A stretch of DNA of 64,000 bases from Candidatus Latescibacterota bacterium (GCA_965222605.1 OZ244960.1:4320001-4384000), one strand, 5' to 3'; shown: positions 1 through 64,000, counted from the first letter of the stretch. Made by a program: numbers and translations. The notes: a model not told the origin generated them from the letters alone.

Positions 1-651
1 CTTTTGGATCAGGAGAGTAAGTTCATCAATGCCAAGGGCTTGTATCTGCAAAGGCGTAGGTGCTACGTTGAGGATCTGTTGTGCGGTTTTGCCTGTTATA
101 TCGCTGAAGAGGGACACAAACTCAGGAAAGAGGACATCCAGGATACGATGAAGCACGTTTTTAGCCGCTGTGATTTGATCTTTCTTTTCATAGCGCATCG
201 CTGTCAAGGCACGCAAATCGGCATAGACCCCTTCAGGCAGATAGGCCCTGTGAGACTTGCCCTGGCGTACCAGTTCAGCGATGACACCAGCATCCTTGTC
301 GTCTGTTTTTAAGGGACTGTTGTCCCCCATCTCTTTCGACCAGCGCACATGGGAAGGCTGAATCAGGACGAAGGGCTGTTTATGAGCCCGCAGAAAGTAG
401 GCCAACGGCAACCAATAATGTCCAGTAGGTTCCATACCAATCAGGGTTGCCGCACACTGATGGTGCTTTTCAACCTGTCGGATTTTGTCGAGCAATGACA
501 TAAAGGACATACCTTCATTGTAGAGTTTGAATGCGGCGATCTGCCTGCCTTCTAACATCATCTTGACGAAGTGAACCGATTTACCGATATCAATGCCAAC
601 GATCAAGGTGTTGGGTTCTACATACTCGATTTGCTTGTGATGCTTGGCCAT
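1..651 (-). mobile_element. IS110-family transposase/recombinase, N-terminal DEDD (RuvC-like) domain; continues beyond the window start
   Basis: Absent from the ORF track because there is no stop in the window. Manual translation from ATG 651 (SD GAGGAG) is open to base 1: MAKHHKQIEYVEPNTLIVGIDIGK...IGMEPTGHYWLPL...PLKTDDKDAGVIA...LHRILDVLFPE, containing the GIDxxK, E-x-TG and KTDxxDA motifs of IS110. Confidence 0.92.
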
Positions 652-790
652 GGTTGCCTCCTCGAAGAAGATAATTAAATGGTTTTTTTGCAATCTTCGA
701 ATTTGGCAACTATGGCCTGTTTACTCAACTTTTTTCTTTACCCTTTATTATAGCAATCACCGCTCAGTGTCTTTGTGTGAGCCCACTCCC

Positions 791-2770
791 ATGGAAAAAT
801 TGACTGCGAAAAGTACTGTTCTATCAAAAGTGACGCGGCGATCCCTGATAATCGGTTTGGTCATGGCGGCGTGGGTCAATTTTTGGCCTGTGTACGCGAG
901 TCTGGTGCTGCATTCCACACGCGCTGATCACGCGCATTTGTCTGTGGCTATGCTCATTCCATATTTGTTTTTGTTGGTGGGCAATCTGTTTCTGGGGCGG
1001 CGCGGTTTGTCGCCTTCTGAGTTGCTGGTCGTGTGTTGCATAGGCATAGTAGCCGCGTGTATGCAGGGTGAGTGGTTGTCGAACTATCTTCTCGAAGCGC
1101 TCACTATGCCGCACTATTTTGCGTCGGCAGAGAATCGCTGGGGCGAATTGCTGTTGCCGCATTTGCCGGGGTGGGCTGTGGTGAATGATCGCACTGCTGT
1201 GACGCATTTTTACGAGGGACTTCCACCCGGGCAGGGATTTCCCTGGCGTTTGTGGATTGCCCCGCTGTTCTGGTGGGGCACTTTTTTGGGTGCTATACTG
1301 GGTGTCAATCTCTGCTTGAGTGTGATTTTGCGAAAGCAGTGGGTGGCGCATGAGCGACTGGCTTTTCCCGTGGCGCGCGCGCTTTTGGAACTGACGGGTG
1401 TGTCTGGAACGCGCGGCACGCTTTCCTCTCTGGTGCAGTCGCGATTTTTTATCGTGGGATTTGCCATCACCTTTTTGATGATTTGCTGGTTTATGCTTAC
1501 CTGGTTTTATGTGGCTGTTCCGCCGCCGCCCATTTTGAGTGGGAATTTTGCGTCTAAAGTGTTGCCTCTTGCGCGGGGTTTTCCGCCTTTTCAGTTGCGG
1601 TTCAGTATTTTGACACTGGTATTTGGCTATTTCACAAATCTGGAAGTGCTGTTTTCAATCTGGTTTTTTCATGTGCTGGCCATTGTGCAGGCGGGGGTGT
1701 TTAATCGCTTTGGTCTGGAAGTGGGGAGTGTGGATCCGTGGGGGTCTTTTCACGCGGCGGTGGGATGGCAGAGTTTTGGCGGGATGATCGTTTTTGTCGG
1801 CTGGGGTCTGTGGATTGCGCGGTCGCATTTGCGGGATGTTTTTCGCAAAGCGTTCTGGGGCGATGAGCGCGTGGATGATACCGGGGAATTGATGTCGTAT
1901 CGGACCTCTGTGTGGATGATGCTGGGCTGCTCTGTATATCTTTTGTTGTGGCTGAAAAGCGCGGGTATGGCCTGGGGACCCATTTTTGCATTTTATTTTG
2001 CCACGCTGGTCTTGTATTTAGGATTGGCGCGGATTATGGTGGAGAGTGGGCTTATATTTTTGCGCGGACCTATTACGGCACAGGCTTTTACCTGGCATTT
2101 GTTCGGTGTTTTGGGCATGGGGCCGGGCAGTGCGGTGATTTTGACGCTGACCAATGCGTTTGCATGCGATGCCAAGACGTTTGCGATGACGCCTATGGCG
2201 CATGTGCCGAGGTTGAGCATGGCGATAAATCGCAGGTTTCGCAAAGTGCTCGCGCCGGGCGTGATGTTGGGGGCATTGATTGGGGCTGTGACGGCGGTGG
2301 GATTTATTTTGTATTACGGCTATTATGTGATGGGGAGTTACAATTTTGGAACTGTGAGTTTTCGGGGCATTGGGGCGCTGAATCTGGCGGGGTTTAACCA
2401 ACTGGCCGCGGGGCGCATTCAGGCTGGGGCAATGGGTACGAGTTGGGATCGCATCGGTTTTTTGGGGATTGGCGCCGCGCTTACAGGATTGTTGTTTTTC
2501 TTGCGGTATCGGTTCCCGGGGTTTCCGCTTCATCCGATTGGGTTTACGATTTCAGCTTCTGCACCACTTCGCAATACAACGCTGACGATTTTTATTGTTT
2601 GGGCGTTGAAGACGATTGTTCTGCGGCTTGGCGGATTGGAGCGCTATCGCAAGTTGACACCGCTTTTTTTGGGGATGATGGTTGCTTATATGGCGGGCAC
2701 GGCAATCGGTGTTGTTGTGGATTGGATCTGGTTCCGCGGACAGGGGCATATGATCCATGTTGCGTGGTGA
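791..2770 (+). CDS. Polytopic inner-membrane protein, DUF6785/DUF6784-like putative transporter (paralog 1)
   Basis: Many hydrophobic segments. Motifs PHYFASAENRW, QWVAHERLAFP, FPLHPIG and LRLGGLERYR are shared with 23229-25226 and 29814-31835. Start moved to ATG 791 because the longer 644 start overlaps the IS110 end. Confidence 0.8.
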   Translation: MEKLTAKSTVLSKVTRRSLIIGLVMAAWVNFWPVYASLVLHSTRADHAHLSVAMLIPYLFLLVGNLFLGRRGLSPSELLVVCCIGIVAACMQGEWLSNYLLEALTMPHYFASAENRWGELLLPHLPGWAVVNDRTAVTHFYEGLPPGQGFPWRLWIAPLFWWGTFLGAILGVNLCLSVILRKQWVAHERLAFPVARALLELTGVSGTRGTLSSLVQSRFFIVGFAITFLMICWFMLTWFYVAVPPPPILSGNFASKVLPLARGFPPFQLRFSILTLVFGYFTNLEVLFSIWFFHVLAIVQAGVFNRFGLEVGSVDPWGSFHAAVGWQSFGGMIVFVGWGLWIARSHLRDVFRKAFWGDERVDDTGELMSYRTSVWMMLGCSVYLLLWLKSAGMAWGPIFAFYFATLVLYLGLARIMVESGLIFLRGPITAQAFTWHLFGVLGMGPGSAVILTLTNAFACDAKTFAMTPMAHVPRLSMAINRRFRKVLAPGVMLGALIGAVTAVGFILYYGYYVMGSYNFGTVSFRGIGALNLAGFNQLAAGRIQAGAMGTSWDRIGFLGIGAALTGLLFFLRYRFPGFPLHPIGFTISASAPLRNTTLTIFIVWALKTIVLRLGGLERYRKLTPLFLGMMVAYMAGTAIGVVVDWIWFRGQGHMIHVAW

Positions 2771-2776
2771 GTAGGC

Positions 2777-3736
2777 CTACTTTGCTTTTATCTGCTGATA
2801 TAAATTGGGGATTGTCTCGCGGTGGTCGCCCTGGATATAATAGCTTTGGCCGCCGTCGCGAACCGTGCGGACGAGGATGGTTTTGAAGGGGCGGTAGTAA
2901 TAACGGGGGTCGGTTTTGGGGGCTTCGGTGTCGAGGTCGTCGCCGAGGGGGATGAGGTCGAAGACAGCAGTGGTAAATTTGGCTATGCTGCGACCTTCCT
3001 GGCGGGCGACATTGCGGGCCATGGCGAGGGCTTTGAGATAGACTTCAGGTCCCATGATGGCCGTGCCGATGTTGAGCAAGACGCCGCCTTCGAGGTGGGA
3101 AATGGATTCTGTAAAAATTAAGAAGTCGGTGTAGGTGCTCGCGCCAATTGCTGCACCGTCGCAATTGGGGTGTTCGTGAACGATGTCATAACCGATGCTG
3201 ACGTGTGTGGTGATGGGGATGTTGAGTCGAGCAGCAGCGGCAAAAATGCTGATGTCTTTGTGTGGGAAATCGCTTTCGAGGATGTTGCGTCCGACCGCTT
3301 CGCCAAGTCCAATGCCTTTTTGCGCCGCTGTTTGGGCAATGAGGTTGAGGTCGCCAGTTTCGGTCCATAGCCCAAATTCTCCGGTGCGGATATATTTGCC
3401 CACGCTTTCGGTGGTCGCGCCGATACGGGCAAATTCGTAGTCGTGAATAGCACAGGCTCCATTGCCCGCAATATGGGTGATGAGGCCGCGTTCCATCAGG
3501 TCGATGAGGTAGCGCGCGGCGCCAGAGCGGATGACGTGTGCGCCGATCATGAAAATGACCGCGCGATTGTTTTGCCTGGCGCGTACAATTCGATCTGCGA
3601 CGATGGGAAGGTTGGGGTTGTCAAAAGGCGGGATTGGCGCGTTGAGATCGGGAATTTGATCGACAGAGAGGTCGTGTTCCCGCTGGTTGAGCGGGCGGAG
3701 TTTGAGTTTGGAGCGGTCAAAGGTTTTGTAAGGCAT
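2777..3736 (-). CDS. Conserved hypothetical protein, deoxyhypusine-synthase-like (DHS-like NAD-binding) fold
   Basis: 319-aa ORF with motifs GAHVIR, NGACAIHD, IGYDIVHEHP, GTAIMGPEVYLKAL typical of this uncharacterised family. Confidence 0.6.
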   Translation of the reverse strand: MPYKTFDRSKLKLRPLNQREHDLSVDQIPDLNAPIPPFDNPNLPIVADRIVRARQNNRAVIFMIGAHVIRSGAARYLIDLMERGLITHIAGNGACAIHDYEFARIGATTESVGKYIRTGEFGLWTETGDLNLIAQTAAQKGIGLGEAVGRNILESDFPHKDISIFAAAARLNIPITTHVSIGYDIVHEHPNCDGAAIGASTYTDFLIFTESISHLEGGVLLNIGTAIMGPEVYLKALAMARNVARQEGRSIAKFTTAVFDLIPLGDDLDTEAPKTDPRYYYRPFKTILVRTVRDGGQSYYIQGDHRETIPNLYQQIKAK

Positions 3737-3749
3737 GTTCGTGGGATTT

Positions 3750-4472
3750 TTAAATGTATTGATATGCTTTCATCGCAGGATGCAAAAATTCAAAATCATG
3801 GATGCCGTTATCGGTTTTCCACCTGCCCACGGAATCGGGGCGCACGATCACTTTGCCCAATGGAAATCCGAGAAATTTTTCTACCCGCGCAAATGTCTCA
3901 TCCTGATTTGTGATCGCATCCTCAAATCGCACGGTGATACAGTGTTTGGGCTCCGGCGTGGATTTCATGATTTCATACTGATACAACCAGGAAATCGCTC
4001 GCCGCTCGCGTATGTCATCTGTTTGCGGATATTGAATATCGAAATCGTGCAAATCATCTGTTTTGTGCCGCCGCAATATGCAATCGCGCGGGTCGCGCAC
4101 CCAGTGAATATATTTGGCATCGGGAAATATCCGCACAATCCACGGATAGACCAGTGTGGTTTCGGGTAATTTCCATCCGTAGTTCTCGGACCGATTTCTG
4201 GGGGGAAGCACGTCTTGCAAATAGGTTTCGACCAGGTGGATAAATTCGGGATCGATGTCCATGGTATGCAAATCATCAAAATTCCACGATAGCCCGCCAT
4301 TCCATTTCACGTATTTTGCCATTACGCGGCACGCATCGTACAGTGCGGCGGGGGGCATTTTATCGCCCGACGCATTGATCAATCCGCCCATGTACACACC
4401 GCTGGCATAGAGCGTGTGCGAAATCAACCGCGTGCCCGAATGCCCACGCCCGATGACTGTGATTAACGACAA
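3750..4472 (-). CDS. Sulfotransferase family protein
   Basis: N-terminal PAPS-binding loop GRGHSGT, plus YGWKLP, WVRDPRD and VRFED. Confidence 0.8.
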   Translation of the reverse strand: MSLITVIGRGHSGTRLISHTLYASGVYMGGLINASGDKMPPAALYDACRVMAKYVKWNGGLSWNFDDLHTMDIDPEFIHLVETYLQDVLPPRNRSENYGWKLPETTLVYPWIVRIFPDAKYIHWVRDPRDCILRRHKTDDLHDFDIQYPQTDDIRERRAISWLYQYEIMKSTPEPKHCITVRFEDAITNQDETFARVEKFLGFPLGKVIVRPDSVGRWKTDNGIHDFEFLHPAMKAYQYI

Positions 4473-4484
4473 TGTTTTTCCTCC

Positions 4485-5294
4485 TTATAATTTTTTTTCA
4501 AACTCATTTTTTACGCGAATTTTATCGGCCGCATTTCCAAAGCCCAGGCTAAACCATCCTTCATATCCCAGGGTATTTAAGCGTTTGAAAAGCGCGTCAA
4601 AATCGATTGTTCCTTCCCCTGGCACCAGGTGTATTTCATAATCGCCATTGTTATCATTTACGCGTACCTGGCCGATGTTATTTACTCCAAAGATATCGAG
4701 AAATCCAGTCCAGCCCTCGGGCACGAGATGCCCGTGCGCGACGTTGAAAGCCCACTTGAAGTGATCGGATTGAATGGCATCAAAAAACCACTGTGTCTCT
4801 TCGACATTGTGCGGTAAATAGTGAATTTCGGCGTGTTCGGGTTCCAAATTGTGATTTTCAAAATAGATCGATACATCGGTTTTTTCCGCTCGATGAACTA
4901 ACCGCTTCATGCGTTCTATGGCAGCATCTCGGCGCGAGTCTATATCGCCAAAATGATAGCCTCCATGGCCGACGATCCAGCCGCATCCCAACCGAACCGC
5001 CAGATCAAAATTGGCGTTCACATAGTCATCGACTGCCTCGGATAATATCGGCACGTATTCGGCATTGTTAATGGCGGAAGAGGGATGTACGCCGATTTGC
5101 ACTTCGTGTTTTTCGCACAGATCTCGAATGCGTTTTACGCGCGCATTGTCAAAAGAAGTTAGATTATTTGGGGACATATCGGCTTGAAAGTCGATATAGC
5201 GAAATCCATTTTCTGCACCCCATACAATGCCTTCTTCAAGGGGTGTGGACTTGTCCATGTTGTATCCAAATCGCCCGCTCATTATTGTCTCCAT
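4485..5294 (-). CDS. Sugar phosphate isomerase/epimerase (xylose-isomerase-like TIM barrel)
   Basis: Metal-ligand-type motifs FENH, NVAH, NDNNG..EIHLVPGEGTIDF; SD GGAG upstream. Confidence 0.8.
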   Translation of the reverse strand: METIMSGRFGYNMDKSTPLEEGIVWGAENGFRYIDFQADMSPNNLTSFDNARVKRIRDLCEKHEVQIGVHPSSAINNAEYVPILSEAVDDYVNANFDLAVRLGCGWIVGHGGYHFGDIDSRRDAAIERMKRLVHRAEKTDVSIYFENHNLEPEHAEIHYLPHNVEETQWFFDAIQSDHFKWAFNVAHGHLVPEGWTGFLDIFGVNNIGQVRVNDNNGDYEIHLVPGEGTIDFDALFKRLNTLGYEGWFSLGFGNAADKIRVKNEFEKKL

Positions 5295-5343
5295 AAAGTT
5301 GATTGTCCTGGACCGGGAATGGCACTGTGACTACGGATGAATA

Positions 5344-6540
5344 TCAATTTAGAGCCTGGTACACGAGTGTCTTAAATTCAGCGCGAATGCGATAGTAATT
5401 TGCGGGCATAAATTGCGTGAGCAATAACCCGACGAGTTCTTCTTCATAATCGATCCAGAACGCTGTTGTTGCCGCACCGCCCCAGCGAAATGTACCCACA
5501 CTGCCGGGACCGCCAGAGGCTGCATTGAGCAAAATCGCGCCTCCCAGGCCAAAACCTTCACCCGCCAGATTTGTCAGTCCCAGAGAAATGGGCATCAATT
5601 CATCTGGCAAGTGATTCATTGTCATTAGTTCAACAGTTTTTCGCCCCAGCAGGCGCACGCCTTGAAACGCGCCGCCATTGAGCATCATGTGGCAGAAGCG
5701 GATGTAATCAGAGGCTGTGGAGACCAATCCGCCGCCACCGGAAAAGAATTTCTGCGGACTGGAAAACTTGCTGGTCGCCGGGTCATCAATCACTCGAATC
5801 CCACCTTCTTGTGCTGGCCCGTAATTTGTTGCAAATCGATGTCCCTGTCCCTCGCGCACCCAAAATCCCGTGTCTTCCATGCCCAGAGGATCTAAAATTC
5901 GCTCTCTGAAAAACGCATCGAGAGACATGCCGGAGATAACTTCGACAAAATGACCGAGTACATCGGTCGATACGCTGTAACGCCAGGTCGTACCCGGTTG
6001 ATTCGCCAGCGGTAGTGTTGCCAGTGTTTGCACCATTTCTTTTGTCGAATGGTCTGGCCGCGTAATTTTTGCCTGATTGTACAGTTGATCAACGGGCGAA
6101 GTGCCCAAAAAGCCATAAGTCAGCCCCGATGTGTGGGTCATCAAATGGCGAATCGTGATTTCTCGCTCCAGATCATCTGGGGGAACGCCTGTACCGGCAA
6201 AGACTTTCATATCTTTCAATTCTGGAATAAAATCCGATACGGGATCATCCAGTTGAAAAAGTCCTTCTTCATAGAGCATCATGGCCGCGACAGTTGTGAT
6301 CGGTTTGGTCATTGAATAAATCCGAAAAATCGTATCGCGTGTTGTGGGCACTTTTGTGTCTTGCGTTCCGAAAGCACAAAAATGCGCGATTTTGCCCTGC
6401 CGACAAACCATCGTTACAATGCTGACCAGTTTGCCTTCGTCGATATAGCGTTGCATCACGCGATTAATGCGGTGCAGACGCGTAGCTGATAGTCCCACAT
6501 CTTCTGGTGCAACAATGGGAAGCCCTGGATCGCTGTCCAA
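5344..6540 (-). CDS. Serine hydrolase, class C beta-lactamase/esterase family
   Basis: SMTK (SxxK), LMTHTSGL, WRYS, GGGGL, WGG motifs; TTG start after AAGGAG. Confidence 0.9.
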   Translation of the reverse strand: MDSDPGLPIVAPEDVGLSATRLHRINRVMQRYIDEGKLVSIVTMVCRQGKIAHFCAFGTQDTKVPTTRDTIFRIYSMTKPITTVAAMMLYEEGLFQLDDPVSDFIPELKDMKVFAGTGVPPDDLEREITIRHLMTHTSGLTYGFLGTSPVDQLYNQAKITRPDHSTKEMVQTLATLPLANQPGTTWRYSVSTDVLGHFVEVISGMSLDAFFRERILDPLGMEDTGFWVREGQGHRFATNYGPAQEGGIRVIDDPATSKFSSPQKFFSGGGGLVSTASDYIRFCHMMLNGGAFQGVRLLGRKTVELMTMNHLPDELMPISLGLTNLAGEGFGLGGAILLNAASGGPGSVGTFRWGGAATTAFWIDYEEELVGLLLTQFMPANYYRIRAEFKTLVYQALN

Positions 6541-6798
6541 AATTCGCTCCTTTCGACTAACTTGATTTGAAACATCCGGTTCCGATCAAAATATACGAAC
6601 TCGCCTGGGAAAAAAAACCACTATGTCTTTCTGCACATTTCCTATCGCCTTTTGACCCGCATAGTCTGTTCTTGACCTTTTCGATTGCAGGCTTCATGGT
6701 AGTGCAACAATTGAAATTGCGCAATCCATACAAAAGGATCTGGCTTTTGTTGCGTGCAATATTTCAAAACTGAGCCGGATATCAGAAAAGGATGAGCT

Positions 6799-8352
6799 AT
6801 GGACGCACCTCGCCCGAATATTTTGATTTTTCTGGTCGATGAAATGCAGTTTGACGTTACCCAACCCTCGTCACCCTGTCAGATGCCTGCCCTCCAAAAA
6901 TTCGCAGAAGAAGGCGTCACTTTTACCCGGGCGTTTACACCCTCTCCTCACTGCTGCCCTTCGCGTGCAACGCTCATGACCGGTGTTTATCCCAGCAGAC
7001 ATGGTGTATTCAACAATGTAGAAACCGATACGGCCCACCAGTTTGGTCTAAATCCAGGTGTCCGAACGTTTGCTCAGGACCTGATCAGAGCCGGATACCG
7101 GCTCTCGTATGCAGGCAAATGGCATCTATCAAATGAAGAAACGCCGGCAGACCGCGGCTGGAAGGAAGTGACCTCATTTGCAAAAAAAATTCCCCGGGGC
7201 CACAGACAGTGGGCCGGGCGCACTGCAAAACCAGTGGTGCTTGATCGACCTAGAGCGCACGGACACATGGTGCGTCCCGGTTGGGGCGATCAGGTAATCA
7301 ACTCGGGCTTTGTAGATGACATCTTGCAAACACACTATTATCAAAATGCCGTGGGACCGGGCATTGAAGAGCTTCACCGCCTGACCCAGGAAGACGATCC
7401 CTGGTGTTTGTGCATCAGCACAGACATGGGACCCAAAAGCGTGGGCGTAAGGGCGCTTTTTGAACAATACGATCCATCTACCTTTGATCTGCCTCCAAAC
7501 TTCCACGACAAAATGGAAGACAAACCCAATATCTACCGTCGCATACGGGAGCAGGTCTGGGGCCAGCTCAGCCTGACCGAAGTGTGCGAAGGCATGGCGT
7601 CTTATTTTGCCAATTGCAGCCTCGAAGACTGCTATTTTAAACGCATCTTGCAAGCCCTTGAAGAAACCGGCAAAGCCGACGACACCCTGGTCCTGTTCAT
7701 CTCAGATCACGGAGACTACAATTTTGCACATGGTCTGCAATATATGGGCATTCCGCCTTTCCGGGAAGCCTACCACGTACCTGTTGTCGCCCGCTGGCCA
7801 AGGGGCCTCGTTGCTCCGGGCCGAACCGTCGATCACCTCGTATCGCTCTGCGACATTGCACCCACACTGATCGAACTGGTCGGAACAACACCCGAAGATG
7901 ACAAAAGCGGGCGCAGCCTGGTTCCATTTTTACAGAATGAAACACCTTCAAACTGGCGGGACGACCTGTTTTTTCAAACCAATGGAAACGAAGTCTATTA
8001 TACCCAGCGTATTGCCATGACGGATCGATATAAATATGTGTACAACGCATTTGATTACGACGAACTCTACGACCTGGAAAAAGACCCTGGTGAACTGGTC
8101 AACCTCATCCATCCTTCCCGGTATCCACAGCCCGAACCGTTTGCAGAAACGCCGGAACAAGACGTACATCCCTTGCCTCGAATAGCCCCGCAATTCGAAC
8201 CGGTACGGCGAGAAATGATGTCTCGTATCTGGGCGTTTGCGATCCAGGAAAACGACACCATATTCAGTGGTTTTGCGCCCATTGCCGTTGCCACATACGG
8301 TCCAATGGTCGGGCTGGAATGGATGCGAGGAGATCGCAATGCGCAAACTTAA
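6799..8352 (+). CDS. Formylglycine-dependent sulfatase (S1 family)
   Basis: CCPSRATLMTG (CxPxR), GKWHL, SDHG, ELYDLEKDPGE. Confidence 0.93.
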   Translation: MDAPRPNILIFLVDEMQFDVTQPSSPCQMPALQKFAEEGVTFTRAFTPSPHCCPSRATLMTGVYPSRHGVFNNVETDTAHQFGLNPGVRTFAQDLIRAGYRLSYAGKWHLSNEETPADRGWKEVTSFAKKIPRGHRQWAGRTAKPVVLDRPRAHGHMVRPGWGDQVINSGFVDDILQTHYYQNAVGPGIEELHRLTQEDDPWCLCISTDMGPKSVGVRALFEQYDPSTFDLPPNFHDKMEDKPNIYRRIREQVWGQLSLTEVCEGMASYFANCSLEDCYFKRILQALEETGKADDTLVLFISDHGDYNFAHGLQYMGIPPFREAYHVPVVARWPRGLVAPGRTVDHLVSLCDIAPTLIELVGTTPEDDKSGRSLVPFLQNETPSNWRDDLFFQTNGNEVYYTQRIAMTDRYKYVYNAFDYDELYDLEKDPGELVNLIHPSRYPQPEPFAETPEQDVHPLPRIAPQFEPVRREMMSRIWAFAIQENDTIFSGFAPIAVATYGPMVGLEWMRGDRNAQT

Positions 8353-9661
8353 AATCGTGCTCGTTGGCGGTGGCAGTTTCCGATGGACGCCTCGTCTGGT
8401 CTGCAACATATTGGAAAACGCATCGCTCAACGGCAGCTACGTCGTGCTTTACGATATCAACAGCCAAGCGCTCGAACTCACCGGCAAACTGTCTGAGAAG
8501 TACAGGGCATTGTACAAATCCGACACCACCTTTGCTCATACAACCGATCAGGCCGAAGCCTTAGAGGGAGCCGACGCCGTAGTGGTCACCTTATCCACAG
8601 GTGGTCTGGAAGCCATGCAACAGGATCTGAAAATACCCGAAACATTTGGTATTTTCCATACCGTAGGCGATACGATTGGCCCTGCTGGCCTCTCCAGATC
8701 TCTGCGCAACATTCCCATTATGCTCGACCTGGCGCACGCCATGGAAACCCACTGTCCAGATGCCTGGATGCTCAACTGCTCCAACCCCCTCTCAGCCCTC
8801 ACCCACAGCGTAACCTGCCAGACCAGCATCAAAGCCATGGGCGTCTGCCACGGTGTGGTCGGTGCTGCCAAAATCTACGCTGAATTTTTCGGTACCCAGA
8901 ACAAGGCCTGCGCCTGGTCGCACACTGGTATCAACCACTTCTCCTGGTTTACCCGATTTTTTGTAGAAGGCCGTTGCGCCTGGGAGATCCTCGCTGAAAA
9001 AGGCCTGGACGCATGGCTTGCACTTTCGCCAGAACAGGCAAAAAAAGATCCCGTATTTGGCTCGCTCTACGGGTTTCGTTGTGGCCTCAAACTTGGCCGT
9101 ACATTAGGTGCCATCCCAGCCATTGGCGATCGCCACCTGGTTGAGTTCCTTCCCGGCTATCTCATCAGCGAGGATCGCCTGGTCTCATACGGTCTGGTGC
9201 GCACCACTATAGAAGGACAAAAGCGACAGGCCGCTGGATATCGCTCCCGAGTAGAGCGCTTCATCAAAGGGGAAGAAGACCTGCCCCCTGTCGCCAGCCG
9301 AGACAATGTGGCTGCCTGGATCGCGGGCCTCTTTGGAGGACCACCCGCCCACGACAATCTCAACGCCCCCAACACAGGCCAGATTCCGCAGTTGCCCGAC
9401 GGCGTGATCGCAGAAACTCGCGGACTGCTCGACACAGCTGGCATCCATCCTTTTGTCAGCCCAATGCCAAAAGCCATTGAAGCGATCATTCGTCCCCAGG
9501 CACTTCGTGAAGCACTGACCGTAGAAGCAGCATTAGAAGGCAGCTTTGAAAAGGCGCTATCCGTCATGATGACCGATCCTCTTCTTCCCTCCGTAGAAAT
9601 TGCCCGTCCAATGCTTGAAGCCCTCATCGCAGCCACCCGCAGGTGGCTACCTCAATTTTAA
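8339..9661 (+). CDS. Glycoside hydrolase family 4 (NAD+/Mn2+-dependent, MelA-like alpha-galactosidase/alpha-uronidase)
   Basis: KIVLVGGGS Rossmann start, GDTIGPAG, NCSNP, GVCHG, GINH. ATG 8339 overlaps the sulfatase end. Confidence 0.9.
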   Translation: MRKLKIVLVGGGSFRWTPRLVCNILENASLNGSYVVLYDINSQALELTGKLSEKYRALYKSDTTFAHTTDQAEALEGADAVVVTLSTGGLEAMQQDLKIPETFGIFHTVGDTIGPAGLSRSLRNIPIMLDLAHAMETHCPDAWMLNCSNPLSALTHSVTCQTSIKAMGVCHGVVGAAKIYAEFFGTQNKACAWSHTGINHFSWFTRFFVEGRCAWEILAEKGLDAWLALSPEQAKKDPVFGSLYGFRCGLKLGRTLGAIPAIGDRHLVEFLPGYLISEDRLVSYGLVRTTIEGQKRQAAGYRSRVERFIKGEEDLPPVASRDNVAAWIAGLFGGPPAHDNLNAPNTGQIPQLPDGVIAETRGLLDTAGIHPFVSPMPKAIEAIIRPQALREALTVEAALEGSFEKALSVMMTDPLLPSVEIARPMLEALIAATRRWLPQF

Positions 9662-9686
9662 ATTTAAAACATCCGGTTCCGAACCC

Positions 9687-10847
9687 TCAACCCGCTGTCC
9701 CGTTCAGTCCGGCTACCAGATCCGGTGGAATGGACGCCGCGTGAATCTGGGGCTGTCCGCTCAGGTCGGAGGTGAATACCAGCCACCGCATATCCGGAGA
9801 GGCGTAGGCGTGTGGATGCGCTTTTTTGACGAGAATCGAAGTGCGGGCGTCGCACACTATCGCATTCTTTCCCGTCTGGATAGATCCCAGAATGAGCTTG
9901 CCGGACCCCTGCCAGTCATCGGCAAAAAAGTACTGGCCGCACGGAGATGTCCCCAGGTGATTAAACCGGTACCCGCGCGAGACGACCCGGGGCGGCCCCT
10001 CGGCCTTTACCCCCAGCAGATTGCCCTTTTCGGCGGTGTAGTCGCCTTCTGCAAAATACCATTCTTCGGGGCTGTGCAGCCCCCGGGCGTTCGGGGCACG
10101 GACTGTGAGCAAAATCTCGTTAGTTCCTGCAATCCAAGCTTCGTGTCCCACGATGCTGGGCGTATAAGGTTCCCCCACCTGCAGCCGCGTCACCTTTCCG
10201 TTCGGGATATCCAGGAGAAATTCCGTGGCACCCTGCTCCCCAAAGATCACCGCCCGGGTACCGTCGGGCAGCACCTTGCACCCCCGGTTGTGCTGCACCA
10301 TAAGCTGCTTGCCCCAGGTGGGCTCGAACTGAGTGTGAGGATTGCAAATATCCGGATCGGTGTGAATAAGATCCCGCGTACCGGTCTTCAAATCCAGCAG
10401 TTCGATCCCGAACATCTGAGGTTCCAGACTAAGGGTCACGCCGTAGGCGTAGTAGCGCTCGTCGGGAGATACTGTGTCCATCCCCCGGTGCTGAAAATCC
10501 TTGGGAAATTCGAAAATCACTTCCCATTCGCCCGTGGCGAGATCTACCCGCCGCAGTTCCAGGCATTTCCCCTCCTGAACGTGGCGGTAGTAAAAGATCC
10601 CGGTGTGGCTCATCCCCGGTGCCCGCAGTCCCTGTCCTACAACCTCACTCTTCCAGGTCCCGAATTCGCAGGTCACATATTCGGTATGGTTCGGGCCGGG
10701 TTTCGGGTTTTGCCGTTCGTAAACAAAAACCCGGGAATCCGCCGAACAGTAGGGCTGTTCGCAGTAAATATTGGATTTTTCGAGCGGGTCGTCGGTAATC
10801 TGATAGACGACAGCGCCGTTTGCCTCTTCCTCAAGTATCCTGGCCAT
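9687..10847 (-). CDS. Beta-propeller protein, oligogalacturonate lyase (PL22)-like
   Basis: NPHTQFEP, GHEAW, NHL..SP, HPHAYASPD..W.VFTSD His-rich motifs as in the Ogl family. Confidence 0.65.
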   Translation of the reverse strand: MARILEEEANGAVVYQITDDPLEKSNIYCEQPYCSADSRVFVYERQNPKPGPNHTEYVTCEFGTWKSEVVGQGLRAPGMSHTGIFYYRHVQEGKCLELRRVDLATGEWEVIFEFPKDFQHRGMDTVSPDERYYAYGVTLSLEPQMFGIELLDLKTGTRDLIHTDPDICNPHTQFEPTWGKQLMVQHNRGCKVLPDGTRAVIFGEQGATEFLLDIPNGKVTRLQVGEPYTPSIVGHEAWIAGTNEILLTVRAPNARGLHSPEEWYFAEGDYTAEKGNLLGVKAEGPPRVVSRGYRFNHLGTSPCGQYFFADDWQGSGKLILGSIQTGKNAIVCDARTSILVKKAHPHAYASPDMRWLVFTSDLSGQPQIHAASIPPDLVAGLNGTAG

Positions 10848-12474
10848 AGCTGGTCTCCTTTTCTATAGTGTACTTCAGAATCAGATCGATCCAGGAAATC
10901 CAGTAGGCGGGCACGCCTTCGGGATCGGCCGTCTCATGGACCAGCTCGATCGTGTTCTCTCCCAGATGCAACCACCGTGCGTCCAGCCCGACTCGATGCT
11001 CGCCCCGCTTCCACCAGTCCGGCTCGAAGATCCACGGACCTTCCCGGATCAGCGCCCCGGTCGGCTTTCGCTCCCACAAAATCGGCTCTGGCTTATCCTC
11101 TTCTTCAGGCGTGCCGCCGGTCACCCGCACCGGCCCCCGCCCGTTGATGGTAATCGACAGCGCCTCGCGTTCCCGGAGACCGCGGGAGTAAAAAATCAGT
11201 TCGGCGTTTACCCGATAGCCTTCGGCGTGCGCGGCGGCGATATCGTCGCCGATGTGGAGCGGTACCTCCGTCCGGGATTCGAAAGGCGCTTCCTCCGGCA
11301 GCGGAAACCACACCGGGATATGGGGTCCCACGTCCACCATATAATGCTTATCCGCAAACGCGATCTTCTGAAGATCGGCCAGATCGTTCTGCCAGGGCTC
11401 TGAAAGCCATTCGTCGCCGGTCCCCCAGGCAAGCTGGATCCCATCCACGCCAGCCCGGTGATACAGCAGGGCCTCCGCGTAAAACATCTCCCGGGTCTTG
11501 GGCCTGGCGTATCGCCGCCGTCCCTCCGGCGTTGGGTCGTGGCTTACAAGCCCCAGGTCGAACCAGATGCACCCGTACACTTTGCACCCGGTCTTTTTGC
11601 CCATATCCACGAATGCGTCCACCGTAATGGCGAACCGGTTGCCGTAATCCCGGAACGTCACGGCCACGATATCGACCAGCCCTTCCCGCATCCAGGTTTC
11701 CCAGTCCAGCCCCTCTTCCAGACACCCGGTCCACGGCACCCGCGCCATCACCTCCAGGCGCCGGTTTTGCAAAGTCCCGACCTCGTCCAGCATCTGCCGG
11801 CAATCGCGCATAAATTGGGTCATGATCTCGCAGTCGGGTTCCGCAAAATGGGGTAGCCGCCGCATGAAATCCAGCTCAACGCCGTCCATGCCGGCCTCGG
11901 CCGCCTCCCGGAGGATCGTCAGCTTGAAATCCCGTACTTCCCTGTATTTGAAGTCCAGGTGCGGGGTACCCGGCACGAGACAGACCTGGTGGTTCCGGTA
12001 AAAGCTGCCTGCAAACCCGATCGCATACCAGGTCCCCAGCGCGAACTCCTGGTTCAGTTCCAGCCGCCCGAACACCTTCAGCCCGATTTCGTGTCCCCGT
12101 TCCGCAGCCACCCGGAGGGGGTCCGCCCCCGCCTCGATCAGACCGCGCACATTCTCATAAACCCACCGGTCCTTCGGCCGCATCTCCTGCCATTCCGCCT
12201 CAGTGACCCCTTCGCCGAAGATCTCCCCGACCTTCGTGTCATAGCAGAGCGTACTGCCGGGTCCCACTCCCCAGATGAGAATCTTGACGTTGGATCCCTC
12301 GAAAGGATTGATAAATTGCGCCTCCAGCATGGCGCATGTCATCGGCGGCTCGGTGTGAAAATACATCGTAAAACCGTCGTTGCGATACCCCAGCGGCAAA
12401 ACGCCCATATCGGAACGCCCGCCTGGAGCTTGCCGGTGCGCGTCTGAAAGTGAAAAACCGGGTTTCTGGTTCAT
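10831..12474 (-). CDS. Putative glycoside hydrolase (GHL10/DUF187-like TIM barrel) with a C-terminal beta-sandwich
   Basis: LDFKYREVR, DGVELDFMR, GLDWETWMREGLVD, GVDGI motifs. Confidence 0.6.
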   Translation of the reverse strand: MNQKPGFSLSDAHRQAPGGRSDMGVLPLGYRNDGFTMYFHTEPPMTCAMLEAQFINPFEGSNVKILIWGVGPGSTLCYDTKVGEIFGEGVTEAEWQEMRPKDRWVYENVRGLIEAGADPLRVAAERGHEIGLKVFGRLELNQEFALGTWYAIGFAGSFYRNHQVCLVPGTPHLDFKYREVRDFKLTILREAAEAGMDGVELDFMRRLPHFAEPDCEIMTQFMRDCRQMLDEVGTLQNRRLEVMARVPWTGCLEEGLDWETWMREGLVDIVAVTFRDYGNRFAITVDAFVDMGKKTGCKVYGCIWFDLGLVSHDPTPEGRRRYARPKTREMFYAEALLYHRAGVDGIQLAWGTGDEWLSEPWQNDLADLQKIAFADKHYMVDVGPHIPVWFPLPEEAPFESRTEVPLHIGDDIAAAHAEGYRVNAELIFYSRGLREREALSITINGRGPVRVTGGTPEEEDKPEPILWERKPTGALIREGPWIFEPDWWKRGEHRVGLDARWLHLGENTIELVHETADPEGVPAYWISWIDLILKYTIEKETSYGQDT

Positions 12475-12495
12475 AAAAGCCGAAGGACATACTCC

Positions 12496-12606
12496 TCAAT
12501 TTTTAGAAGTGCGACCATCAAAATAGGATGTTAGGGGATAAACCTGAGCGTTAATTTCTTTCGCTTTATCCACAAGATCCACAAAAGGCTCATATCGAAT
12601 GCTTAA
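12496..12606 (-). pseudogene. Detached 3' end of the GH50-like gene, left of IS1380
   Basis: Removing the IS and one TTAA restores ...SNKGFL-SIRYEPFVDLVDKAKEINAQVYPLTSYFDGRTSKN* in frame; stop at 12496-12498. Confidence 0.85.
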
Positions 12607-14313
12607 CCCGAAAAATTCATAAAAAAGGTAGTTTCCCTATTCAAGTTATTGTATTATATTAGGTTATACGCATAACCATTGAACAATGAACTTGGGAGAA
12701 ACTACCGTGAGCACACAAGATAATCATTGCAAGGTTCCTTTGGCAAGCATTTTCGGCAAACGTCTCAACCTCGCCTTTGATGGGGGTATTCTCACCAGCG
12801 ATAGCGGAGCCTTATTGCTTCGAGAAGTGGAGGCCAAAACGGGTATTTTATCACGTTTGAGTCGCGCGATTAAAGACCATCGGCATCAAAGTTATGTGGC
12901 GCATAGCACGGCAGAGTTGATCAAACAGCGCGTGTTTCAAATTGCCTGTGGGTATGAAGATGCCAATGATTGCAATGCCTTACGCAGCGATCCCGGCTTC
13001 AAGGTTGCCTGTGATCGCTTGCCCATAAGTGGTGAGAACTTGGCCAGTCAACCCACGATGAGTCGGTTTGAGAATCAGATGAGCAGAAGCGATTTGTATC
13101 GCGTTGCTCGTGCCTTTGTCGATTGTTTTATTGCTTCGTATAAAAAGCCGCCTTCGTCGATCATCTTAGATATTGATGATACGCAGGATAGGGTTTATGG
13201 GACGCAGCAGTTGTCCTTATTCAATGGGTATTTGGGTGCCTACTCCTACCAGCCTTTGCATATTTATGAAGGGCAATCGGGCAAGCTAATCACGACGATT
13301 TTACGTCCGGGTGTGCGTCCTGATGGCAAACAGATTGTCACCATTCTCAAGCGGTTAGTCGCTTATATTCGTCAGGCTTGGCCAAAGGTGGCACTCTTTT
13401 TGCGAGGCGATGCCCACTTCTCAAGTCCAGAAGTCCAGGACTTTTGTGCGACAAAGGACCTCTTTTTTATCCTCGGACAAAGTGCCAATACCCGACTCTT
13501 AGCCCTTTCAAAGCCCCTGATGGATCAGACCAAAAGCCTTTATGCACAAACCGGCAAGCCCGTGCGACTTTTTACCTCATTTTATTACCAAGCCCAGACT
13601 TGGGCCTGTGCCAGACGCATCTTATGCAAAGCTGAAATCACCACCCGAGGCCAAAACACACGCTTTGTCGTGACCAACCTTGAAAGTTCAAGGGCCTCCT
13701 TTATCTACCAAAATATCTATTGTGCGCGCGGACAGATGGAAAACTTCATTAAAAATCACAAAACCTTTCTCCACTCAGACCGCACGTCCTGTCACGCTTT
13801 TGGAGCCAATCAGTTCCGCCTCTTCCTCCATTCGGCTGCCTATGTCTTGTTGCACACCTTAGCGCACATCGGATTACAAGGCACAACGTGGATAAACGCA
13901 CAGGTCAATACCCTCCAAAATCGTTTCCTTAAAGTCGCCGGACGCGTCTGTGAGTTGAAAACAAAGATCACCTTCCATCTGCCTATGTCATTTCCATTGC
14001 CACACCTTTTTGATAAAATCCTGTGCAATCTGGCAAAGGCGGTGCCATAACCCATCAACGGGGAAGGAATAGGGGTCTGTCCCATCACTTGCTGACTTTA
14101 CAAATACACGGACTTATCCACAGACAGGACTGGCAAGGGACCGGTCTGTACTTTTGACACTGGCAGAGCCTGTCAGGGGACGATTTGGGCTGCTTGAACT
14201 CTATGAAGACGCCTATGACGGCAGACAAGATAGAAAGCACCCTCATTTTGATGCTTGGAACCGATGCCGCCTGACAAACAACCCCAACCATTACAGTTCA
14301 TGAATTAGTCGGG
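12607..14313 (+). mobile_element. Complete IS1380-family insertion sequence (1707 bp)
   Basis: IRL CCCGAAAAATTCATAA (12607-12622); IRR reverse complement CCCGACTAATTCATGA (14298-14313); 4-bp target duplication TTAA (12603-12606 and 14314-14317). Confidence 0.93.
12707..14050 (+). CDS. IS1380-family DDE transposase
   Basis: FDGGILTSDSG, GYEDAND, ASQPTMSRFEN, LDIDDT, RGDAHF, YCARGQMENFIK, ANQFRL. Probable GTG start at 12707 after GGAG (ORF track start 12686). Confidence 0.93.
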   Translation: MSTQDNHCKVPLASIFGKRLNLAFDGGILTSDSGALLLREVEAKTGILSRLSRAIKDHRHQSYVAHSTAELIKQRVFQIACGYEDANDCNALRSDPGFKVACDRLPISGENLASQPTMSRFENQMSRSDLYRVARAFVDCFIASYKKPPSSIILDIDDTQDRVYGTQQLSLFNGYLGAYSYQPLHIYEGQSGKLITTILRPGVRPDGKQIVTILKRLVAYIRQAWPKVALFLRGDAHFSSPEVQDFCATKDLFFILGQSANTRLLALSKPLMDQTKSLYAQTGKPVRLFTSFYYQAQTWACARRILCKAEITTRGQNTRFVVTNLESSRASFIYQNIYCARGQMENFIKNHKTFLHSDRTSCHAFGANQFRLFLHSAAYVLLHTLAHIGLQGTTWINAQVNTLQNRFLKVAGRVCELKTKITFHLPMSFPLPHLFDKILCNLAKAVP

Positions 14314-15667
14314 TTAAAAAACCCTTATTGGATCCGTTGGGCAAATCTTTTGTATCGCGATAAGTATGCCAGAACCAGCCGATACAGAATTTGGATTCCA
14401 GCAGCCCCAGGGTGAAGTTCTGATAAAATCGTCCGCGATCAGCCTGAGACTTGACCACGCCACCTGCCCCATCTCTATTTTTATATCCAGAATCCTCTCC
14501 CTTTACATACCACTCACTAATGACAAATGGTTTATTCCCAGACCAGATATTCCAATTTTTTAATTCCGATGTTCTGGGTGTCCAACGATGATAATAATTC
14601 ACCGAAATGACATCGGCATATTCGCCTAAAGCTTCAAATACCGGCTTGAGACGAATGGCCTGCCCATGCAAACGCGATCCCAAAAAGAGGTGATTGGGGT
14701 CGCGGTCCCTGAGCACTTTAGATACAATGCCAAAATATAACCTGGCAATATACCCCAGAAATTTTTCCTGCTCATCAGAGGTCACACTTGATTTGAGCGT
14801 ATCGATGTTAACATTTTGCGACTGAAGGTTTCTCTCTTTTTGTACCCATTCAAATGCCTTTTTAAAGTTGATATCCGATTGCTCCAGGCTGAGATACCGG
14901 GTCAAGACATCCTCTCTCCAGGGAAGTTCATTATCTACAAAATATCCCAACAGTGTCGGGTCCTGAATCATCTCATCTGTTATCTTTTCTTTTACTCGAG
15001 CCCTGCAAAATGCTTCAAACGCAGGATCAAAAATCGGGATACAATGATTTGGGAACTGCATGTTGTTTGCATTTGATTTTGCTCCATATCGCCTGCCAAA
15101 AGGATACATCATATAAATGACCGTTGCCCATGCCTGGGGTCTGTTGTGTTGTGTTTTTAAAAGCAAGGGATCACTCCAGGTGCCAACCACATTGAATCTG
15201 TTTGTTCTCAAAAAATCAACCGTCTCATGAGCCCAGGCCTCAGGTTTTCCCCATCGGCGTTCAAAAACAGGTGGTGCTGTCACACTCTTGTCTTTTGCTG
15301 AGCCCCACCGGATGGAATTGAGTGCTGTACAAAAAAACAGATATCCATCTGGGTCCACAAACCACCAGCGATCATCTATTTTCTGAGTACGAAAAAATCC
15401 TGTGCCCTCAATCTTTCGATCTGCCCACCCGCCATAAGGACTGAGTTGCACCTCAGCCTGGGGTGTATAGTCGGGTAGAACACTCAAAAGACGTGTTGCA
15501 TGCGGTCGATAAGATCCAAATATGCGCTTCCCTCTATAAAGCCGCATCCGCATGTCCACGATCACATGCTGATTGGGGTCGTCTTCCCACGATTGAGCAT
15601 ATAGATCTGTCACACTGCCTGATATCAATATTCCAATCAGAACCATACAGGTAACAATTTCACTCAT
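14314..15667 (-). pseudogene. GH50/beta-agarase-like secreted glycoside hydrolase, interrupted by IS1380
   Basis: Signal peptide; GFFRTQKIDDRWWFVDPDGY, LLGYFVDNELP, DPNHLFLGSRL, ISVNYY, KPFVISEW, CIGWFW. The last residues of the predicted ORF (TRLIHEL) are read from the IS end. Confidence 0.8.
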
Positions 15668-16005
15668 GCAGTTGTCTCCAATGTATTAAAAATGTTAAAT
15701 TTAATTTATACTCACAATCAGCAGATATCAATATTTTTTCTCTGATTTCTCCATCAGATAAAAAAAAACTGGATGTACTAACCAAAATATTGTATTATAT
15801 GTCAAAGTAGAGAATATTATATGTTTAATAGCGATGTGGGCGAAAGCGGCACGGAAAAAGACCTGATCGCCCGCTACATTCATCAGCACATCGATCGGGA
15901 CAATCTGTACCGGTTTCTGGTCCGAGCAGCAGGCGGATAAAACAGACCGGGAGAAATAGAAGTCGAATAACCGCGGGAAATTCAGGTCTGTCACCGAAAG
16001 GATGG

Positions 16006-16725
16006 ATGCTTATGCGATTCAAGAACATTCTACTTACCGCAGTGCTCCTGCTTGTACCCCCGCTGTCTCCGACGATACCAGCTTTGGCTCAGGATAGCCA
16101 ATGGGGTCTGGGAACAAATCTCAGCTATTCTCTGCCGGTGCTGGACCTCAGAAGCTGGTTCACTCAGGGGCCCGAACTGGGCGTTATGTTGCTCTATAAC
16201 TACACCTCCAGAACCGAGTTGGAAGTGGAATATCACCACGTTCGTTTCAACGGTGGGAGTCTGGAGGAACGGACCTTCATGTGGGCGCCGACGGGGACCA
16301 CGGATCGAAGTCCATACGGCAGCCCGAGCGCGCAGTCCCGGATGCGAATGAACAGCTATCTGGTCAATGGGATTTTTTACCTGGACCAGAGGCAATCCGG
16401 CAGCGGATGGGCACCGTATTTTAGCTTCGGGAGCGGTTTTTACCACTACCGGACGCGTGAGACGGGGCTCATCTTCCCCGGCCAGACAGGGGATGCGCTG
16501 GACTCGACACTCGTGTTGGAGCCGGATGGGGACTCAAGAGCGGCCCTGGGGATCAGTCTCGGGCTTGGAGTTGGACTTTTCGTGTCCGAGCGAGCGACCA
16601 TCGATTTCCGCGGCCGGTATAACGTGATGCTGGGTCAACTGCGGCCGATGAAGGCGTGGGGGTTAGAGGAGGTATTTCCATTTCAGGTATTGGACTTCGG
16701 CATTCGGATCAAAATGTATCTTTAA
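16006..16725 (+). CDS. Small outer-membrane beta-barrel protein (OmpA-like transmembrane domain)
   Basis: Signal peptide ending PALA|Q; alternating beta-strand patterns (PYFSFGSGFY, IDFRGRYN, DFGIRIKMYL). Confidence 0.75.
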   Translation: MLMRFKNILLTAVLLLVPPLSPTIPALAQDSQWGLGTNLSYSLPVLDLRSWFTQGPELGVMLLYNYTSRTELEVEYHHVRFNGGSLEERTFMWAPTGTTDRSPYGSPSAQSRMRMNSYLVNGIFYLDQRQSGSGWAPYFSFGSGFYHYRTRETGLIFPGQTGDALDSTLVLEPDGDSRAALGISLGLGVGLFVSERATIDFRGRYNVMLGQLRPMKAWGLEEVFPFQVLDFGIRIKMYL

Positions 16726-16789
16726 GGGCTCGCCGTAAATCTGCCCCAGGTTGACCCGAACGGGCCAAAAGGAAAGGAGAAACCGGTAT

Positions 16790-19700
16790 ATGGGAAATCT
16801 GAAACTGCTTGTGGTCTGCGTGCTGGCGCTGGGCCTGCTGTGGGGCTACGCCGGGCATGCGGAAGCTGCGACGACCGGTAAAATCACGGGGAAGGTAACC
16901 GACGGGCAGGGCAACCCCCTGCCGGGGGCGAACGTAATTGTGGCCGGAATGCGACTGGGCGCGAGTGCGGACGTGGAAGGGCGCTACCTGATCCTGGCGG
17001 TGTCGCCGGGGAAGCACAGGTTGACTGCGTCGATTGTCGGATACGGGTCGGTGTCGCAGACGGACGTGAACGTGCAAGTCGATTATACGATGACGGTGGA
17101 TTTCATCCTCCAGGAGGAGACGATCCAGACTGGGGAGATCGTGGTGGTGGCGGAACGACCGCTGGTGGAGCGGGACAAGACGACGAGTAAGTACGTAGTG
17201 AGCTCCGAGGAGATCGAGCAGCTTTCTATCGTGCGGGAAGTAGATGAGTTCGTAAGCCTGCAGGCGGGGTCGGTGCCAGACGGGAGCCTCCAGATCCGGG
17301 GCAGTCGGGCCGAAGACGCGACCTTCTACGTGGACGGGGTGCCTATCGTGACCTACGACGGCCAGTCCAGGTTCAACCGGTTCCATGGGGTGAACACCAG
17401 CGCCGTGCAAGAGCTTACCGTGCTGACTGGGGGGTGGGAGGCGGAATACGGCAACGCCCAGGGCGGGATAATCAACATTGTGACGCGGGAGGGTGGTTTA
17501 CGGTATTCCGGACGGTTCGAGTACGTGTTCGAACCGGTGGGGAAGAAGCACTGGGGGAAGGATGTGTACGAGGCGCCGCAGTTCGAGGGCAACCTCCGGT
17601 GGGACGATTCGGACTGGGTGAACGAGACCTACGCAGACAACGACCACCCCGGGCCTGACTTCATCTTCGGCACCGCAGACGACAATGACCGCATCCACAC
17701 GCGGACGGACTACACCGGTGTGACCGGGCACTTCTTCGAGGGATTCTTCTCCGGGCCGCTGACCCGAAGCGCGACTTTTTTCGCCAGCTCGCGCACGGAC
17801 CGGTCGGCCAACGCGTCTCCGGGCGCTGCGAAGCGCATCCCGGCCAACACGCAAAACACAGGGAAGCTGAGCTTGGACCTGACGTTCAATATGAAGCTGA
17901 ATATCGGCGGATTCTACCACCGGACCTGGGGGGACAGCGACGGAAGGGTGCAGATCACCCGCCGTCAGTCCATAGGAGGGTCTAGCGCCGGGATCTCGCG
18001 AGGGATGCAGGACGCCGGGCGGAACCTCTTTCTGCCGTCGGGATCCACGGTGGGGAAATTCACCGACACGGACAACCTGCTCTACGCATTTGCGACGCAC
18101 ACGCTGAGCCCCCGGACGTTCTACGAGGTTCGGCTGTCCTGGTCCTCCGCCAGTCAGGACACGAGCGGACTGCCGGCGATCTCGGAGAACCCGATCAGGG
18201 ACAAGCAAGGGTTCTTCAACCTGCCTCGAAAGGTTCGGGCATTCGAGGTTTCGAGGCGCCACCGGGTCAACTTCAAGGCAGACCTGTCCAGCCAGGTCAC
18301 TTCGGGGCACCTGCTCAAGACAGGGATCGATCTCACCCTGTTCAACTCCTGGGGGTGGGGGTTCGTGCAGGAGAACCCCAGCATCCGGCGGATTAGCTAC
18401 TACGGGGACAACAGCCAGATCGAAGAGGCGATCAGCCCTATCCAACTCACTTTCTACGCGCAGGACAAGATGGAGTTCGAGGGGATGGTCGTGAACGCCG
18501 GGCTGCGGCTGGACGCCTTCTATCCCCGGTTTGATCGGTTCACGGTGCCGGCCTTCCCGTCGACTCCGATGTACAACTCCTACACCCTCCTGCAGAAAGC
18601 GCCCACGACCGCGATGGAGAACCACATAGCAGTCAGCCCCCGGGTGGGGGTGTCTCACCCGATCACGGCCAGTTCCATTATCCGGTTTTTCTACGGCAAG
18701 TTCTACCGGTGGCCGGAATTCCGGACGCAGTTTGGGCGGCAGTTCTTCGCGAACGCGCCGGACCAGGATCTGGACAATAACGGCCAAATCGACGAAGACG
18801 AGAGGTTCAACGGGCTGACCGAGACGGACCTGGGGACGTGGTTCGGGCACTACGGCCTGCCCGAGCAGACGAGCAGTTTTGAGGTGGGCATGGACTGGAA
18901 TGCGGTCTCCGACTACGTGCTGTCGATGACGGCGTTCTACAAGAGCACGGACGACCAGCACAGCTCCAGATCCGGCATGAACTGGAACGACCCCCGCACG
19001 GGCAGTCCGAACCGCACGGGCGTACCGGTGAACCGGTGGTGGGAGGATATGCGGGGGCTGGAGTTCAGCCTGCGAAAGCGGGTCAGTCCCCGGTTCTATT
19101 TCCGAGCGGCGTACAACGTACAGTGGGCGTCCGCGGGTCAGACGAGCCCGAAGGCCTACGGTTGGTACCCGGACTCCACCTGGGTGGCCGCGGGGAACTA
19201 CTGGTACAAGTACGAAGTTGTGAACGGAGAAGAGGTGCCGGTGCCGCTGACGGAGGCGGAGATCCGGGATATCGGACACAATGCGCAGGAGCGCATCCGG
19301 GGATTCCTCGAAGCGGAGGACGAACGCATCCTGATTCCGGTGAAGGACGAGCCGGGGTTCTGGGGGCTCTACAACCCCAACGGGGGGAGCCTCTCCGACG
19401 AAACCGGGCCGTTCTTCGGCTCGGACATCCGGGCCTTCGGGAGTCTGCAGGCCTTCTACCAGACCCCCAGCGACTGGGGCCCGAAGGTGGGGCGAGCCGG
19501 GCTTCTGGGGAACATCCAGTTCAACTTAATCTACCACATCCGAGGGGGCAACCCCTTCGTGTACAGCCCGCCGGAAGGCGGGTCGGAGATCCGGCACCGG
19601 CCGATCCGCACCTGGACGGATTTCAACGCACAGAAGACGTTCCGGGAGCTGGGCGGCAGGGGCCTGAACCTGACCCTGTTCGTGGAGACGTTCAATATCT

Positions 19701-19864
19701 TCGGACAGAAGGACCGGAACGCGGGCAACTTCGACTATGTGCAGTACGGGCTGCGCAAGCCTCGGCCGAACGACCCGAACTACAAGTTGTACGGAGACCC
19801 GAGAGATCGGAGCTTCTGGGGCCGGCCTCGAGATGTCCATCTGGGACTGCGGGTGAGGTTCTAA
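16790..19864 (+). CDS. TonB-dependent receptor with N-terminal carboxypeptidase-regulatory-like domain (TBDR-1)
   Basis: Signal peptide AEA|A; GKITGKV..PLPGANV; plug motifs IRG and LTGGWEAEYGNAQGGIINIVTR; YAQDKMEF, SPRVGVSHPI; C-terminal Phe (GLRVRF). Start ATG 16790 after AAGGAG. Confidence 0.93.
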   Translation: MGNLKLLVVCVLALGLLWGYAGHAEAATTGKITGKVTDGQGNPLPGANVIVAGMRLGASADVEGRYLILAVSPGKHRLTASIVGYGSVSQTDVNVQVDYTMTVDFILQEETIQTGEIVVVAERPLVERDKTTSKYVVSSEEIEQLSIVREVDEFVSLQAGSVPDGSLQIRGSRAEDATFYVDGVPIVTYDGQSRFNRFHGVNTSAVQELTVLTGGWEAEYGNAQGGIINIVTREGGLRYSGRFEYVFEPVGKKHWGKDVYEAPQFEGNLRWDDSDWVNETYADNDHPGPDFIFGTADDNDRIHTRTDYTGVTGHFFEGFFSGPLTRSATFFASSRTDRSANASPGAAKRIPANTQNTGKLSLDLTFNMKLNIGGFYHRTWGDSDGRVQITRRQSIGGSSAGISRGMQDAGRNLFLPSGSTVGKFTDTDNLLYAFATHTLSPRTFYEVRLSWSSASQDTSGLPAISENPIRDKQGFFNLPRKVRAFEVSRRHRVNFKADLSSQVTSGHLLKTGIDLTLFNSWGWGFVQENPSIRRISYYGDNSQIEEAISPIQLTFYAQDKMEFEGMVVNAGLRLDAFYPRFDRFTVPAFPSTPMYNSYTLLQKAPTTAMENHIAVSPRVGVSHPITASSIIRFFYGKFYRWPEFRTQFGRQFFANAPDQDLDNNGQIDEDERFNGLTETDLGTWFGHYGLPEQTSSFEVGMDWNAVSDYVLSMTAFYKSTDDQHSSRSGMNWNDPRTGSPNRTGVPVNRWWEDMRGLEFSLRKRVSPRFYFRAAYNVQWASAGQTSPKAYGWYPDSTWVAAGNYWYKYEVVNGEEVPVPLTEAEIRDIGHNAQERIRGFLEAEDERILIPVKDEPGFWGLYNPNGGSLSDETGPFFGSDIRAFGSLQAFYQTPSDWGPKVGRAGLLGNIQFNLIYHIRGGNPFVYSPPEGGSEIRHRPIRTWTDFNAQKTFRELGGRGLNLTLFVETFNIFGQKDRNAGNFDYVQYGLRKPRPNDPNYKLYGDPRDRSFWGRPRDVHLGLRVRF

Positions 19865-19882
19865 TAAAAGGAGGACGATACG

Positions 19883-22210
19883 ATGCGTTGTTTGAATAGA
19901 CGGCACATCCTGCTTGGGATCTGCGCGCTGGCTGCGGCCCTGTTTTTCGGGTTCGTTTCGGACCTGAACGCGCAGAATATCCGGCAGTTCGCACACCGGC
20001 AACTGACCCGGTCAAAGATTTGGCACACCTTCCGCAACGGGCTCTCCGGACGGGTGATCCGCCAGCCCGGCTCCCCCTGGCACGCTGGGATGAACTACCC
20101 GGGAGGGTTCATGGACCGCGATGCGTCCGATTTTAACAACTGGTGGGGGCAGTGGACCGTATCGGCGAGGAGGGGCCGGTTTAATCTGCCTTATTCCACC
20201 ACCCGAGGGGAGGGGATCTCCATCCTCATCCCGGACAAGGGAGTCTCTGCGGCCGGGCCCCGCTGGAATACCGATGATATCGTTGGAAAGGTCTATGACG
20301 TGGCCAGCGGTCCGGAGTTCCACCTGGGGTTCGAGACCTACGCCCACTACAAGGGGGGGTACAACTACGCGGAGGAGCGAAGGCCCGGCCCAATGGCCAA
20401 TTACTATCCGGGCGCGCCGGCGGTGGCGCGCGGCCCATTGGAGATTCACAACCACATCTACGGGCGCTACATTGGGGACGACGCCTTCCCCGAGGAGATG
20501 GTGATCTCTCAGTGGACGACGAAGTTCGGGATCACGGTGACGCGAAAGGCGTATGCGTGGAGCTACCCGGATTTCGACGACTTCATCATCCTGGAACTCA
20601 TCTTCGACAACAACGGGGATACGAACGGCGACGGCGTGCCGGACGCCGGGCTGCCCGAGCCGCTCAAGGACGTGTACTTCTCCTTCCAGAACATCGAGAC
20701 CATCTCCTCGGCCGGGATATTTAACACCTGTTGCTCATGGTGGTCGCATAGTGCCTTACACGAGGACGATTACTACCGGTTTACGGGCGCGGCAAACTAT
20801 GACGGTCCGGTTGATTACGCGGACCTGAAGATCAGCTACCACTGGGATGGGGACTCGCCCAACACCTTGTGGGACGATACGGGGGGCCCCTACGTCTCCA
20901 GCCGGCACTCGCCCGGGTTTGCGCACCGGCCGGACAACGAGCTTACGGACGCGATGTATTTGGGGTTTGCGCCGATCGATACCGAGCCGCCGTTTGTTAA
21001 CGACCCGGAGGTCTATGAGGCACCAAAGGTGGCGGACCAGCCGGTGGCGGCGAACTGGTTCCAGATCTTCAGCAACAGCAGCTACACCGAAGCCGATCCG
21101 CAAAAGGACAGCGACGAAGCGATCTTCCAGAAGCTCATTGAGGCGGGCATCGTGGACAACCCGACGGACATCGGGTCCTACGTGCATTCCCAGAGCTATG
21201 GACCCTACGACCTCCCGCCGAACGGGAAGGCGAAGCTCGTGATGGTCTTTGCGGGTGGCTATGGCGGGGAGTTCGAGGACGAGGACGCGGGGGTGGACTC
21301 CCGGGGATTGGGGTTCTACGAGTGGGCGCAACTCGGTCGGCAGGAGGAGCTTCCGAACGGGCTGCCGGTGATGGTGCGGCACGTGCGCCGTGCGCACCTG
21401 GCCTACAACAGCGGCTACGATCTGCCTGATTGTCCGCCGGATGTGGCCACCCAGCACGAGGACAACCCGAATGGGCAGTGGCGCCTCGTCTGGCCGGACG
21501 ATGCGGACCGGGCCGAGGACCCCGATTATTCCGACCCCAACGAGGCGCGCGATGTGGTGGCCTACCGGGTCTATCGGGCTACCTTCAAAATTGAGGGACC
21601 CTGGAAATTGTTGAAGGAGATTCCGGTGGGGGACCCCGCGCACTACGACGCCGCTGCCGGGACATACACCTTCGACGACGAGACCTCTGTGGCCGGGTTC
21701 AATTATAGCTACTCGGTGCGGACGGTGGATAGCGGGCATTCGACCTGGGTTAACAACGACGGGACGATGACACTTGAGGACCTGCCTCTGCAGCTCCAGA
21801 ACCGGGTGAAGAATGGGATGGAGTCCGGGCACTCGGCCCCGGAGCAGCGGATGAATCAGCTCGTGGCTCCCAAGGTGCCCGGCACGGTCGATAAGGACCG
21901 GCTGGAGGAGCCCGTGCGCGTGGTGCCCAACCCCTATCGGGACGACGACTTGCACAAGTACCCGGGCAGCGACCGCATCCGGTTCGTGAACATCCCCCGG
22001 AAGTGCCGGATCTCCATCTTCACCCCTGCGGGGGACCTGATAAGGGTCATCGACCACAACGCCGAGGTCGGTGAGACAGCGTGGGAGCGGCAGATCCCGA
22101 GATCGTTTATCCAGGAGACGGCCAGCGGGATCTACTACTACGTGGTGGAATCGCTGGTGCCCGGGTCGGAGGGAAAGCAGTTCATCGGTACATTCGTAAT
22201 TATCAGGTAG
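19883..22210 (+). CDS. Secreted protein with FN3-like domain and T9SS type-A-like C-terminal sorting domain (CTD-1)
   Basis: Sec signal LNA|Q with no lipobox; YRVYRA..FDD..YSYSV FN3-like segment; C-terminus VRVVPNPY..IRFVNIP..ISIFTPAGDLIRVIDH..W..ASGIYYYVV..FVIIR. Confidence 0.8.
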   Translation: MRCLNRRHILLGICALAAALFFGFVSDLNAQNIRQFAHRQLTRSKIWHTFRNGLSGRVIRQPGSPWHAGMNYPGGFMDRDASDFNNWWGQWTVSARRGRFNLPYSTTRGEGISILIPDKGVSAAGPRWNTDDIVGKVYDVASGPEFHLGFETYAHYKGGYNYAEERRPGPMANYYPGAPAVARGPLEIHNHIYGRYIGDDAFPEEMVISQWTTKFGITVTRKAYAWSYPDFDDFIILELIFDNNGDTNGDGVPDAGLPEPLKDVYFSFQNIETISSAGIFNTCCSWWSHSALHEDDYYRFTGAANYDGPVDYADLKISYHWDGDSPNTLWDDTGGPYVSSRHSPGFAHRPDNELTDAMYLGFAPIDTEPPFVNDPEVYEAPKVADQPVAANWFQIFSNSSYTEADPQKDSDEAIFQKLIEAGIVDNPTDIGSYVHSQSYGPYDLPPNGKAKLVMVFAGGYGGEFEDEDAGVDSRGLGFYEWAQLGRQEELPNGLPVMVRHVRRAHLAYNSGYDLPDCPPDVATQHEDNPNGQWRLVWPDDADRAEDPDYSDPNEARDVVAYRVYRATFKIEGPWKLLKEIPVGDPAHYDAAAGTYTFDDETSVAGFNYSYSVRTVDSGHSTWVNNDGTMTLEDLPLQLQNRVKNGMESGHSAPEQRMNQLVAPKVPGTVDKDRLEEPVRVVPNPYRDDDLHKYPGSDRIRFVNIPRKCRISIFTPAGDLIRVIDHNAEVGETAWERQIPRSFIQETASGIYYYVVESLVPGSEGKQFIGTFVIIR

Positions 22211-22223
22211 GAGGACCCTTGAG

Positions 22224-23216
22224 ATGGCATACAGGATCTGGTTGATCGTCGTTCCGACGGTCTGGTTCTTCGCCCTCTCCCCTGTTCTGGGGGCCGAGAT
22301 CGGGACTGAAAGCGATTTTGACATCGATGAGAACACCCGGAGCCTGGCGGGGCAGCGGGTGGGAAGGGCGGGTTTTGGATTTTTGAAGATCGGTCAGGGC
22401 GCTCGCCCGGTCGGGATGGGTGAGGCGTTCGTGGCGGTGGCCGACGACATCAACGCGGCCTTCTGGAACCCGGCTGGCCTGACCGAGGTCGAGCGCCTCG
22501 ACTTCCTGTTTACCTACAGCGAGTGGATCGCCGGCAGTATGGTGATGTCCGGGGCAACGGCAATGCAGACGCGGTACGGTGTGGTGGGACTCAGCTTCAT
22601 CAGTCACCAGCCCCCCGCTACTGAGGAGACGACGATCTTAGAGCCGCAGGGCACTGGGGAGATGATGAACATCGGCGACATAGCGGTGGGATTCCTCTAC
22701 GCCAAGCAGTTGACGAACAAGCTCTCCTTCGGGGTGCATTTCCGATGGATACAGGAAAGTCTGCACCTCGAGAACCTCCAGACGGTGGACATGTCGGTGG
22801 GCACCCACTTCGACACCGGATTCAAATCGGTGCGGATTGCGATGAGCTTCCAGAACTTCGGGAAGGACCTCACGCCCGTGGACCGTGCGTTCCCGATGCC
22901 GGCGGTATTCAACTTCGCAGGGGCGATGGAGGCCTATGGAAATAGGGGAGACCCGGTCTGGCTGACGATCGCGTCGAATTTCAATTTCCCCATCGACTAC
23001 GAGGAACGGCTGGTCGTGGGCGGCGAGCTATGGTTGATGAACACGCTGGCGCTGCGCGGCGGGTACAAGTTCAACACCGACGTGGAGGGATATACGCTTG
23101 GCGTAGGGATGAAGTGGGGCCGCGACAATGGCCGCCACATCGCGGTCGATTTCGCCTATTCCCAGTTCGACCTTTTCAATGCCCCGCTGAGGTTCTCGGT
23201 CAATGGAAGTTTCTAA
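22224..23216 (+). CDS. PorV/PorQ (UPF0164)-family outer-membrane beta-barrel (PorV-like 1)
   Basis: FLKIGQGARPVGMGEAFVAVADD..AAFWNPAGL signature, LALRGGY, VDFAYS, terminal Phe. Confidence 0.88.
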   Translation: MAYRIWLIVVPTVWFFALSPVLGAEIGTESDFDIDENTRSLAGQRVGRAGFGFLKIGQGARPVGMGEAFVAVADDINAAFWNPAGLTEVERLDFLFTYSEWIAGSMVMSGATAMQTRYGVVGLSFISHQPPATEETTILEPQGTGEMMNIGDIAVGFLYAKQLTNKLSFGVHFRWIQESLHLENLQTVDMSVGTHFDTGFKSVRIAMSFQNFGKDLTPVDRAFPMPAVFNFAGAMEAYGNRGDPVWLTIASNFNFPIDYEERLVVGGELWLMNTLALRGGYKFNTDVEGYTLGVGMKWGRDNGRHIAVDFAYSQFDLFNAPLRFSVNGSF

Positions 23217-23228
23217 CGGCATGCAGGA

Positions 23229-25226
23229 ATGACCGCCTCTTCGCCAGGACATAGGCGCGATCCAGTATCCCTGGGCCGGGACGTCGTGCCCGATATCCGG
23301 CTGCGCAGGACGGTTGTGGTCTTCGCTGCGCTGACGGTGGTACTGGTGGGCGCAGGGGCAACTTATCTCGACTTCAAGACGAACTCCGGGCGTCTGGCGA
23401 TGTCCAACCTGCCCGTGGTCGTGTTGATCCCTTTTGTCTTCTGGCTGCTCACCAACCTGCTGCTAAAAGTTTGTACGCCCCGTCTGTCGCTGTCCACCAG
23501 CGAACTGCGCTTTGTACTCAGCCTGCTGTGGACGGGCGGCATGTTCGCCGGGTTCAACTGGATTACCAGATGGATCGGCGTCATGACTGCGCCCCGGTAT
23601 TATGCCTCGCCGGAGAATCGCTGGGAAGAGCTGATTTTCGATCACCTGCCTTGGTGGCTTTATCCCACCGATGCGCCGGGGGTCTTGGGGCACTTTTACC
23701 TCGGCCTGGGGCACGAAGCTTTGCCGTGGGGCGCGTGGATTCCCCCGGTTTTCTGGGCCGTCTCGGCCGCCGTGGCCATGACGGCCATCGGGCTAAGCCT
23801 CACGGCCCTGTTCCAAAAGCAGTGGATTCAGCACGAACGCCTCACATATCCTCTCGCTCAAGCCTCCCTGGATTTGACCCGCGGTTTCGACCGGCAGGCC
23901 GGGTTGCCGAGACTGTTTCGCTCGCGGCTCTTCTGGGTGGGTTTTGCCGTTGCGGCCCTTCCGTTGCTTTTTAATCTGATCGAATATTGGAATCCCGGTT
24001 TTCCTCACGTTTCCGTTTTCGACCCGTACTACAGCCGCTGGAGCGGCCATCGCGGCATCCAGGTCTCCCGATTCTTATTCCCGGTCTCCTATCGGATCCT
24101 GCCCACCCTGACCGGATTTCTGTTTCTGTGCGACGTCAACATTCTGTTCAGCATTTGGTCGTTATTTGCCGTGGGCCAAACACTACTTCACGGCATGTAT
24201 CGTATCGGTTTATCCGCAGGTCTGAGCGGTCAAAGCGCCAGTCCGGGCGAACTTGGCAACATCTTTTCGCACGGCGCGATGATGGGTCTGTCCGTGTGGA
24301 CGGTCTGGACTGCGCGCGGCCACCTCAAGCGCGTATGCCGCCAGGTACTGCGCCCTGAAAGCACGTCGGATGTCTCTGTCTTCGCACCCCGCCCGGCTTT
24401 TATCGCGCTGATCGGCGGCCTGATTTACCTGGTGTTCTGGCTGCACGCGGTCGGTTTTGGGTGGCTCGCCGCCCTGGCGTGGCTGGGTTTTTTCTGGGCC
24501 GGGGTGCTGACGGCCATGAAGTTTCTCGCCGCCAGCGGCTATGCCTACCTCTTTCCCTACTGGGGCCTCTCGATCGGCGGCGTTACCCAAATCTGGATCG
24601 GGTCGGCCAATATGGCAGAATCCACACAGGTGGGGCTGCGCTTGATCAATGAAGGCAGCCTTGCCGGCTGGCGGCTCATGCCCGTCCTGCCCCAAATCTC
24701 CAGGTTGCGCACGCACGGCATTGCCCGGCTCGTGTTCGCCGGCCTGCTCATCGGCCTGCTATCGGCCGCTCTGTATACGATCTGGTTTTCCTATACCCAG
24801 GGAGCAGCCTCCTTTCAGACCTGGACTTTGCGCGGCCAGCCGGTTAACATGTATCAGGGTATTGCCAACGCCGTATCCGATACCCATCTCACCGTCCCCG
24901 ACCCGGCCAAGATCGCCGTATGGCTGATCGGCGGTGCCACGGTCACTCTGATGATCGTCCTCCAGGTTCGCCTGGCCTGGTGGCCGATCCATCCGGCCGG
25001 CCTCTGGTTGATGTTTGAGTGGTACGTGCGCTACTATTCGGTCAATATCTTTCTGGTTTGGCTGGCCAAAGTCATCGTTCTCAAGTTTGGCGGCATCCTC
25101 CTTTACCGCTGGCTCAAGCCCTGCTGCTACGGCCTGATCGCAGGCTATGCGTTCGCCTTAGGCTGTTCTCTTCTGGTCGATCTGATCTGGTTTTCCGGTG
25201 GTGGCCACTTTATTCACGCCTGGTAA
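23229..25226 (+). CDS. DUF6785/DUF6784-like polytopic membrane protein (paralog 2)
   Basis: PRYYASPENRW, QWIQHERLTYP, WWPIHPAG, LKFGG..LYR, C-terminal GHFIHAW. Confidence 0.8.
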   Translation: MTASSPGHRRDPVSLGRDVVPDIRLRRTVVVFAALTVVLVGAGATYLDFKTNSGRLAMSNLPVVVLIPFVFWLLTNLLLKVCTPRLSLSTSELRFVLSLLWTGGMFAGFNWITRWIGVMTAPRYYASPENRWEELIFDHLPWWLYPTDAPGVLGHFYLGLGHEALPWGAWIPPVFWAVSAAVAMTAIGLSLTALFQKQWIQHERLTYPLAQASLDLTRGFDRQAGLPRLFRSRLFWVGFAVAALPLLFNLIEYWNPGFPHVSVFDPYYSRWSGHRGIQVSRFLFPVSYRILPTLTGFLFLCDVNILFSIWSLFAVGQTLLHGMYRIGLSAGLSGQSASPGELGNIFSHGAMMGLSVWTVWTARGHLKRVCRQVLRPESTSDVSVFAPRPAFIALIGGLIYLVFWLHAVGFGWLAALAWLGFFWAGVLTAMKFLAASGYAYLFPYWGLSIGGVTQIWIGSANMAESTQVGLRLINEGSLAGWRLMPVLPQISRLRTHGIARLVFAGLLIGLLSAALYTIWFSYTQGAASFQTWTLRGQPVNMYQGIANAVSDTHLTVPDPAKIAVWLIGGATVTLMIVLQVRLAWWPIHPAGLWLMFEWYVRYYSVNIFLVWLAKVIVLKFGGILLYRWLKPCCYGLIAGYAFALGCSLLVDLIWFSGGGHFIHAW

Positions 25227-25335
25227 TACGAGGAGCATGGAGAGGAGATGGGGTGAAGAATCCGGAGATTGGGGATAGGGGAGATATGAACAGCTTTTTT
25301 TGGAAAATTCAACCCGTACAGGAGTGCGTAGCCCT

Positions 25336-25641
25336 ATGGAAGCCGTGAAATTCGACTCGTCAACCATGCCGCGTCAGCGGCTGCTTTACTTGCATGCCCG
25401 CACGCCCAGCGTCTTTTCGGAGATCCTGGGCTTCACGCCGATCGAGCCGATCGAGGGATACAGAGCGGAGATCGCCGCCGAAGCGCAGGAGTGGCCCTAC
25501 CAGACCGTGCACGATGCTCTGGTGGATGGCTGGCAGATTGTGCAGTTTCCCCACCTGCAAGCGCCCTTTAGCGATCAGGACCTGGACGTGGTCGGCTACG
25601 AGTTCATTTTACAAAGACTGGAGATCATCGATGACCAATAA
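25336..25641 (+). CDS. Small hypothetical protein coupled to a PhyH gene
   Basis: 101 aa after AGGAG; overlaps the downstream start; RQRLLYL...DGWQIVQFP...GYEFIL. Confidence 0.6.
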   Translation: MEAVKFDSSTMPRQRLLYLHARTPSVFSEILGFTPIEPIEGYRAEIAAEAQEWPYQTVHDALVDGWQIVQFPHLQAPFSDQDLDVVGYEFILQRLEIIDDQ

Positions 25642-26410
25642 AGAACACCTACTTACCGACGTGGAGGTAGCCCGGTTTATCGTCAACGGCTATCACATTG
25701 TGGAGCCCGACCTGCCGGAAGGCCTGAACGAAGGGATCGCGCGGCAGTTGGATGAACTGGATTCCAATCCCGGCGCCGCAATCACCGATGTGGTGCCCGA
25801 CCTGTGGCAGGTGCTGGAGCACCCGGCCTTGAGAGGGGTACTGGTCAGCCTGCTCGGCCCTGACTACGAGGTGCTGTCCCCGCGGCACTGGCACTGCAAA
25901 CCGCCCGGTTCGGACCACATGCAGTGGCACCAGGATGGCACTAACAACCGGGCAACCCGCATCGACCACTTCCTGGGGCTCTATTACCCCCGCGACGTCA
26001 CCACAGAGATGGGGCCAACCATTATCGTGCCCGGTACGCAGTTCCGGAATGCGCCCACCGACCGCATGGCCACCTACACCAATATTCGCGGGCAGGTCCC
26101 GCTGGTGATCAAGGCCGGCACGGTCGCCCTTACCCACTACGATCTGTGGCACGGCACGGCGGCCAACCGCTCCGGCGTCAAGCGCCATATGGTCAAGTTT
26201 CACTTCCAGCGCACCCAGGAGAACAGCGAACCGACCTGGAACCACGACCCCGAGGAGCTCAACAGGCCGCACGACTGGAACCTGCGCGACAGGGCCGAAG
26301 ATGTGAACAATATTCTCACGTTCGGCAACCCCCTGGGCGTGTCCCAGAGCGACAACTACAAGGAACGCGCCATTCGACGCAAGTGCTGGAACTCCCTGAT
26401 GGGAGGTTAG
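25631..26410 (+). CDS. Phytanoyl-CoA dioxygenase (PhyH)-family Fe(II)/2-oxoglutarate oxygenase
   Basis: F..NGY start, WHQD (HxD), GPT...PGT, WHG..N..R; start ATG 25631. Confidence 0.88.
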   Translation: MTNKEHLLTDVEVARFIVNGYHIVEPDLPEGLNEGIARQLDELDSNPGAAITDVVPDLWQVLEHPALRGVLVSLLGPDYEVLSPRHWHCKPPGSDHMQWHQDGTNNRATRIDHFLGLYYPRDVTTEMGPTIIVPGTQFRNAPTDRMATYTNIRGQVPLVIKAGTVALTHYDLWHGTAANRSGVKRHMVKFHFQRTQENSEPTWNHDPEELNRPHDWNLRDRAEDVNNILTFGNPLGVSQSDNYKERAIRRKCWNSLMGG

Positions 26411-26475
26411 AAGGAGTAATCCCAGAAAACCGAATGTGCTGTTTGAGTTTTAGATTGGCTTCCTTTCCCAAACAC

Positions 26476-26515
26476 AAAAAGGGCTTACAAGAAATTCTTG
26501 TAAGCCCTTTATTTT
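26476..26515. terminator. Bidirectional intrinsic terminator
   Basis: AAAAA-GGGCTTACAAGA-AAT-TCTTGTAAGCCC-TTTATTTT, between the PhyH stop and the tRNA fragment. Confidence 0.8.
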
Positions 26516-26518
26516 AAT

Positions 26519-26567
26519 TTTATGGTGGGCGATACTGGATTCGAACCAGTGACCTCCTGCTTGTAAG
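26519..26567 (-). repeat. att-like direct repeat: duplicate of the tRNA-Val 3' end (anticodon loop to CCA plus 4 nt)
   Basis: 49-bp identity to 40634-40682 (tttatggtgggcgatactggattcgaaccagtgacctcctgcttgtaag). Confidence 0.93.
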
Positions 26568-26711
26568 CAAGAACACCTAAAAACTCACGATACGCGCAAT
26601 GTTTGCTATATCAATAAGTTACAAGATCACTTAAAAAGTCCTTCAGCTCTGGTGTCGTCTTGTGCATCCTCTATCAATTCTCCAGAAGTTCGACGTCATG
26701 ATTTTGTTTTT

Positions 26712-29078
26712 CTATTCTTTTCGGAGAGCATCTACAGGATTTGTACAAGCAGCTTTCCAAGCTTGATAGCTTACTGTCAGGAATGCAACCAGCAACGCCA
26801 ACCCGCCACTGAGCACAAAAATTATCCAGTGCAAATCTATACGATAAGCAAAATTCGTTAACCAATCTCGCATGGCCCAGTATGCAACAGGCCACGCAAT
26901 GAGGTTTGCGACCATAACCAGTGTCAAAAAATCCTTCGACAGTAACATCACAATACTACCCGCCGACGCACCCAACACTTTGCGAATGCCAATCTCTTTT
27001 GTCCGCCGCTCTGCGGTGAATGCCGCCAAACCGAATAGTCCCAAACAAGCAACAAACATCGCTAATCCCGTTAGAATACCTGAAACATGTCCGCGTCTTT
27101 TTTCAGCTTGATATAACCCATCTAATCGACTAGACAAAAAATAGAATTCAAACGAACGATCCGGAACAAATACATCCCAGGTCTGTTTTAGATATTCAAT
27201 CGTATTCATTATATTTTGGAACCGAACGCGAACAACAAACTTGCTATACCAGCGCGGCGTCATAATAAACGCCATTGGCACAATCTCCTGATAGAGCGAC
27301 TCAAAATGAAAATCTTCGATCACCCCTATCACCTGTCCTTGCCGCTCCACATACGGTATACGCACTGTTTTGCCTAATGGTGCTCCCCATCCGAATTCTT
27401 CTATCGCCGCCCGATTAAGAATCACCGCCCCCTCTGCATCTGTTGCCCGAGCCTGTGAGAAATCGCGTCCCATTTCTAAGTCGATCCCAAGAGCTCTAAA
27501 ATAATCCGAATCTACCATCAATACAGCCATCTCTCTTGGTGCTCCACCTTCAGGAACTACGTCATATCGACGCACAAGGTCATCGGGGGGTATATTGCGG
27601 CCCGTTCCTATTCTCAATACATTTGGATTTTTCAATACTTCTGCTTTGAATGCATCTAATTGAGCGTGTACAAATCTTGATCGTTCGATTACCACTACAT
27701 TTTCCTTTTCAAAGCCCAATGCTTTGGATCTCAAAAATTCCAACTGTTCAAAGACTATACCTGTGCAAATCAGCATAACAATTGAAATGCAAAATTGAAC
27801 TACAACCAACGCATTGCGAAATACCACACCGCGACCAACCTTCTGTTCTTCCAAGGCTTGGACAGGCTGGAAATCCGACAATACAAAAGCGGGATAACAC
27901 CCAGCGACAAGCCCAATAAAAAAGGCAAAACCAACGAAAGACGGGAAACCAACCCAACCTTGCCATAAAGATACTTGTAGATTTGTTGCCATCAATTTAT
28001 TGAACCAAGGCACAGAAAATTTAACCAATAACAGCGTGATACAAAGGGCGATACAGGATAACAGTACCGACTCGCCGAGAAACTGAGCAACCAACTGCCA
28101 CCGATGCGCACCCACCACCTTTCGCAGGCTAATTTCTTTAGCGCGAATAATAGATCGCGCTGTTGACAAACTCATGAAATTCAAACACGCAATTGCCATC
28201 ACCAATACAGCAATACTTCCGATAGTATACACAAAATCTATAGAACCATTCTCTTTCCACTCCTCTTGGATATTTGAGTGTAAATGAATACGTGTGATAG
28301 GCTGCAAAATCAGTTTTGAAAATGGCACATCTGCTTTATAAAGTTGCTTTACAAAGGCGACTAATTTTTCTTCAAGCGCACCAGATGAAATCCCTTTGCG
28401 CAATAACACATAAGTATACTGGGTATTTCGCCAGGTATTAAGCGTAGTATTCGAAAACAAATCCTGTGAAACAGACATCGACAGCAGCGCATTGAATCCA
28501 ATATGCGAGTTATCTGAAGTGTCTTTCAATATCCCTGTTACTTTCACCGTAGGCATCGAATCTCCTACCCAGAGTAGCTTCCCCATAGGATTTGCATCAC
28601 CGAAATACTTCCTGGCAATCTCTGTATTAATCACAATCGAATAGGGTTCTTTGAGCGCTGTCTTTGGATCTCCCTTTTCCAGCGGAAACGAAAACACATC
28701 AAATACAGTGGCATCGGCAAAACAAAATTGACGTTCAAAAAATTGCTTGTTGCCATATCGTACAGATGGGTTTATGCGATAAAAGCGCACAGTTTTCTCA
28801 ATTTCAGGAAATTGCTCTTTAAGCAACTCAGTTAACAGATAGGGTGTTGTTGCCCTCTGATACATTTCGCCAGTGGTCTCATTTTCAAATTCACTTACAA
28901 TGCGATAAATTCGATCCGCTTTCCCATGAAAGTGATCATAGCTCAGTTCATCTATTATAAATAGTATAATTAAGAGACAACACGCCATACCAACGGCCAA
29001 ACCGAGGATATTGATCGCCGAATGCAGTTTGTGACGCTTGAGATTGCGAATCGCCACAAGCAGGTAGTGGTGGATCAT
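26712..29078 (-). CDS. ABC transporter permease, MacB/FtsX-type with duplicated periplasmic and FtsX domains
   Basis: RNL.RHK..SAINILGLAVG, R.KEI.LRKVVGA, RTKEIGIRKVLGA, NPVDALR.E; start ATG 29078. Confidence 0.9.
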   Translation of the reverse strand: MIHHYLLVAIRNLKRHKLHSAINILGLAVGMACCLLIILFIIDELSYDHFHGKADRIYRIVSEFENETTGEMYQRATTPYLLTELLKEQFPEIEKTVRFYRINPSVRYGNKQFFERQFCFADATVFDVFSFPLEKGDPKTALKEPYSIVINTEIARKYFGDANPMGKLLWVGDSMPTVKVTGILKDTSDNSHIGFNALLSMSVSQDLFSNTTLNTWRNTQYTYVLLRKGISSGALEEKLVAFVKQLYKADVPFSKLILQPITRIHLHSNIQEEWKENGSIDFVYTIGSIAVLVMAIACLNFMSLSTARSIIRAKEISLRKVVGAHRWQLVAQFLGESVLLSCIALCITLLLVKFSVPWFNKLMATNLQVSLWQGWVGFPSFVGFAFFIGLVAGCYPAFVLSDFQPVQALEEQKVGRGVVFRNALVVVQFCISIVMLICTGIVFEQLEFLRSKALGFEKENVVVIERSRFVHAQLDAFKAEVLKNPNVLRIGTGRNIPPDDLVRRYDVVPEGGAPREMAVLMVDSDYFRALGIDLEMGRDFSQARATDAEGAVILNRAAIEEFGWGAPLGKTVRIPYVERQGQVIGVIEDFHFESLYQEIVPMAFIMTPRWYSKFVVRVRFQNIMNTIEYLKQTWDVFVPDRSFEFYFLSSRLDGLYQAEKRRGHVSGILTGLAMFVACLGLFGLAAFTAERRTKEIGIRKVLGASAGSIVMLLSKDFLTLVMVANLIAWPVAYWAMRDWLTNFAYRIDLHWIIFVLSGGLALLVAFLTVSYQAWKAACTNPVDALRKE

Positions 29079-29263
29079 TGGGTGTTTCCAGATTAGGATA
29101 AAGTTCGCTGGTAATATGAACAAACACCCTAAAGGAGTAAACAAGACGCTCCAGCGGGTGGTCGTATGTTTTGCTCTTGCCGGCTATATACGCTTTTTGC
29201 TTTTGGAGAATAGAAAATATCACCTAATGTTTTGCACAATTTGTGTTTTTTTATTATTACTCA

Positions 29264-29615
29264 CTGATGTTACGCAGCTTTAAGGATTTGTAGTTCATGG
29301 AAAGCATATCGAATCGCCTTGAGATAGAGTCTTGACCTGAGGGCAAAGTGATTGAGTCGATGCTTGACTCGCAAGCCTTCCAAACGACAGGCGGCATAAA
29401 TGGCCATAAAACAATGATTGCTTTGCGTGCGCACCCGCTTTGTCGGCGACTTGGATAGGGCGGCATTGGACTTGAGCGTTTTGTGAAACGTCTCCACTTT
29501 CCATCGTTTCTGATAGATCGTTTCAATGGTTTCTCCATCACATGTAAGATCACTGCAAGCCAGATACATCGTGCCTGTGCTACCATCTTTGTTTGTAAAG
29601 ACTTGCCGAAGTAAA
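29264..29615 (-). pseudogene. IS701-like transposase C-terminal fragment with probable right end
   Basis: QVFTNKDGSTG.MYL..SDL...IYQKRWKVETFHKTLKSN..L.KSPT..RTQSNH; N-terminus missing; the stop lies within the terminal motif CTGATGTTACGCA. Confidence 0.75.
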
Positions 29616-29813
29616 TGGGGTCCTCAATTCAAAAGACAGAAAGGAACAGGTATATTGCTCGCGATGTTTCAAATTAGCTTCTTATGCTGAAAAATCAAGG
29701 ATAAATAGTAGGAATGACCAATTTACAGAATCGGATATGAACGGCGATTTCGAGTTCTCAGCATCCTGGACAACTCTTCTATCGACTATTTCCAGACACG
29801 ATTGCGGATATCT

Positions 29814-31835
29814 CTACCAGGTATGGATCCAGTGACCTCCCTCGGGAAACCAGATGAGGTCAACGATGGAGGAAACGACGATGCCGGCGACATAACCCAC
29901 CGTGATACCGATAAAGAAAGGGGCGGCGCGGCGGTAGAGCGCGATCCCTCCGATGCGCAGCAGGATGAGTTTCGCTGCCCAGGTGAGGAATAGCGAAAAG
30001 GAATAGAATCGCAGGCCACGTGTGTCCTGAAAGACCAACCCGAGCGGGTGAATTGGCCACCAGGGGAGACGGTTGCGCAGGAGAATCAGGAGACATGCCT
30101 CAAGGCCCCCGAGCAGCCAGACGATCATTTTGTCGGGATCGAAGACAGTGCGATCAGCGCGAAGGATGTCCGATCGCATCGCGTTGTAGGAACCGACGGG
30201 ACCTGCGCTCGAGCTGAATGGCGCAAGATGAAGGTTCTGGCCGCCGTAATGATAGGCGATATAGATGATGGAGGCGAATGAGGCGGCTATACCGACGACA
30301 AAGGCCAGCAAAGCCAGGCCAGAGAGGCGAGAAGGTGTTCTGGTCTGCTCGCCGAGAAGCTTGAAGTGGTGGGGTAGCGCGGGCCACGCCGGTACGCGAG
30401 CGTTACCGAAGAAACCGCAGGAGTTCACCAAGCCGATTCCGACGAGGTCTTTCCGGTCCAGATGCGCTGTACCGACAAAGCTTGTCAGCAGTTCCCCGCC
30501 TTTGGCTCCGTAGGGATTGGTGGTGGGGGGAAAGAGGTGGGTGAACCCGGTGGCAGCAGTGAATTTGGCCACGGTGAAGTAGGCAATATAGAGCAGGAGT
30601 GTATGAAACACAGCAACCGGATAGGCCATGCCAACGGCGTGCATCCACCCGATGATGTAAATCGTGGCGGCAAAAAACGCGATCAGTACAGCACGATAGT
30701 GCCTCCCATCACCTGCTATGAGGTTACCAGTGCGTGCCGACTGCCATACCTGGCGGAGATGCTCTCGGGTCGCCCAGACCGACCATATTACGATCAGCAC
30801 CATAGCGCCGTGGCTTTCGATCTCGATGATCTGTTCGGGTCGAGCCTGCTGGCCCGCCATGCCGACGGTGAAGCCCGTCTGGTTCATCATGCCCAGTTTT
30901 AGGGTGGCGAGAAGTCGGATAGCCCAGAAACTGAACAGAATATCGAGATCGCAGAAGTAGGTGAGTCCCACGATGGAAGGCAGGATGCGAATGGGGATGA
31001 ATGGGTAGCCTTTGGCGATCTCTATCTGTTTGCTTCCGATGCCGCCATAGATGCTCAAGGGCGGTAGTTCGTGAAAGAAATAGCCCGCTATATTGTATAG
31101 AATGACGCCGAACACAGCGAAGAATCCTGCCCAGAAGATCTTTTTTTTGAAGATGGCAGGCACGCGGTCGTGTCCGTCGAACCCTGAAGTCAGGTGGACA
31201 GCAAACTGCCCGAGAGGATATGTCAGGCGCTCGGCGTTCTCCCACTGCCGCTGGAAGAGCATGCAGAGGCAGACTCCCGCGGTAAACAGGGCGATGGATA
31301 CGCTCCCCCACCAGAAGATGGGTTTGATCCACCCGATCCAGGGTATTGCCATACCTGGAGAAAGACCGTCGAAGAAAGGTCGAATGACGCCCGTATCTGT
31401 GTCTGTAAACGCCCACCAGGGAATAGCGCTGAAAAGGACCTCTTGCCACTGGTTCTCGGGAGACGCGTAATAGGTCGGGGTCGAGACGATAGTGGACCAG
31501 TAGGCTGCCCAGCCTTCAAGGGCAATGCCGGAGGAGATCCAGGACATACAGTAGATGACCAGAAGCTCTCTGCCGCTGAGGGCGGCGGAAGGGAAGAAGG
31601 CTTTCAGAACGATATTTACAAAGAGCCAGAGGAAGAAAGGGATCAACATCGCCATGGGGTACTGTGACTTTACCAGAGCGGAAGATCCCATGACCAGGCC
31701 TGCGTGATTGGTATAGATGTGCAGGGCAACGATGGTGACCACACCCAAGAAGACAGAGCGAAGCGTGATGCGAGCCGGCCTGGGGACTTCGACGTTTTCT
31801 GTCGGACTTATCCTCGGTGTATCCAGTGCTGACAT
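29814..31835 (-). CDS. DUF6785/DUF6784-like polytopic membrane protein (paralog 3)
   Basis: PTYYASPENQW, QWENAERLTYP, WWPIHPLG, LRIGG..LYR, C-terminal GHWIHTW. Confidence 0.8.
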   Translation of the reverse strand: MSALDTPRISPTENVEVPRPARITLRSVFLGVVTIVALHIYTNHAGLVMGSSALVKSQYPMAMLIPFFLWLFVNIVLKAFFPSAALSGRELLVIYCMSWISSGIALEGWAAYWSTIVSTPTYYASPENQWQEVLFSAIPWWAFTDTDTGVIRPFFDGLSPGMAIPWIGWIKPIFWWGSVSIALFTAGVCLCMLFQRQWENAERLTYPLGQFAVHLTSGFDGHDRVPAIFKKKIFWAGFFAVFGVILYNIAGYFFHELPPLSIYGGIGSKQIEIAKGYPFIPIRILPSIVGLTYFCDLDILFSFWAIRLLATLKLGMMNQTGFTVGMAGQQARPEQIIEIESHGAMVLIVIWSVWATREHLRQVWQSARTGNLIAGDGRHYRAVLIAFFAATIYIIGWMHAVGMAYPVAVFHTLLLYIAYFTVAKFTAATGFTHLFPPTTNPYGAKGGELLTSFVGTAHLDRKDLVGIGLVNSCGFFGNARVPAWPALPHHFKLLGEQTRTPSRLSGLALLAFVVGIAASFASIIYIAYHYGGQNLHLAPFSSSAGPVGSYNAMRSDILRADRTVFDPDKMIVWLLGGLEACLLILLRNRLPWWPIHPLGLVFQDTRGLRFYSFSLFLTWAAKLILLRIGGIALYRRAAPFFIGITVGYVAGIVVSSIVDLIWFPEGGHWIHTW

Positions 31836-31928
31836 CTGTAATTCCCGTTGGCTGGATCGGTGCGTACCTATCAGACGATAAACGAGTCCCTGGTATTGTG
31901 CTGTCCGGAAAGGGGTTGCTGGAGAGTC

Positions 31929-33962
31929 TCAACCTTTCGACCAGGTGAAATCCTCTTCTTCCAGGGCTGCGAGGCCAGGCACCCCCCGGTGTACTTCCAA
32001 TGCCGTCCGGAAGATGCGCGATTTGCCCTTTGCCCTGAGGAGAATCGTGCCTCTGCTGTCTGGAATGGGGTTGCCGGGAGTCCGCCCTGATGTGATTTCG
32101 AAGGGGCCGTCGGAAACGGCAAGTAGGCGCAGCCAAACCCGATCGGAAATTCGCCAATCTACGCAGAGAGTTCCGTCTGTGGAAGTGGTCTGGCGATCCC
32201 TGAGCCAGGCAAATACGCCGTAGTGCGACAGAGGCGGGAAATCGAGGTCATCGATAACGTTTGATGGACGAACAATCATGCCGCCTCTAGCATGAAATAC
32301 CCACGCGTACCGGTGGATGGTATCGGACGTGCAGCGATCTTCGATCCATATGTAGGGCGGTCCGAACCGGATGCGGCGTTCCAATTCCACACCCTCGTAC
32401 GCGTCTTCGAGTACGGCAGATGCCAGTCGAGGATCTATTTCACGGAATTCCAGCCGGGCCTTTTCCACTGGTTGCTGATTCTGCTCATCTACCATCAGGG
32501 TGTTATGCGACAATGTGCTTCTGTAATAAGCATGGATGTCGCTGGCAGCATAGCCCGCGGTGCCGAGATCGGACGCGATTTGTAATCCGAGGGCCCTGAG
32601 ATCGATAGACAGCTTATCGGGATGGTCGTGACCAGCTCCGTGCGCACCTCCTTTGAACAAAAGATAGAAAGGGCCTTCGGCTGTATCTTCTCGAAAGATG
32701 CCGAAGCCCATGGCCGAAAGATGGGTGGATTTTTGCGACAGCGGATCTGCATCGATCTCGTCAGGGCCGAAGGCGAGTGCGGTCAGGCTGTTGCGGGGAA
32801 TACCTCGCTTGTATATGGCGCTGAGCGTTTCTGTGAACAGATCGCCGCCGAGTTGTCCCGCAGCGTATTCGTAAACGTGTCTGTAGATGGCCAGAGAACG
32901 TGAACCAGGCGAGCCCAGGTCGCCCACGCATGGCAGGTCGAGATTCTGATCGCACATGTGTATAGGTGCTTCGAACAGCTTTTCAAAACGGGTTTGGATA
33001 TCCTGGGTCACCTGACCTTGCTGGCGAAGCATTTCAAACACAGTGACCATGGGACAGACCGAGTAGAAATGGTAGAACATGGTCCCTTCAAACCAAAATC
33101 CATCCACCTTGCCTTCCGGATCGGTCCTCAATCCATCGGTAAGTAGCGCAGACAGGCCTCCCCGGTCGCCGCCCAGACCCATCGAAAGCCAGTCTTCGTG
33201 GCCGGTCGCCTCACCGGAGAGAGCCAGGCACGCACCCACGTAACAGGTCATATTGTGCGCGCCTGTACGTTCGAAGAATTGGATCTGCGAAGGCATCCCG
33301 GCTTCAAAGATCCCTTCGCGGATGGTTTGATGGTCGGTGCTGGAATACGCCTCGCTGTCGCGCGTCCAGGAGTAAGCGTTAGCTATTAGAGCCAGCACTT
33401 GGGCATCGTAAAGCGGCTGGAAATAGAGGGCGTCACCGTGGTTCCCTTCGCGGAGATCTTCCCGGGTGAAAAACTGGGCTGTTAGGCGCATCCCTTCGGC
33501 TATCCAACTGGCATAGCGTTCATCCTCGGTGAGGCCGTAGAGCAGTCCCAGACTGCGCATAAGGCGATAGGTACGTTCGTGGGTGAGCAGTGTCCAGGCC
33601 CGGTGTTGGACTTCACTTTCGTGGAGTGATTGGTCCGCCGGATCCAGAAATTGATGTGGGCTCTGGGGATCGTAGATCAGATGCTCGGCGGTGGTGTGCG
33701 AGTAGAAGTCGTGACGCCACCCTATCCGTTCTTCGGGTAGCTGCGGTGGTTTTTTGAGTACAATCTCGGCTTCTTCTTGCATCTGTGAGAGGGAATCGGC
33801 GGCCCACTGCAGTGCGTCTGTTTTTCTGCGGATTTCTTCCAGGCGTTCTGCGCCAAAGAAAATTGTCGGCCAGACATCCTCGATGACCATACCCGAGTCA
33901 TAGGGCGATAACGTGTAGGGCCATTGAAAGGAGCCGACACTTGTCGTGGGTGTTTCGGTCAT
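31929..33962 (-). CDS. Heparinase II/III-family exo-polysaccharide lyase (PL15/PL17-like), no signal peptide
   Basis: HN, DGFWFEG..YHFY, HGAGHDHPDKL, DLGT.GY, STLSHNTLMVD motifs. Confidence 0.85.
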   Translation of the reverse strand: MTETPTTSVGSFQWPYTLSPYDSGMVIEDVWPTIFFGAERLEEIRRKTDALQWAADSLSQMQEEAEIVLKKPPQLPEERIGWRHDFYSHTTAEHLIYDPQSPHQFLDPADQSLHESEVQHRAWTLLTHERTYRLMRSLGLLYGLTEDERYASWIAEGMRLTAQFFTREDLREGNHGDALYFQPLYDAQVLALIANAYSWTRDSEAYSSTDHQTIREGIFEAGMPSQIQFFERTGAHNMTCYVGACLALSGEATGHEDWLSMGLGGDRGGLSALLTDGLRTDPEGKVDGFWFEGTMFYHFYSVCPMVTVFEMLRQQGQVTQDIQTRFEKLFEAPIHMCDQNLDLPCVGDLGSPGSRSLAIYRHVYEYAAGQLGGDLFTETLSAIYKRGIPRNSLTALAFGPDEIDADPLSQKSTHLSAMGFGIFREDTAEGPFYLLFKGGAHGAGHDHPDKLSIDLRALGLQIASDLGTAGYAASDIHAYYRSTLSHNTLMVDEQNQQPVEKARLEFREIDPRLASAVLEDAYEGVELERRIRFGPPYIWIEDRCTSDTIHRYAWVFHARGGMIVRPSNVIDDLDFPPLSHYGVFAWLRDRQTTSTDGTLCVDWRISDRVWLRLLAVSDGPFEITSGRTPGNPIPDSRGTILLRAKGKSRIFRTALEVHRGVPGLAALEEEDFTWSKG

Positions 33963-34000
33963 TTCATCTCCTCAGATTGCCAGCTATTTTCGACTGCGGC

Positions 34001-34067
34001 AAAAAAAGAAAAGCCTCCTTAGTTCAGATCTTGGCGCCACACCAAATATCCATCAAGCTAAGGAGGC
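34001..34067 (-). terminator. Long-loop hairpin plus U-tract after porV-like 2
   Basis: GCCTCCTTAG (34013-34022) and CTAAGGAGGC (34058-34067) inverted repeat, followed on the minus strand by TTTTCTTTTTTT. Confidence 0.6.
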
Positions 34068-34169
34068 CTTCATAAGGAATATGGACTTATCTCTATTCAG
34101 TGATCCGGAGACTCACAGTTAGTTTCGTATTGACGGTATCGGGCTTTGTGATATTGTCCCAGGTCTGGT

Positions 34170-35153
34170 TCAAAATGCAACTCCCACTGAAAACCGGCTC
34201 ACATTGGCGAAAAACTCGTTCCTGGTAAAGGAATAATCGACCATGACCTGCGTCTCGCCGATACGTTGCTTCACGCCGGCTCCCGCGGTCAGGCTTTCCA
34301 TATCGTGATTGAACTTATAGCCAACCCGGAGCGCCAGCATTTCCTGAAACCAGTATTCTCCGCCCAGGTAGATCCGCTCGCTGAAATCGCGCGGGTGGAT
34401 GGCGTCGAATGCCAGCGACAGAGAATGTGAGGGAGAGTCAAGGAGTTCCATTGCGGCGCCGATATGGAACGTCAGCGGAAGCTGAAAACCGATCTTCTGG
34501 TATTCGATTTCTGGCGAGAAGTTCCGAATGTAGATCCCCAGTCTCAGGCTCCTCAACCCGGTGTAGTAGATGGTCCCAAACGTGAAGTTTATCGCATCCG
34601 CTTTGTTATCAACGGCCACGTTGGATGTCCCCACGGGTGAGATTATGCTTGAGCCCAGATGCTCGGACACATACTTGATCTGGCCCCCGATGAAGAACTT
34701 GTTTGTCAACTGCTTGGAATAAGCAAGTCCCGCAAAATAGGCCCCCACGTCGATGCTTCCCGTCTCGGTAAATCCCTTCTCGTTCCCGGCGACCTGCGTC
34801 CCGATCAATTCACCGTAATTGACAGCGCCGAAGTTCACTGCAAAAATCCCGTGAGATGCCTTGTAGGCAGTTCCCAGTGCCGTATAGTTGATGTCCGCGA
34901 TCCACTGAACTCGGTGTGCGACCATCTGGATCTTAGAGTCCATGCGGGCCATGCCGGCCGGATTGTAGAACATAGCATCGGCGCCGTCACCTACCATCGA
35001 ATACGCTCCGCCCATTGCCTCCGCCCGCGCACTGAGACCAATCTTCAGAAATTGAAACCCCGTCTGGGCCAGTTTCTTCTTCTGGGCCTGGGCAGGTGTA
35101 ACCAGGCACACAAACATCAGCAGTATCAGAGTTAAACCCATACATTTTTTCAT
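34170..35153 (-). CDS. PorV/PorQ-family outer-membrane beta-barrel (PorV-like 2)
   Basis: Signal AQA|Q; FLKIGLSARAEAMGGA..AMFYNPAGM; LALRVGY; VDYSF; terminal Phe. Start ATG 35153. Confidence 0.88.
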   Translation of the reverse strand: MKKCMGLTLILLMFVCLVTPAQAQKKKLAQTGFQFLKIGLSARAEAMGGAYSMVGDGADAMFYNPAGMARMDSKIQMVAHRVQWIADINYTALGTAYKASHGIFAVNFGAVNYGELIGTQVAGNEKGFTETGSIDVGAYFAGLAYSKQLTNKFFIGGQIKYVSEHLGSSIISPVGTSNVAVDNKADAINFTFGTIYYTGLRSLRLGIYIRNFSPEIEYQKIGFQLPLTFHIGAAMELLDSPSHSLSLAFDAIHPRDFSERIYLGGEYWFQEMLALRVGYKFNHDMESLTAGAGVKQRIGETQVMVDYSFTRNEFFANVSRFSVGVAF

Positions 35154-35181
35154 TGTATTTCCCCTTCTCCGAGACCGTCGA

Positions 35182-37311
35182 TTACCTGACGATAACGAAT
35201 TTGACAAAGCTGGATTCTCCGCTTGGCATCTCTACATGTGCGATGTAGACGCCGCTGACAACGATCTGCCTGGTTTCGGTCGTCAAATCGCTCCAGGGTT
35301 CATCCCCCGAACCGTCCGTGTGCTCCAGGACTTTGACCAGGTCTCCGCTTAGAGTGAAGATACGGATTGTACATTCTGGCGGCAGCCCTGCGAACAGGAT
35401 CTTGTCATTTTCTCCTGGGAACTGCAGTCCTGCCTCTGCTGCCGAAATATTGTAGGGATTGGGCACGACTCTGATATCGGCCAATGTGTTCCCTGGCGCC
35501 CGTGTCAGAGAGACCGGTTCCGTCGTTCGATTATACAGGATGCCGCTTTCGACACTCTCGCCGGGTCGAAGCCCATCCTCGATGCCCGGCTGATTCTGCG
35601 ACCCATCGTCAAACGCTGTGACAGCGTAATAATAAGAAACGCCCCGCTGGGCGGTCACGTCGTCAAACGAGTGGACGCTCGTTCCCTGAGACTCGTGGAT
35701 CACCGTGAACGTCGTGTCGGGACTCCCAACCGCTCGATACACCCTGTATCCGGCAAAGTCGGACGCGGATTCGGATTCGGACCCCCACAAAATCTGGACC
35801 CTATCCGGGCGCCCCCATACCTCGATGGATGGCGGCGGCGGTGCCTTGGGGACGTTGTAATTGTGTCGTACGGCCCACTCCGCGTTATAGATGTTCTGGA
35901 ACAGAGAGTCCTTACCCGTGGCGACCCAGTTGTCTTTGGCGCGATCGACCGCCGTCGGAATGAGATCCGGAAACGCCTGGCCCACGGGCGGGATCTTGTC
36001 TTCGCCTTCCCAGGTCAGCGTTCCTTCTTTCCATCTTCGTCCGATATCCCACCTCATCTCGCGAGAGAGGGAGCCGCCGACAACGGCGAACACCATCCGG
36101 AAATCATCTCCGGCCTTCATCTCGTCGAACGGTCCCAGAGACATATAGATGGCCCCACGTCCCTTTGTCGCATCTTGCACCCATTTGATCTTTCGCTCAT
36201 CCATTCGCGACTGGTAGCGCACACGGCCCTCGGAGGGGACGTTAAGGCCGAAGTAGTAAGCCTTCTGGCCCTCCACCAGTTCGGGAAAACCGTAGTGGAA
36301 GGAGCTGTATTCCAGTTCGTTCACCGTTGGATTGTTCTGGTCATGCTGTCGGGCGGTGGTGTATTTCTGCAGTCCGGATGCAAACACGTGCGGCTGCTCT
36401 CGGTCGTCGGTAAGGTCGTCAACAGATTTGTCAACGTGTAGAATGGCGATGCCAACGTAGGATGGTTCCTTGATAAACCCCGTCGTCTGATCGGGATTTC
36501 CGAAGGTGTCGTATTGCTGGCCTCTGTTCCAGGCAGGATAATTGTAGGCGACCCGCAGCGAATCGCCTTCCTGTTCGCCGTACGTTGTGCTCCATCCGAA
36601 ATTCCCCATATCCTGATTGACCCATGCAGCGAGGGCAAAGTATACGCCATTCAGGGTCTGGGCGGGCAGATCCACCTGTATCCCGGACGGAGTCGTGTAC
36701 TGGCCTGTGGTATTCTTGAAAGTCCAGTCATAAAGCACATAGTCGTCGTGGTTGACCTGCGAAAAAACGAACACCTTCTGATGGATCGTGATCCCGACCG
36801 AGGTTCGAATCCAGGATTCGATTAACTGATCAGCGCCTTTTCCCCCACTCGAATCGATATAGTCCGGATTGACTTCATCCCCCTCCAATGGAAAGAAGGG
36901 CTGGATGGAGGCGCCCTGAACGGATATAGATGGAGGCTGGAACCTCACATACCTTCTAATCGTAAACCCATCTACATCGACGGGCATATTGTCAAAGGCC
37001 TCTTCACCGTTATAGACGCTCGTACCGCTGGTCTTGAAGCCCCAGGTGGCACCCCTCTCATCGGTCCAGTCCCTAACCGCAACCCTCCACGCGATATTCT
37101 CCATAAATCGGTTTCCATTGTAGTAGAACTGCCGGTATGATCTGAGCGGCCTGGACATATCGCCGGAATCGAAAATGGCGCTCCACATTTTTCCGATTCT
37201 CACCCACTTAAACACATCCGCCCGGGCAGTGTTGGCGAGGACCAGGAAGACAATCAATCCAAAAACGATCGCCACCAGTGCCTTCGGGATCCTTATCCCT
37301 GAATATTTCAT
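35182..37311 (-). CDS. Secreted protein with FN3-like domain and T9SS type-A-like C-terminal sorting domain (CTD-2)
   Basis: Signal ARA|D with no lipobox; FAGYRVYRA..FDD..YYYAVTAFD; C-terminus IRVVPNPY..ILFAGLP..IRIFTLSGDLVKVLEH..W..VSGVYIAHV..KFVIVR. Confidence 0.8.
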   Translation of the reverse strand: MKYSGIRIPKALVAIVFGLIVFLVLANTARADVFKWVRIGKMWSAIFDSGDMSRPLRSYRQFYYNGNRFMENIAWRVAVRDWTDERGATWGFKTSGTSVYNGEEAFDNMPVDVDGFTIRRYVRFQPPSISVQGASIQPFFPLEGDEVNPDYIDSSGGKGADQLIESWIRTSVGITIHQKVFVFSQVNHDDYVLYDWTFKNTTGQYTTPSGIQVDLPAQTLNGVYFALAAWVNQDMGNFGWSTTYGEQEGDSLRVAYNYPAWNRGQQYDTFGNPDQTTGFIKEPSYVGIAILHVDKSVDDLTDDREQPHVFASGLQKYTTARQHDQNNPTVNELEYSSFHYGFPELVEGQKAYYFGLNVPSEGRVRYQSRMDERKIKWVQDATKGRGAIYMSLGPFDEMKAGDDFRMVFAVVGGSLSREMRWDIGRRWKEGTLTWEGEDKIPPVGQAFPDLIPTAVDRAKDNWVATGKDSLFQNIYNAEWAVRHNYNVPKAPPPPSIEVWGRPDRVQILWGSESESASDFAGYRVYRAVGSPDTTFTVIHESQGTSVHSFDDVTAQRGVSYYYAVTAFDDGSQNQPGIEDGLRPGESVESGILYNRTTEPVSLTRAPGNTLADIRVVPNPYNISAAEAGLQFPGENDKILFAGLPPECTIRIFTLSGDLVKVLEHTDGSGDEPWSDLTTETRQIVVSGVYIAHVEMPSGESSFVKFVIVR

Positions 37312-37353
37312 GGCTTCTCCTTCCTCTTAACTGTTAAAAATAGAACAGTTTTT

Positions 37354-40317
37354 TTAAAAACTCACCTTGATCCCAAAGAAGATATCCCTCGGAGGCAAGA
37401 AGGTCGCGCTTTCTGCGTTCGGCATCATGATATGGCTGTCCTCTCCCCCGATGGTCCCCATTCTGTCGTTCCCCACCGGATTTTCGTAGGCCGGAGATTC
37501 GGGCAGGTTCAAGGTTGTCATGTAGTCCTCTCTGTCGGAGGTGCTGACAAAACCCGCGTTCCCATTGAAGTATTTCTGGTTGAACAGATTCGTAATATCC
37601 ACAAACAGGCCGACATCTACTCCTCTCGCCACGAAGTCCTTGGATATTCGCGCGTTCCAGTTCGAGTAGTTTTCCCACTGGAGGTTGTTCTGGATACCTG
37701 GAATCTGGTTTGGATTGTAGGTGATCCAGCCCCCGGCTCTCCAGTTGTAGAAGAGGCTGAATCGAAATCTCTCCAGCGGCTTGAATCCGGCCACTTCTGG
37801 TCCGGAATCCGGCGGCACCAGGAGCATCACATTCGCCCGGAATGAGGGTCGAGCTTTAGGCCTGCTCTGGTATGGGTCCTGTAGGCCAAAAAGCCTGTGT
37901 TGAACCGGGTCCTCGTAGTAGTTCCGGCGCCCGATAAACCCACTGGTCAGGACCATATAGTTGTAGTTCGCCCATCCTGTGAACCACTGTCCCACGCTTT
38001 TATCCACTCTGATTTCGAAACCCCTGATGTCCGCGTAGTTGTTGTTTTCAACGGTGGTATAGACCACGCTTCCGTCCACATTGTTGTAGGTGACATTGCC
38101 AACCTGATCGGCGACATCCTTATAGTATCCGGCCAGATGAATGAGCACCATATTGAACAGATTGTGGTCGTACCCCAGTTCATAAGCGATGGTTCGTTCC
38201 CACTCCGTGCTCGGGTTGCCCAGATAGGCTATCTTGCCCGGAAAACTCCTCCGGACGCCGTAGTAATCCTCTGTTCTGGGTATGCTGTAGAAGTGACCGT
38301 AGTTGAAATAGATCTTCGAATTCACTGTGATGGGGTGCGATACGCCCAGCCGTGGGCTGAATTTGAGGTGGCTTTTGGCCGGCTCCGTGGGAACGACTTC
38401 CTCAAAGTCATCCTGGTATTTCGCCGTCAGGAATTTGGAATAGTGATCCACCGAATACCAGTCTGTGGCGGGCGTGGCATAATCCATACGAACCCCAATA
38501 TTCGCGATCATGCCCTCCACCTCCAGCTTGTCCTGGGCGTACGCGCTGAACCGTTTGGGGATCTTTTCGTACGTGTTTATCCAGGTGTAGGGTGTGATGC
38601 CCGGATTGTAGATGGCATTCCAGATCGCCAGGTCGTTATAGACGTAGTGAAATCCTGCTTTGGCCTGATTGTAACGGCCGATCTGGCTGGTGATATCCGC
38701 CCGGATATTCGTGGTCGTAATAATCGAGCTGTCACGAGCCGTCGAAAGATGCATGCCCATACGCATTCCGTCCTGGGCTTCAATTGAATCAAACCACAAA
38801 CCCAGCGGCGCTTCATCTACCATCATTGGACCGAACTGGTATTGCAGCGTGCGGTCTCTGATGGGCAGAGCAGTCGTACGGTACTCGGATTCCATCCGAT
38901 CTACCCTGAGGTTATAGAAAGTAGATCTGCCCAGGGTGTGTGTGAGTACGAAACCCAACGAGGTCCTCTTGAGACTGAACAGAGAAAACCTGGATGGTGT
39001 ATAGATCGTCGCGCCGCTATAGCTGGTCGCGTCCGCCAGCGTCTCGATGGCGTTGTCGTAATAGAGCCCTGTGTTACCGTCTGCGACCGACTCGATATTG
39101 CTGTATCCTCCGACAGCAGTGAGTTTCATTGACGGGATGATATTCAAAATTAGCTTCAGCGTCGAGTTGTCTTCTCGATGGCTATCCCTTGACATCGGAT
39201 AGGGATAGATATTGATATCCGTACGGTGTGATGCAAAGAAGCTCAGCTTTCTACTGGCGGGAATCAGCGGTCCGCCGATACTCGCGTCTCCAATATGGTC
39301 CGCTTTGTCCCCATCCTTCAAAGAGCGTGGTCCTCCTTCGGCGAATTTTCTGAACATAAACAGCTGCTGGGCTTCTTGGGGCGACATGTCATTTGAGGGA
39401 TCGTCATCTTCTGTATATCGCTTGGCTATCTCATTCCAGCCTACAAATTGCCTTTCCTGCAGTTGGGTTTCCTCGTCCCACTTGCCCGTACCTTCAAAGG
39501 CGACCTCAGGATCGAGAAAAGCCCGTAGATAGTAGTTATCCGCGCTATACCATGAGGGTCCGAAATGCTTTTTAGCAGGTGGGCTGTACCGATAATCAAC
39601 CGACCCGTGGTAACGGTCCTGGGCAGATTTTGTGATCACGTTGATCACACCCGATCTCACATTCCCGTATTCCGCATTGAACCCACCGGTGATAATCGAG
39701 ATCTCCTGTACGGTACTCAGGTTGAGGGAGGTCAGCGTGGGCCTGTTCACCCGTTCATCCACCATCAGGATGCCATCCACCACCATCGCGACCTGATTCT
39801 GCCCACCCCCTCGGACCACCATATTCTCGATTCCCGGCTGCGTGTTCAGGAACTGCTCGACCTTCACAACTGCAGGGATCTCCCTCACCTGCTCACCCTG
39901 GACAATTACCTCGCTGGCCGAAACGTCCATCTGGACCACTTCCCTTTCAGCCGTTACCGTGATCTCCCGCCCCACTATACTACTAACTTGCAATGAGAAA
40001 TTGACAGGAACCGTACGTCGTCCCTGCACCAGCACATCCGTTTTGCTCACAGTGGTGTATCCGACCATGGATACCCGGACCACATGCTTGCCCGGTGAAA
40101 CGTTCAGGATGTTGTAAACGCCTTCCACATCGGTGGAAGCTCCTAATGATGTACCTTCGATGATCACGTTCGCTCCCGGTAGGGGCTCTCCGGTCTCCTC
40201 GTCTGTGACGACACCGCGGACCTTACCTGTCTCTTGGGCTAACAGGTCTCCCTGCACGAGGAAGAGCGAAAGCGCAATGCTAAGTAGCGGTAGAAACCAT
40301 CTTCTTGTCCGTTCCAT
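37354..40317 (-). CDS. TonB-dependent receptor with N-terminal carboxypeptidase-regulatory-like domain (TBDR-2)
   Basis: GKVRGVV..GEPLPGANV; VRGG; ITGGFNAEYGNVRSGVINVITK; YAQDKLE; SPRLGVSHPI; terminal Phe. Confidence 0.93.
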   Translation of the reverse strand: MERTRRWFLPLLSIALSLFLVQGDLLAQETGKVRGVVTDEETGEPLPGANVIIEGTSLGASTDVEGVYNILNVSPGKHVVRVSMVGYTTVSKTDVLVQGRRTVPVNFSLQVSSIVGREITVTAEREVVQMDVSASEVIVQGEQVREIPAVVKVEQFLNTQPGIENMVVRGGGQNQVAMVVDGILMVDERVNRPTLTSLNLSTVQEISIITGGFNAEYGNVRSGVINVITKSAQDRYHGSVDYRYSPPAKKHFGPSWYSADNYYLRAFLDPEVAFEGTGKWDEETQLQERQFVGWNEIAKRYTEDDDPSNDMSPQEAQQLFMFRKFAEGGPRSLKDGDKADHIGDASIGGPLIPASRKLSFFASHRTDINIYPYPMSRDSHREDNSTLKLILNIIPSMKLTAVGGYSNIESVADGNTGLYYDNAIETLADATSYSGATIYTPSRFSLFSLKRTSLGFVLTHTLGRSTFYNLRVDRMESEYRTTALPIRDRTLQYQFGPMMVDEAPLGLWFDSIEAQDGMRMGMHLSTARDSSIITTTNIRADITSQIGRYNQAKAGFHYVYNDLAIWNAIYNPGITPYTWINTYEKIPKRFSAYAQDKLEVEGMIANIGVRMDYATPATDWYSVDHYSKFLTAKYQDDFEEVVPTEPAKSHLKFSPRLGVSHPITVNSKIYFNYGHFYSIPRTEDYYGVRRSFPGKIAYLGNPSTEWERTIAYELGYDHNLFNMVLIHLAGYYKDVADQVGNVTYNNVDGSVVYTTVENNNYADIRGFEIRVDKSVGQWFTGWANYNYMVLTSGFIGRRNYYEDPVQHRLFGLQDPYQSRPKARPSFRANVMLLVPPDSGPEVAGFKPLERFRFSLFYNWRAGGWITYNPNQIPGIQNNLQWENYSNWNARISKDFVARGVDVGLFVDITNLFNQKYFNGNAGFVSTSDREDYMTTLNLPESPAYENPVGNDRMGTIGGEDSHIMMPNAESATFLPPRDIFFGIKVSF

Positions 40318-40562
40318 ATTTCTCTCCTCTTTTTTTTAACCTGTGATACAACGTGTTAAATTTTATAGCATTTACACCTCCTTCCTACCGAAAGACCCGA
40401 TGAGGTATCTTCTAAACAGAACAAGGGGTCTATTCGGTTGGCAATTTTTGTTGCTGAAACTGTTTAAAAAAAGCAAAAAAATAAGTTTTTCTAAAAAAAA
40501 TAGTAGTCTTAATTTATTTTTTTAATTAGCAGATGTCAATATATTTCTCCCCGATGGGTAGC

Positions 40563-40590
40563 TTTATGGTGGGCAGTATCGGATTCGAAC
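40563..40590 (-). repeat. Degenerate third copy of the tRNA-Val 3' end (T-loop to CCA)
   Basis: tttatggtgggcagtatcggattcgaac matches 40634-40661 at 24 of 28 positions. Confidence 0.75.
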
Positions 40591-40628
40591 AAAAAAAAGG
40601 CCTACGATTTTCTCGTAAGCCTTTTTTA
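40591..40628 (-). terminator. Intrinsic terminator of tRNA-Val
   Basis: A-tract, GGCCTACGA-TTTTC-TCGTAAGCC, T-tract directly 3' of the tRNA. Confidence 0.8.
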
Positions 40629-40637
40629 TTAAGTTTA

Positions 40638-40714
40638 TGGTGGGCGATACTGGATTCGAACCAGTGACCTCCTGCTTGTAAGGCAGGCGCTCTAACCAGC
40701 TGAGCTAACCGCCC
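40638..40714 (-). tRNA. tRNA-Val (anticodon TAC)
   Basis: GGGCGGTTAGCTCAGCTGGTTAGAGCGCCTGCC-TTACAA-GCAGGAGGTCACTGGTTCGAATCCAGTATCGCCCACCA; 77 nt, cloverleaf, encoded CCA. Confidence 0.97.
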
Positions 40715-40744
40715 GGATAATGCTTTCGCATAAAACAAAATCTA

Positions 40745-41002
40745 TTACCCATCGGTTGATGGCTCGTCTTCTTTCTTGCCGCTGAGCAAGGCTATTGGGA
40801 TGAATACGCAGTAACCGAGCACGAGCAGCAGCGGGGCAAGCGTGAGCGACATAAAACCATCGACTGGCGGTAGGGAAAGAAAAACATAGCCGAGTGCAAT
40901 AGTGGCAAGACTCAGAGCAAAAAGCCACATATTCCGTTCCGAATAGGGCATTTTGGGCCGGCGTTTGGGTGTGCGGCGTTGTCGCGCTCGGCGAGGAGGC
41001 AT
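40745..41002 (-). CDS. Small two-TM membrane protein (DUF3098-like)
   Basis: Basic N-terminus, then two hydrophobic helices (ALGYVFLS..DGFMSLTLAPLLLVLGY). Confidence 0.65.
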   Translation of the reverse strand: MPPRRARQRRTPKRRPKMPYSERNMWLFALSLATIALGYVFLSLPPVDGFMSLTLAPLLLVLGYCVFIPIALLSGKKEDEPSTDG

Positions 41003-41012
41003 AATAGAATCC

Positions 41013-41360
41013 CTATCGATGTTCTGCAATGCGGGCAGCACGACCGCGCAGATTGCGCAGGTAATAAATTTTTGCTCGCCGCACTTTACCGCGGCGCAGC
41101 ACTTCAATTTTAGCTATGCGAGGTGTGTGCAGTGGAAAGATGCGCTCTACCCCAACACCACCCGTGCTAATTTTGCGAACTGTAAATGTCGCGTGAATGC
41201 CCGCTCCCCGGCGCTGAATGATCACACCCTCAAAAAGCTGGATGCGTTCTTTTTCACCTTCTACCACGCGCACATGCACGCGCACAGTATCCCCGGCTCC
41301 AAATTTGGGTATATCGTCGCGTAGCTGCGCTTCGGAAACAGATTTCAAAATGGCATCCAT
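41013..41360 (-). CDS. rplS: 50S ribosomal protein L19
   Basis: [39 protein letters not shown]. Confidence 0.98.
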
Positions 41361-41403
41361 GATTTACAAACTCCTGAAAAAATGAAAAGACAAACAAAGT
41401 TGG

Positions 41404-42072
41404 TTATTCCAACAAATCGGGGCGTCGCTCAAGCGTGCGTTGCCGGGCGTTGTCTCGCCGCCATTGGGAGACTTTTTTGTGATCTCCACTGAGCAATGCC
41501 TCTGGCACAGTTAAGCCTTCAAACTCTTGAGGGCGCGTGTACCACGCACAATCCAACAGACGATTTTGAAACGAGTCTTCAAGTGCTGACTCGGCATTGC
41601 CAATGGCACCGGGAATCAACCGGATCAACGCATCGATCAAAATGAGGGCGGGCAATTCGCCGCCGCTGAGCACATAATCGCCAATCGAAATTTCATCATC
41701 GATATAGTTTTCGCGGACGCGCTCATCAATGCCGCGATAGTGACCGCACAACAACACCAGATGATCCGACAAAGACAACTCATTGGCCACAGATTGCGTA
41801 AATTGCCGTCCCTCAGGTGTGAGAAAAATCACGCGACCACCTGCGGGGAGTGCTTCTATCGCGCGTGCAATGGGTTCGGGTTTGAAGATCATCCCCGCGC
41901 CACCGCCGTAGGGCGTATCGTCGATTGTTTTGTGTTTGTCGTCTGCGTGGTCTCGAAGGTCGTGCGCCAAAACGTCGATCAATCCCGCAGCAATGGCGCG
42001 TCGCGGAATACTGTACTGCAGCACATCCCGAATCAAATCGGGAAAAATTGTGATCACGTCTATTCGCATCAC
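41404..42072 (-). CDS. trmD: tRNA (guanine37-N1)-methyltransferase
   Basis: DDTPYGGGAGM, LCGHYRGIDER, SIGDYVLSGGELPA; canonical operon position. Confidence 0.97.
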   Translation of the reverse strand: MMRIDVITIFPDLIRDVLQYSIPRRAIAAGLIDVLAHDLRDHADDKHKTIDDTPYGGGAGMIFKPEPIARAIEALPAGGRVIFLTPEGRQFTQSVANELSLSDHLVLLCGHYRGIDERVRENYIDDEISIGDYVLSGGELPALILIDALIRLIPGAIGNAESALEDSFQNRLLDCAWYTRPQEFEGLTVPEALLSGDHKKVSQWRRDNARQRTLERRPDLLE

Positions 42073-42081
42073 AGATATGTC

Positions 42082-42615
42082 CTACAAAAGTCCCTCGATT
42101 TCCTGTACGACAATTTTGCCGGCTTTTTGATCCACGCGAACAATCTCGCGCACGGCTGGGATCAATACGTCTTCGCCATTGCGATCCACCACATACACAT
42201 CGTTGGCCGGATACGACAAGACTTCTACGACATGTCCCACCATTGCGCCCGATGCTGTTTCAACTGGCAGTCCCTCGAGTTCAAAAACGTAAAACGAGTC
42301 GGCGGGCAAGGGATACACGGCATCGCGAGGTACTAAAATAAAGTGCTCGCGCAATCGCCCCACATGCTCAGGGGTGTTGATGTCTTGAAATTTGATTGCC
42401 AGGCGAGAACCATAAGCGCGTACATAAGCGACATTCAATGTAGAATATGTACCATCGGGTGCTTCAACGCGCATAGAATCCAAATCGTCAAACCGTTGCG
42501 GGAAATCGGTCAGCGGCAACAAAAAAGCTTCACCCCGAATGCCTCGGGGTTTCATAATTTTGCCAACCGTGACAAAGCCTGTGCTGGAGTGGTTTAATTC
42601 AGTATCCGGCTCCAA
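42082..42615 (-). CDS. rimM: 16S rRNA processing protein RimM
   Basis: VGKI.KPRGIRGE, ANDVYVV, LIPAV; between rpsP and trmD. Confidence 0.93.
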   Translation of the reverse strand: MEPDTELNHSSTGFVTVGKIMKPRGIRGEAFLLPLTDFPQRFDDLDSMRVEAPDGTYSTLNVAYVRAYGSRLAIKFQDINTPEHVGRLREHFILVPRDAVYPLPADSFYVFELEGLPVETASGAMVGHVVEVLSYPANDVYVVDRNGEDVLIPAVREIVRVDQKAGKIVVQEIEGLL

Positions 42616-42618
42616 GAC

Positions 42619-42918
42619 TCATTCCTCAGATGAGGCGTCTGACTCAGCATCCGCAGGTTGTGCGTCCTGATCCTGATTTTTTAGCAGACCCTTTTGGCGA
42701 AATAAACTGCGTACCGTATCGGAGGGCTGTGCGCCCACGCCCAACCAATATCTCACGCGATCTTCTTTCAACTCGATAATCTGGGGATTTTTTGTCGGAT
42801 TATAATGCCCCAAAACCTCGATGAACCGACCATCGCGAGGTGAGGTGGTATCGGCCGCTACCACGCGGTAGAACGGTGCTTTTTTTGCGCCCATACGACG
42901 TAAGCGAAGTCGAACCAA
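42619..42918 (-). CDS. rpsP: 30S ribosomal protein S16
   Basis: [41 protein letters not shown]. Confidence 0.98.
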
Positions 42919-42934
42919 ATCAAACTCCTTTGTG

Positions 42935-44260
42935 TTATCCGAACATCGGAATTGCCATTTTGCCCTGTTTTTCTATACGGGACATGCGTTTCATCATTTT
43001 TTGCATCATGTTGAATTGTTTGAGCAATTTGTTGACATCTTGAATGCTGCGCCCGCTGCCGTTTGCAATGCGTTTGCGCCTGCTGCCATTAATAATATGC
43101 GGTTTGTCGCGCTCTGCGGGTGTCATTGAATAGATGATTGCCTCAATATGCGAGAAGGTCTTTTCATCTACCTGCAAATCCGGCATGGACTTGCTCACCC
43201 CGGGAATCATTTTCATCAGTTGATCTAAGGGACCCATCTGCCTAATTTGCGCCATTTGCTCGAGAAAATCGTCAAATGTGAATGATGCCGAGCGAAGCTT
43301 TTGTTCGACTTTTCTCGCCTGTTCAGTGTCAATGGTCGCCTGTGCTTTTTCCACCAGCGTAACCACATCGCCCATGCCCAAAATGCGAGAGGCCATGCGA
43401 TCGGGATGAAATACTTCCAGGCCATCGATTTTCTCGCTGACGCCGATGTATTTAATCGGAACGCCCGCAACCTCGCGGATGGATAAAGCCGCGCCGCCGC
43501 GGGTGTCACTGTCCATACGCGTGAGTATCACACCCGAAAATTTGAGTTTTTCGTAAAAGGCCGAGGCTGACGACACCGCATCTTGCCCGGTCATGGCGTC
43601 GCACACAAACAGAATTTCTGAGGGCGATACGGCCTCGCGGATGCGAAATACCTCATCCATGCGCTCGTCATCAACGTGTAGCCGACCCGCCGTATCGAGA
43701 ATCACCACATCGCAATTTTCATTTTGCGCCCGATCCACCGCCTGTATGCAAATATCGACCGGATCGGTGCCTTCTAGTGCCCGATGCACGGGCACGCCCA
43801 CTTGCTCGCCGAGTACGCAAAGTTGATCAATTGCCGCGGGACGATAAATATCAGCCGCCACGAGTAAGGTTTTTTTATTTTCCGATATCAACAATCGGGC
43901 CAATTTTGCTGCGGCTGTCGTTTTACCCGCTCCTTGAAGCCCGATCATCATTATTGCTGAGGGCGGCGATTCCGCAAATTGCAAGGCGGCATTTTGATTG
44001 CCCATCAACGCGATCAATTCGTCGTGGACAACTTTTACAACTTGCTGCCCGGGCGTGATGCTTTTGAGCACTTCCCGCCCTATGGCGCGTTCTTTGACCC
44101 GCGCTATAAACGAGCGGGCAACTTTGTAGTTGACGTCTGCCTCGAGCAAGGCCCGGCGCACCTCTCGCATGGCGTCGTCGATGTTCGACTCGTTCAATCG
44201 ACCGCGGCTGCGAAGTTGCTTAAAAACGCCATTGAGGCGTTCTGTCAACATTTCAAACAT
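42935..44260 (-). CDS. ffh: Signal recognition particle protein
   Basis: [45 protein letters not shown]-domain; start ATG 44260. Confidence 0.97.
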
Positions 44261-44353
44261 AAAAAGACCTGAAAAATAACGGGGCAAGAAAGAGAAATAT
44301 AGAAGATTCGCCAATTTTATGCAAGAAATAAGCTGACGAAAAATCCGCAGCAA

Positions 44354-45010
44354 CTATCCCATTGCCGCCTGACGAATGGCCTGTACGTTTTTTTCAATAG
44401 CCCCGTCGCGAAATACTGCCGAACCTGCTACGAGCACTTGTACGCCAGCTTCGACCACCTGACGAGCGTTTTCCACATCAATGCCACCGTCAATTTCTAT
44501 TTCGACATCCAATTCCTGTCGCACAATTTCGGCTTTTAATGCCCGCGCCCGATCGAGAGACGCCGGCATAAACGACTGGCCGCCAAAGCCCGGTTCGACC
44601 GACATGATGAGTGCGAGGTCCAATTTGGGTAGCAGCGGGAATAACGCCTTGATCCCCGTGCCCGGGCGCAAGGTAGCACCGGCTTTCATATTGGCTTTGC
44701 GGATGCGATCCAACAGTGCGGGGACATCTTCTTTGACTTCGACATGAACGGTTAAAATATCTGTGCCTGCATCGGCAAAATCTTTCAGATATTTACCGGG
44801 TTCAGAAATCATGAGATGCACGTCCAGCACCAGATCTGTTGTTTTGCGAATGGCTTCAACAACCAGCGCACCGAATGTAATATTGGGCACAAAATGTCCG
44901 TCCATAATATCCAGATGAATATATTCGGCACCGGCCTCTTCAACCAGACGCACCTGATTTTCGAGCGTGCGGAAATCGGCAGAGAGAAATGATGGGGCGA
45001 TTTTTATCAT
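44354..45010 (-). CDS. rpe: Ribulose-phosphate 3-epimerase
   Basis: IAPSFLSADF, HLDIMDGHFVPN, DVHLM, MSVEPGFGGQ, IDGG. Confidence 0.96.
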   Translation of the reverse strand: MIKIAPSFLSADFRTLENQVRLVEEAGAEYIHLDIMDGHFVPNITFGALVVEAIRKTTDLVLDVHLMISEPGKYLKDFADAGTDILTVHVEVKEDVPALLDRIRKANMKAGATLRPGTGIKALFPLLPKLDLALIMSVEPGFGGQSFMPASLDRARALKAEIVRQELDVEIEIDGGIDVENARQVVEAGVQVLVAGSAVFRDGAIEKNVQAIRQAAMG

Positions 45011-45032
45011 TTTAACCTCAAATAAAACTTTC

Positions 45033-45773
45033 TCACAACTTACTCACAATCAATTGCACGGGAGACCCGCGTTTTATTGACGTGCCCGATTCTGGCTCCT
45101 GGCGGATTACGACATCGGGTTCATAAGCGGTGCTAAATTCGTATCGGATATTATTGGGCTGCAAACCGAGCGACAATAACAAACGCCGGGCTTCGTCTAA
45201 TTTTAGCTCGGTAACCCGGGGCATATTGACAAGCGCGCGAGGAGGTCCCGTGCTCACAATCAGTTCGACCTGCGTCCCCGGGACGACTTGCTCGCCAGCT
45301 TTGGGCGTGTGATCGATAATATTGCCCTCTTTTATTTCTGAAGATGACATTTCGGTGACTTTGCCGATGGTCAAATCTGCCTGTGCAATCCACAACTGAG
45401 CCTGTCGCAAAGGGCGGTCGCGGAGATCGGGTACGGCGTGGAGACGCTGTCCCAGACTCGGCGCGACATAGACCGTGCGATTGGGTTTTACGTGCGAGAG
45501 GGCAGACGGATTTTGCCACACAATTTGTCCTGCAGGCACAGAAGCATCCCAGCGCGGTTCTCGTTCTTTCATGCGCAGGCTCTTGTCTTGCAATCGCGCC
45601 TGTGCCTGTGAGGGGGTAAGTCCGATAAGATCGGGAACAGCGACTTCTACACCTTGCCGCACATAGATCGGCATTGCAATTTGATCGACTACAATTAATC
45701 CGATTATTGCCGTAAATATGGCGCACACACCAAAAAGAGCAATTTCGCGCAAAGTTTTCAAAGCCAAATTCAT
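45033..45773 (-). CDS. PASTA-domain membrane protein (three PASTA repeats)
   Basis: N-terminal TM; VPDLIG, VPDLRD and MPRVTE repeats with Q.P..G segments. Confidence 0.88.
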   Translation of the reverse strand: MNLALKTLREIALFGVCAIFTAIIGLIVVDQIAMPIYVRQGVEVAVPDLIGLTPSQAQARLQDKSLRMKEREPRWDASVPAGQIVWQNPSALSHVKPNRTVYVAPSLGQRLHAVPDLRDRPLRQAQLWIAQADLTIGKVTEMSSSEIKEGNIIDHTPKAGEQVVPGTQVELIVSTGPPRALVNMPRVTELKLDEARRLLLSLGLQPNNIRYEFSTAYEPDVVIRQEPESGTSIKRGSPVQLIVSKL

Positions 45774-45842
45774 GCATGCCTCCAAATTCCAAAATAGCTG
45801 AAGGCCCAAATCCTGTCAAGCACGAACCCTTGAAACAGAGAG

Positions 45843-46682
45843 TTAATACTCAAAGATCACCGAAGCGCGATGCGTGATCCCCAGTACTGTATGCCATACT
45901 GCGGCATAATCAATCGCAAAGCCACTTTTTCGCACGCCAAATCCCGCGCTCAATCGTTCCGGGCGGCTACCTGCACCTGTGCGTAGCACCAGTTGGGGGC
46001 GGATATGATATATTACTCCAATGCCCGCACCTGTGGGAAAATTCGCTTCTTTCTGTATATCTGCCACCAACATGACCCGCGGCATGACGGCAATACCCAT
46101 CCCCACAGTGCCTCCCTGTCCCAAAAGAGATGTGTGCCTGCCACCTGCATTCCAGACTGTTGCGCCGAGAAAGACGCCTTTGCGCAACTGCAATCTTATT
46201 CCCGCATCGAATACCACCCAGTGTTGTGTGGGCATTCCCGCTGTGCTTAGTTGCAAGGCGCGTATGCCGAATCCCAGGCTCGCCTGTTGAAATACGCGCA
46301 GTCCATAAATGAGACCAAATATCTGCTCTTTGTAGAGCGCGAATCCAAATCCCGTATATCTCGCGCCCAGGCCATGGCGGCCAATCCGCAGGCCAGCACT
46401 GAACGCATGTGTTGCCAGTTCGGCTATTCCGAAGGGCCGGTCATACGTGCCAAACAAGCTCAATCGCTTGCCCCATGCCAATGCTGCGGGATTCCAAAAT
46501 GCGCCTGCGGCACCGGCTGCCAATGCCACGCCTGCATCGCCAGTACCTGAGGTATGTGCTCCAATGGGTTGAAATTCAAAGGCTGCGTGAGCAGATGAAG
46601 GGAAGAGTGCGAAAAGTGCAAGAGCAATCCACTTGGTTCGCAGGCTGCGGAAAAGCGGGCTGAGAAACAGTTGATCTGGCAT
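45843..46682 (-). CDS. Short PorV/PorQ-like outer-membrane protein (PorV-like 3)
   Basis: Signal AHA|A; GAFWNPAAL; LRTG; IDYA; C-terminal aromatic residue. Confidence 0.7.
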   Translation of the reverse strand: MPDQLFLSPLFRSLRTKWIALALFALFPSSAHAAFEFQPIGAHTSGTGDAGVALAAGAAGAFWNPAALAWGKRLSLFGTYDRPFGIAELATHAFSAGLRIGRHGLGARYTGFGFALYKEQIFGLIYGLRVFQQASLGFGIRALQLSTAGMPTQHWVVFDAGIRLQLRKGVFLGATVWNAGGRHTSLLGQGGTVGMGIAVMPRVMLVADIQKEANFPTGAGIGVIYHIRPQLVLRTGAGSRPERLSAGFGVRKSGFAIDYAAVWHTVLGITHRASVIFEY

Positions 46683-47019
46683 GGGAGACCACGTATGGAA
46701 TGGGTTAGAGGATGCGTATTTTCGCAATTTATTTGCAAATACCCTGCCAGACTTATGGTTTAACCCATTTTCTTTTAACCTGTTGATATTACACACCAAA
46801 ATCTATTGATTATCGGTAAGTGCATGCGGGCAACTGTCGGCAACTATGCGACAGAATATTTCAACCTGTCGCTCGTTATTAGACAAAAAATTTTCTTTCT
46901 CGCAGGAGTCATACGCGATGTTGTGGAGGAATCCTTTTCCGGCTTGCCATTGATTGACACTTGCAGATTTGCAACGTATTTTGTAGAAGGACATAATGAA
47001 TTTTGAAGGAAATAGCAGC

Positions 47020-48342
47020 ATGAATTGGGATATAATTCAAAAAATCGCGCTGTGTGCATTTGTCGCGCTTATCGCGTGTGGTGGAGATAGTCCCACAGGT
47101 CAAGAAGGTGGAGATAATCCCACAGATCGGAATCTGGATGATGCGCACCGCTTTGATATTACGGAGAATCAGATCAGCGATTTTGGTATGAATACGCCCG
47201 GTGGACGCGGGGGCAAGGTCATTCGGGTGACAAATCTATATGCAAGTGGACAGGGATCACTGGATGCGGCACTATCTGCGCCTGGACCGCGTATTGTGGT
47301 GCTTGAAGTGGGTGGGGTGATTGATATGGGCAAGGGAAAGCTGAGGATTCGCGAGCCGTTTGTGACTGTGGCGGGGCAAACCGCGCCGAGTCCGGGCATT
47401 ACGATTATTCGCGGTTCGTTGTCGATTACGACGCACGATGTGATTGTGCAACATATTCGGGTGCGCCCAGGCGATGCGGGCGAGGAAAAAGGAAGTGGAT
47501 GGTCCCCAGATGGTATTTCAACAGATGGTGACGAGGCGTACAATGTGTTGATCGATCACTGTTCGATTTCATGGGCAGTGGATGAAAATCTGAGCGCGTC
47601 TGGCCCACGCCTGAATGGGCCGGATGCGACTTCTCGTCGCATCGCGTTTGTCAATTGCATTATCGCCGAGTGTCTGAATGATGCATCGCACAGCAGCGGT
47701 CCACACTCAAAGGGATCCCTGATTCACGATTTTTGTCGGGAGATTGCCATTATAGGCAATTTGTATGCCCACAATGTGCAGCGCAATCCGTATTTCAAGG
47801 CATTTACAACCGGGGTGATTGTGAACAATTTGATTTACAACCCGGGGTCTCGGGCGATTCAACTGAGTTTTTCAGATAGCGAGTTTGGCAATACCAATCT
47901 CGTTCCGCAAAATGCACGCGTGAGTGTGGTGGGCAATGTGATGGTTCACGGTGAGGATACGCGGTCAGGACTGGCATTGGTGGCGTCGAAGGGCGATGCC
48001 TATCTCGAGGATAATATCGCGCTGGATCGCACGGGTGCTGCCGCACCTTTGACCTCGGGCAATATCCGCATTTTGAATGAGAAGCCAATCTGGGGCAATA
48101 TCACCCCGTTGTCCGCATCGGCGGTTGTGGATCATGTGGTACAAAGTGCGGGTGCGCGTCCGAAAGACCGCGATGAGATTGATCTGCGGATTATAAGCGA
48201 GTTTCTCGCGCGCGAAGGTCGGGTGATAGATAGTCAGCAGGAGGTGGGTGGATATCCTCCGAAAAATATGGTCATACGCAGGTTGGATATCCCCGCGGAT
48301 GTGGATGCGTGGTTGGCGCGACTGGCGGCGGAGATTGAGTGA
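47020..48342 (+). CDS. Pectate lyase (PL1-like beta-helix) lipoprotein
   Basis: Lipobox LIAC; GGRGGKV..VTNL, VAGQTAP, IDHCSISWAVDEN, HN..RNP. Confidence 0.88.
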   Translation: MNWDIIQKIALCAFVALIACGGDSPTGQEGGDNPTDRNLDDAHRFDITENQISDFGMNTPGGRGGKVIRVTNLYASGQGSLDAALSAPGPRIVVLEVGGVIDMGKGKLRIREPFVTVAGQTAPSPGITIIRGSLSITTHDVIVQHIRVRPGDAGEEKGSGWSPDGISTDGDEAYNVLIDHCSISWAVDENLSASGPRLNGPDATSRRIAFVNCIIAECLNDASHSSGPHSKGSLIHDFCREIAIIGNLYAHNVQRNPYFKAFTTGVIVNNLIYNPGSRAIQLSFSDSEFGNTNLVPQNARVSVVGNVMVHGEDTRSGLALVASKGDAYLEDNIALDRTGAAAPLTSGNIRILNEKPIWGNITPLSASAVVDHVVQSAGARPKDRDEIDLRIISEFLAREGRVIDSQQEVGGYPPKNMVIRRLDIPADVDAWLARLAAEIE

Positions 48343-48428
48343 GGTAATCGCAGTTGATTTATGGGAGAAAAGAACCGATATTGTTCTCGTCCGATTTCTA
48401 CGAATCTTCACTTGGGGGAGAGAAGGTT

Positions 48429-49166
48429 ATGGCTTATTTTACCGACGAAGAAAAATTGCATTTCACAGAACAGGGGTATGTTGTCAAACGCGATGTCGTG
48501 TCGATGCACTTGATCGATAAGGCGGTGGATGTGCTGTGGGAGGAGATTGAGGCAGATCGCAACGATCCCGAAACGTGGATTAACGCGGGACCGAGGGGAA
48601 ATTTGAAATGCAGCAGTCATCCCGATGTGCGGGCGACGTTGACAGAGACTCCGATTCAGGATATGTGCGAAGAAATGGTGGGTAAAGGGACTCTGGCTGT
48701 GTCGAATTACACATTTGCCAAGATGATTTATCCCGAAGGACACGACAATTGGACGACGGCCAGGCAAATGCATCTGGACGGATATACGTGTGAAGGCGTG
48801 GTGGATACATTTGCGATCGCGGTGACGGTGAATATCAATCACGTCAAGCCGCACTCGGGAGGGTTTTCGATCTGGCCGGGCGCGCACAAGCGGGCATACG
48901 AGTATTTTAAGACGCACAGTCTGGTGAATGGGTTGGATGCGTTTCGCAATGAGCAGGGGGAATATTACGATCTTCCCACGCCAGTTGATGTTACAGGACC
49001 GCCGGGCACGGTGACGTTCTGGCATCATTTGATGTTGCACAGTCCGGGCGTAAATTGTGGGCGGGATATTCGCATGGCGTTTGTGAGTCGGTTTCGGCGG
49101 AGAGATAATAACGATATGCGCTTTGAGACGCCGGATGATATGTGGAAATATTGGGATGGATTGTAG
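48429..49166 (+). CDS. PhyH-family dioxygenase
   Basis: F.EQGY, HLD, WPGAH, LHS..N..R; start ATG 48429. Confidence 0.85.
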   Translation: MAYFTDEEKLHFTEQGYVVKRDVVSMHLIDKAVDVLWEEIEADRNDPETWINAGPRGNLKCSSHPDVRATLTETPIQDMCEEMVGKGTLAVSNYTFAKMIYPEGHDNWTTARQMHLDGYTCEGVVDTFAIAVTVNINHVKPHSGGFSIWPGAHKRAYEYFKTHSLVNGLDAFRNEQGEYYDLPTPVDVTGPPGTVTFWHHLMLHSPGVNCGRDIRMAFVSRFRRRDNNDMRFETPDDMWKYWDGL

Positions 49167-49187
49167 GCGGATTCCGCGTTGAGATAT

Positions 49188-49221
49188 AAAAGGCCAGGAT
49201 GGCGATATGTCCTGGCCTTTT
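49188..49221. terminator. Intrinsic terminator
   Basis: AAAAGGCCAGGA-loop-TCCTGGCCTTTT. Confidence 0.8.
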
Positions 49222-49361
49222 GTATTGGTGCCACTCACATGAGTTGCCAAGTTAGTGTTAATTGACAGTTGATATGACTTTACCCATATTAAGGGTTACT
49301 AAATACGACACCAAATATTTCAAATTGACGGCAGGATAATAACGAGAGATGAGGAAACATC

Positions 49362-49592
49362 ATGAATATTACACTCAGCATTGATGAAGAAGTCGTTAAA
49401 AAAGTGCGTAAAATTGCTGTGGACCAGGATACGACTTTGACTGCTATGGTACGCGAATATCTCAAAACTGTAGCAGATAGTGACCAGGCTGAACGGCGGG
49501 AACGCATTCGAAAATTGAATGATACTTTCCGCAAATACAGTGGCAAAATGGGTCCTCGAACGTGGACACGAGAAGATCTTTATGAACGCTAA
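49362..49592 (+). CDS. Ribbon-helix-helix antitoxin (VapB-like)
   Basis: MNITLSIDEE..LTAMVREYL...WTREDLYER; overlaps the PIN gene. Confidence 0.85.
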   Translation: MNITLSIDEEVVKKVRKIAVDQDTTLTAMVREYLKTVADSDQAERRERIRKLNDTFRKYSGKMGPRTWTREDLYER

Positions 49593-50007
49593 GACCTTTT
49601 TAGACTCCAATGTACTGATTTACGCTTACGATAATAGCAATATATTAAAACAGACCCTCGCGCAAAAGATTTTGAACCAGGGACTTGCTGCTAATAATAT
49701 CGTTCTGTCTGTCCAGGTACTCAGCGAATTTTATACAACTGTCACAAAGCGTTATGAAGAACCGCTTTCCACGGATCAAGCACGTGATGTGATCAATCTG
49801 GTTGATATTTTGCAAATTGTGCAAATAGATGTTCCTCTGGTTAAGCGTGCAATCGAGACACACAAGCGATATCAGATCAACTATTGGGACGGATTGATTA
49901 TTGCCGCTGCGGAGCAGGGGCGTTGTGGAACTATTCTATCTGAAGACTTAAATGCAGGGCAATTGTACCACGACATCAGAGTTGAGAATCCTTTTAGCAA
50001 TCTGTAA
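49582..50007 (+). CDS. PIN-domain toxin (VapC-like RNase)
   Basis: FLDSNVLIYA, QVLSEF, YWDGLI, SEDL, NPF. Confidence 0.9.
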   Translation: MNAKTFLDSNVLIYAYDNSNILKQTLAQKILNQGLAANNIVLSVQVLSEFYTTVTKRYEEPLSTDQARDVINLVDILQIVQIDVPLVKRAIETHKRYQINYWDGLIIAAAEQGRCGTILSEDLNAGQLYHDIRVENPFSNL

Positions 50008-50012
50008 AACCT

Positions 50013-53000
50013 ATGCTCTCCAAAAATAAATTAAGAAAAAAACACAAATCGTGCAGAAAGCGGCCAAATCTGATGTCGGCGGTGTGGTCGCTGCTGCCTG
50101 TGTGTATGCTCAAAGATGGCATGGAGATTGCGCGGCAGTTGCGGCAAATACAGCGGCAAAAGCGGCGCGATATAGTGCGGTTGAAGAATCTAAAGGTACA
50201 GGCGGAGCGGTCGGCGGCGTTGCGGAAAGACCGCGGGGAGAATCCGCTGCATGTGACGTATCCAGAGGCGTTGCCGATTGCGGCGCGGAAGGATGAGATT
50301 GTCAGGGCGATTCGAGAACATCCGGTGGTGATTGTGGCGGGTGAGACGGGATCTGGAAAGACGACACAGTTGCCCAAAATGTGTTTGGAGGCCGGTCGCG
50401 GTGTGGCGGCGAAAATTGCGTGTACTCAACCCCGGCGCGTGGCGGCGCTGTCTGTGTCGCGGCGCATTGCAGAGGAGTTGGGGGTTGCGTGGGGTGCTGA
50501 GGTGGGGTGCAAAATCCGGTTTAAGGATGAGACTGCGCCCGAGACGCGGATCAAGATGGTGACGGATGGGATGCTGCTCGCGGAGATTCAGGGCGATCCG
50601 AATTTGTATGAGTACGATACGATTATTATTGATGAAGCGCACGAGCGCAGTTTGAATATCGATTTTTTGCTGGGGTATTTGCGTCTGTTGCAAAAGCGCC
50701 GCCCCGAGTTGCGAATCGTGATTACATCGGCGACGATTGATACGGAGGCGTTTTCAAAGGCGTTTGACGATGCGCCCATTATTGAAGTGTCCGGGCGTAT
50801 GTATCCGGTGGATGTGCAATACTGGCCTCTGGAAGATCTCGCCGGGGAAAATGACGTGCAGACGTATATCGATGCGGCGGTGACCGCAGTGGATATGGTG
50901 GTGGATGCGGGACGAGGTGATATTCTGGTTTTTATGCCCACGGAGAAGGATATCCATGAGACGCGCAGGCGTTTGGAGGGGCGACACTTCCGCTTTACAG
51001 AAATTTTGCCATTGTTTGGGCGGTTGACAGCGGGCGATCAGCAGAAGGTGTTTCACAAGCAGAGATATCGGCGCATTGTGGTGGCGACGAATATTGCGGA
51101 GACGTCGATTACGATTCCGGGTATTCGATATGTGATCGATACGGGGCTGGCGCGAATCAGCCGGCACAATCCGCGCAATCAGACGCATCGGCTACCGGTG
51201 GAGGCGATTTCTCAAAGCAGTGCCAGGCAACGGGCAGGGCGGTGTGGGCGCGTGCAAAATGGGGTGTGTATTCGTCTGTACGATGAGAAAAATTTTCTCT
51301 CGCGACCAGAGTACACGCAGCCCGAGATTCAGCGGTCGGATTTGGCTGAGGTCATTTTGCGGATGATTGCGCTGCGGCTGGGCGATGTCGAGACGTTTCC
51401 ATTTATTGATCCCCCCCGTTCTCAGGCGATTCAGGGGGGATTTAATGTGCTGAGGGCGTTGGACGCGATTGATGATAACAAGCGTCTGACACCGCTGGGG
51501 CGCGATATGGCGCGTTTGCCGCTCGCGCCAACGGTATCGCGGATGATTTTGCAAGCGCAAAAAGAACGCGCTTTGCGCGAGGTGCTGGTTATTGCGTCGG
51601 CAATCAGCATTCAGGACCCGCGCGTGCGGCCGCTCGAGCAAGAGAAGGCGGCAGACCAGGAGCACAAGCGGTTTGTAGATGGGGAATCGGATTTTATCGC
51701 GTTGTTGAATATCTGGAAGGCGTATCACGATACGTTTGAAAAATTGAGAACACAGAGCCAGATGCGGAGATTTTGCAAGCAGCATTTTTTGTCTTTTAAT
51801 CGCATGCGCGAATGGCGCGATATTTATATGCAGATTCGACACACGCTGCGCGAGATGGGCGATTTTCGGATGAACCGGGATGGTGCGGGATACGATGCGA
51901 TTCATCGGTCGGTGGTGAGCGGGTTGTTGGGCAATGTGGCGCAAAAGAAGGAAGGCAATATGTATCGCGCAGCGCGTGGGCGCGATGTGATGTTGTTTCC
52001 GGGATCTGGTCTGTTTCAACGGAAAGAGGGAAGAGAGGAAGATAAAAAGAGTACGCCCGGTTGGATTATGGCCGCAGAGGTGGTGGAGACGTCGCGTTTG
52101 TTTGCGCGCACTGTGGCTCGCATACAGCCGTCGTGGCTGGCAGAATTGGGGGCGCATTTGTGTCGGGCGTCTTATAAGGAGCCGTTTTACAGCGTGCGAT
52201 CGGGGCGGGTGCTGGCGACCGAGACCTTGACGCTACACGGTTTGCAGGTGGTGCAAAAGCGCGTGGGTTACGGGCGTATAGATGCCGGAGCAGCCACGGA
52301 GATTTTTATTCGTGAGGCTCTGGTGAATGATGAGGTGGCATTGCCCTATCCGTTTGTGGCGCGCAATCGGGATTTGCGCGCGCGTGTGGAAACATGGCAG
52401 ATGCAACAGCGTTTGATGCAATTTCTGGATCTGGACGAGGCTGCGTATCGGTTTTATGCCGAGCGATTGGAGAATATATCTTCCACGCACGATTTGAACC
52501 GCGTGATCAAGGGAAAGGGCGCGGATTTTTTACTGATGTCCGAAAAGCATCTGGCGGGTGAGCAGGTGGATTTTGACCGGGATGCGTTTCCCAGTTTTTT
52601 GGAGGTGGATGGCGAACAGGTGCCGCTTTCTTATGCGTATCGGCCCGGGCAAGATCGGGATGGCGTGACGTTGCAACTGCCCTACAAGCTGGTGCATTTT
52701 GTACAGCCGGAGGTGCTGGAATGGCTGGTGCCGGGATTGTTGGAACAAAAGGTCACGTATTTGTTGCGCGGGCTTCCAAAAAGTATTCGCAAACGGTTTG
52801 TGCCCGTGCCGGACAAGGCGCGAGAAATTGCGGCGGCGTTACAGCCAACGCATGGCGCGTTTTTGGATTCGCTGTCTGCCCATATTTTAAGTATATATAG
52901 CATTGAGATTTCTCAAAGCGATTGGAATGTGAGCAATTTGCCCGAACATTTGCAGATGCGTGTGGAAGTCCGAGACGAGAAAGAGAAGGCGATTATTGCT

Positions 53001-53918
53001 GCACGGGATTTACGCGCGCTGCGCGAGCAGTTAGATGCGCACGAAGAAGATGTGCAGTCCGATGCGTGGATGCAGGCGCAGAAGCAGGTGGCGCGCCGAG
53101 ATGTGACGGGGCAGACGCTGGGTGAATTGCCCGAGCGCGTAGAGGTGATGCAAGCCGGTGGGATGCCGGTATTTGGCTACGTGGGGTTGAAGCGCGAGGG
53201 GGATCGCGTGGATGTGTGTTTGTTTAAGCGCGCAGATGAGGCAGAACGCGAGACTCAAGCGGGTTGGATGCGGCTGTGCGAGCGCGAAATGAGGGATGAG
53301 ATGAAGGCGTTGAAGCGGTCTTTGGGCGATTTGGCGCAATTTGAGGAGGGACGCGACGCTTTGCGCGAGGGCGCGTACGCAAATTTAATGGCCCATCTGT
53401 TCACGCGAGACGCGGTGTTTCCCATAATGCGCCAGCGCTTTGAATCGCGCGTTCAACAGGCGCGGTTGTATTTGCAGCATCTGGCGCCGCAATTGATTCA
53501 GACGATGGATTCGCTGTTTGAGACGCACCGAGAAATCCGCCTGTTGCGCGGTGGATATCCCGAGATGGAGGCCGATCTCGCGCGTTTGATGCCGCCGGAT
53601 TTTTTGCAGCAGACGCCTTATGATCAATTGTTGCATTTGAGTCGGTTTTTGAAGGCGATTGTGATACGGGCCGAACGCGCGATGCTCGATCCGATGAAGG
53701 ACCGGCAAAAGGCCGAGCAGGTTCAACCCTTTCAAGATTCGGTGGATGAATTGATGGATTCGGAATTGACGGGTGCGAAGCGCGATGCAGTACATGCATT
53801 GCGGTGGATAGTCGAGGAATTTCGGGTGTCGGTATTTGCACAGGAACTCGGCACGGCGCAAAAGGTGTCGCCAAAGCGATTGTTCGATAAATTGGAGCAG
53901 GTGAGAGGGATGGTGTAG
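50013..53918 (+). CDS. hrpA: ATP-dependent RNA helicase HrpA
   Basis: GETGSGKTT, DEAHERS, SAT, TNIAETS, QRAGRCGR, HA2 region, C-terminal EEFRVS.FAQELGT; start uncertain (50013-50121). Confidence 0.93.
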   Translation: MLSKNKLRKKHKSCRKRPNLMSAVWSLLPVCMLKDGMEIARQLRQIQRQKRRDIVRLKNLKVQAERSAALRKDRGENPLHVTYPEALPIAARKDEIVRAIREHPVVIVAGETGSGKTTQLPKMCLEAGRGVAAKIACTQPRRVAALSVSRRIAEELGVAWGAEVGCKIRFKDETAPETRIKMVTDGMLLAEIQGDPNLYEYDTIIIDEAHERSLNIDFLLGYLRLLQKRRPELRIVITSATIDTEAFSKAFDDAPIIEVSGRMYPVDVQYWPLEDLAGENDVQTYIDAAVTAVDMVVDAGRGDILVFMPTEKDIHETRRRLEGRHFRFTEILPLFGRLTAGDQQKVFHKQRYRRIVVATNIAETSITIPGIRYVIDTGLARISRHNPRNQTHRLPVEAISQSSARQRAGRCGRVQNGVCIRLYDEKNFLSRPEYTQPEIQRSDLAEVILRMIALRLGDVETFPFIDPPRSQAIQGGFNVLRALDAIDDNKRLTPLGRDMARLPLAPTVSRMILQAQKERALREVLVIASAISIQDPRVRPLEQEKAADQEHKRFVDGESDFIALLNIWKAYHDTFEKLRTQSQMRRFCKQHFLSFNRMREWRDIYMQIRHTLREMGDFRMNRDGAGYDAIHRSVVSGLLGNVAQKKEGNMYRAARGRDVMLFPGSGLFQRKEGREEDKKSTPGWIMAAEVVETSRLFARTVARIQPSWLAELGAHLCRASYKEPFYSVRSGRVLATETLTLHGLQVVQKRVGYGRIDAGAATEIFIREALVNDEVALPYPFVARNRDLRARVETWQMQQRLMQFLDLDEAAYRFYAERLENISSTHDLNRVIKGKGADFLLMSEKHLAGEQVDFDRDAFPSFLEVDGEQVPLSYAYRPGQDRDGVTLQLPYKLVHFVQPEVLEWLVPGLLEQKVTYLLRGLPKSIRKRFVPVPDKAREIAAALQPTHGAFLDSLSAHILSIYSIEISQSDWNVSNLPEHLQMRVEVRDEKEKAIIAARDLRALREQLDAHEEDVQSDAWMQAQKQVARRDVTGQTLGELPERVEVMQAGGMPVFGYVGLKREGDRVDVCLFKRADEAERETQAGWMRLCEREMRDEMKALKRSLGDLAQFEEGRDALREGAYANLMAHLFTRDAVFPIMRQRFESRVQQARLYLQHLAPQLIQTMDSLFETHREIRLLRGGYPEMEADLARLMPPDFLQQTPYDQLLHLSRFLKAIVIRAERAMLDPMKDRQKAEQVQPFQDSVDELMDSELTGAKRDAVHALRWIVEEFRVSVFAQELGTAQKVSPKRLFDKLEQVRGMV

Positions 53919-53927
53919 AGGTTTTTT

Positions 53928-55706
53928 ATGAGACTTAACTTTTTTAAACCCTTTGCAGAGTATGTACACCCCCATCGATGGAAGATCTTCTGGGGATTGA
54001 TGCTGTTGTTTGGGACGCAAGCAGTTCAAGCGCTCGTCCCGATGTTGATGAAATGGGCGATTGATACGGCTAAAGCGGGGATGGATGCTGGCGATTTTGT
54101 TGGCGATACGGTCGATACAATCACGGGCAGCCCGATGGGCGATTTGCAGATGTACGGGGCACTCATGGCCGCGCTGGGTCTGGCGCAATGGGGCATGTCA
54201 TTTGGCATGAGATGGTACATTGCCAGTGTGTCTCGTTTTATAGAGCGCGATCTTCGCAAGCTCTATGTGCGACATATCGTGCGGCTGCCGCTGAGCTTTT
54301 TCCAGACGCAGCGCGTGGGCGATTTAATGGCGCGGGCGACCAATGATGTGGAAGCGATTCAGCGGTTTTTTTATTTTGCCTATCGCATGTCGCTGCAAGC
54401 GGTTTTGAATTTTGTGATCAGCCTCGTTTTGATGTGTGTGATTGACTGGCAGTTGGCCCTTTTGGCGCTGGCGCCTATGCCCGTGATGGCTTTTTGTGCG
54501 CGGTGGGTTGGGCAAAAGGTGCGTGTGGGATACCGACGGGTTCAGGAACAATTTGCCGCCATCAGTTCAAAAATTCAGGAAAATCTGACGGGTATGCGAA
54601 TGGTCAAAGCCTTTGCCCTGCGCCCGCTTGAGATTGTGGATTTCGGGATTCTCAACGAAGAATACGTCACGCGCAACCGCCATTTGATTAAAATCCGCAG
54701 TCTGTATTATCCGTTCACGTTTTTGTTGAGCGGTGTTTCTATGATTGTGGTTTTGTGGCTGGGTGGTCTGCGCGTGATTGAGGAGAGTTTGAGCCTGGGG
54801 GCATTTGTGGCGTTCAATGCGTATTTGCTGCGTATGAGTCGCCCGATGTCGATGTTGGGGAGAATTGTCGATGAATATCAACGCGCCGTGGCTTCGCTGA
54901 GGCGTGTTGAAGAGATTTTGAAGGTATCGCCGCAAAGCGATGTGGAGGATCAAACAGCGGGGGAGATCAGGGGTGAGATCGAATTTCGCAACACGAGTTT
55001 TTCGTATAATGGTCAACGGGTGCTCAAAGATATCAACCTTCGCATTGAGGCGGGAAGCACGGTTGCATTGGTGGGGCGCGTGGGGTCGGGAAAATCCACG
55101 CTGGCGCGGTTGATTCCCCGGTTGATCCTGGCGAATGAAGGGCGGGTTTTGATCGATGGCAAGCCGGTGGAAGATATACCGCTTCAGACCATTCGAGACG
55201 CTACGGGGTATGTGCCGCAGGACGCATTTTTGTTTTCGGATACGATTCGGGAAAATGTGGCTTTGGGCGCAGGGGCAGAGGGCGATGTTGTGCGCGCGAC
55301 CGAAATTTCGCAATTGGCCCCCGATTTGCACCTTTTTCCCGAGCACCTGGAGACGCTTGTGGGAGAGCGCGGGGTTACGCTTTCGGGGGGACAAAAACAG
55401 CGCACAGCCCTTGCGCGCGCGGTGATCCGAGAGCCGCGGATTCTGATTATGGACGATGCATTGGCCAGCGTGGATACGCGGACAGAGGAAGATATTCTCA
55501 AACATTTGCGCGAGATTATGGCTTCGCGTACGACGATTTTGATTGCCCATCGCATTTCGACCGTGAAAGATGCCGATCATATTGTGGTGCTGGATGAAGG
55601 GCAAATTGTAGAGCAGGGGTCACACGACGAATTGGTTGCACACGACGGGATTTACGCCGATATGTTTCGACGCCAGCATCTGGCTCGGGAATTGGAAATA
55701 TTGTAA
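53928..55706 (+). CDS. ABC exporter subunit (TMD-NBD), degenerate Walker B
   Basis: Six TM helices; GRVGSGKST, LSGGQKQR, ILIMDD, AHR. Confidence 0.93.
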   Translation: MRLNFFKPFAEYVHPHRWKIFWGLMLLFGTQAVQALVPMLMKWAIDTAKAGMDAGDFVGDTVDTITGSPMGDLQMYGALMAALGLAQWGMSFGMRWYIASVSRFIERDLRKLYVRHIVRLPLSFFQTQRVGDLMARATNDVEAIQRFFYFAYRMSLQAVLNFVISLVLMCVIDWQLALLALAPMPVMAFCARWVGQKVRVGYRRVQEQFAAISSKIQENLTGMRMVKAFALRPLEIVDFGILNEEYVTRNRHLIKIRSLYYPFTFLLSGVSMIVVLWLGGLRVIEESLSLGAFVAFNAYLLRMSRPMSMLGRIVDEYQRAVASLRRVEEILKVSPQSDVEDQTAGEIRGEIEFRNTSFSYNGQRVLKDINLRIEAGSTVALVGRVGSGKSTLARLIPRLILANEGRVLIDGKPVEDIPLQTIRDATGYVPQDAFLFSDTIRENVALGAGAEGDVVRATEISQLAPDLHLFPEHLETLVGERGVTLSGGQKQRTALARAVIREPRILIMDDALASVDTRTEEDILKHLREIMASRTTILIAHRISTVKDADHIVVLDEGQIVEQGSHDELVAHDGIYADMFRRQHLARELEIL

Positions 55707-57457
55707 TGGAAGAAGAAATTGGTCATAAGGGATTTGATCTGCGTTTGATGGCGCGCCTGTTGAACTTTCTCAGGCCCTACGCGCGCTGGGTTGTCCTCAC
55801 GTTTGTGCTCATCATTATCGCAGCGGTTGTGCGGCAGGCTGGGCCTTTTTTGACCAAAATCGCTGTGGATGATTATATCGTGCCGGGAAATGCCGATGGG
55901 TTGACCTATCTCGTGATGTTCTACATTGGTCTGCTTATCGTGCAATTTGGCGTGGGATATTGCCAGAGTTGGACGACCAATATGATCGGGCAATGGGCCA
56001 TGCACGATGTGCGCTTGCAAATTTTTATGCATTTGCAGCGGTTGCCCATGCGATTTTTCGACCGCACGCCTGTGGGCCGCTTGATGGCGCGCAATACAAA
56101 TGATGTGGATGCCCTCAACGAGTTGTTTACCGATGGCATTGTGTCGATGATCAGCGACATTTTTACGATTATTACCATTCTCGCATACATTTTTTATATG
56201 GATGTCACGCTCGGCTTGCTGATCTGTCTCGCATTGCCGGTGGCTTTTGTCGCTACCGTGTGGCTCCAGAATAAGACCTTTTTTGCGTATCGCATTGCGC
56301 GCACCCTGTTCGCGCGATTTAGTTCATCGCTGCAAGAGACTGTGTCTGGGATGGAAGTGGTGCAGTTATTTGGCTGTGAAGATCGCTGTGTGCGGCGGTT
56401 TGAAGATGCCAATAAAGAGTATCTGGATGCGCGTCTGAAGAGCTCGTTTTACCATGCGATTTATTTTCCGGTCATGGAGTTGGGCGGTATTTTGTTGTCC
56501 GCATTGGTGTTGTGGTATGGCGGTGTGCAAGTGCTGGATGGGGAAATCCAGTGGGGTGTGCTCGTGGCGATGTTGCAGTATGTTCCGCGATTTTTTATGC
56601 CCATCCGCGATATTGCCGATCGCTTTACTGTGCTTCAGGTTGCGATGGCGTCTTCAGAGCGCATTTTTGAATTGCTGGATACGGAGCCAGAATCACTTGG
56701 CAGCACCGTAAATGCCAAACGATTGAAGGGTGAGATCGCGTTTCAGAATGTCTGGTTTGCGTACAACGAAGGCGAATGGGTGTTGCGCAATGTGTCTTTT
56801 CGCGTTGCGCCGGGGCAGAGTTTGGCATTGGTTGGCGCGACGGGCGCGGGCAAGAGTACTGTGATCAATCTGGTCTGTCGGTTCTACGATATTCAGCGGG
56901 GTGCGATTCTGGTGGATGGTGTTGATATTCGCGAGTGGGATGTCGAGGAGCTTCGCAGACGCATTGGAATCGTGCAACAGGATGTTTTTCTTTTTGCCGG
57001 CGATATTGAAAACAATATTAGCCTGGGACATCCGCGCATCAGCCGCCAGGAGGTTGAACAAGCCGCACGCGATGTAAATGCAGATCGGTTTATTGACAAA
57101 TTGCCCGATACCTATCAGCACGAGGTCCATGAGCGGGGCAGTTCGCTTTCGGTTGGTCAGCGACAGTTGATATCTTTTGCGCGCACGCTGGCGTCTGGAC
57201 CAGATATTCTCATTCTGGATGAGGCGACGGCGAGTGTGGATACGGAGACCGAGATGTGGATTCAGGATGCGGTGGCAAAATTGATGCGGTCGCGGACTTC
57301 GATTGCGATTGCACACCGTCTTTCAACTATTCGAAATGCGGATAAAATTCTGGTGATGCACCGCGGTCAAATCCGCGAGGAGGGTGACCACGATACGCTG
57401 CTCAAGCAGAATGGGATTTATGCCCGGCTTTACCAGTTACAATATGAAGGCACTTGA
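55706..57457 (+). CDS. ABC exporter subunit (TMD-NBD), partner of the heterodimer
   Basis: GATGAGKST, LSVGQRQ, ILILDE, AHRLST; TAATG coupling with the upstream gene. Confidence 0.93.
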   Translation: MEEEIGHKGFDLRLMARLLNFLRPYARWVVLTFVLIIIAAVVRQAGPFLTKIAVDDYIVPGNADGLTYLVMFYIGLLIVQFGVGYCQSWTTNMIGQWAMHDVRLQIFMHLQRLPMRFFDRTPVGRLMARNTNDVDALNELFTDGIVSMISDIFTIITILAYIFYMDVTLGLLICLALPVAFVATVWLQNKTFFAYRIARTLFARFSSSLQETVSGMEVVQLFGCEDRCVRRFEDANKEYLDARLKSSFYHAIYFPVMELGGILLSALVLWYGGVQVLDGEIQWGVLVAMLQYVPRFFMPIRDIADRFTVLQVAMASSERIFELLDTEPESLGSTVNAKRLKGEIAFQNVWFAYNEGEWVLRNVSFRVAPGQSLALVGATGAGKSTVINLVCRFYDIQRGAILVDGVDIREWDVEELRRRIGIVQQDVFLFAGDIENNISLGHPRISRQEVEQAARDVNADRFIDKLPDTYQHEVHERGSSLSVGQRQLISFARTLASGPDILILDEATASVDTETEMWIQDAVAKLMRSRTSIAIAHRLSTIRNADKILVMHRGQIREEGDHDTLLKQNGIYARLYQLQYEGT

Positions 57458-57502
57458 TGGTGTATTGTACGTTGTATTTGCCATTTTTCAAGGAGGTGCA
57501 AC

Positions 57503-58384
57503 ATGTTGTTCGGAGAAGGCGATTATCGATACGAGGAAGTTGAGGGATGGGCGAAGTTGCCCGAGGGGTGGGTGTTTACGCAGGTGTCGGATGCCGCGGT
57601 GGATTCACAGGGCCGCATTTACGCATTTACGCGCGGTATTCATCCCGTGGTTGTGTTTGATAAAGATGGCAATTTTATTACGTCGTGGGGATATGGCGAT
57701 TTTGGTATTTCGCCGAATTTGATCAGTCAGTCACATGGCATTTTTATCGATCCGGACGATAAGGTGTTTTTGACTGATGCGTATCAGCATATTGTCAGGC
57801 GTTATACCCGATTGGGCGAGTTGGAACGCGAATGGGGCACCCGCGGAGTTCCCGGTCCGACGTTTCACCGCAGGGAATACAATATGCCAACGGGTGTTGC
57901 TTACGCGCCCGATGGCAATTCGTTTTACGTATCGGATGGGTATGGCAGCCGGTGTGTTCACAAGTATTCGCGCGAGGGTGAGCATCTCGCGGTTTGGGGC
58001 GAAGGAGGGAGTGGACCGGGGCAGTTTGCATTGGTACACAATATCGGATGCGATAAAACCGGACGGGTTCTGGTGTGCGACCGGGAAAATAGCCGCATTC
58101 AGATTTTCGATCCCGATGGAAAATTTATGGAGATGTGGACCGATGTGATGATGCCGGGTGATGTGTGGATTACGGATGACAATACGATTTATGTGGCCGA
58201 GCAAGGGGGCGGTGGGCGTGTCAGTGTGTGGTCTGCGGATGGGGAATTGATTTGTCGCTTTGCGGATAAGAGTGCTGTGCAGTCGCCGCATGGGCTTTGC
58301 GTGGATGATGAGGGTAGTATTTATGTGGCAGAGATCGGTACGGATGGACGGGGACAGCGGCTGCAAAAATTTGCCCGGGTTTAG
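57503..58384 (+). CDS. NHL-repeat protein (peptidyl-alpha-hydroxyglycine amidating lyase-like)
   Basis: Repeats SHGI, MPTGVA, YVSDGYG, GPGQF..VHNI, DRENSRIQIFD, SPHGL. Confidence 0.85.
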   Translation: MLFGEGDYRYEEVEGWAKLPEGWVFTQVSDAAVDSQGRIYAFTRGIHPVVVFDKDGNFITSWGYGDFGISPNLISQSHGIFIDPDDKVFLTDAYQHIVRRYTRLGELEREWGTRGVPGPTFHRREYNMPTGVAYAPDGNSFYVSDGYGSRCVHKYSREGEHLAVWGEGGSGPGQFALVHNIGCDKTGRVLVCDRENSRIQIFDPDGKFMEMWTDVMMPGDVWITDDNTIYVAEQGGGGRVSVWSADGELICRFADKSAVQSPHGLCVDDEGSIYVAEIGTDGRGQRLQKFARV

Positions 58385-58417
58385 ATTTTCAAGTAACCAC
58401 AACATAGCGAGGTTTTT

Positions 58418-59161
58418 ATGGCTACACCAAATCGCATTCTCGAGCGTTATCGCAATGGCGAAAAAGCCGTTGGGGTGCAGATGAGTTTTGTTTCAGAAGT
58501 TGTGATCGAAGTGGCCGCTAAGATGGGGATGGATTTTATCTCTTTGGATGGGCAGCACGGCGCATTGACGCTGCCGACGATTGAGACGGTGTGTCGCCTT
58601 TGCGATGCTTATGGTATGACGCCAGCTATGCGGGTTGTGGATCAGTCCGAGGCGGCTATTTTGACGGCATTGGACCGGGGCATGCAGATGATTACGGTGC
58701 CCAATTTGCAGACTGCCGAAGAAGCCGAGCGGATGATCCAGTTCGGTTTTTACGGGCCTTTGGGACGGCGAAGCGCGATGAGCCAGCGCGTGGCTTATAG
58801 CTTGAACGATACCAGCGATAGTCGGGAGATTTTCAAGTTTACAAATGACAATACCATTATTGTGCCGCAGCTCGAGAGCAAGACGGCTTTTGACAATTTG
58901 GATGAGATTCTCCAGGTTGACGGGCTTATGTTTTTTGCGGGCGGTCCCCAAGATATTGCGCAGTCCATGGGGTATTCCGGAGAGCCAAATCATCCGGAGT
59001 GCGTAGCGGCATACCAGGCGGCGTGTGACAGGGTGCGTGCGGCAGGGAAGCACATGATTGGCGATGTGACGGTTAGTGTGGATGCCTTTGGCGCGATCTA
59101 CGATGCGGGGAAGGCGTTGCTCGAAGCACACGGTCGCGTGTGTGGTATGAATATTGGTTGA
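58418..59161 (+). CDS. HpcH/HpaI (class II 2-keto-3-deoxy-sugar acid) aldolase family
   Basis: LDGQHG, LDRG, Y.PLGRR, QLES, GPQD.AQSMG. Confidence 0.85.
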   Translation: MATPNRILERYRNGEKAVGVQMSFVSEVVIEVAAKMGMDFISLDGQHGALTLPTIETVCRLCDAYGMTPAMRVVDQSEAAILTALDRGMQMITVPNLQTAEEAERMIQFGFYGPLGRRSAMSQRVAYSLNDTSDSREIFKFTNDNTIIVPQLESKTAFDNLDEILQVDGLMFFAGGPQDIAQSMGYSGEPNHPECVAAYQAACDRVRAAGKHMIGDVTVSVDAFGAIYDAGKALLEAHGRVCGMNIG

Positions 59162-59181
59162 AATGTTGGTTGTGCGATATT

Positions 59182-59208
59182 GTAGGGGCGGTGCCCCTGT
59201 GCCCGCCC
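59182..59208 (+). repeat. GTAG-type REP-like palindrome
   Basis: GTAG-GGGCGGTGC-CCCTGT-GCCCGCCC in an intergenic position; single copy in the window. Confidence 0.55.
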
Positions 59209-59260
59209 GTTGGGTGGCTGGGCAAGGTTCTTTAAATTAGCCACAATATGCGAGGTGCGT

Positions 59261-60670
59261 TTGTCTAAGGCACAGGTTGAATCCGAGGAGGCAGAACCAC
59301 TGTCTCCTCGAGCGGCTCGGCGCGTGTTGATTAGCCTGATGTTTTCGTCTATGCTGATGCCTATGGTGTCTGGCATGTCGCGGGTTGCGCTGCCGGTTAT
59401 TCGGGATGATTTTGGGATTCCCGCAGATTTGACGGCATGGGTTCTGGCAGCTTTTATGCTGCCTTTTGTCATTTTGATGCCGATTTATGGGCGCTTGAGC
59501 GATGGGGTTGACCGGCGGCTGTTGATTCTGGTGGGGACTGTGATTTTCGGCATTGGTTCCGCGATGACATTTATGGCGCCGAATATGCGCTGGTTGATGG
59601 CCGGGCGTGCGATTCAGGGTATTGGCGTGGGTGGGATGACGCCGATGGGGATGGCACTGCTGGCATCGATTTTTAGTGTGGGAGAGCGCGGGCGCGTTCT
59701 GGGTACATGGAGTGCGGTGGGACCGGCGATGAGTTTTTCGTCGTCGTTTGTCGCGGGTATTCTCATTGCTATTTGGGGATGGCGCGCCGCTTTTGTGCCG
59801 GGTCTTTTGCTCAGTGTTGTGACTTTTGTCGCGATTTACAGGGGGGTGCCTTCTCAGGTGATTGGAGAGGCATCCAAATTTTTGCGGCAGTTTGATTGGG
59901 GTGGGGTCGGGTTGTTGTCGGGCGGGATTGTGTTTCTGATGTTTTATTTGTCCAGCCGGTCTGTGACGGGGGTTGCCCCTTTTGAGGATTGGCGGTTGCT
60001 TTCAGGCGCGGGGTTGTTTCTCGTTGGTTTCTGGTGGTGGGAAAGAGGGCGCGAGAATCCTTTTCTCGCGCTCAATTTTTTTGGCAATCGCATGTTTTGC
60101 CGCGTGACGTTTTGCGCCTCGATGCGGATGTTTGTGCAGGGTGGTATTGGGGTGTTGATGCCGCTGTATCTGGTCGATGTTCACCAGATGGGTCCGGCAA
60201 GATTGGGCGTGTTTTTGATCATTAGTTCTGCGGCTATGACGCTGATTGTGCGGTTTGGCGGGCAGATGGCCGATCGTTTTCAGAGCCGTTGGCTGGTGAT
60301 GATTGGGCTGTTTGTGCAATTGTCGGTGATGTTGGCTTTTGCCCATTTGTCCGATACGATTTCGACATGGGTTATTGCTGGCCTGCTGGCGTATTATGGG
60401 CTTGGGGCGGGGTTGATGCTGGCTGCATTGCACAGTACGGTTATGGGGACTGTTGATTCAGACCAGATGGGTGCTGCTGCAGGACTTTATAGTATGTTGC
60501 GGTTTATGGGTATGGCGATCAGTACGGCATTGGTCGGGGTGGTGTTGCAATTTTTCTTCGATGCAAATTTGACCACGCTCGACGCTTACCAGAAGGTGTT
60601 TATGGTGTTGACGGTATTTCCCATTTTGGGGATGGTGGTGGGATTTGGGTTGCGGGAAAAGAGGGTGTGA
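59261..60670 (+). CDS. MFS transporter (DHA2/EmrB-like)
   Basis: VALPVI, YGRLSDGVDRR (motif A), GRAIQGIG, GQMADRFQSR; probable TTG start after GAGG. Confidence 0.88.
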   Translation: MSKAQVESEEAEPLSPRAARRVLISLMFSSMLMPMVSGMSRVALPVIRDDFGIPADLTAWVLAAFMLPFVILMPIYGRLSDGVDRRLLILVGTVIFGIGSAMTFMAPNMRWLMAGRAIQGIGVGGMTPMGMALLASIFSVGERGRVLGTWSAVGPAMSFSSSFVAGILIAIWGWRAAFVPGLLLSVVTFVAIYRGVPSQVIGEASKFLRQFDWGGVGLLSGGIVFLMFYLSSRSVTGVAPFEDWRLLSGAGLFLVGFWWWERGRENPFLALNFFGNRMFCRVTFCASMRMFVQGGIGVLMPLYLVDVHQMGPARLGVFLIISSAAMTLIVRFGGQMADRFQSRWLVMIGLFVQLSVMLAFAHLSDTISTWVIAGLLAYYGLGAGLMLAALHSTVMGTVDSDQMGAAAGLYSMLRFMGMAISTALVGVVLQFFFDANLTTLDAYQKVFMVLTVFPILGMVVGFGLREKRV

Positions 60671-60700
60671 AATAGTTTACCTGAGTGGAAGGTTTTAGTA

Positions 60701-60732
60701 GTCATTGCGGCATGATTTTAGCCGCAATCCAG
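60701..60732 (+). repeat. GTCATT-type REP-like palindrome
   Basis: GTC-ATTGCGGC-ATGATTTTA-GCCGCAAT-CCAG downstream of the MFS gene. Confidence 0.5.
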
Positions 60733-61104
60733 TTGCAAAAATCCAGGTAGTGCCTCAGTTTCAAAATTTTGAATATGAGTTGTAATTTTGGGGTGTCTCG
60801 GTTTGAAATTTGGCGCGCGGCGTTCCGAGTACGTCGCTTGTAGAAAATCAAGGATGGCTCAATTTGAAATCACGGCGACTAAGTGGACAATAGACGAGAC
60901 AGAAAATTCAAAGTGAGACAGTAAATTATTTTGTCATTATCGTCTCTCAACTCATATCTCCAATACTTTTTAGGCTCGGTTTCTTTGACAACAAATTTCA
61001 TTATATTGTCTCCTGTGAAATGAATACGTCCTCGCGGTCACTGTTCCTATTGAAAGGGAATTATGTAGGGTAGTGACCAGAAATGTGGAGGAAAGCCTAC
61101 TTGA

Positions 61105-61253
61105 CCCGACTAATTCATGAATTTGCTTAAAATTTCCATAATTTTATTTTTTACAAATGGTTATGAAATTTAGGCCAAAAATATTTGTTTCGATGCAATA
61201 ACTGGGAAGTCCAGTATTTACGCCAATTTCTCAGATTTTATGAATTTTTCGGG
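61105..61253 (-). mobile_element. 149-bp MITE with the termini of the IS1380 element
   Basis: CCCGACTAATTCATGA (61105-61120) and TTATGAATTTTTCGGG (61238-61253) are exact copies of the IS1380 IRR and IRL; 4-bp duplication TTGA (61101-61104, 61254-61257). Confidence 0.92.
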
Positions 61254-61507
61254 TTGAATAGATTGGGATTTTTACTCCCCAAAAAGAGCAATAATGCACA
61301 CCACCAGTTTTTTGGGCAACGACGAGGAGGAGACAGAATTTCACCTTCCCAAGTCATCATAACAGTGTGATTTGCGCCAGTTTTTGTGTGCCACCGTCTT
61401 TTTAGACGAGTAAAAAATTTCTTTATCCACTCCCATGTTGCCACAATAACCATTCCTGCGATAAAAGCCACTACCAAAGGTGCGGATTTTTCTAATATTT
61501 CTATCAT
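61238..61507 (-). CDS. Small hypothetical membrane protein whose last codons were replaced by the MITE
   Basis: AAGGAG then ATG 61507; one TM helix; the pre-insertion end would read ...NLFK*. Confidence 0.45.
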   Translation of the reverse strand: MIEILEKSAPLVVAFIAGMVIVATWEWIKKFFTRLKRRWHTKTGANHTVMMTWEGEILSPPRRCPKNWWCALLLFLGSKNPNLFNPKNS

Positions 61508-61830
61508 TACGGTCTCCTTAAAATAGCCCATAGGCGTGAGGGCCTATGGGCCTTGCGAGAGGCGGCACACGACCATAGTGTGTGGGCGTTTGGTACACCG
61601 TCCGCACACACTAAAATTTAATCTGTAAAAATAACGTAAATTGGCCGAGCCTACAAGGGGATATTTGGAGCAATGTGTCAAGCTGATTTGTGGCGGGATA
61701 TGAGAGAGAGGATTGGAAATGGATTTGCTCGATTGCGCTGGTTATGATAAATTTGAAAGACGGGCTGGCTCACAAAGTTCACAGTGAGACACTAAAGAAG
61801 ATAAAGTTCTTGTTTTTTGGAGGTACAGTT

Positions 61831-62712
61831 ATGAATCCGATTCCGATGAAGTATATCTCTTGGCATGCTGGTGATATGCTTTTAGGGTATTTGGAAGAAT
61901 ACCCGAATTATTGGGCTGATGGGAGTGATAAAAAAGAATTAGAGAAAAACTTGAATGTTATTTACCAAAAGGTTGCAAGTGGTAGGCTGAAAGTCCCCTC
62001 AGAGTTGGAAAATGCTTTAGCAAAAATAGATAAGGCCCAACAAGATTATATTCTCTTTCCTTATAAGATAAATGAGTTTTTGTATGAGTATGTTAAAGGA
62101 ATGATAGAAGGAAAAGATCAAGAAACAGGAGATTTTGTAATTCAACTTCCACACCCGAAGGACAGTATTTTACCGAGCCAGCTAACAATTCTTACAGGAC
62201 AAATTGTTGAAAACCTGCGTAGTGCTTTGGACTATATGATTTTTGAGTTATCCGTCAAAAACCATCCGGATTTGAATGAAAGATCTCCACAATTCGTCAT
62301 TGCCGACAACGAATCAGCATTCGAGCGTGAATCAAATAGAGGATTAAAATATCTCACAGACAAGCAAAAAGAATTTGTGGAGCAAATTCAGCCTTATCAT
62401 GGAAACGAATTATTGAGGTTATTGCGAGACGTTGCCAACATTAGTAAGCATAGACAACCACCTGAAATAATAGACGTTACTGGCATGGATATATACTATG
62501 ATGAATTGTCTAACAAAGAACTTTATGAGGGTGCATGGACATATCCGCAAGAGGATGGTGGAGCAGTCTTCGCAAAGCCGAGAAGTTCAAATGATTCAGG
62601 GGTTGTGTTGATGAATAAGTATGATGGACTAAAAACATTAGGGTCGATGATTATACACATTCAGGAAATAGTCCAAGCGTCTTATAAATACTTCAAAGAG
62701 TCAAATAATTGA
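61831..62712 (+). CDS. HicB-like N-terminal domain fused to a HEPN-like domain
   Basis: GGAGG then ATG 61831; KYISWHAGDMLLGYLEEYPNYW..G....ELEKNL (HicB-like); ENLRSALDY...QIQPY...LRDVANISKHR (HEPN-like). Confidence 0.6.
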   Translation: MNPIPMKYISWHAGDMLLGYLEEYPNYWADGSDKKELEKNLNVIYQKVASGRLKVPSELENALAKIDKAQQDYILFPYKINEFLYEYVKGMIEGKDQETGDFVIQLPHPKDSILPSQLTILTGQIVENLRSALDYMIFELSVKNHPDLNERSPQFVIADNESAFERESNRGLKYLTDKQKEFVEQIQPYHGNELLRLLRDVANISKHRQPPEIIDVTGMDIYYDELSNKELYEGAWTYPQEDGGAVFAKPRSSNDSGVVLMNKYDGLKTLGSMIIHIQEIVQASYKYFKESNN

Positions 62713-62732
62713 CTGGAGTTACCCCGTTTTGG

Positions 62733-62839
62733 ATGCTGTTGTCGAATTGGTCGAGAGGTAGTTAGCAGTTGTAAAAACGGCTGTTTGTGGCCTGGATACA
62801 AGCTCTGTATGGACAGAATTCGGAATTCGGCAACAGCAT
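62733..62839. mobile_element. ~107-bp MITE
   Basis: 16-bp IRs ATGCTGTTGTCGAATT and AATTCGGCAACAGCAT (1 mismatch), flanked by the direct repeat CGTTTTGG (62725-62732, 62840-62847). Confidence 0.8.
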
Positions 62840-63327
62840 CGTTTTGGTAGAGTATTTAGGGCTTGGGTTTTAAGCCTGTGAACGCTTAGTCGGGGCCTTG
62901 TGTATGGAGTGGTCTGACGAGTGGATCGCTGGCAGACGCTATCTGGACATGACGGACTTGAAATAAAATCACTGACCCCTATTTCACGGAGCTACCTTTT
63001 TACAGAACTTTTTGGACTTGACCGTTTGAACGCTCTTGATTCGGAGGCGGATTCTCTACACACATCCATCCAATATTCAGTTTTTGTAACAACTTCTCAA
63101 CATCTTCTGACCAACTTCCGAATTTTCGTTTCAGGTCGTCGAGGTATTTTATTTCCTCGTCAGGATGATTTATATTTTTGGGAATTATACAGAATAGTAC
63201 CGAAAAAGGAAAAGGATTGACCCGTTAGGCGTTCATTGATATACTTACATAATCATATCAAAAAGTAGCCGGTTGAAAGTTCCCACACCTTCAACCGGTT
63301 TTCACATAATCCCCATAAGGGCAAGTT

Positions 63328-63735
63328 ATGACTTATGCAGGAACAGGATGTGTCTTAAAGGTCGTAGATGGTGATACTATCATTGTCTTGAAGCCCAAAG
63401 GCGAAGGTCTGGAGGAAATTTGTGTGCGCTTGATCGGTGTTGACGCGCCAGAAAAAGGGAAGCCGTATTACGCTGAAGCTAAGGCATTTTTAGAAGGGTT
63501 TTTTGAAAACAATTCGTTGGTCAAACTTTATTTTGATGGCCCTGTGCGAGACAGATACAACAGGTGGAGGGCACACGTATATACACACGGAACCTCGGTG
63601 CTTGTCAGTGAAAAAATACTGGAGTATGGTTATGCAAGGATATTGAAAGTTTATCCCCACATCCACGAAGATTTGTTTGTGCAGGCGCGAAAAATAGCGT
63701 ATATGCGAGAGCGTGGAAAGTGGAAAAGGGATTAA
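63328..63735 (+). CDS. Thermonuclease (staphylococcal nuclease-like) family protein
   Basis: VVDGDTI, VRLIGVDAPE, DRYNR..AHVY, G.A, RGKW. Confidence 0.9.
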   Translation: MTYAGTGCVLKVVDGDTIIVLKPKGEGLEEICVRLIGVDAPEKGKPYYAEAKAFLEGFFENNSLVKLYFDGPVRDRYNRWRAHVYTHGTSVLVSEKILEYGYARILKVYPHIHEDLFVQARKIAYMRERGKWKRD

Positions 63736-63749
63736 AATAACTTTCGGCA

Positions 63750-64000
63750 CTACTCTACATAATCTCCTTTTTTTAGTGCTCTTTCAAGATCGGAGATATT
63801 GCGTTGCAAAGACGCGCGCAAAACAGGGTCATATTTGGCTTCATCACCTATCTTTAATGCCTGCCAATCTTCTTCGCTCAAAATAGGACTTGTAACCCAC
63901 CGAGCTTTCCCACCATTTGCTGCAAATGCGATTAACCCTTTGGATGCAATTCTTATCCAGCCTGAACTGAAAAACCCAACGCCACGATCATATCGGTAGG
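63750..64000 (-). pseudogene. Truncated N-terminal part of a PLD-fold/SF2 helicase defence-type protein (phosphorothioation-associated restriction/PbeA-like); 5' end outside the window
   Basis: Manual translation YRYDRGVGFFSSGW..ASKGL..FAANGGKARWVTSPILSEED...ALKKGDYVE*; stop at 63750-63752. Confidence 0.6.

Follow-up and report, generated by a model that had tools for sequence, protein, structure and literature searches.

A recurrent gene set of TonB-dependent receptor, CTD protein and PorV/PorQ-family barrel in an uncultured Latescibacterota bacterium

What might a secreted protein of no recognized family do when its gene lies between those of a TonB-dependent receptor and a PorV-like barrel? 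The question is raised by a stretch of 64,000 nucleotides (the window) from the closed 6.34-Mb genome (98.7% complete) of an uncultured Latescibacterota bacterium, in which an earlier note had seen two convergent, tightly ordered cassettes and had read them as an uptake module. ORF mapping confirmed both, at 16006-25226 on the plus strand and at 40317-29814 on the minus strand. Below, T is the TonB-dependent receptor, X the protein with a Sec signal, V the PorV/PorQ-family barrel, D the DUF6785/DUF6784 membrane protein and o a small outer-membrane barrel.

644..2770, plus: D3, third DUF6785+DUF6784 gene of the window, adjoining no triad (316.4 and 72 bits)
16006..16725, plus: o, small outer-membrane beta-barrel, 239 aa, opening cassette 1 (PF13505 OMP_b-brl 19.6 bits, below cut-off)
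16751..19864, plus: T1, TonB-dependent receptor, 1037 aa (PF13620 60.3 bits, CarboxypepD_reg N-terminal extension; PF07715 Plug 34.3 bits)
19883..22210, plus: X1, secreted, 775 aa (no Pfam or NCBIfam family; AF2 model; CTD by profile homology)
21905-22207, plus: CTD of X1, residues ~675-775 (profile-profile homology to canonical CTDs)
22224..23216, plus: V1, PorV/PorQ-family outer-membrane barrel, 330 aa (NF033709 158 bits)
23229..25226, plus: D1, polytopic membrane protein DUF6785+DUF6784, 665 aa (Pfam 235.5 and 58.4 bits)
25394..26410, plus: PhyH-family dioxygenase-like gene downstream of D1 (PF05721 51.6 bits)
26478..26510, no strand: terminator-like hairpin between the convergent units, 15-bp stem, T-rich tails on both strands (a pattern match from a consensus scan)
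29814..31835, minus: D2, DUF6785+DUF6784 membrane protein, 673 aa (291.4 and 70.6 bits)
31929..33962, minus: heparinase II/III-like (polysaccharide lyase-like) gene between V2 and D2 (PF07940 79.1 bits)
34170..35207, minus: V2, PorV/PorQ-family barrel, 345 aa (NF033709 193.2 bits)
35182..37311, minus: X2, secreted, 709 aa, X1 paralog of a divergent subfamily (hhalign; PorZ C-terminus E 0.0015; TIGR04183 16 bits)
37354..40317, minus: T2, TonB-dependent receptor, 987 aa, opening cassette 2 (PF13715 67.5 bits, Plug 27.8 bits)

The genes of cassette 1 are separated by 25 bp (o-T), 18 bp (T-X), 13 bp (X-V) and 12 bp (V-D), and the ESM Atlas neighbours of o carry the names OMP beta-barrel or OmpA-like. 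Cassette 2 lacks this small barrel; its T and X lie 42 bp apart, and X and V overlap by 26 bp by longest ORF. The four-gene order ascribed to both cassettes held for T-X-V, but D2 does not immediately follow V2, because the heparinase II/III-like gene intervenes. The paralogs, described as strongly diverged, indeed share 29% (T), 26% (X), 30% (V) and 34% (D) identity, X aligning by BLAST over its C-terminal half only. The module had been called twice-repeated; the genome in fact carries 28 T-X-V triads, two of them in the window, with gene order and strand the same in 28/28. X stands between T and V in every triad, with gaps of 13-42 bp, and an o gene lies ahead of 22 of the 28, each of the genome's 22 o paralogs sitting directly upstream of a T.

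The arrangement extends beyond this genome, as the survey of neighbourhoods proposed in the earlier note required. X served to retrieve 60 foreign loci; 59 of them have V after X and 59 have T before X, and both departures from this pattern are contig ends. MAGs carrying the labels of other FCB phyla contain the triad too, some with different passenger domains, and T-X'-V triads with passengers of 1000-1400 aa and the same FN3+CTD were found in four other genomes. In L119, X genes stand in a tandem array from which T and V are absent. Since the 28 genome triads and, contig ends apart, the foreign loci keep the arrangement, the T-X-V order is not chance.

Domain matches bear out the call of the first gene as a TonB-dependent receptor. 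T1 and T2 exceed the Plug cut-off (PF07715; 34.3 and 27.8 bits against 23.9) and carry a CarboxypepD_reg domain (PF13620/PF13715, 59-67 bits) ahead of it, the combination that defines the Oar subclass in the accessible text of PMC6434023. Both fell far below the SusC/RagA model TIGR04056 (54.9 and 61.1 bits against 368), matching only profile positions 2 to ~217 at the N-terminus. In the barrel region, T1 had no Pfam barrel match, and T2 matched TonB receptor subfamilies over part of the barrel. The module is also SusD-less, as had been claimed: no SusD-family gene occurs in either cassette, and the single PF07980 match of the entire genome, at 3841329, lies beyond the window.

X has the Sec signal without a usable lipobox that had been described; a lipobox pattern is present in 2 of the 28 paralogs, misplaced in both. 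In the AF2 model of X1 (pLDDT 86.2, pTM 0.88), the signal peptide (1-31) is followed by a beta-supersandwich (~34-513), a helix (487-509), the FN3-like domain that had been expected (~524-616) and the CTD (~675-775). Residues 34-513 resemble the non-catalytic N-terminal supersandwich of GH15/GH94/GH116/GH65 enzymes (Z 17-19, 235-280 residues aligned), the best likeness (VIA Z 19.2) being to this domain of glucoamylase 1lf6 and of the GH94/GH116 enzymes. The alignments reach the enzymes' N-domains only, and the (alpha/alpha)6 catalytic barrel is absent from the model, in which one long helix, FN3 and the CTD lie past residue 513. As modelled, the N-domain of X thus has a supersandwich fold of the kind associated with carbohydrate enzymes, but lacks a catalytic barrel. 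Such a fold, which galactose-mutarotase-like catalytic domains share, is no proof of glycan binding, and the model may be compatible with a catalytic role. The acidic residues D232, D233, D296, D322, D332 and D374 are nearly invariant, and conservation within X is highest in the CTD (mean pairwise identity 0.41, against 0.29 for the N-domain). BLAST aligned X1 and X2 over the C-terminal 295 aa (26%), and by profile their homology reaches back to about residue 150 (hhalign prob 100%, E 1.7e-62, 498 columns).

The CTD had been described as type-A-like. This held at the level of profile-profile homology, the X-CTD profile matching this genome's 14 canonical type-A CTDs (hhalign prob 97.5%, E 5.6e-12, 68 columns), and of the X1 model, in which seven strands lie within residues 679-774, but single-HMM support was weak and below the TIGR04183 cut-off of 23 bits (X1 no match, X2 16 bits; E<0.01 in 5/28 paralogs). 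The best family matches of the X CTDs were the C-termini of PorZ and PorU, that of PorZ being the best NCBIfam match in 7/28 (best E 1.1e-7), and the top Foldseek match was PorZ 5m11. Run against the whole genome, an HMM of the X-type CTD found 28/28 X proteins and one other ORF, weakly (E 4e-4). Judged by these profiles, the X CTD is homologous to canonical type IX secretion (T9SS) type-A CTDs yet is a class of its own, essentially confined to the 28 X proteins.

V was recognized as a PorV-like barrel in both cassettes, in agreement with the earlier call, by scores above the NF033709 family cut-off of 90 bits (V1 158, V2 193.2), which 34 places in the genome exceed. V1 and V2 remained below the equivalog cut-offs for PorV (NF033710; 51.8 and 66.1 bits against 250) and PorQ (NF033711; 61 and 81.1 bits against 220), and V2 reached 30 bits with the PorP/SprF model TIGR03519 (cut-off 90.55). 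There is one X per adjacent V, so that the CTD class pairs one-to-one with V genes; the X-only CTD class, the adjacent V and the co-divergence of T, X and V support the idea of a private CTD-barrel pairing. In the Porphyromonas gingivalis PorZ-PorQ and PorU-PorV pairs, an uncleaved-CTD protein is kept on a PorV/PorQ-family barrel: the available text of PMC10947112 has PorZ held on PorQ and the CTDs of PorU and PorZ staying uncleaved. By analogy with PorZ-PorQ, the CTD of X may dock on V and remain uncleaved. The difference is that P. gingivalis has one such pair in a secretion machine, whereas here 28 private pairs are tied to TonB receptors, with V below both equivalog cut-offs.

The search for sprA and porU suggested in the earlier note found an SprA/Sov translocon (TIGR04189, cut-off 200; 492.5 + 133.7 bits within a single 2086-aa frame, 630 with neighbours) and a PorU-like protein (237 bits, below the cut-off of 420). 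The genome also encodes 14 canonical type-A CTD proteins and, away from the triads, a stand-alone barrel at 1504704 that is the best PorV candidate (161 bits with the PorV model). Profile searches of the genome for GldL and GldM gave no match, the controls being equally silent, and GldK gave FGE-domain-level matches only (≤102 bits against 350).

The congruence of T, X and V divergence, also put forward as a check, was high across the triads (Mantel r 0.93 for T-X, 0.89 for X-V and 0.88 for T-V; 0/2000 permutations as high in each case). However, joint duplication alone would be expected to make tightly linked genes co-diverge, which counts against reading this as interaction. The partial correlations lean in the expected direction, the N-domain following T (0.58, against 0.35 with V) and the CTD following V (0.39).

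The DUF6785-like protein had been proposed as the inner-membrane carrier of the cassette. The AF2 model of D1 (pLDDT 84.9) superposes full-length on the barley OPT/Yellow Stripe transporter YS1 (PDB 7wsr/7wst; for 7wsr_A, Foldseek E 7e-8, prob 1.00, TM 0.61/0.66, ~680 columns), the next match having E 3e-3 and TM ~0.1, and as modelled D1 has the OPT/Yellow-Stripe fold. Unlike these transporters, D shows no sequence-level match to the family (no OPT Pfam match at E≤0.01, only DUF6785 and DUF6784; 0 matches of the D profile to PDB sequences at E≤1) and is expanded to 56 copies. A transporter fold therefore stood, but a dedicated partner did not. D genes are concentrated near triads (22/56 within 10 kb, 4.5 expected; 0/1000 simulations as high), but 34/56 lie more than 10 kb from any triad, a D lies within 10 kb of only 18/28 triads (10/28 lack one at that distance), and D co-diverges weakly with the triad genes (r 0.23-0.30). 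The D proteins resemble a common pool more than fixed partners of the triads.

The neighbours had been named as glycan lyases, hydrolases and a sulfatase. The window does hold GH4, sulfatase and lyase-like genes, and the heparinase II/III-like gene of cassette 2 weakly matched oligoalginate lyase and HepC, but across the genome neither sulfatases (~150-159) nor PhyH genes (183) are enriched within 5-15 kb of triads. In a Pfam survey of 122 triad neighbours, taken alone with no control set, 18/122 had sugar- or sulfate-related domains and 8/122 were PhyH, including the gene after D1. Contigs from RNA libraries (4 runs, 3 studies) cover ~15820-25240, bridging o-T, T-X, X-V and V-D, which is no proof of transcription, strand or a single transcript. 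They extend to ~26470, past the PhyH-family gene (25394-26410), which probably closes the cassette 1 unit.

We propose, at about even confidence, that each cassette is an outer-membrane capture-and-import unit in which X, docked uncleaved on its own V beside T, has a SusD-like role. The T9SS-type CTD would serve the export of X, which, by analogy, would stay on V; there it would contact T, filling the role of the SusD lipoprotein or surface glycan-binding protein of Bacteroidota. The variable supersandwich domain of X would bind the cargo, most likely a glycan because of that fold and of the heparinase-like lyase that cassette 2 contains. Transport through T would run inward, and the products would pass the inner membrane via OPT-fold D proteins. 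Against an import unit stands the fact that T fails the SusC/RagA model and is built like the Oar subclass, which includes a protein exporter in the account available in PMC6434023.

X could instead represent a new family of enzymes or adhesins that are displayed at the surface or released, with V as its anchor or shuttle, T importing the products that X releases, and no X-T complex. We consider this rather unlikely. The fold is common to carbohydrate-active enzymes, the acidic residues are nearly invariant, the unassigned N-domains of the 1000-1400-aa X' variants leave room for catalytic modules, and the L119 array dispenses with T and V; but the regions matched in GH15/GH94/GH116 are non-catalytic, the model has no catalytic barrel, X lies invariably and closely between T and V, and its N-domain follows T above V. 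The Oar-like architecture of T and its failure of the SusC model also allow a display system, in which T carries X outward and V takes its CTD at the surface; Myxococcus PopC secretion needs Oar (PMC6434023, available text), and equivalents of GldL, GldM and GldK went undetected in this nearly complete closed genome, the GldL and GldM controls being silent too. SprA, the PorU-like protein and the 14 canonical CTD proteins speak against it; the X CTD is homologous to canonical ones, and the SprA route is therefore indicated. The OPT-fold transporter and lyase co-located with triads fit import, and we know of no precedent for 28 cargoes each having an exporter to itself. This display reading appears improbable. 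Little credence is likewise given to an import unit for peptides, glycopeptides, metal chelates or other host-derived compounds, with X as a general capture protein. The known cargoes of OPT relatives are peptides and metal chelates rather than sugars, PhyH-type genes recur by the triads, sulfatases are not enriched there and few neighbours bear sugar or sulfate domains. However, the N-domain fold of X has so far been met in carbohydrate-active proteins, cassette 2 includes a heparinase II/III-like lyase, the window holds the GH4, sulfatase and lyase-like genes, and the whole genome is of the sulfated-glycan degrader type.

Among known systems, the type-B CTD pairs SprB-SprF and PG1035-PorP likewise have a cargo gene adjoining that of a dedicated outer-membrane partner, but V is of the PorV/PorQ and not the PorP/SprF family, and the X CTD is related to type A. 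Type-B CTD cargo is anchored by the adjacent PorP/SprF-like barrel, according to work cited in the accessible part of PMC10947112. With Oar of Myxococcus xanthus, T shares the CarboxypepD_reg extension, the Plug and probably the large barrel, but the Oar cargo PopC has no CTD, and the available portion of PMC6434023 describes no PorV-like gene. With SusC/SusD (RagA/RagB), the triads share a CarboxypepD_reg receptor gene with the gene of a secreted partner at the surface directly after it, a large number of divergent copies in each genome, and degradative enzymes and an inner-membrane transporter nearby. They differ in that X has neither lipobox nor SusD fold or family, that a third gene (the PorV-family barrel) is needed, often with a small barrel ahead of the receptor, that T fails TIGR04056 and that the inner-membrane protein is of OPT fold. 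A literature search found no description of a T-X-V module, and as far as that search reached, this outer-membrane gene set is previously undescribed. Its probable function is nutrient capture, the part played in Bacteroides by SusC/SusD pairs.

The ORF listing and family scans recovered both of the convergent cassettes proposed in the earlier note, so that observation stands. Each holds a TonB-dependent receptor (T), an unannotated Sec-signal protein (X), a PorV/PorQ-family barrel (V) and a DUF6785/DUF6784 membrane protein (D), numbered 1 or 2 by cassette.

Features of the two cassettes and their surroundings
644-2770: third DUF6785 gene of the window
16006-16725 (+): small outer-membrane barrel (o), 239 aa, first gene of cassette 1
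16751-19864 (+): T1, TonB-dependent receptor (CarboxypepD_reg 60 bits, Plug 34 bits)
19883-22210 (+): X1, unannotated protein, 775 aa (ORF listing and family scans)
22224-23216 (+): V1, PorV/PorQ-family barrel (NF033709 158 bits, cut-off 90)
23229-25226 (+): D1 (DUF6785 235 bits, DUF6784 58 bits)
25394-26410 (+): PhyH-like gene after D1 (family scan)
26478-26510: predicted terminator-like hairpin between the convergent units, 15-bp stem, T-rich tails on both strands
31835-29814 (-): D2, cassette 2
33962-31929 (-): heparinase II/III-like gene between V2 and D2 (PF07940 79 bits)
35207-34170 (-): V2, cassette 2 (193 bits)
37311-35182 (-): X2, cassette 2
40317-37354 (-): T2, cassette 2
40638-40714 (-): tRNA-Val, immediately upstream of T2

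Cassette 1 is tightly packed, with gaps of 25, 18, 13 and 12 bp between o, T1, X1, V1 and D1 in the ORF listing, and its proteins share 26-34% identity with their paralogs in cassette 2. Compared with PDB sequences, T1 matched in its plug region only. The order T-X-V is the same in both, as had been claimed, but D follows V directly only in cassette 1, a lyase gene intervening in cassette 2, and cassette 1 also starts with the small barrel. Four RNA-library runs from three studies, given the label sponge metagenome wherever one is stated, yielded contigs that span ~15820-25240 and parts of the sequence to ~26470, bridging the o-T, T-X, X-V and V-D junctions of cassette 1. Such contigs can show neither strand nor level nor a single transcript, and DNA may occur in RNA libraries. 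No contig of the four runs covers 14968-15451 or 26584-28500, which has no bearing on silence or transcript ends.

The G+C content of the cassette 1 triad (T-X-V, 16751-23216) is 0.617, the top value among the genome's triads (median 0.55; genome 0.51); its flanks lie at 0.43-0.50, and a DDE transposase gene adjoins at 12686-14050. Between the cassettes, where G+C is low (0.43-0.47), lies an ADOP/MacB-like duplicated permease (26712-29144, -); a partnership with D was considered and dismissed, most of the 45 genome copies of the permease being distant from any D or X gene. Further along, a PIN-domain gene and, immediately after it, a gene for a 1301-aa HrpA-like helicase (DEAD, HA2, OB, DUF3418) occupy 49519-53918 (+) and are unrelated to the triads.

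The closed 6.34 Mb genome was searched as a six-frame ORF set with the proteins of the window, giving 28 X, 35 V-like, 37 T-like, 56 D and 22 o genes. Curated models matched 57 times for DUF6785 and 40 times for NF033709, with 34 places exceeding the cut-off of the latter. All 28 X genes are flanked by T and V on one strand in the order T-X-V, and o precedes 22 of these triads. The two copies in the window are thus real, but the module is not a twice-repeated one. In the triad at ~575-584 kb, an IS4/5-type transposase gene (locus L089, 7852-8649) splits X from V and leaves a gap of 948 bp, the sole large X-V gap among the 28. Fourteen of the 28 triads have, no more than 10 kb away and on either strand or side, members of a family of 450-1150 aa proteins with TPR and/or GWxTD domains (for example L088:5177-7657, L089:4231-6759 and L090:6297-7781); these members number 20, and the family may be a further, looser component.

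The arrangement extends beyond this genome. Among 60 loci retrieved from other genomes with the seven closest X paralogs as queries, V comes after X in 59 and T before X in 59, both exceptions being contig ends; these counts are conditional on X, through which the loci were found. Within that scope, the synteny that the earlier note had proposed to survey is kept. Of 121 genomes sampled across the phylum, 54 have X, including every sampled genome of the two families in the taxonomic order to which the window belongs (28/28 and 17/17, 45/45 together); in the largest other family, one genome out of 45 has it. Triads were also found in four MAGs labelled by their submitters KSB1, Cytophagia, Deferribacteres and Neomarinimicrobiota, where the middle gene encodes 1000-1400 aa and combines an unrelated, unannotated N-terminal part with the same FN3 domain and C-terminal domain (CTD). 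One of their loci has the order T-V-X. One contig carries X genes in a tandem array: in a KSB1-labelled MAG (L119, G001:C427:1-18000, and L120), five to six X-type genes lie in tandem with no T or V between them, and a second locus reads o-T-X-V-X-X. The swapping of passengers among MAGs labelled as other phyla argues that FN3 plus CTD would be a docking module and the N-terminal part a variable working end.

X carries a Sec signal but lacks a usable lipobox, as described for the middle gene: a lipobox pattern appeared in 2 of the 28 paralogs and was misplaced both times. Many of the predicted signal peptides close on alanine before glutamine (A-Q), so mature X would begin with glutamine, similar to the pyroglutamate N-termini that secreted proteins of Bacteroidota have. 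All relatives in public databases are named 'hypothetical protein' and carry no Pfam domain; neighbours in the ESM Atlas fall into 'hypothetical' or 'FN3 domain' clusters, most commonly from Gemmatimonadota, Fidelibacterota, Ignavibacteriota and Bacteroidota. An AlphaFold2 model of X1 (43 homologues, pLDDT 86.2, pTM 0.88) predicts that residues 34-513 resemble the non-catalytic N-terminal beta-supersandwich of bacterial glucoamylase (1lf6), GH94 phosphorylases, and GH116 and GH65 enzymes (Z 17-19, 235-280 residues aligned, rmsd 2.8-3.9). A long helix, an FN3 domain and a seven-strand C-terminal sandwich follow; the comparison covered PDB folds ranked high by Foldseek and scarcely probed the CTD and FN3. 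The X2 subfamily is homologous to X1 from about residue 150 through the end (hhalign probability 100%, E 1.7e-62).

The CTD is barely detected by single HMMs (PorZ C-terminus in 7/28, best E 1.1e-7; TIGR04183 in 5/28; CHU_C in 5/28), and its profile gave no match to PDB sequences at E≤10. A profile of the 28 CTDs nevertheless aligned with that of the genome's 14 canonical type-A CTDs (probability 97.5%, E 5.6e-12), and on this alignment the type-A-like assignment holds, for a divergent CTD in which an insertion follows the PNPF motif and the tail (ESLVPGSxGK...FVIIR) is distinctive. It is the best-conserved region of X, with a mean pairwise identity of 0.41 vs 0.29 in the supersandwich N-domain. 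Run against the genome, an HMM of this CTD picked up every one of the 28 X proteins and, weakly, a single further ORF (E 4e-4); this CTD type is therefore confined to triads, once per adjacent V, and the private PorV paralog that had been suggested for each CTD protein is borne out as a gene pairing.

Congruence of the three gene trees, which the earlier note had proposed to check, is seen in the patristic distances over the 28 triads: T, X and V correlate at r 0.88-0.93 (none of 2000 permutations reached this), and D and o co-diverge weakly with them (r 0.23-0.33). Partial correlations were 0.58 for N-domain and T given V, 0.35 for N-domain and V given T, 0.39 for CTD and V given T, and 0.30 for CTD and T given V. 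They point the same way as a model in which the N-domain would contact T and the CTD would contact V, and this is weak support, since joint duplication of linked genes would yield much of the same signal.

D is less tightly bound to the module. The best structural match of the D1 model (pLDDT 84.9) was barley Yellow Stripe 1, aligned along the entire length (E 7e-8, TM 0.61/0.66), the next-best structures lying far behind; the D profile had no match to PDB sequences at E≤1, and the Pfam scan gave no OPT family at E≤0.01. On this fold, D is plausibly a secondary transporter, in keeping with the inner-membrane carrier proposed for it. D genes cluster near triads, 22 of 56 lying within 10 kb of one (4.5 expected; 0 of 1000 simulations as high), but a D gene is found at that distance for only 18 of the 28 triads. 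This loose linkage and the weak co-divergence suggest that the D proteins form a pool which the triads share, and that they are not dedicated partners. No paper on 'DUF6785' was found in the non-subscription literature.

The genome encodes SprA (630 bits) and a PorU-like protein at 237 bits, below the cut-off of 420. The best PorV candidate stands alone at 1504704 (NF033710 161 bits, PF19572 64 bits). GldK gave FGE-domain-level matches only, and profile searches for GldL and GldM were silent, equally so in control genomes. The SusD family has one match in the whole genome (33 bits, with one TAG inside it), outside the window at G000:C1:3841329-3845574 and adjoining a 970-aa TonB receptor, which means that one conventional SusC/D-like pair would exist alongside the 28 triads.

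SusC/SusD pairs are the textbook account of polymer capture by Bacteroidota. We read the cassette as a capture-and-import unit, at about even chances, in which we infer the binding of X to V and to T, the cargo and the direction of transport. X would probably leave the cell through SprA by means of its CTD and stay at the surface, anchored on its private V, where it would offer its variable supersandwich to T and so take the functional place of SusD or of a surface glycan-binding protein. The anchoring step would resemble that of PorZ, which is held at the surface on PorQ (PMC10947112).

Other readings appear less probable. X might be an enzyme or an adhesin that merely shares the operon, which we consider unlikely; the proteins whose N-domain X1 resembles are enzymes, and the (alpha/alpha)6 catalytic barrel has no counterpart in the X1 model. 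It seems improbable that T exports X in the manner of Oar (PMC6434023). We give equally little weight to an import unit with non-glycan cargo. Among 122 of 166 triad-neighbour ORFs scanned with Pfam, 18 had sugar- or sulfate-related domains and 8 had PhyH, these being uncontrolled counts. The genome (6.3 Mb) carries about 150-159 sulfatase genes and 155-183 PhyH-family dioxygenase-like genes, of which 6799-8352 and 25394-26410 are examples in the window, and neither family is enriched near triads (for example, within 10 kb, 9/159 vs 13.4 expected, and 14/183 vs 15.1). This amends the earlier note, which had listed a sulfatase among the neighbours.

The capture-and-import reading would join a TonB-receptor uptake locus with PorQ/PorZ-type anchoring, both of known kinds, in a new combination; no description of this architecture was found in the non-subscription literature. 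In the parts of PMC4454575 and PMC7081726 consulted, TonB appears for B12/iron uptake only or is absent altogether. More tentatively, and at somewhat less than even chances, the triads may represent a second class of outer-membrane 'utilisome', independent of SusD, across FCB-group phyla. A T9SS-type CTD would serve there as a permanent, non-covalent anchor in an adjacent private PorV-family barrel, placing a swappable capture domain (the 500-aa supersandwich or unrelated passengers of 800-1100 aa) on a TonB-dependent receptor, and receptor, capture protein and anchor would duplicate and diversify as one unit.

If true, parts of type IX secretion would be put to a new use here, with a sorting domain and a paralog of PorV acting as a dedicated protein anchor, and T-X-V would give a concrete, testable answer to how SusD-lacking uncultured FCB relatives feed many TonB receptors. 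As a genomic marker, the triad could help to find loci of substrate uptake, both in Latescibacterota and in MAGs that bear the labels Marinimicrobia, KSB1, Gemmatimonadota and Ignavibacteriota, among them abundant sponge and ocean lineages, and its roughly 28 unannotated putative capture proteins per genome are candidates for new glycan-binding specificities.
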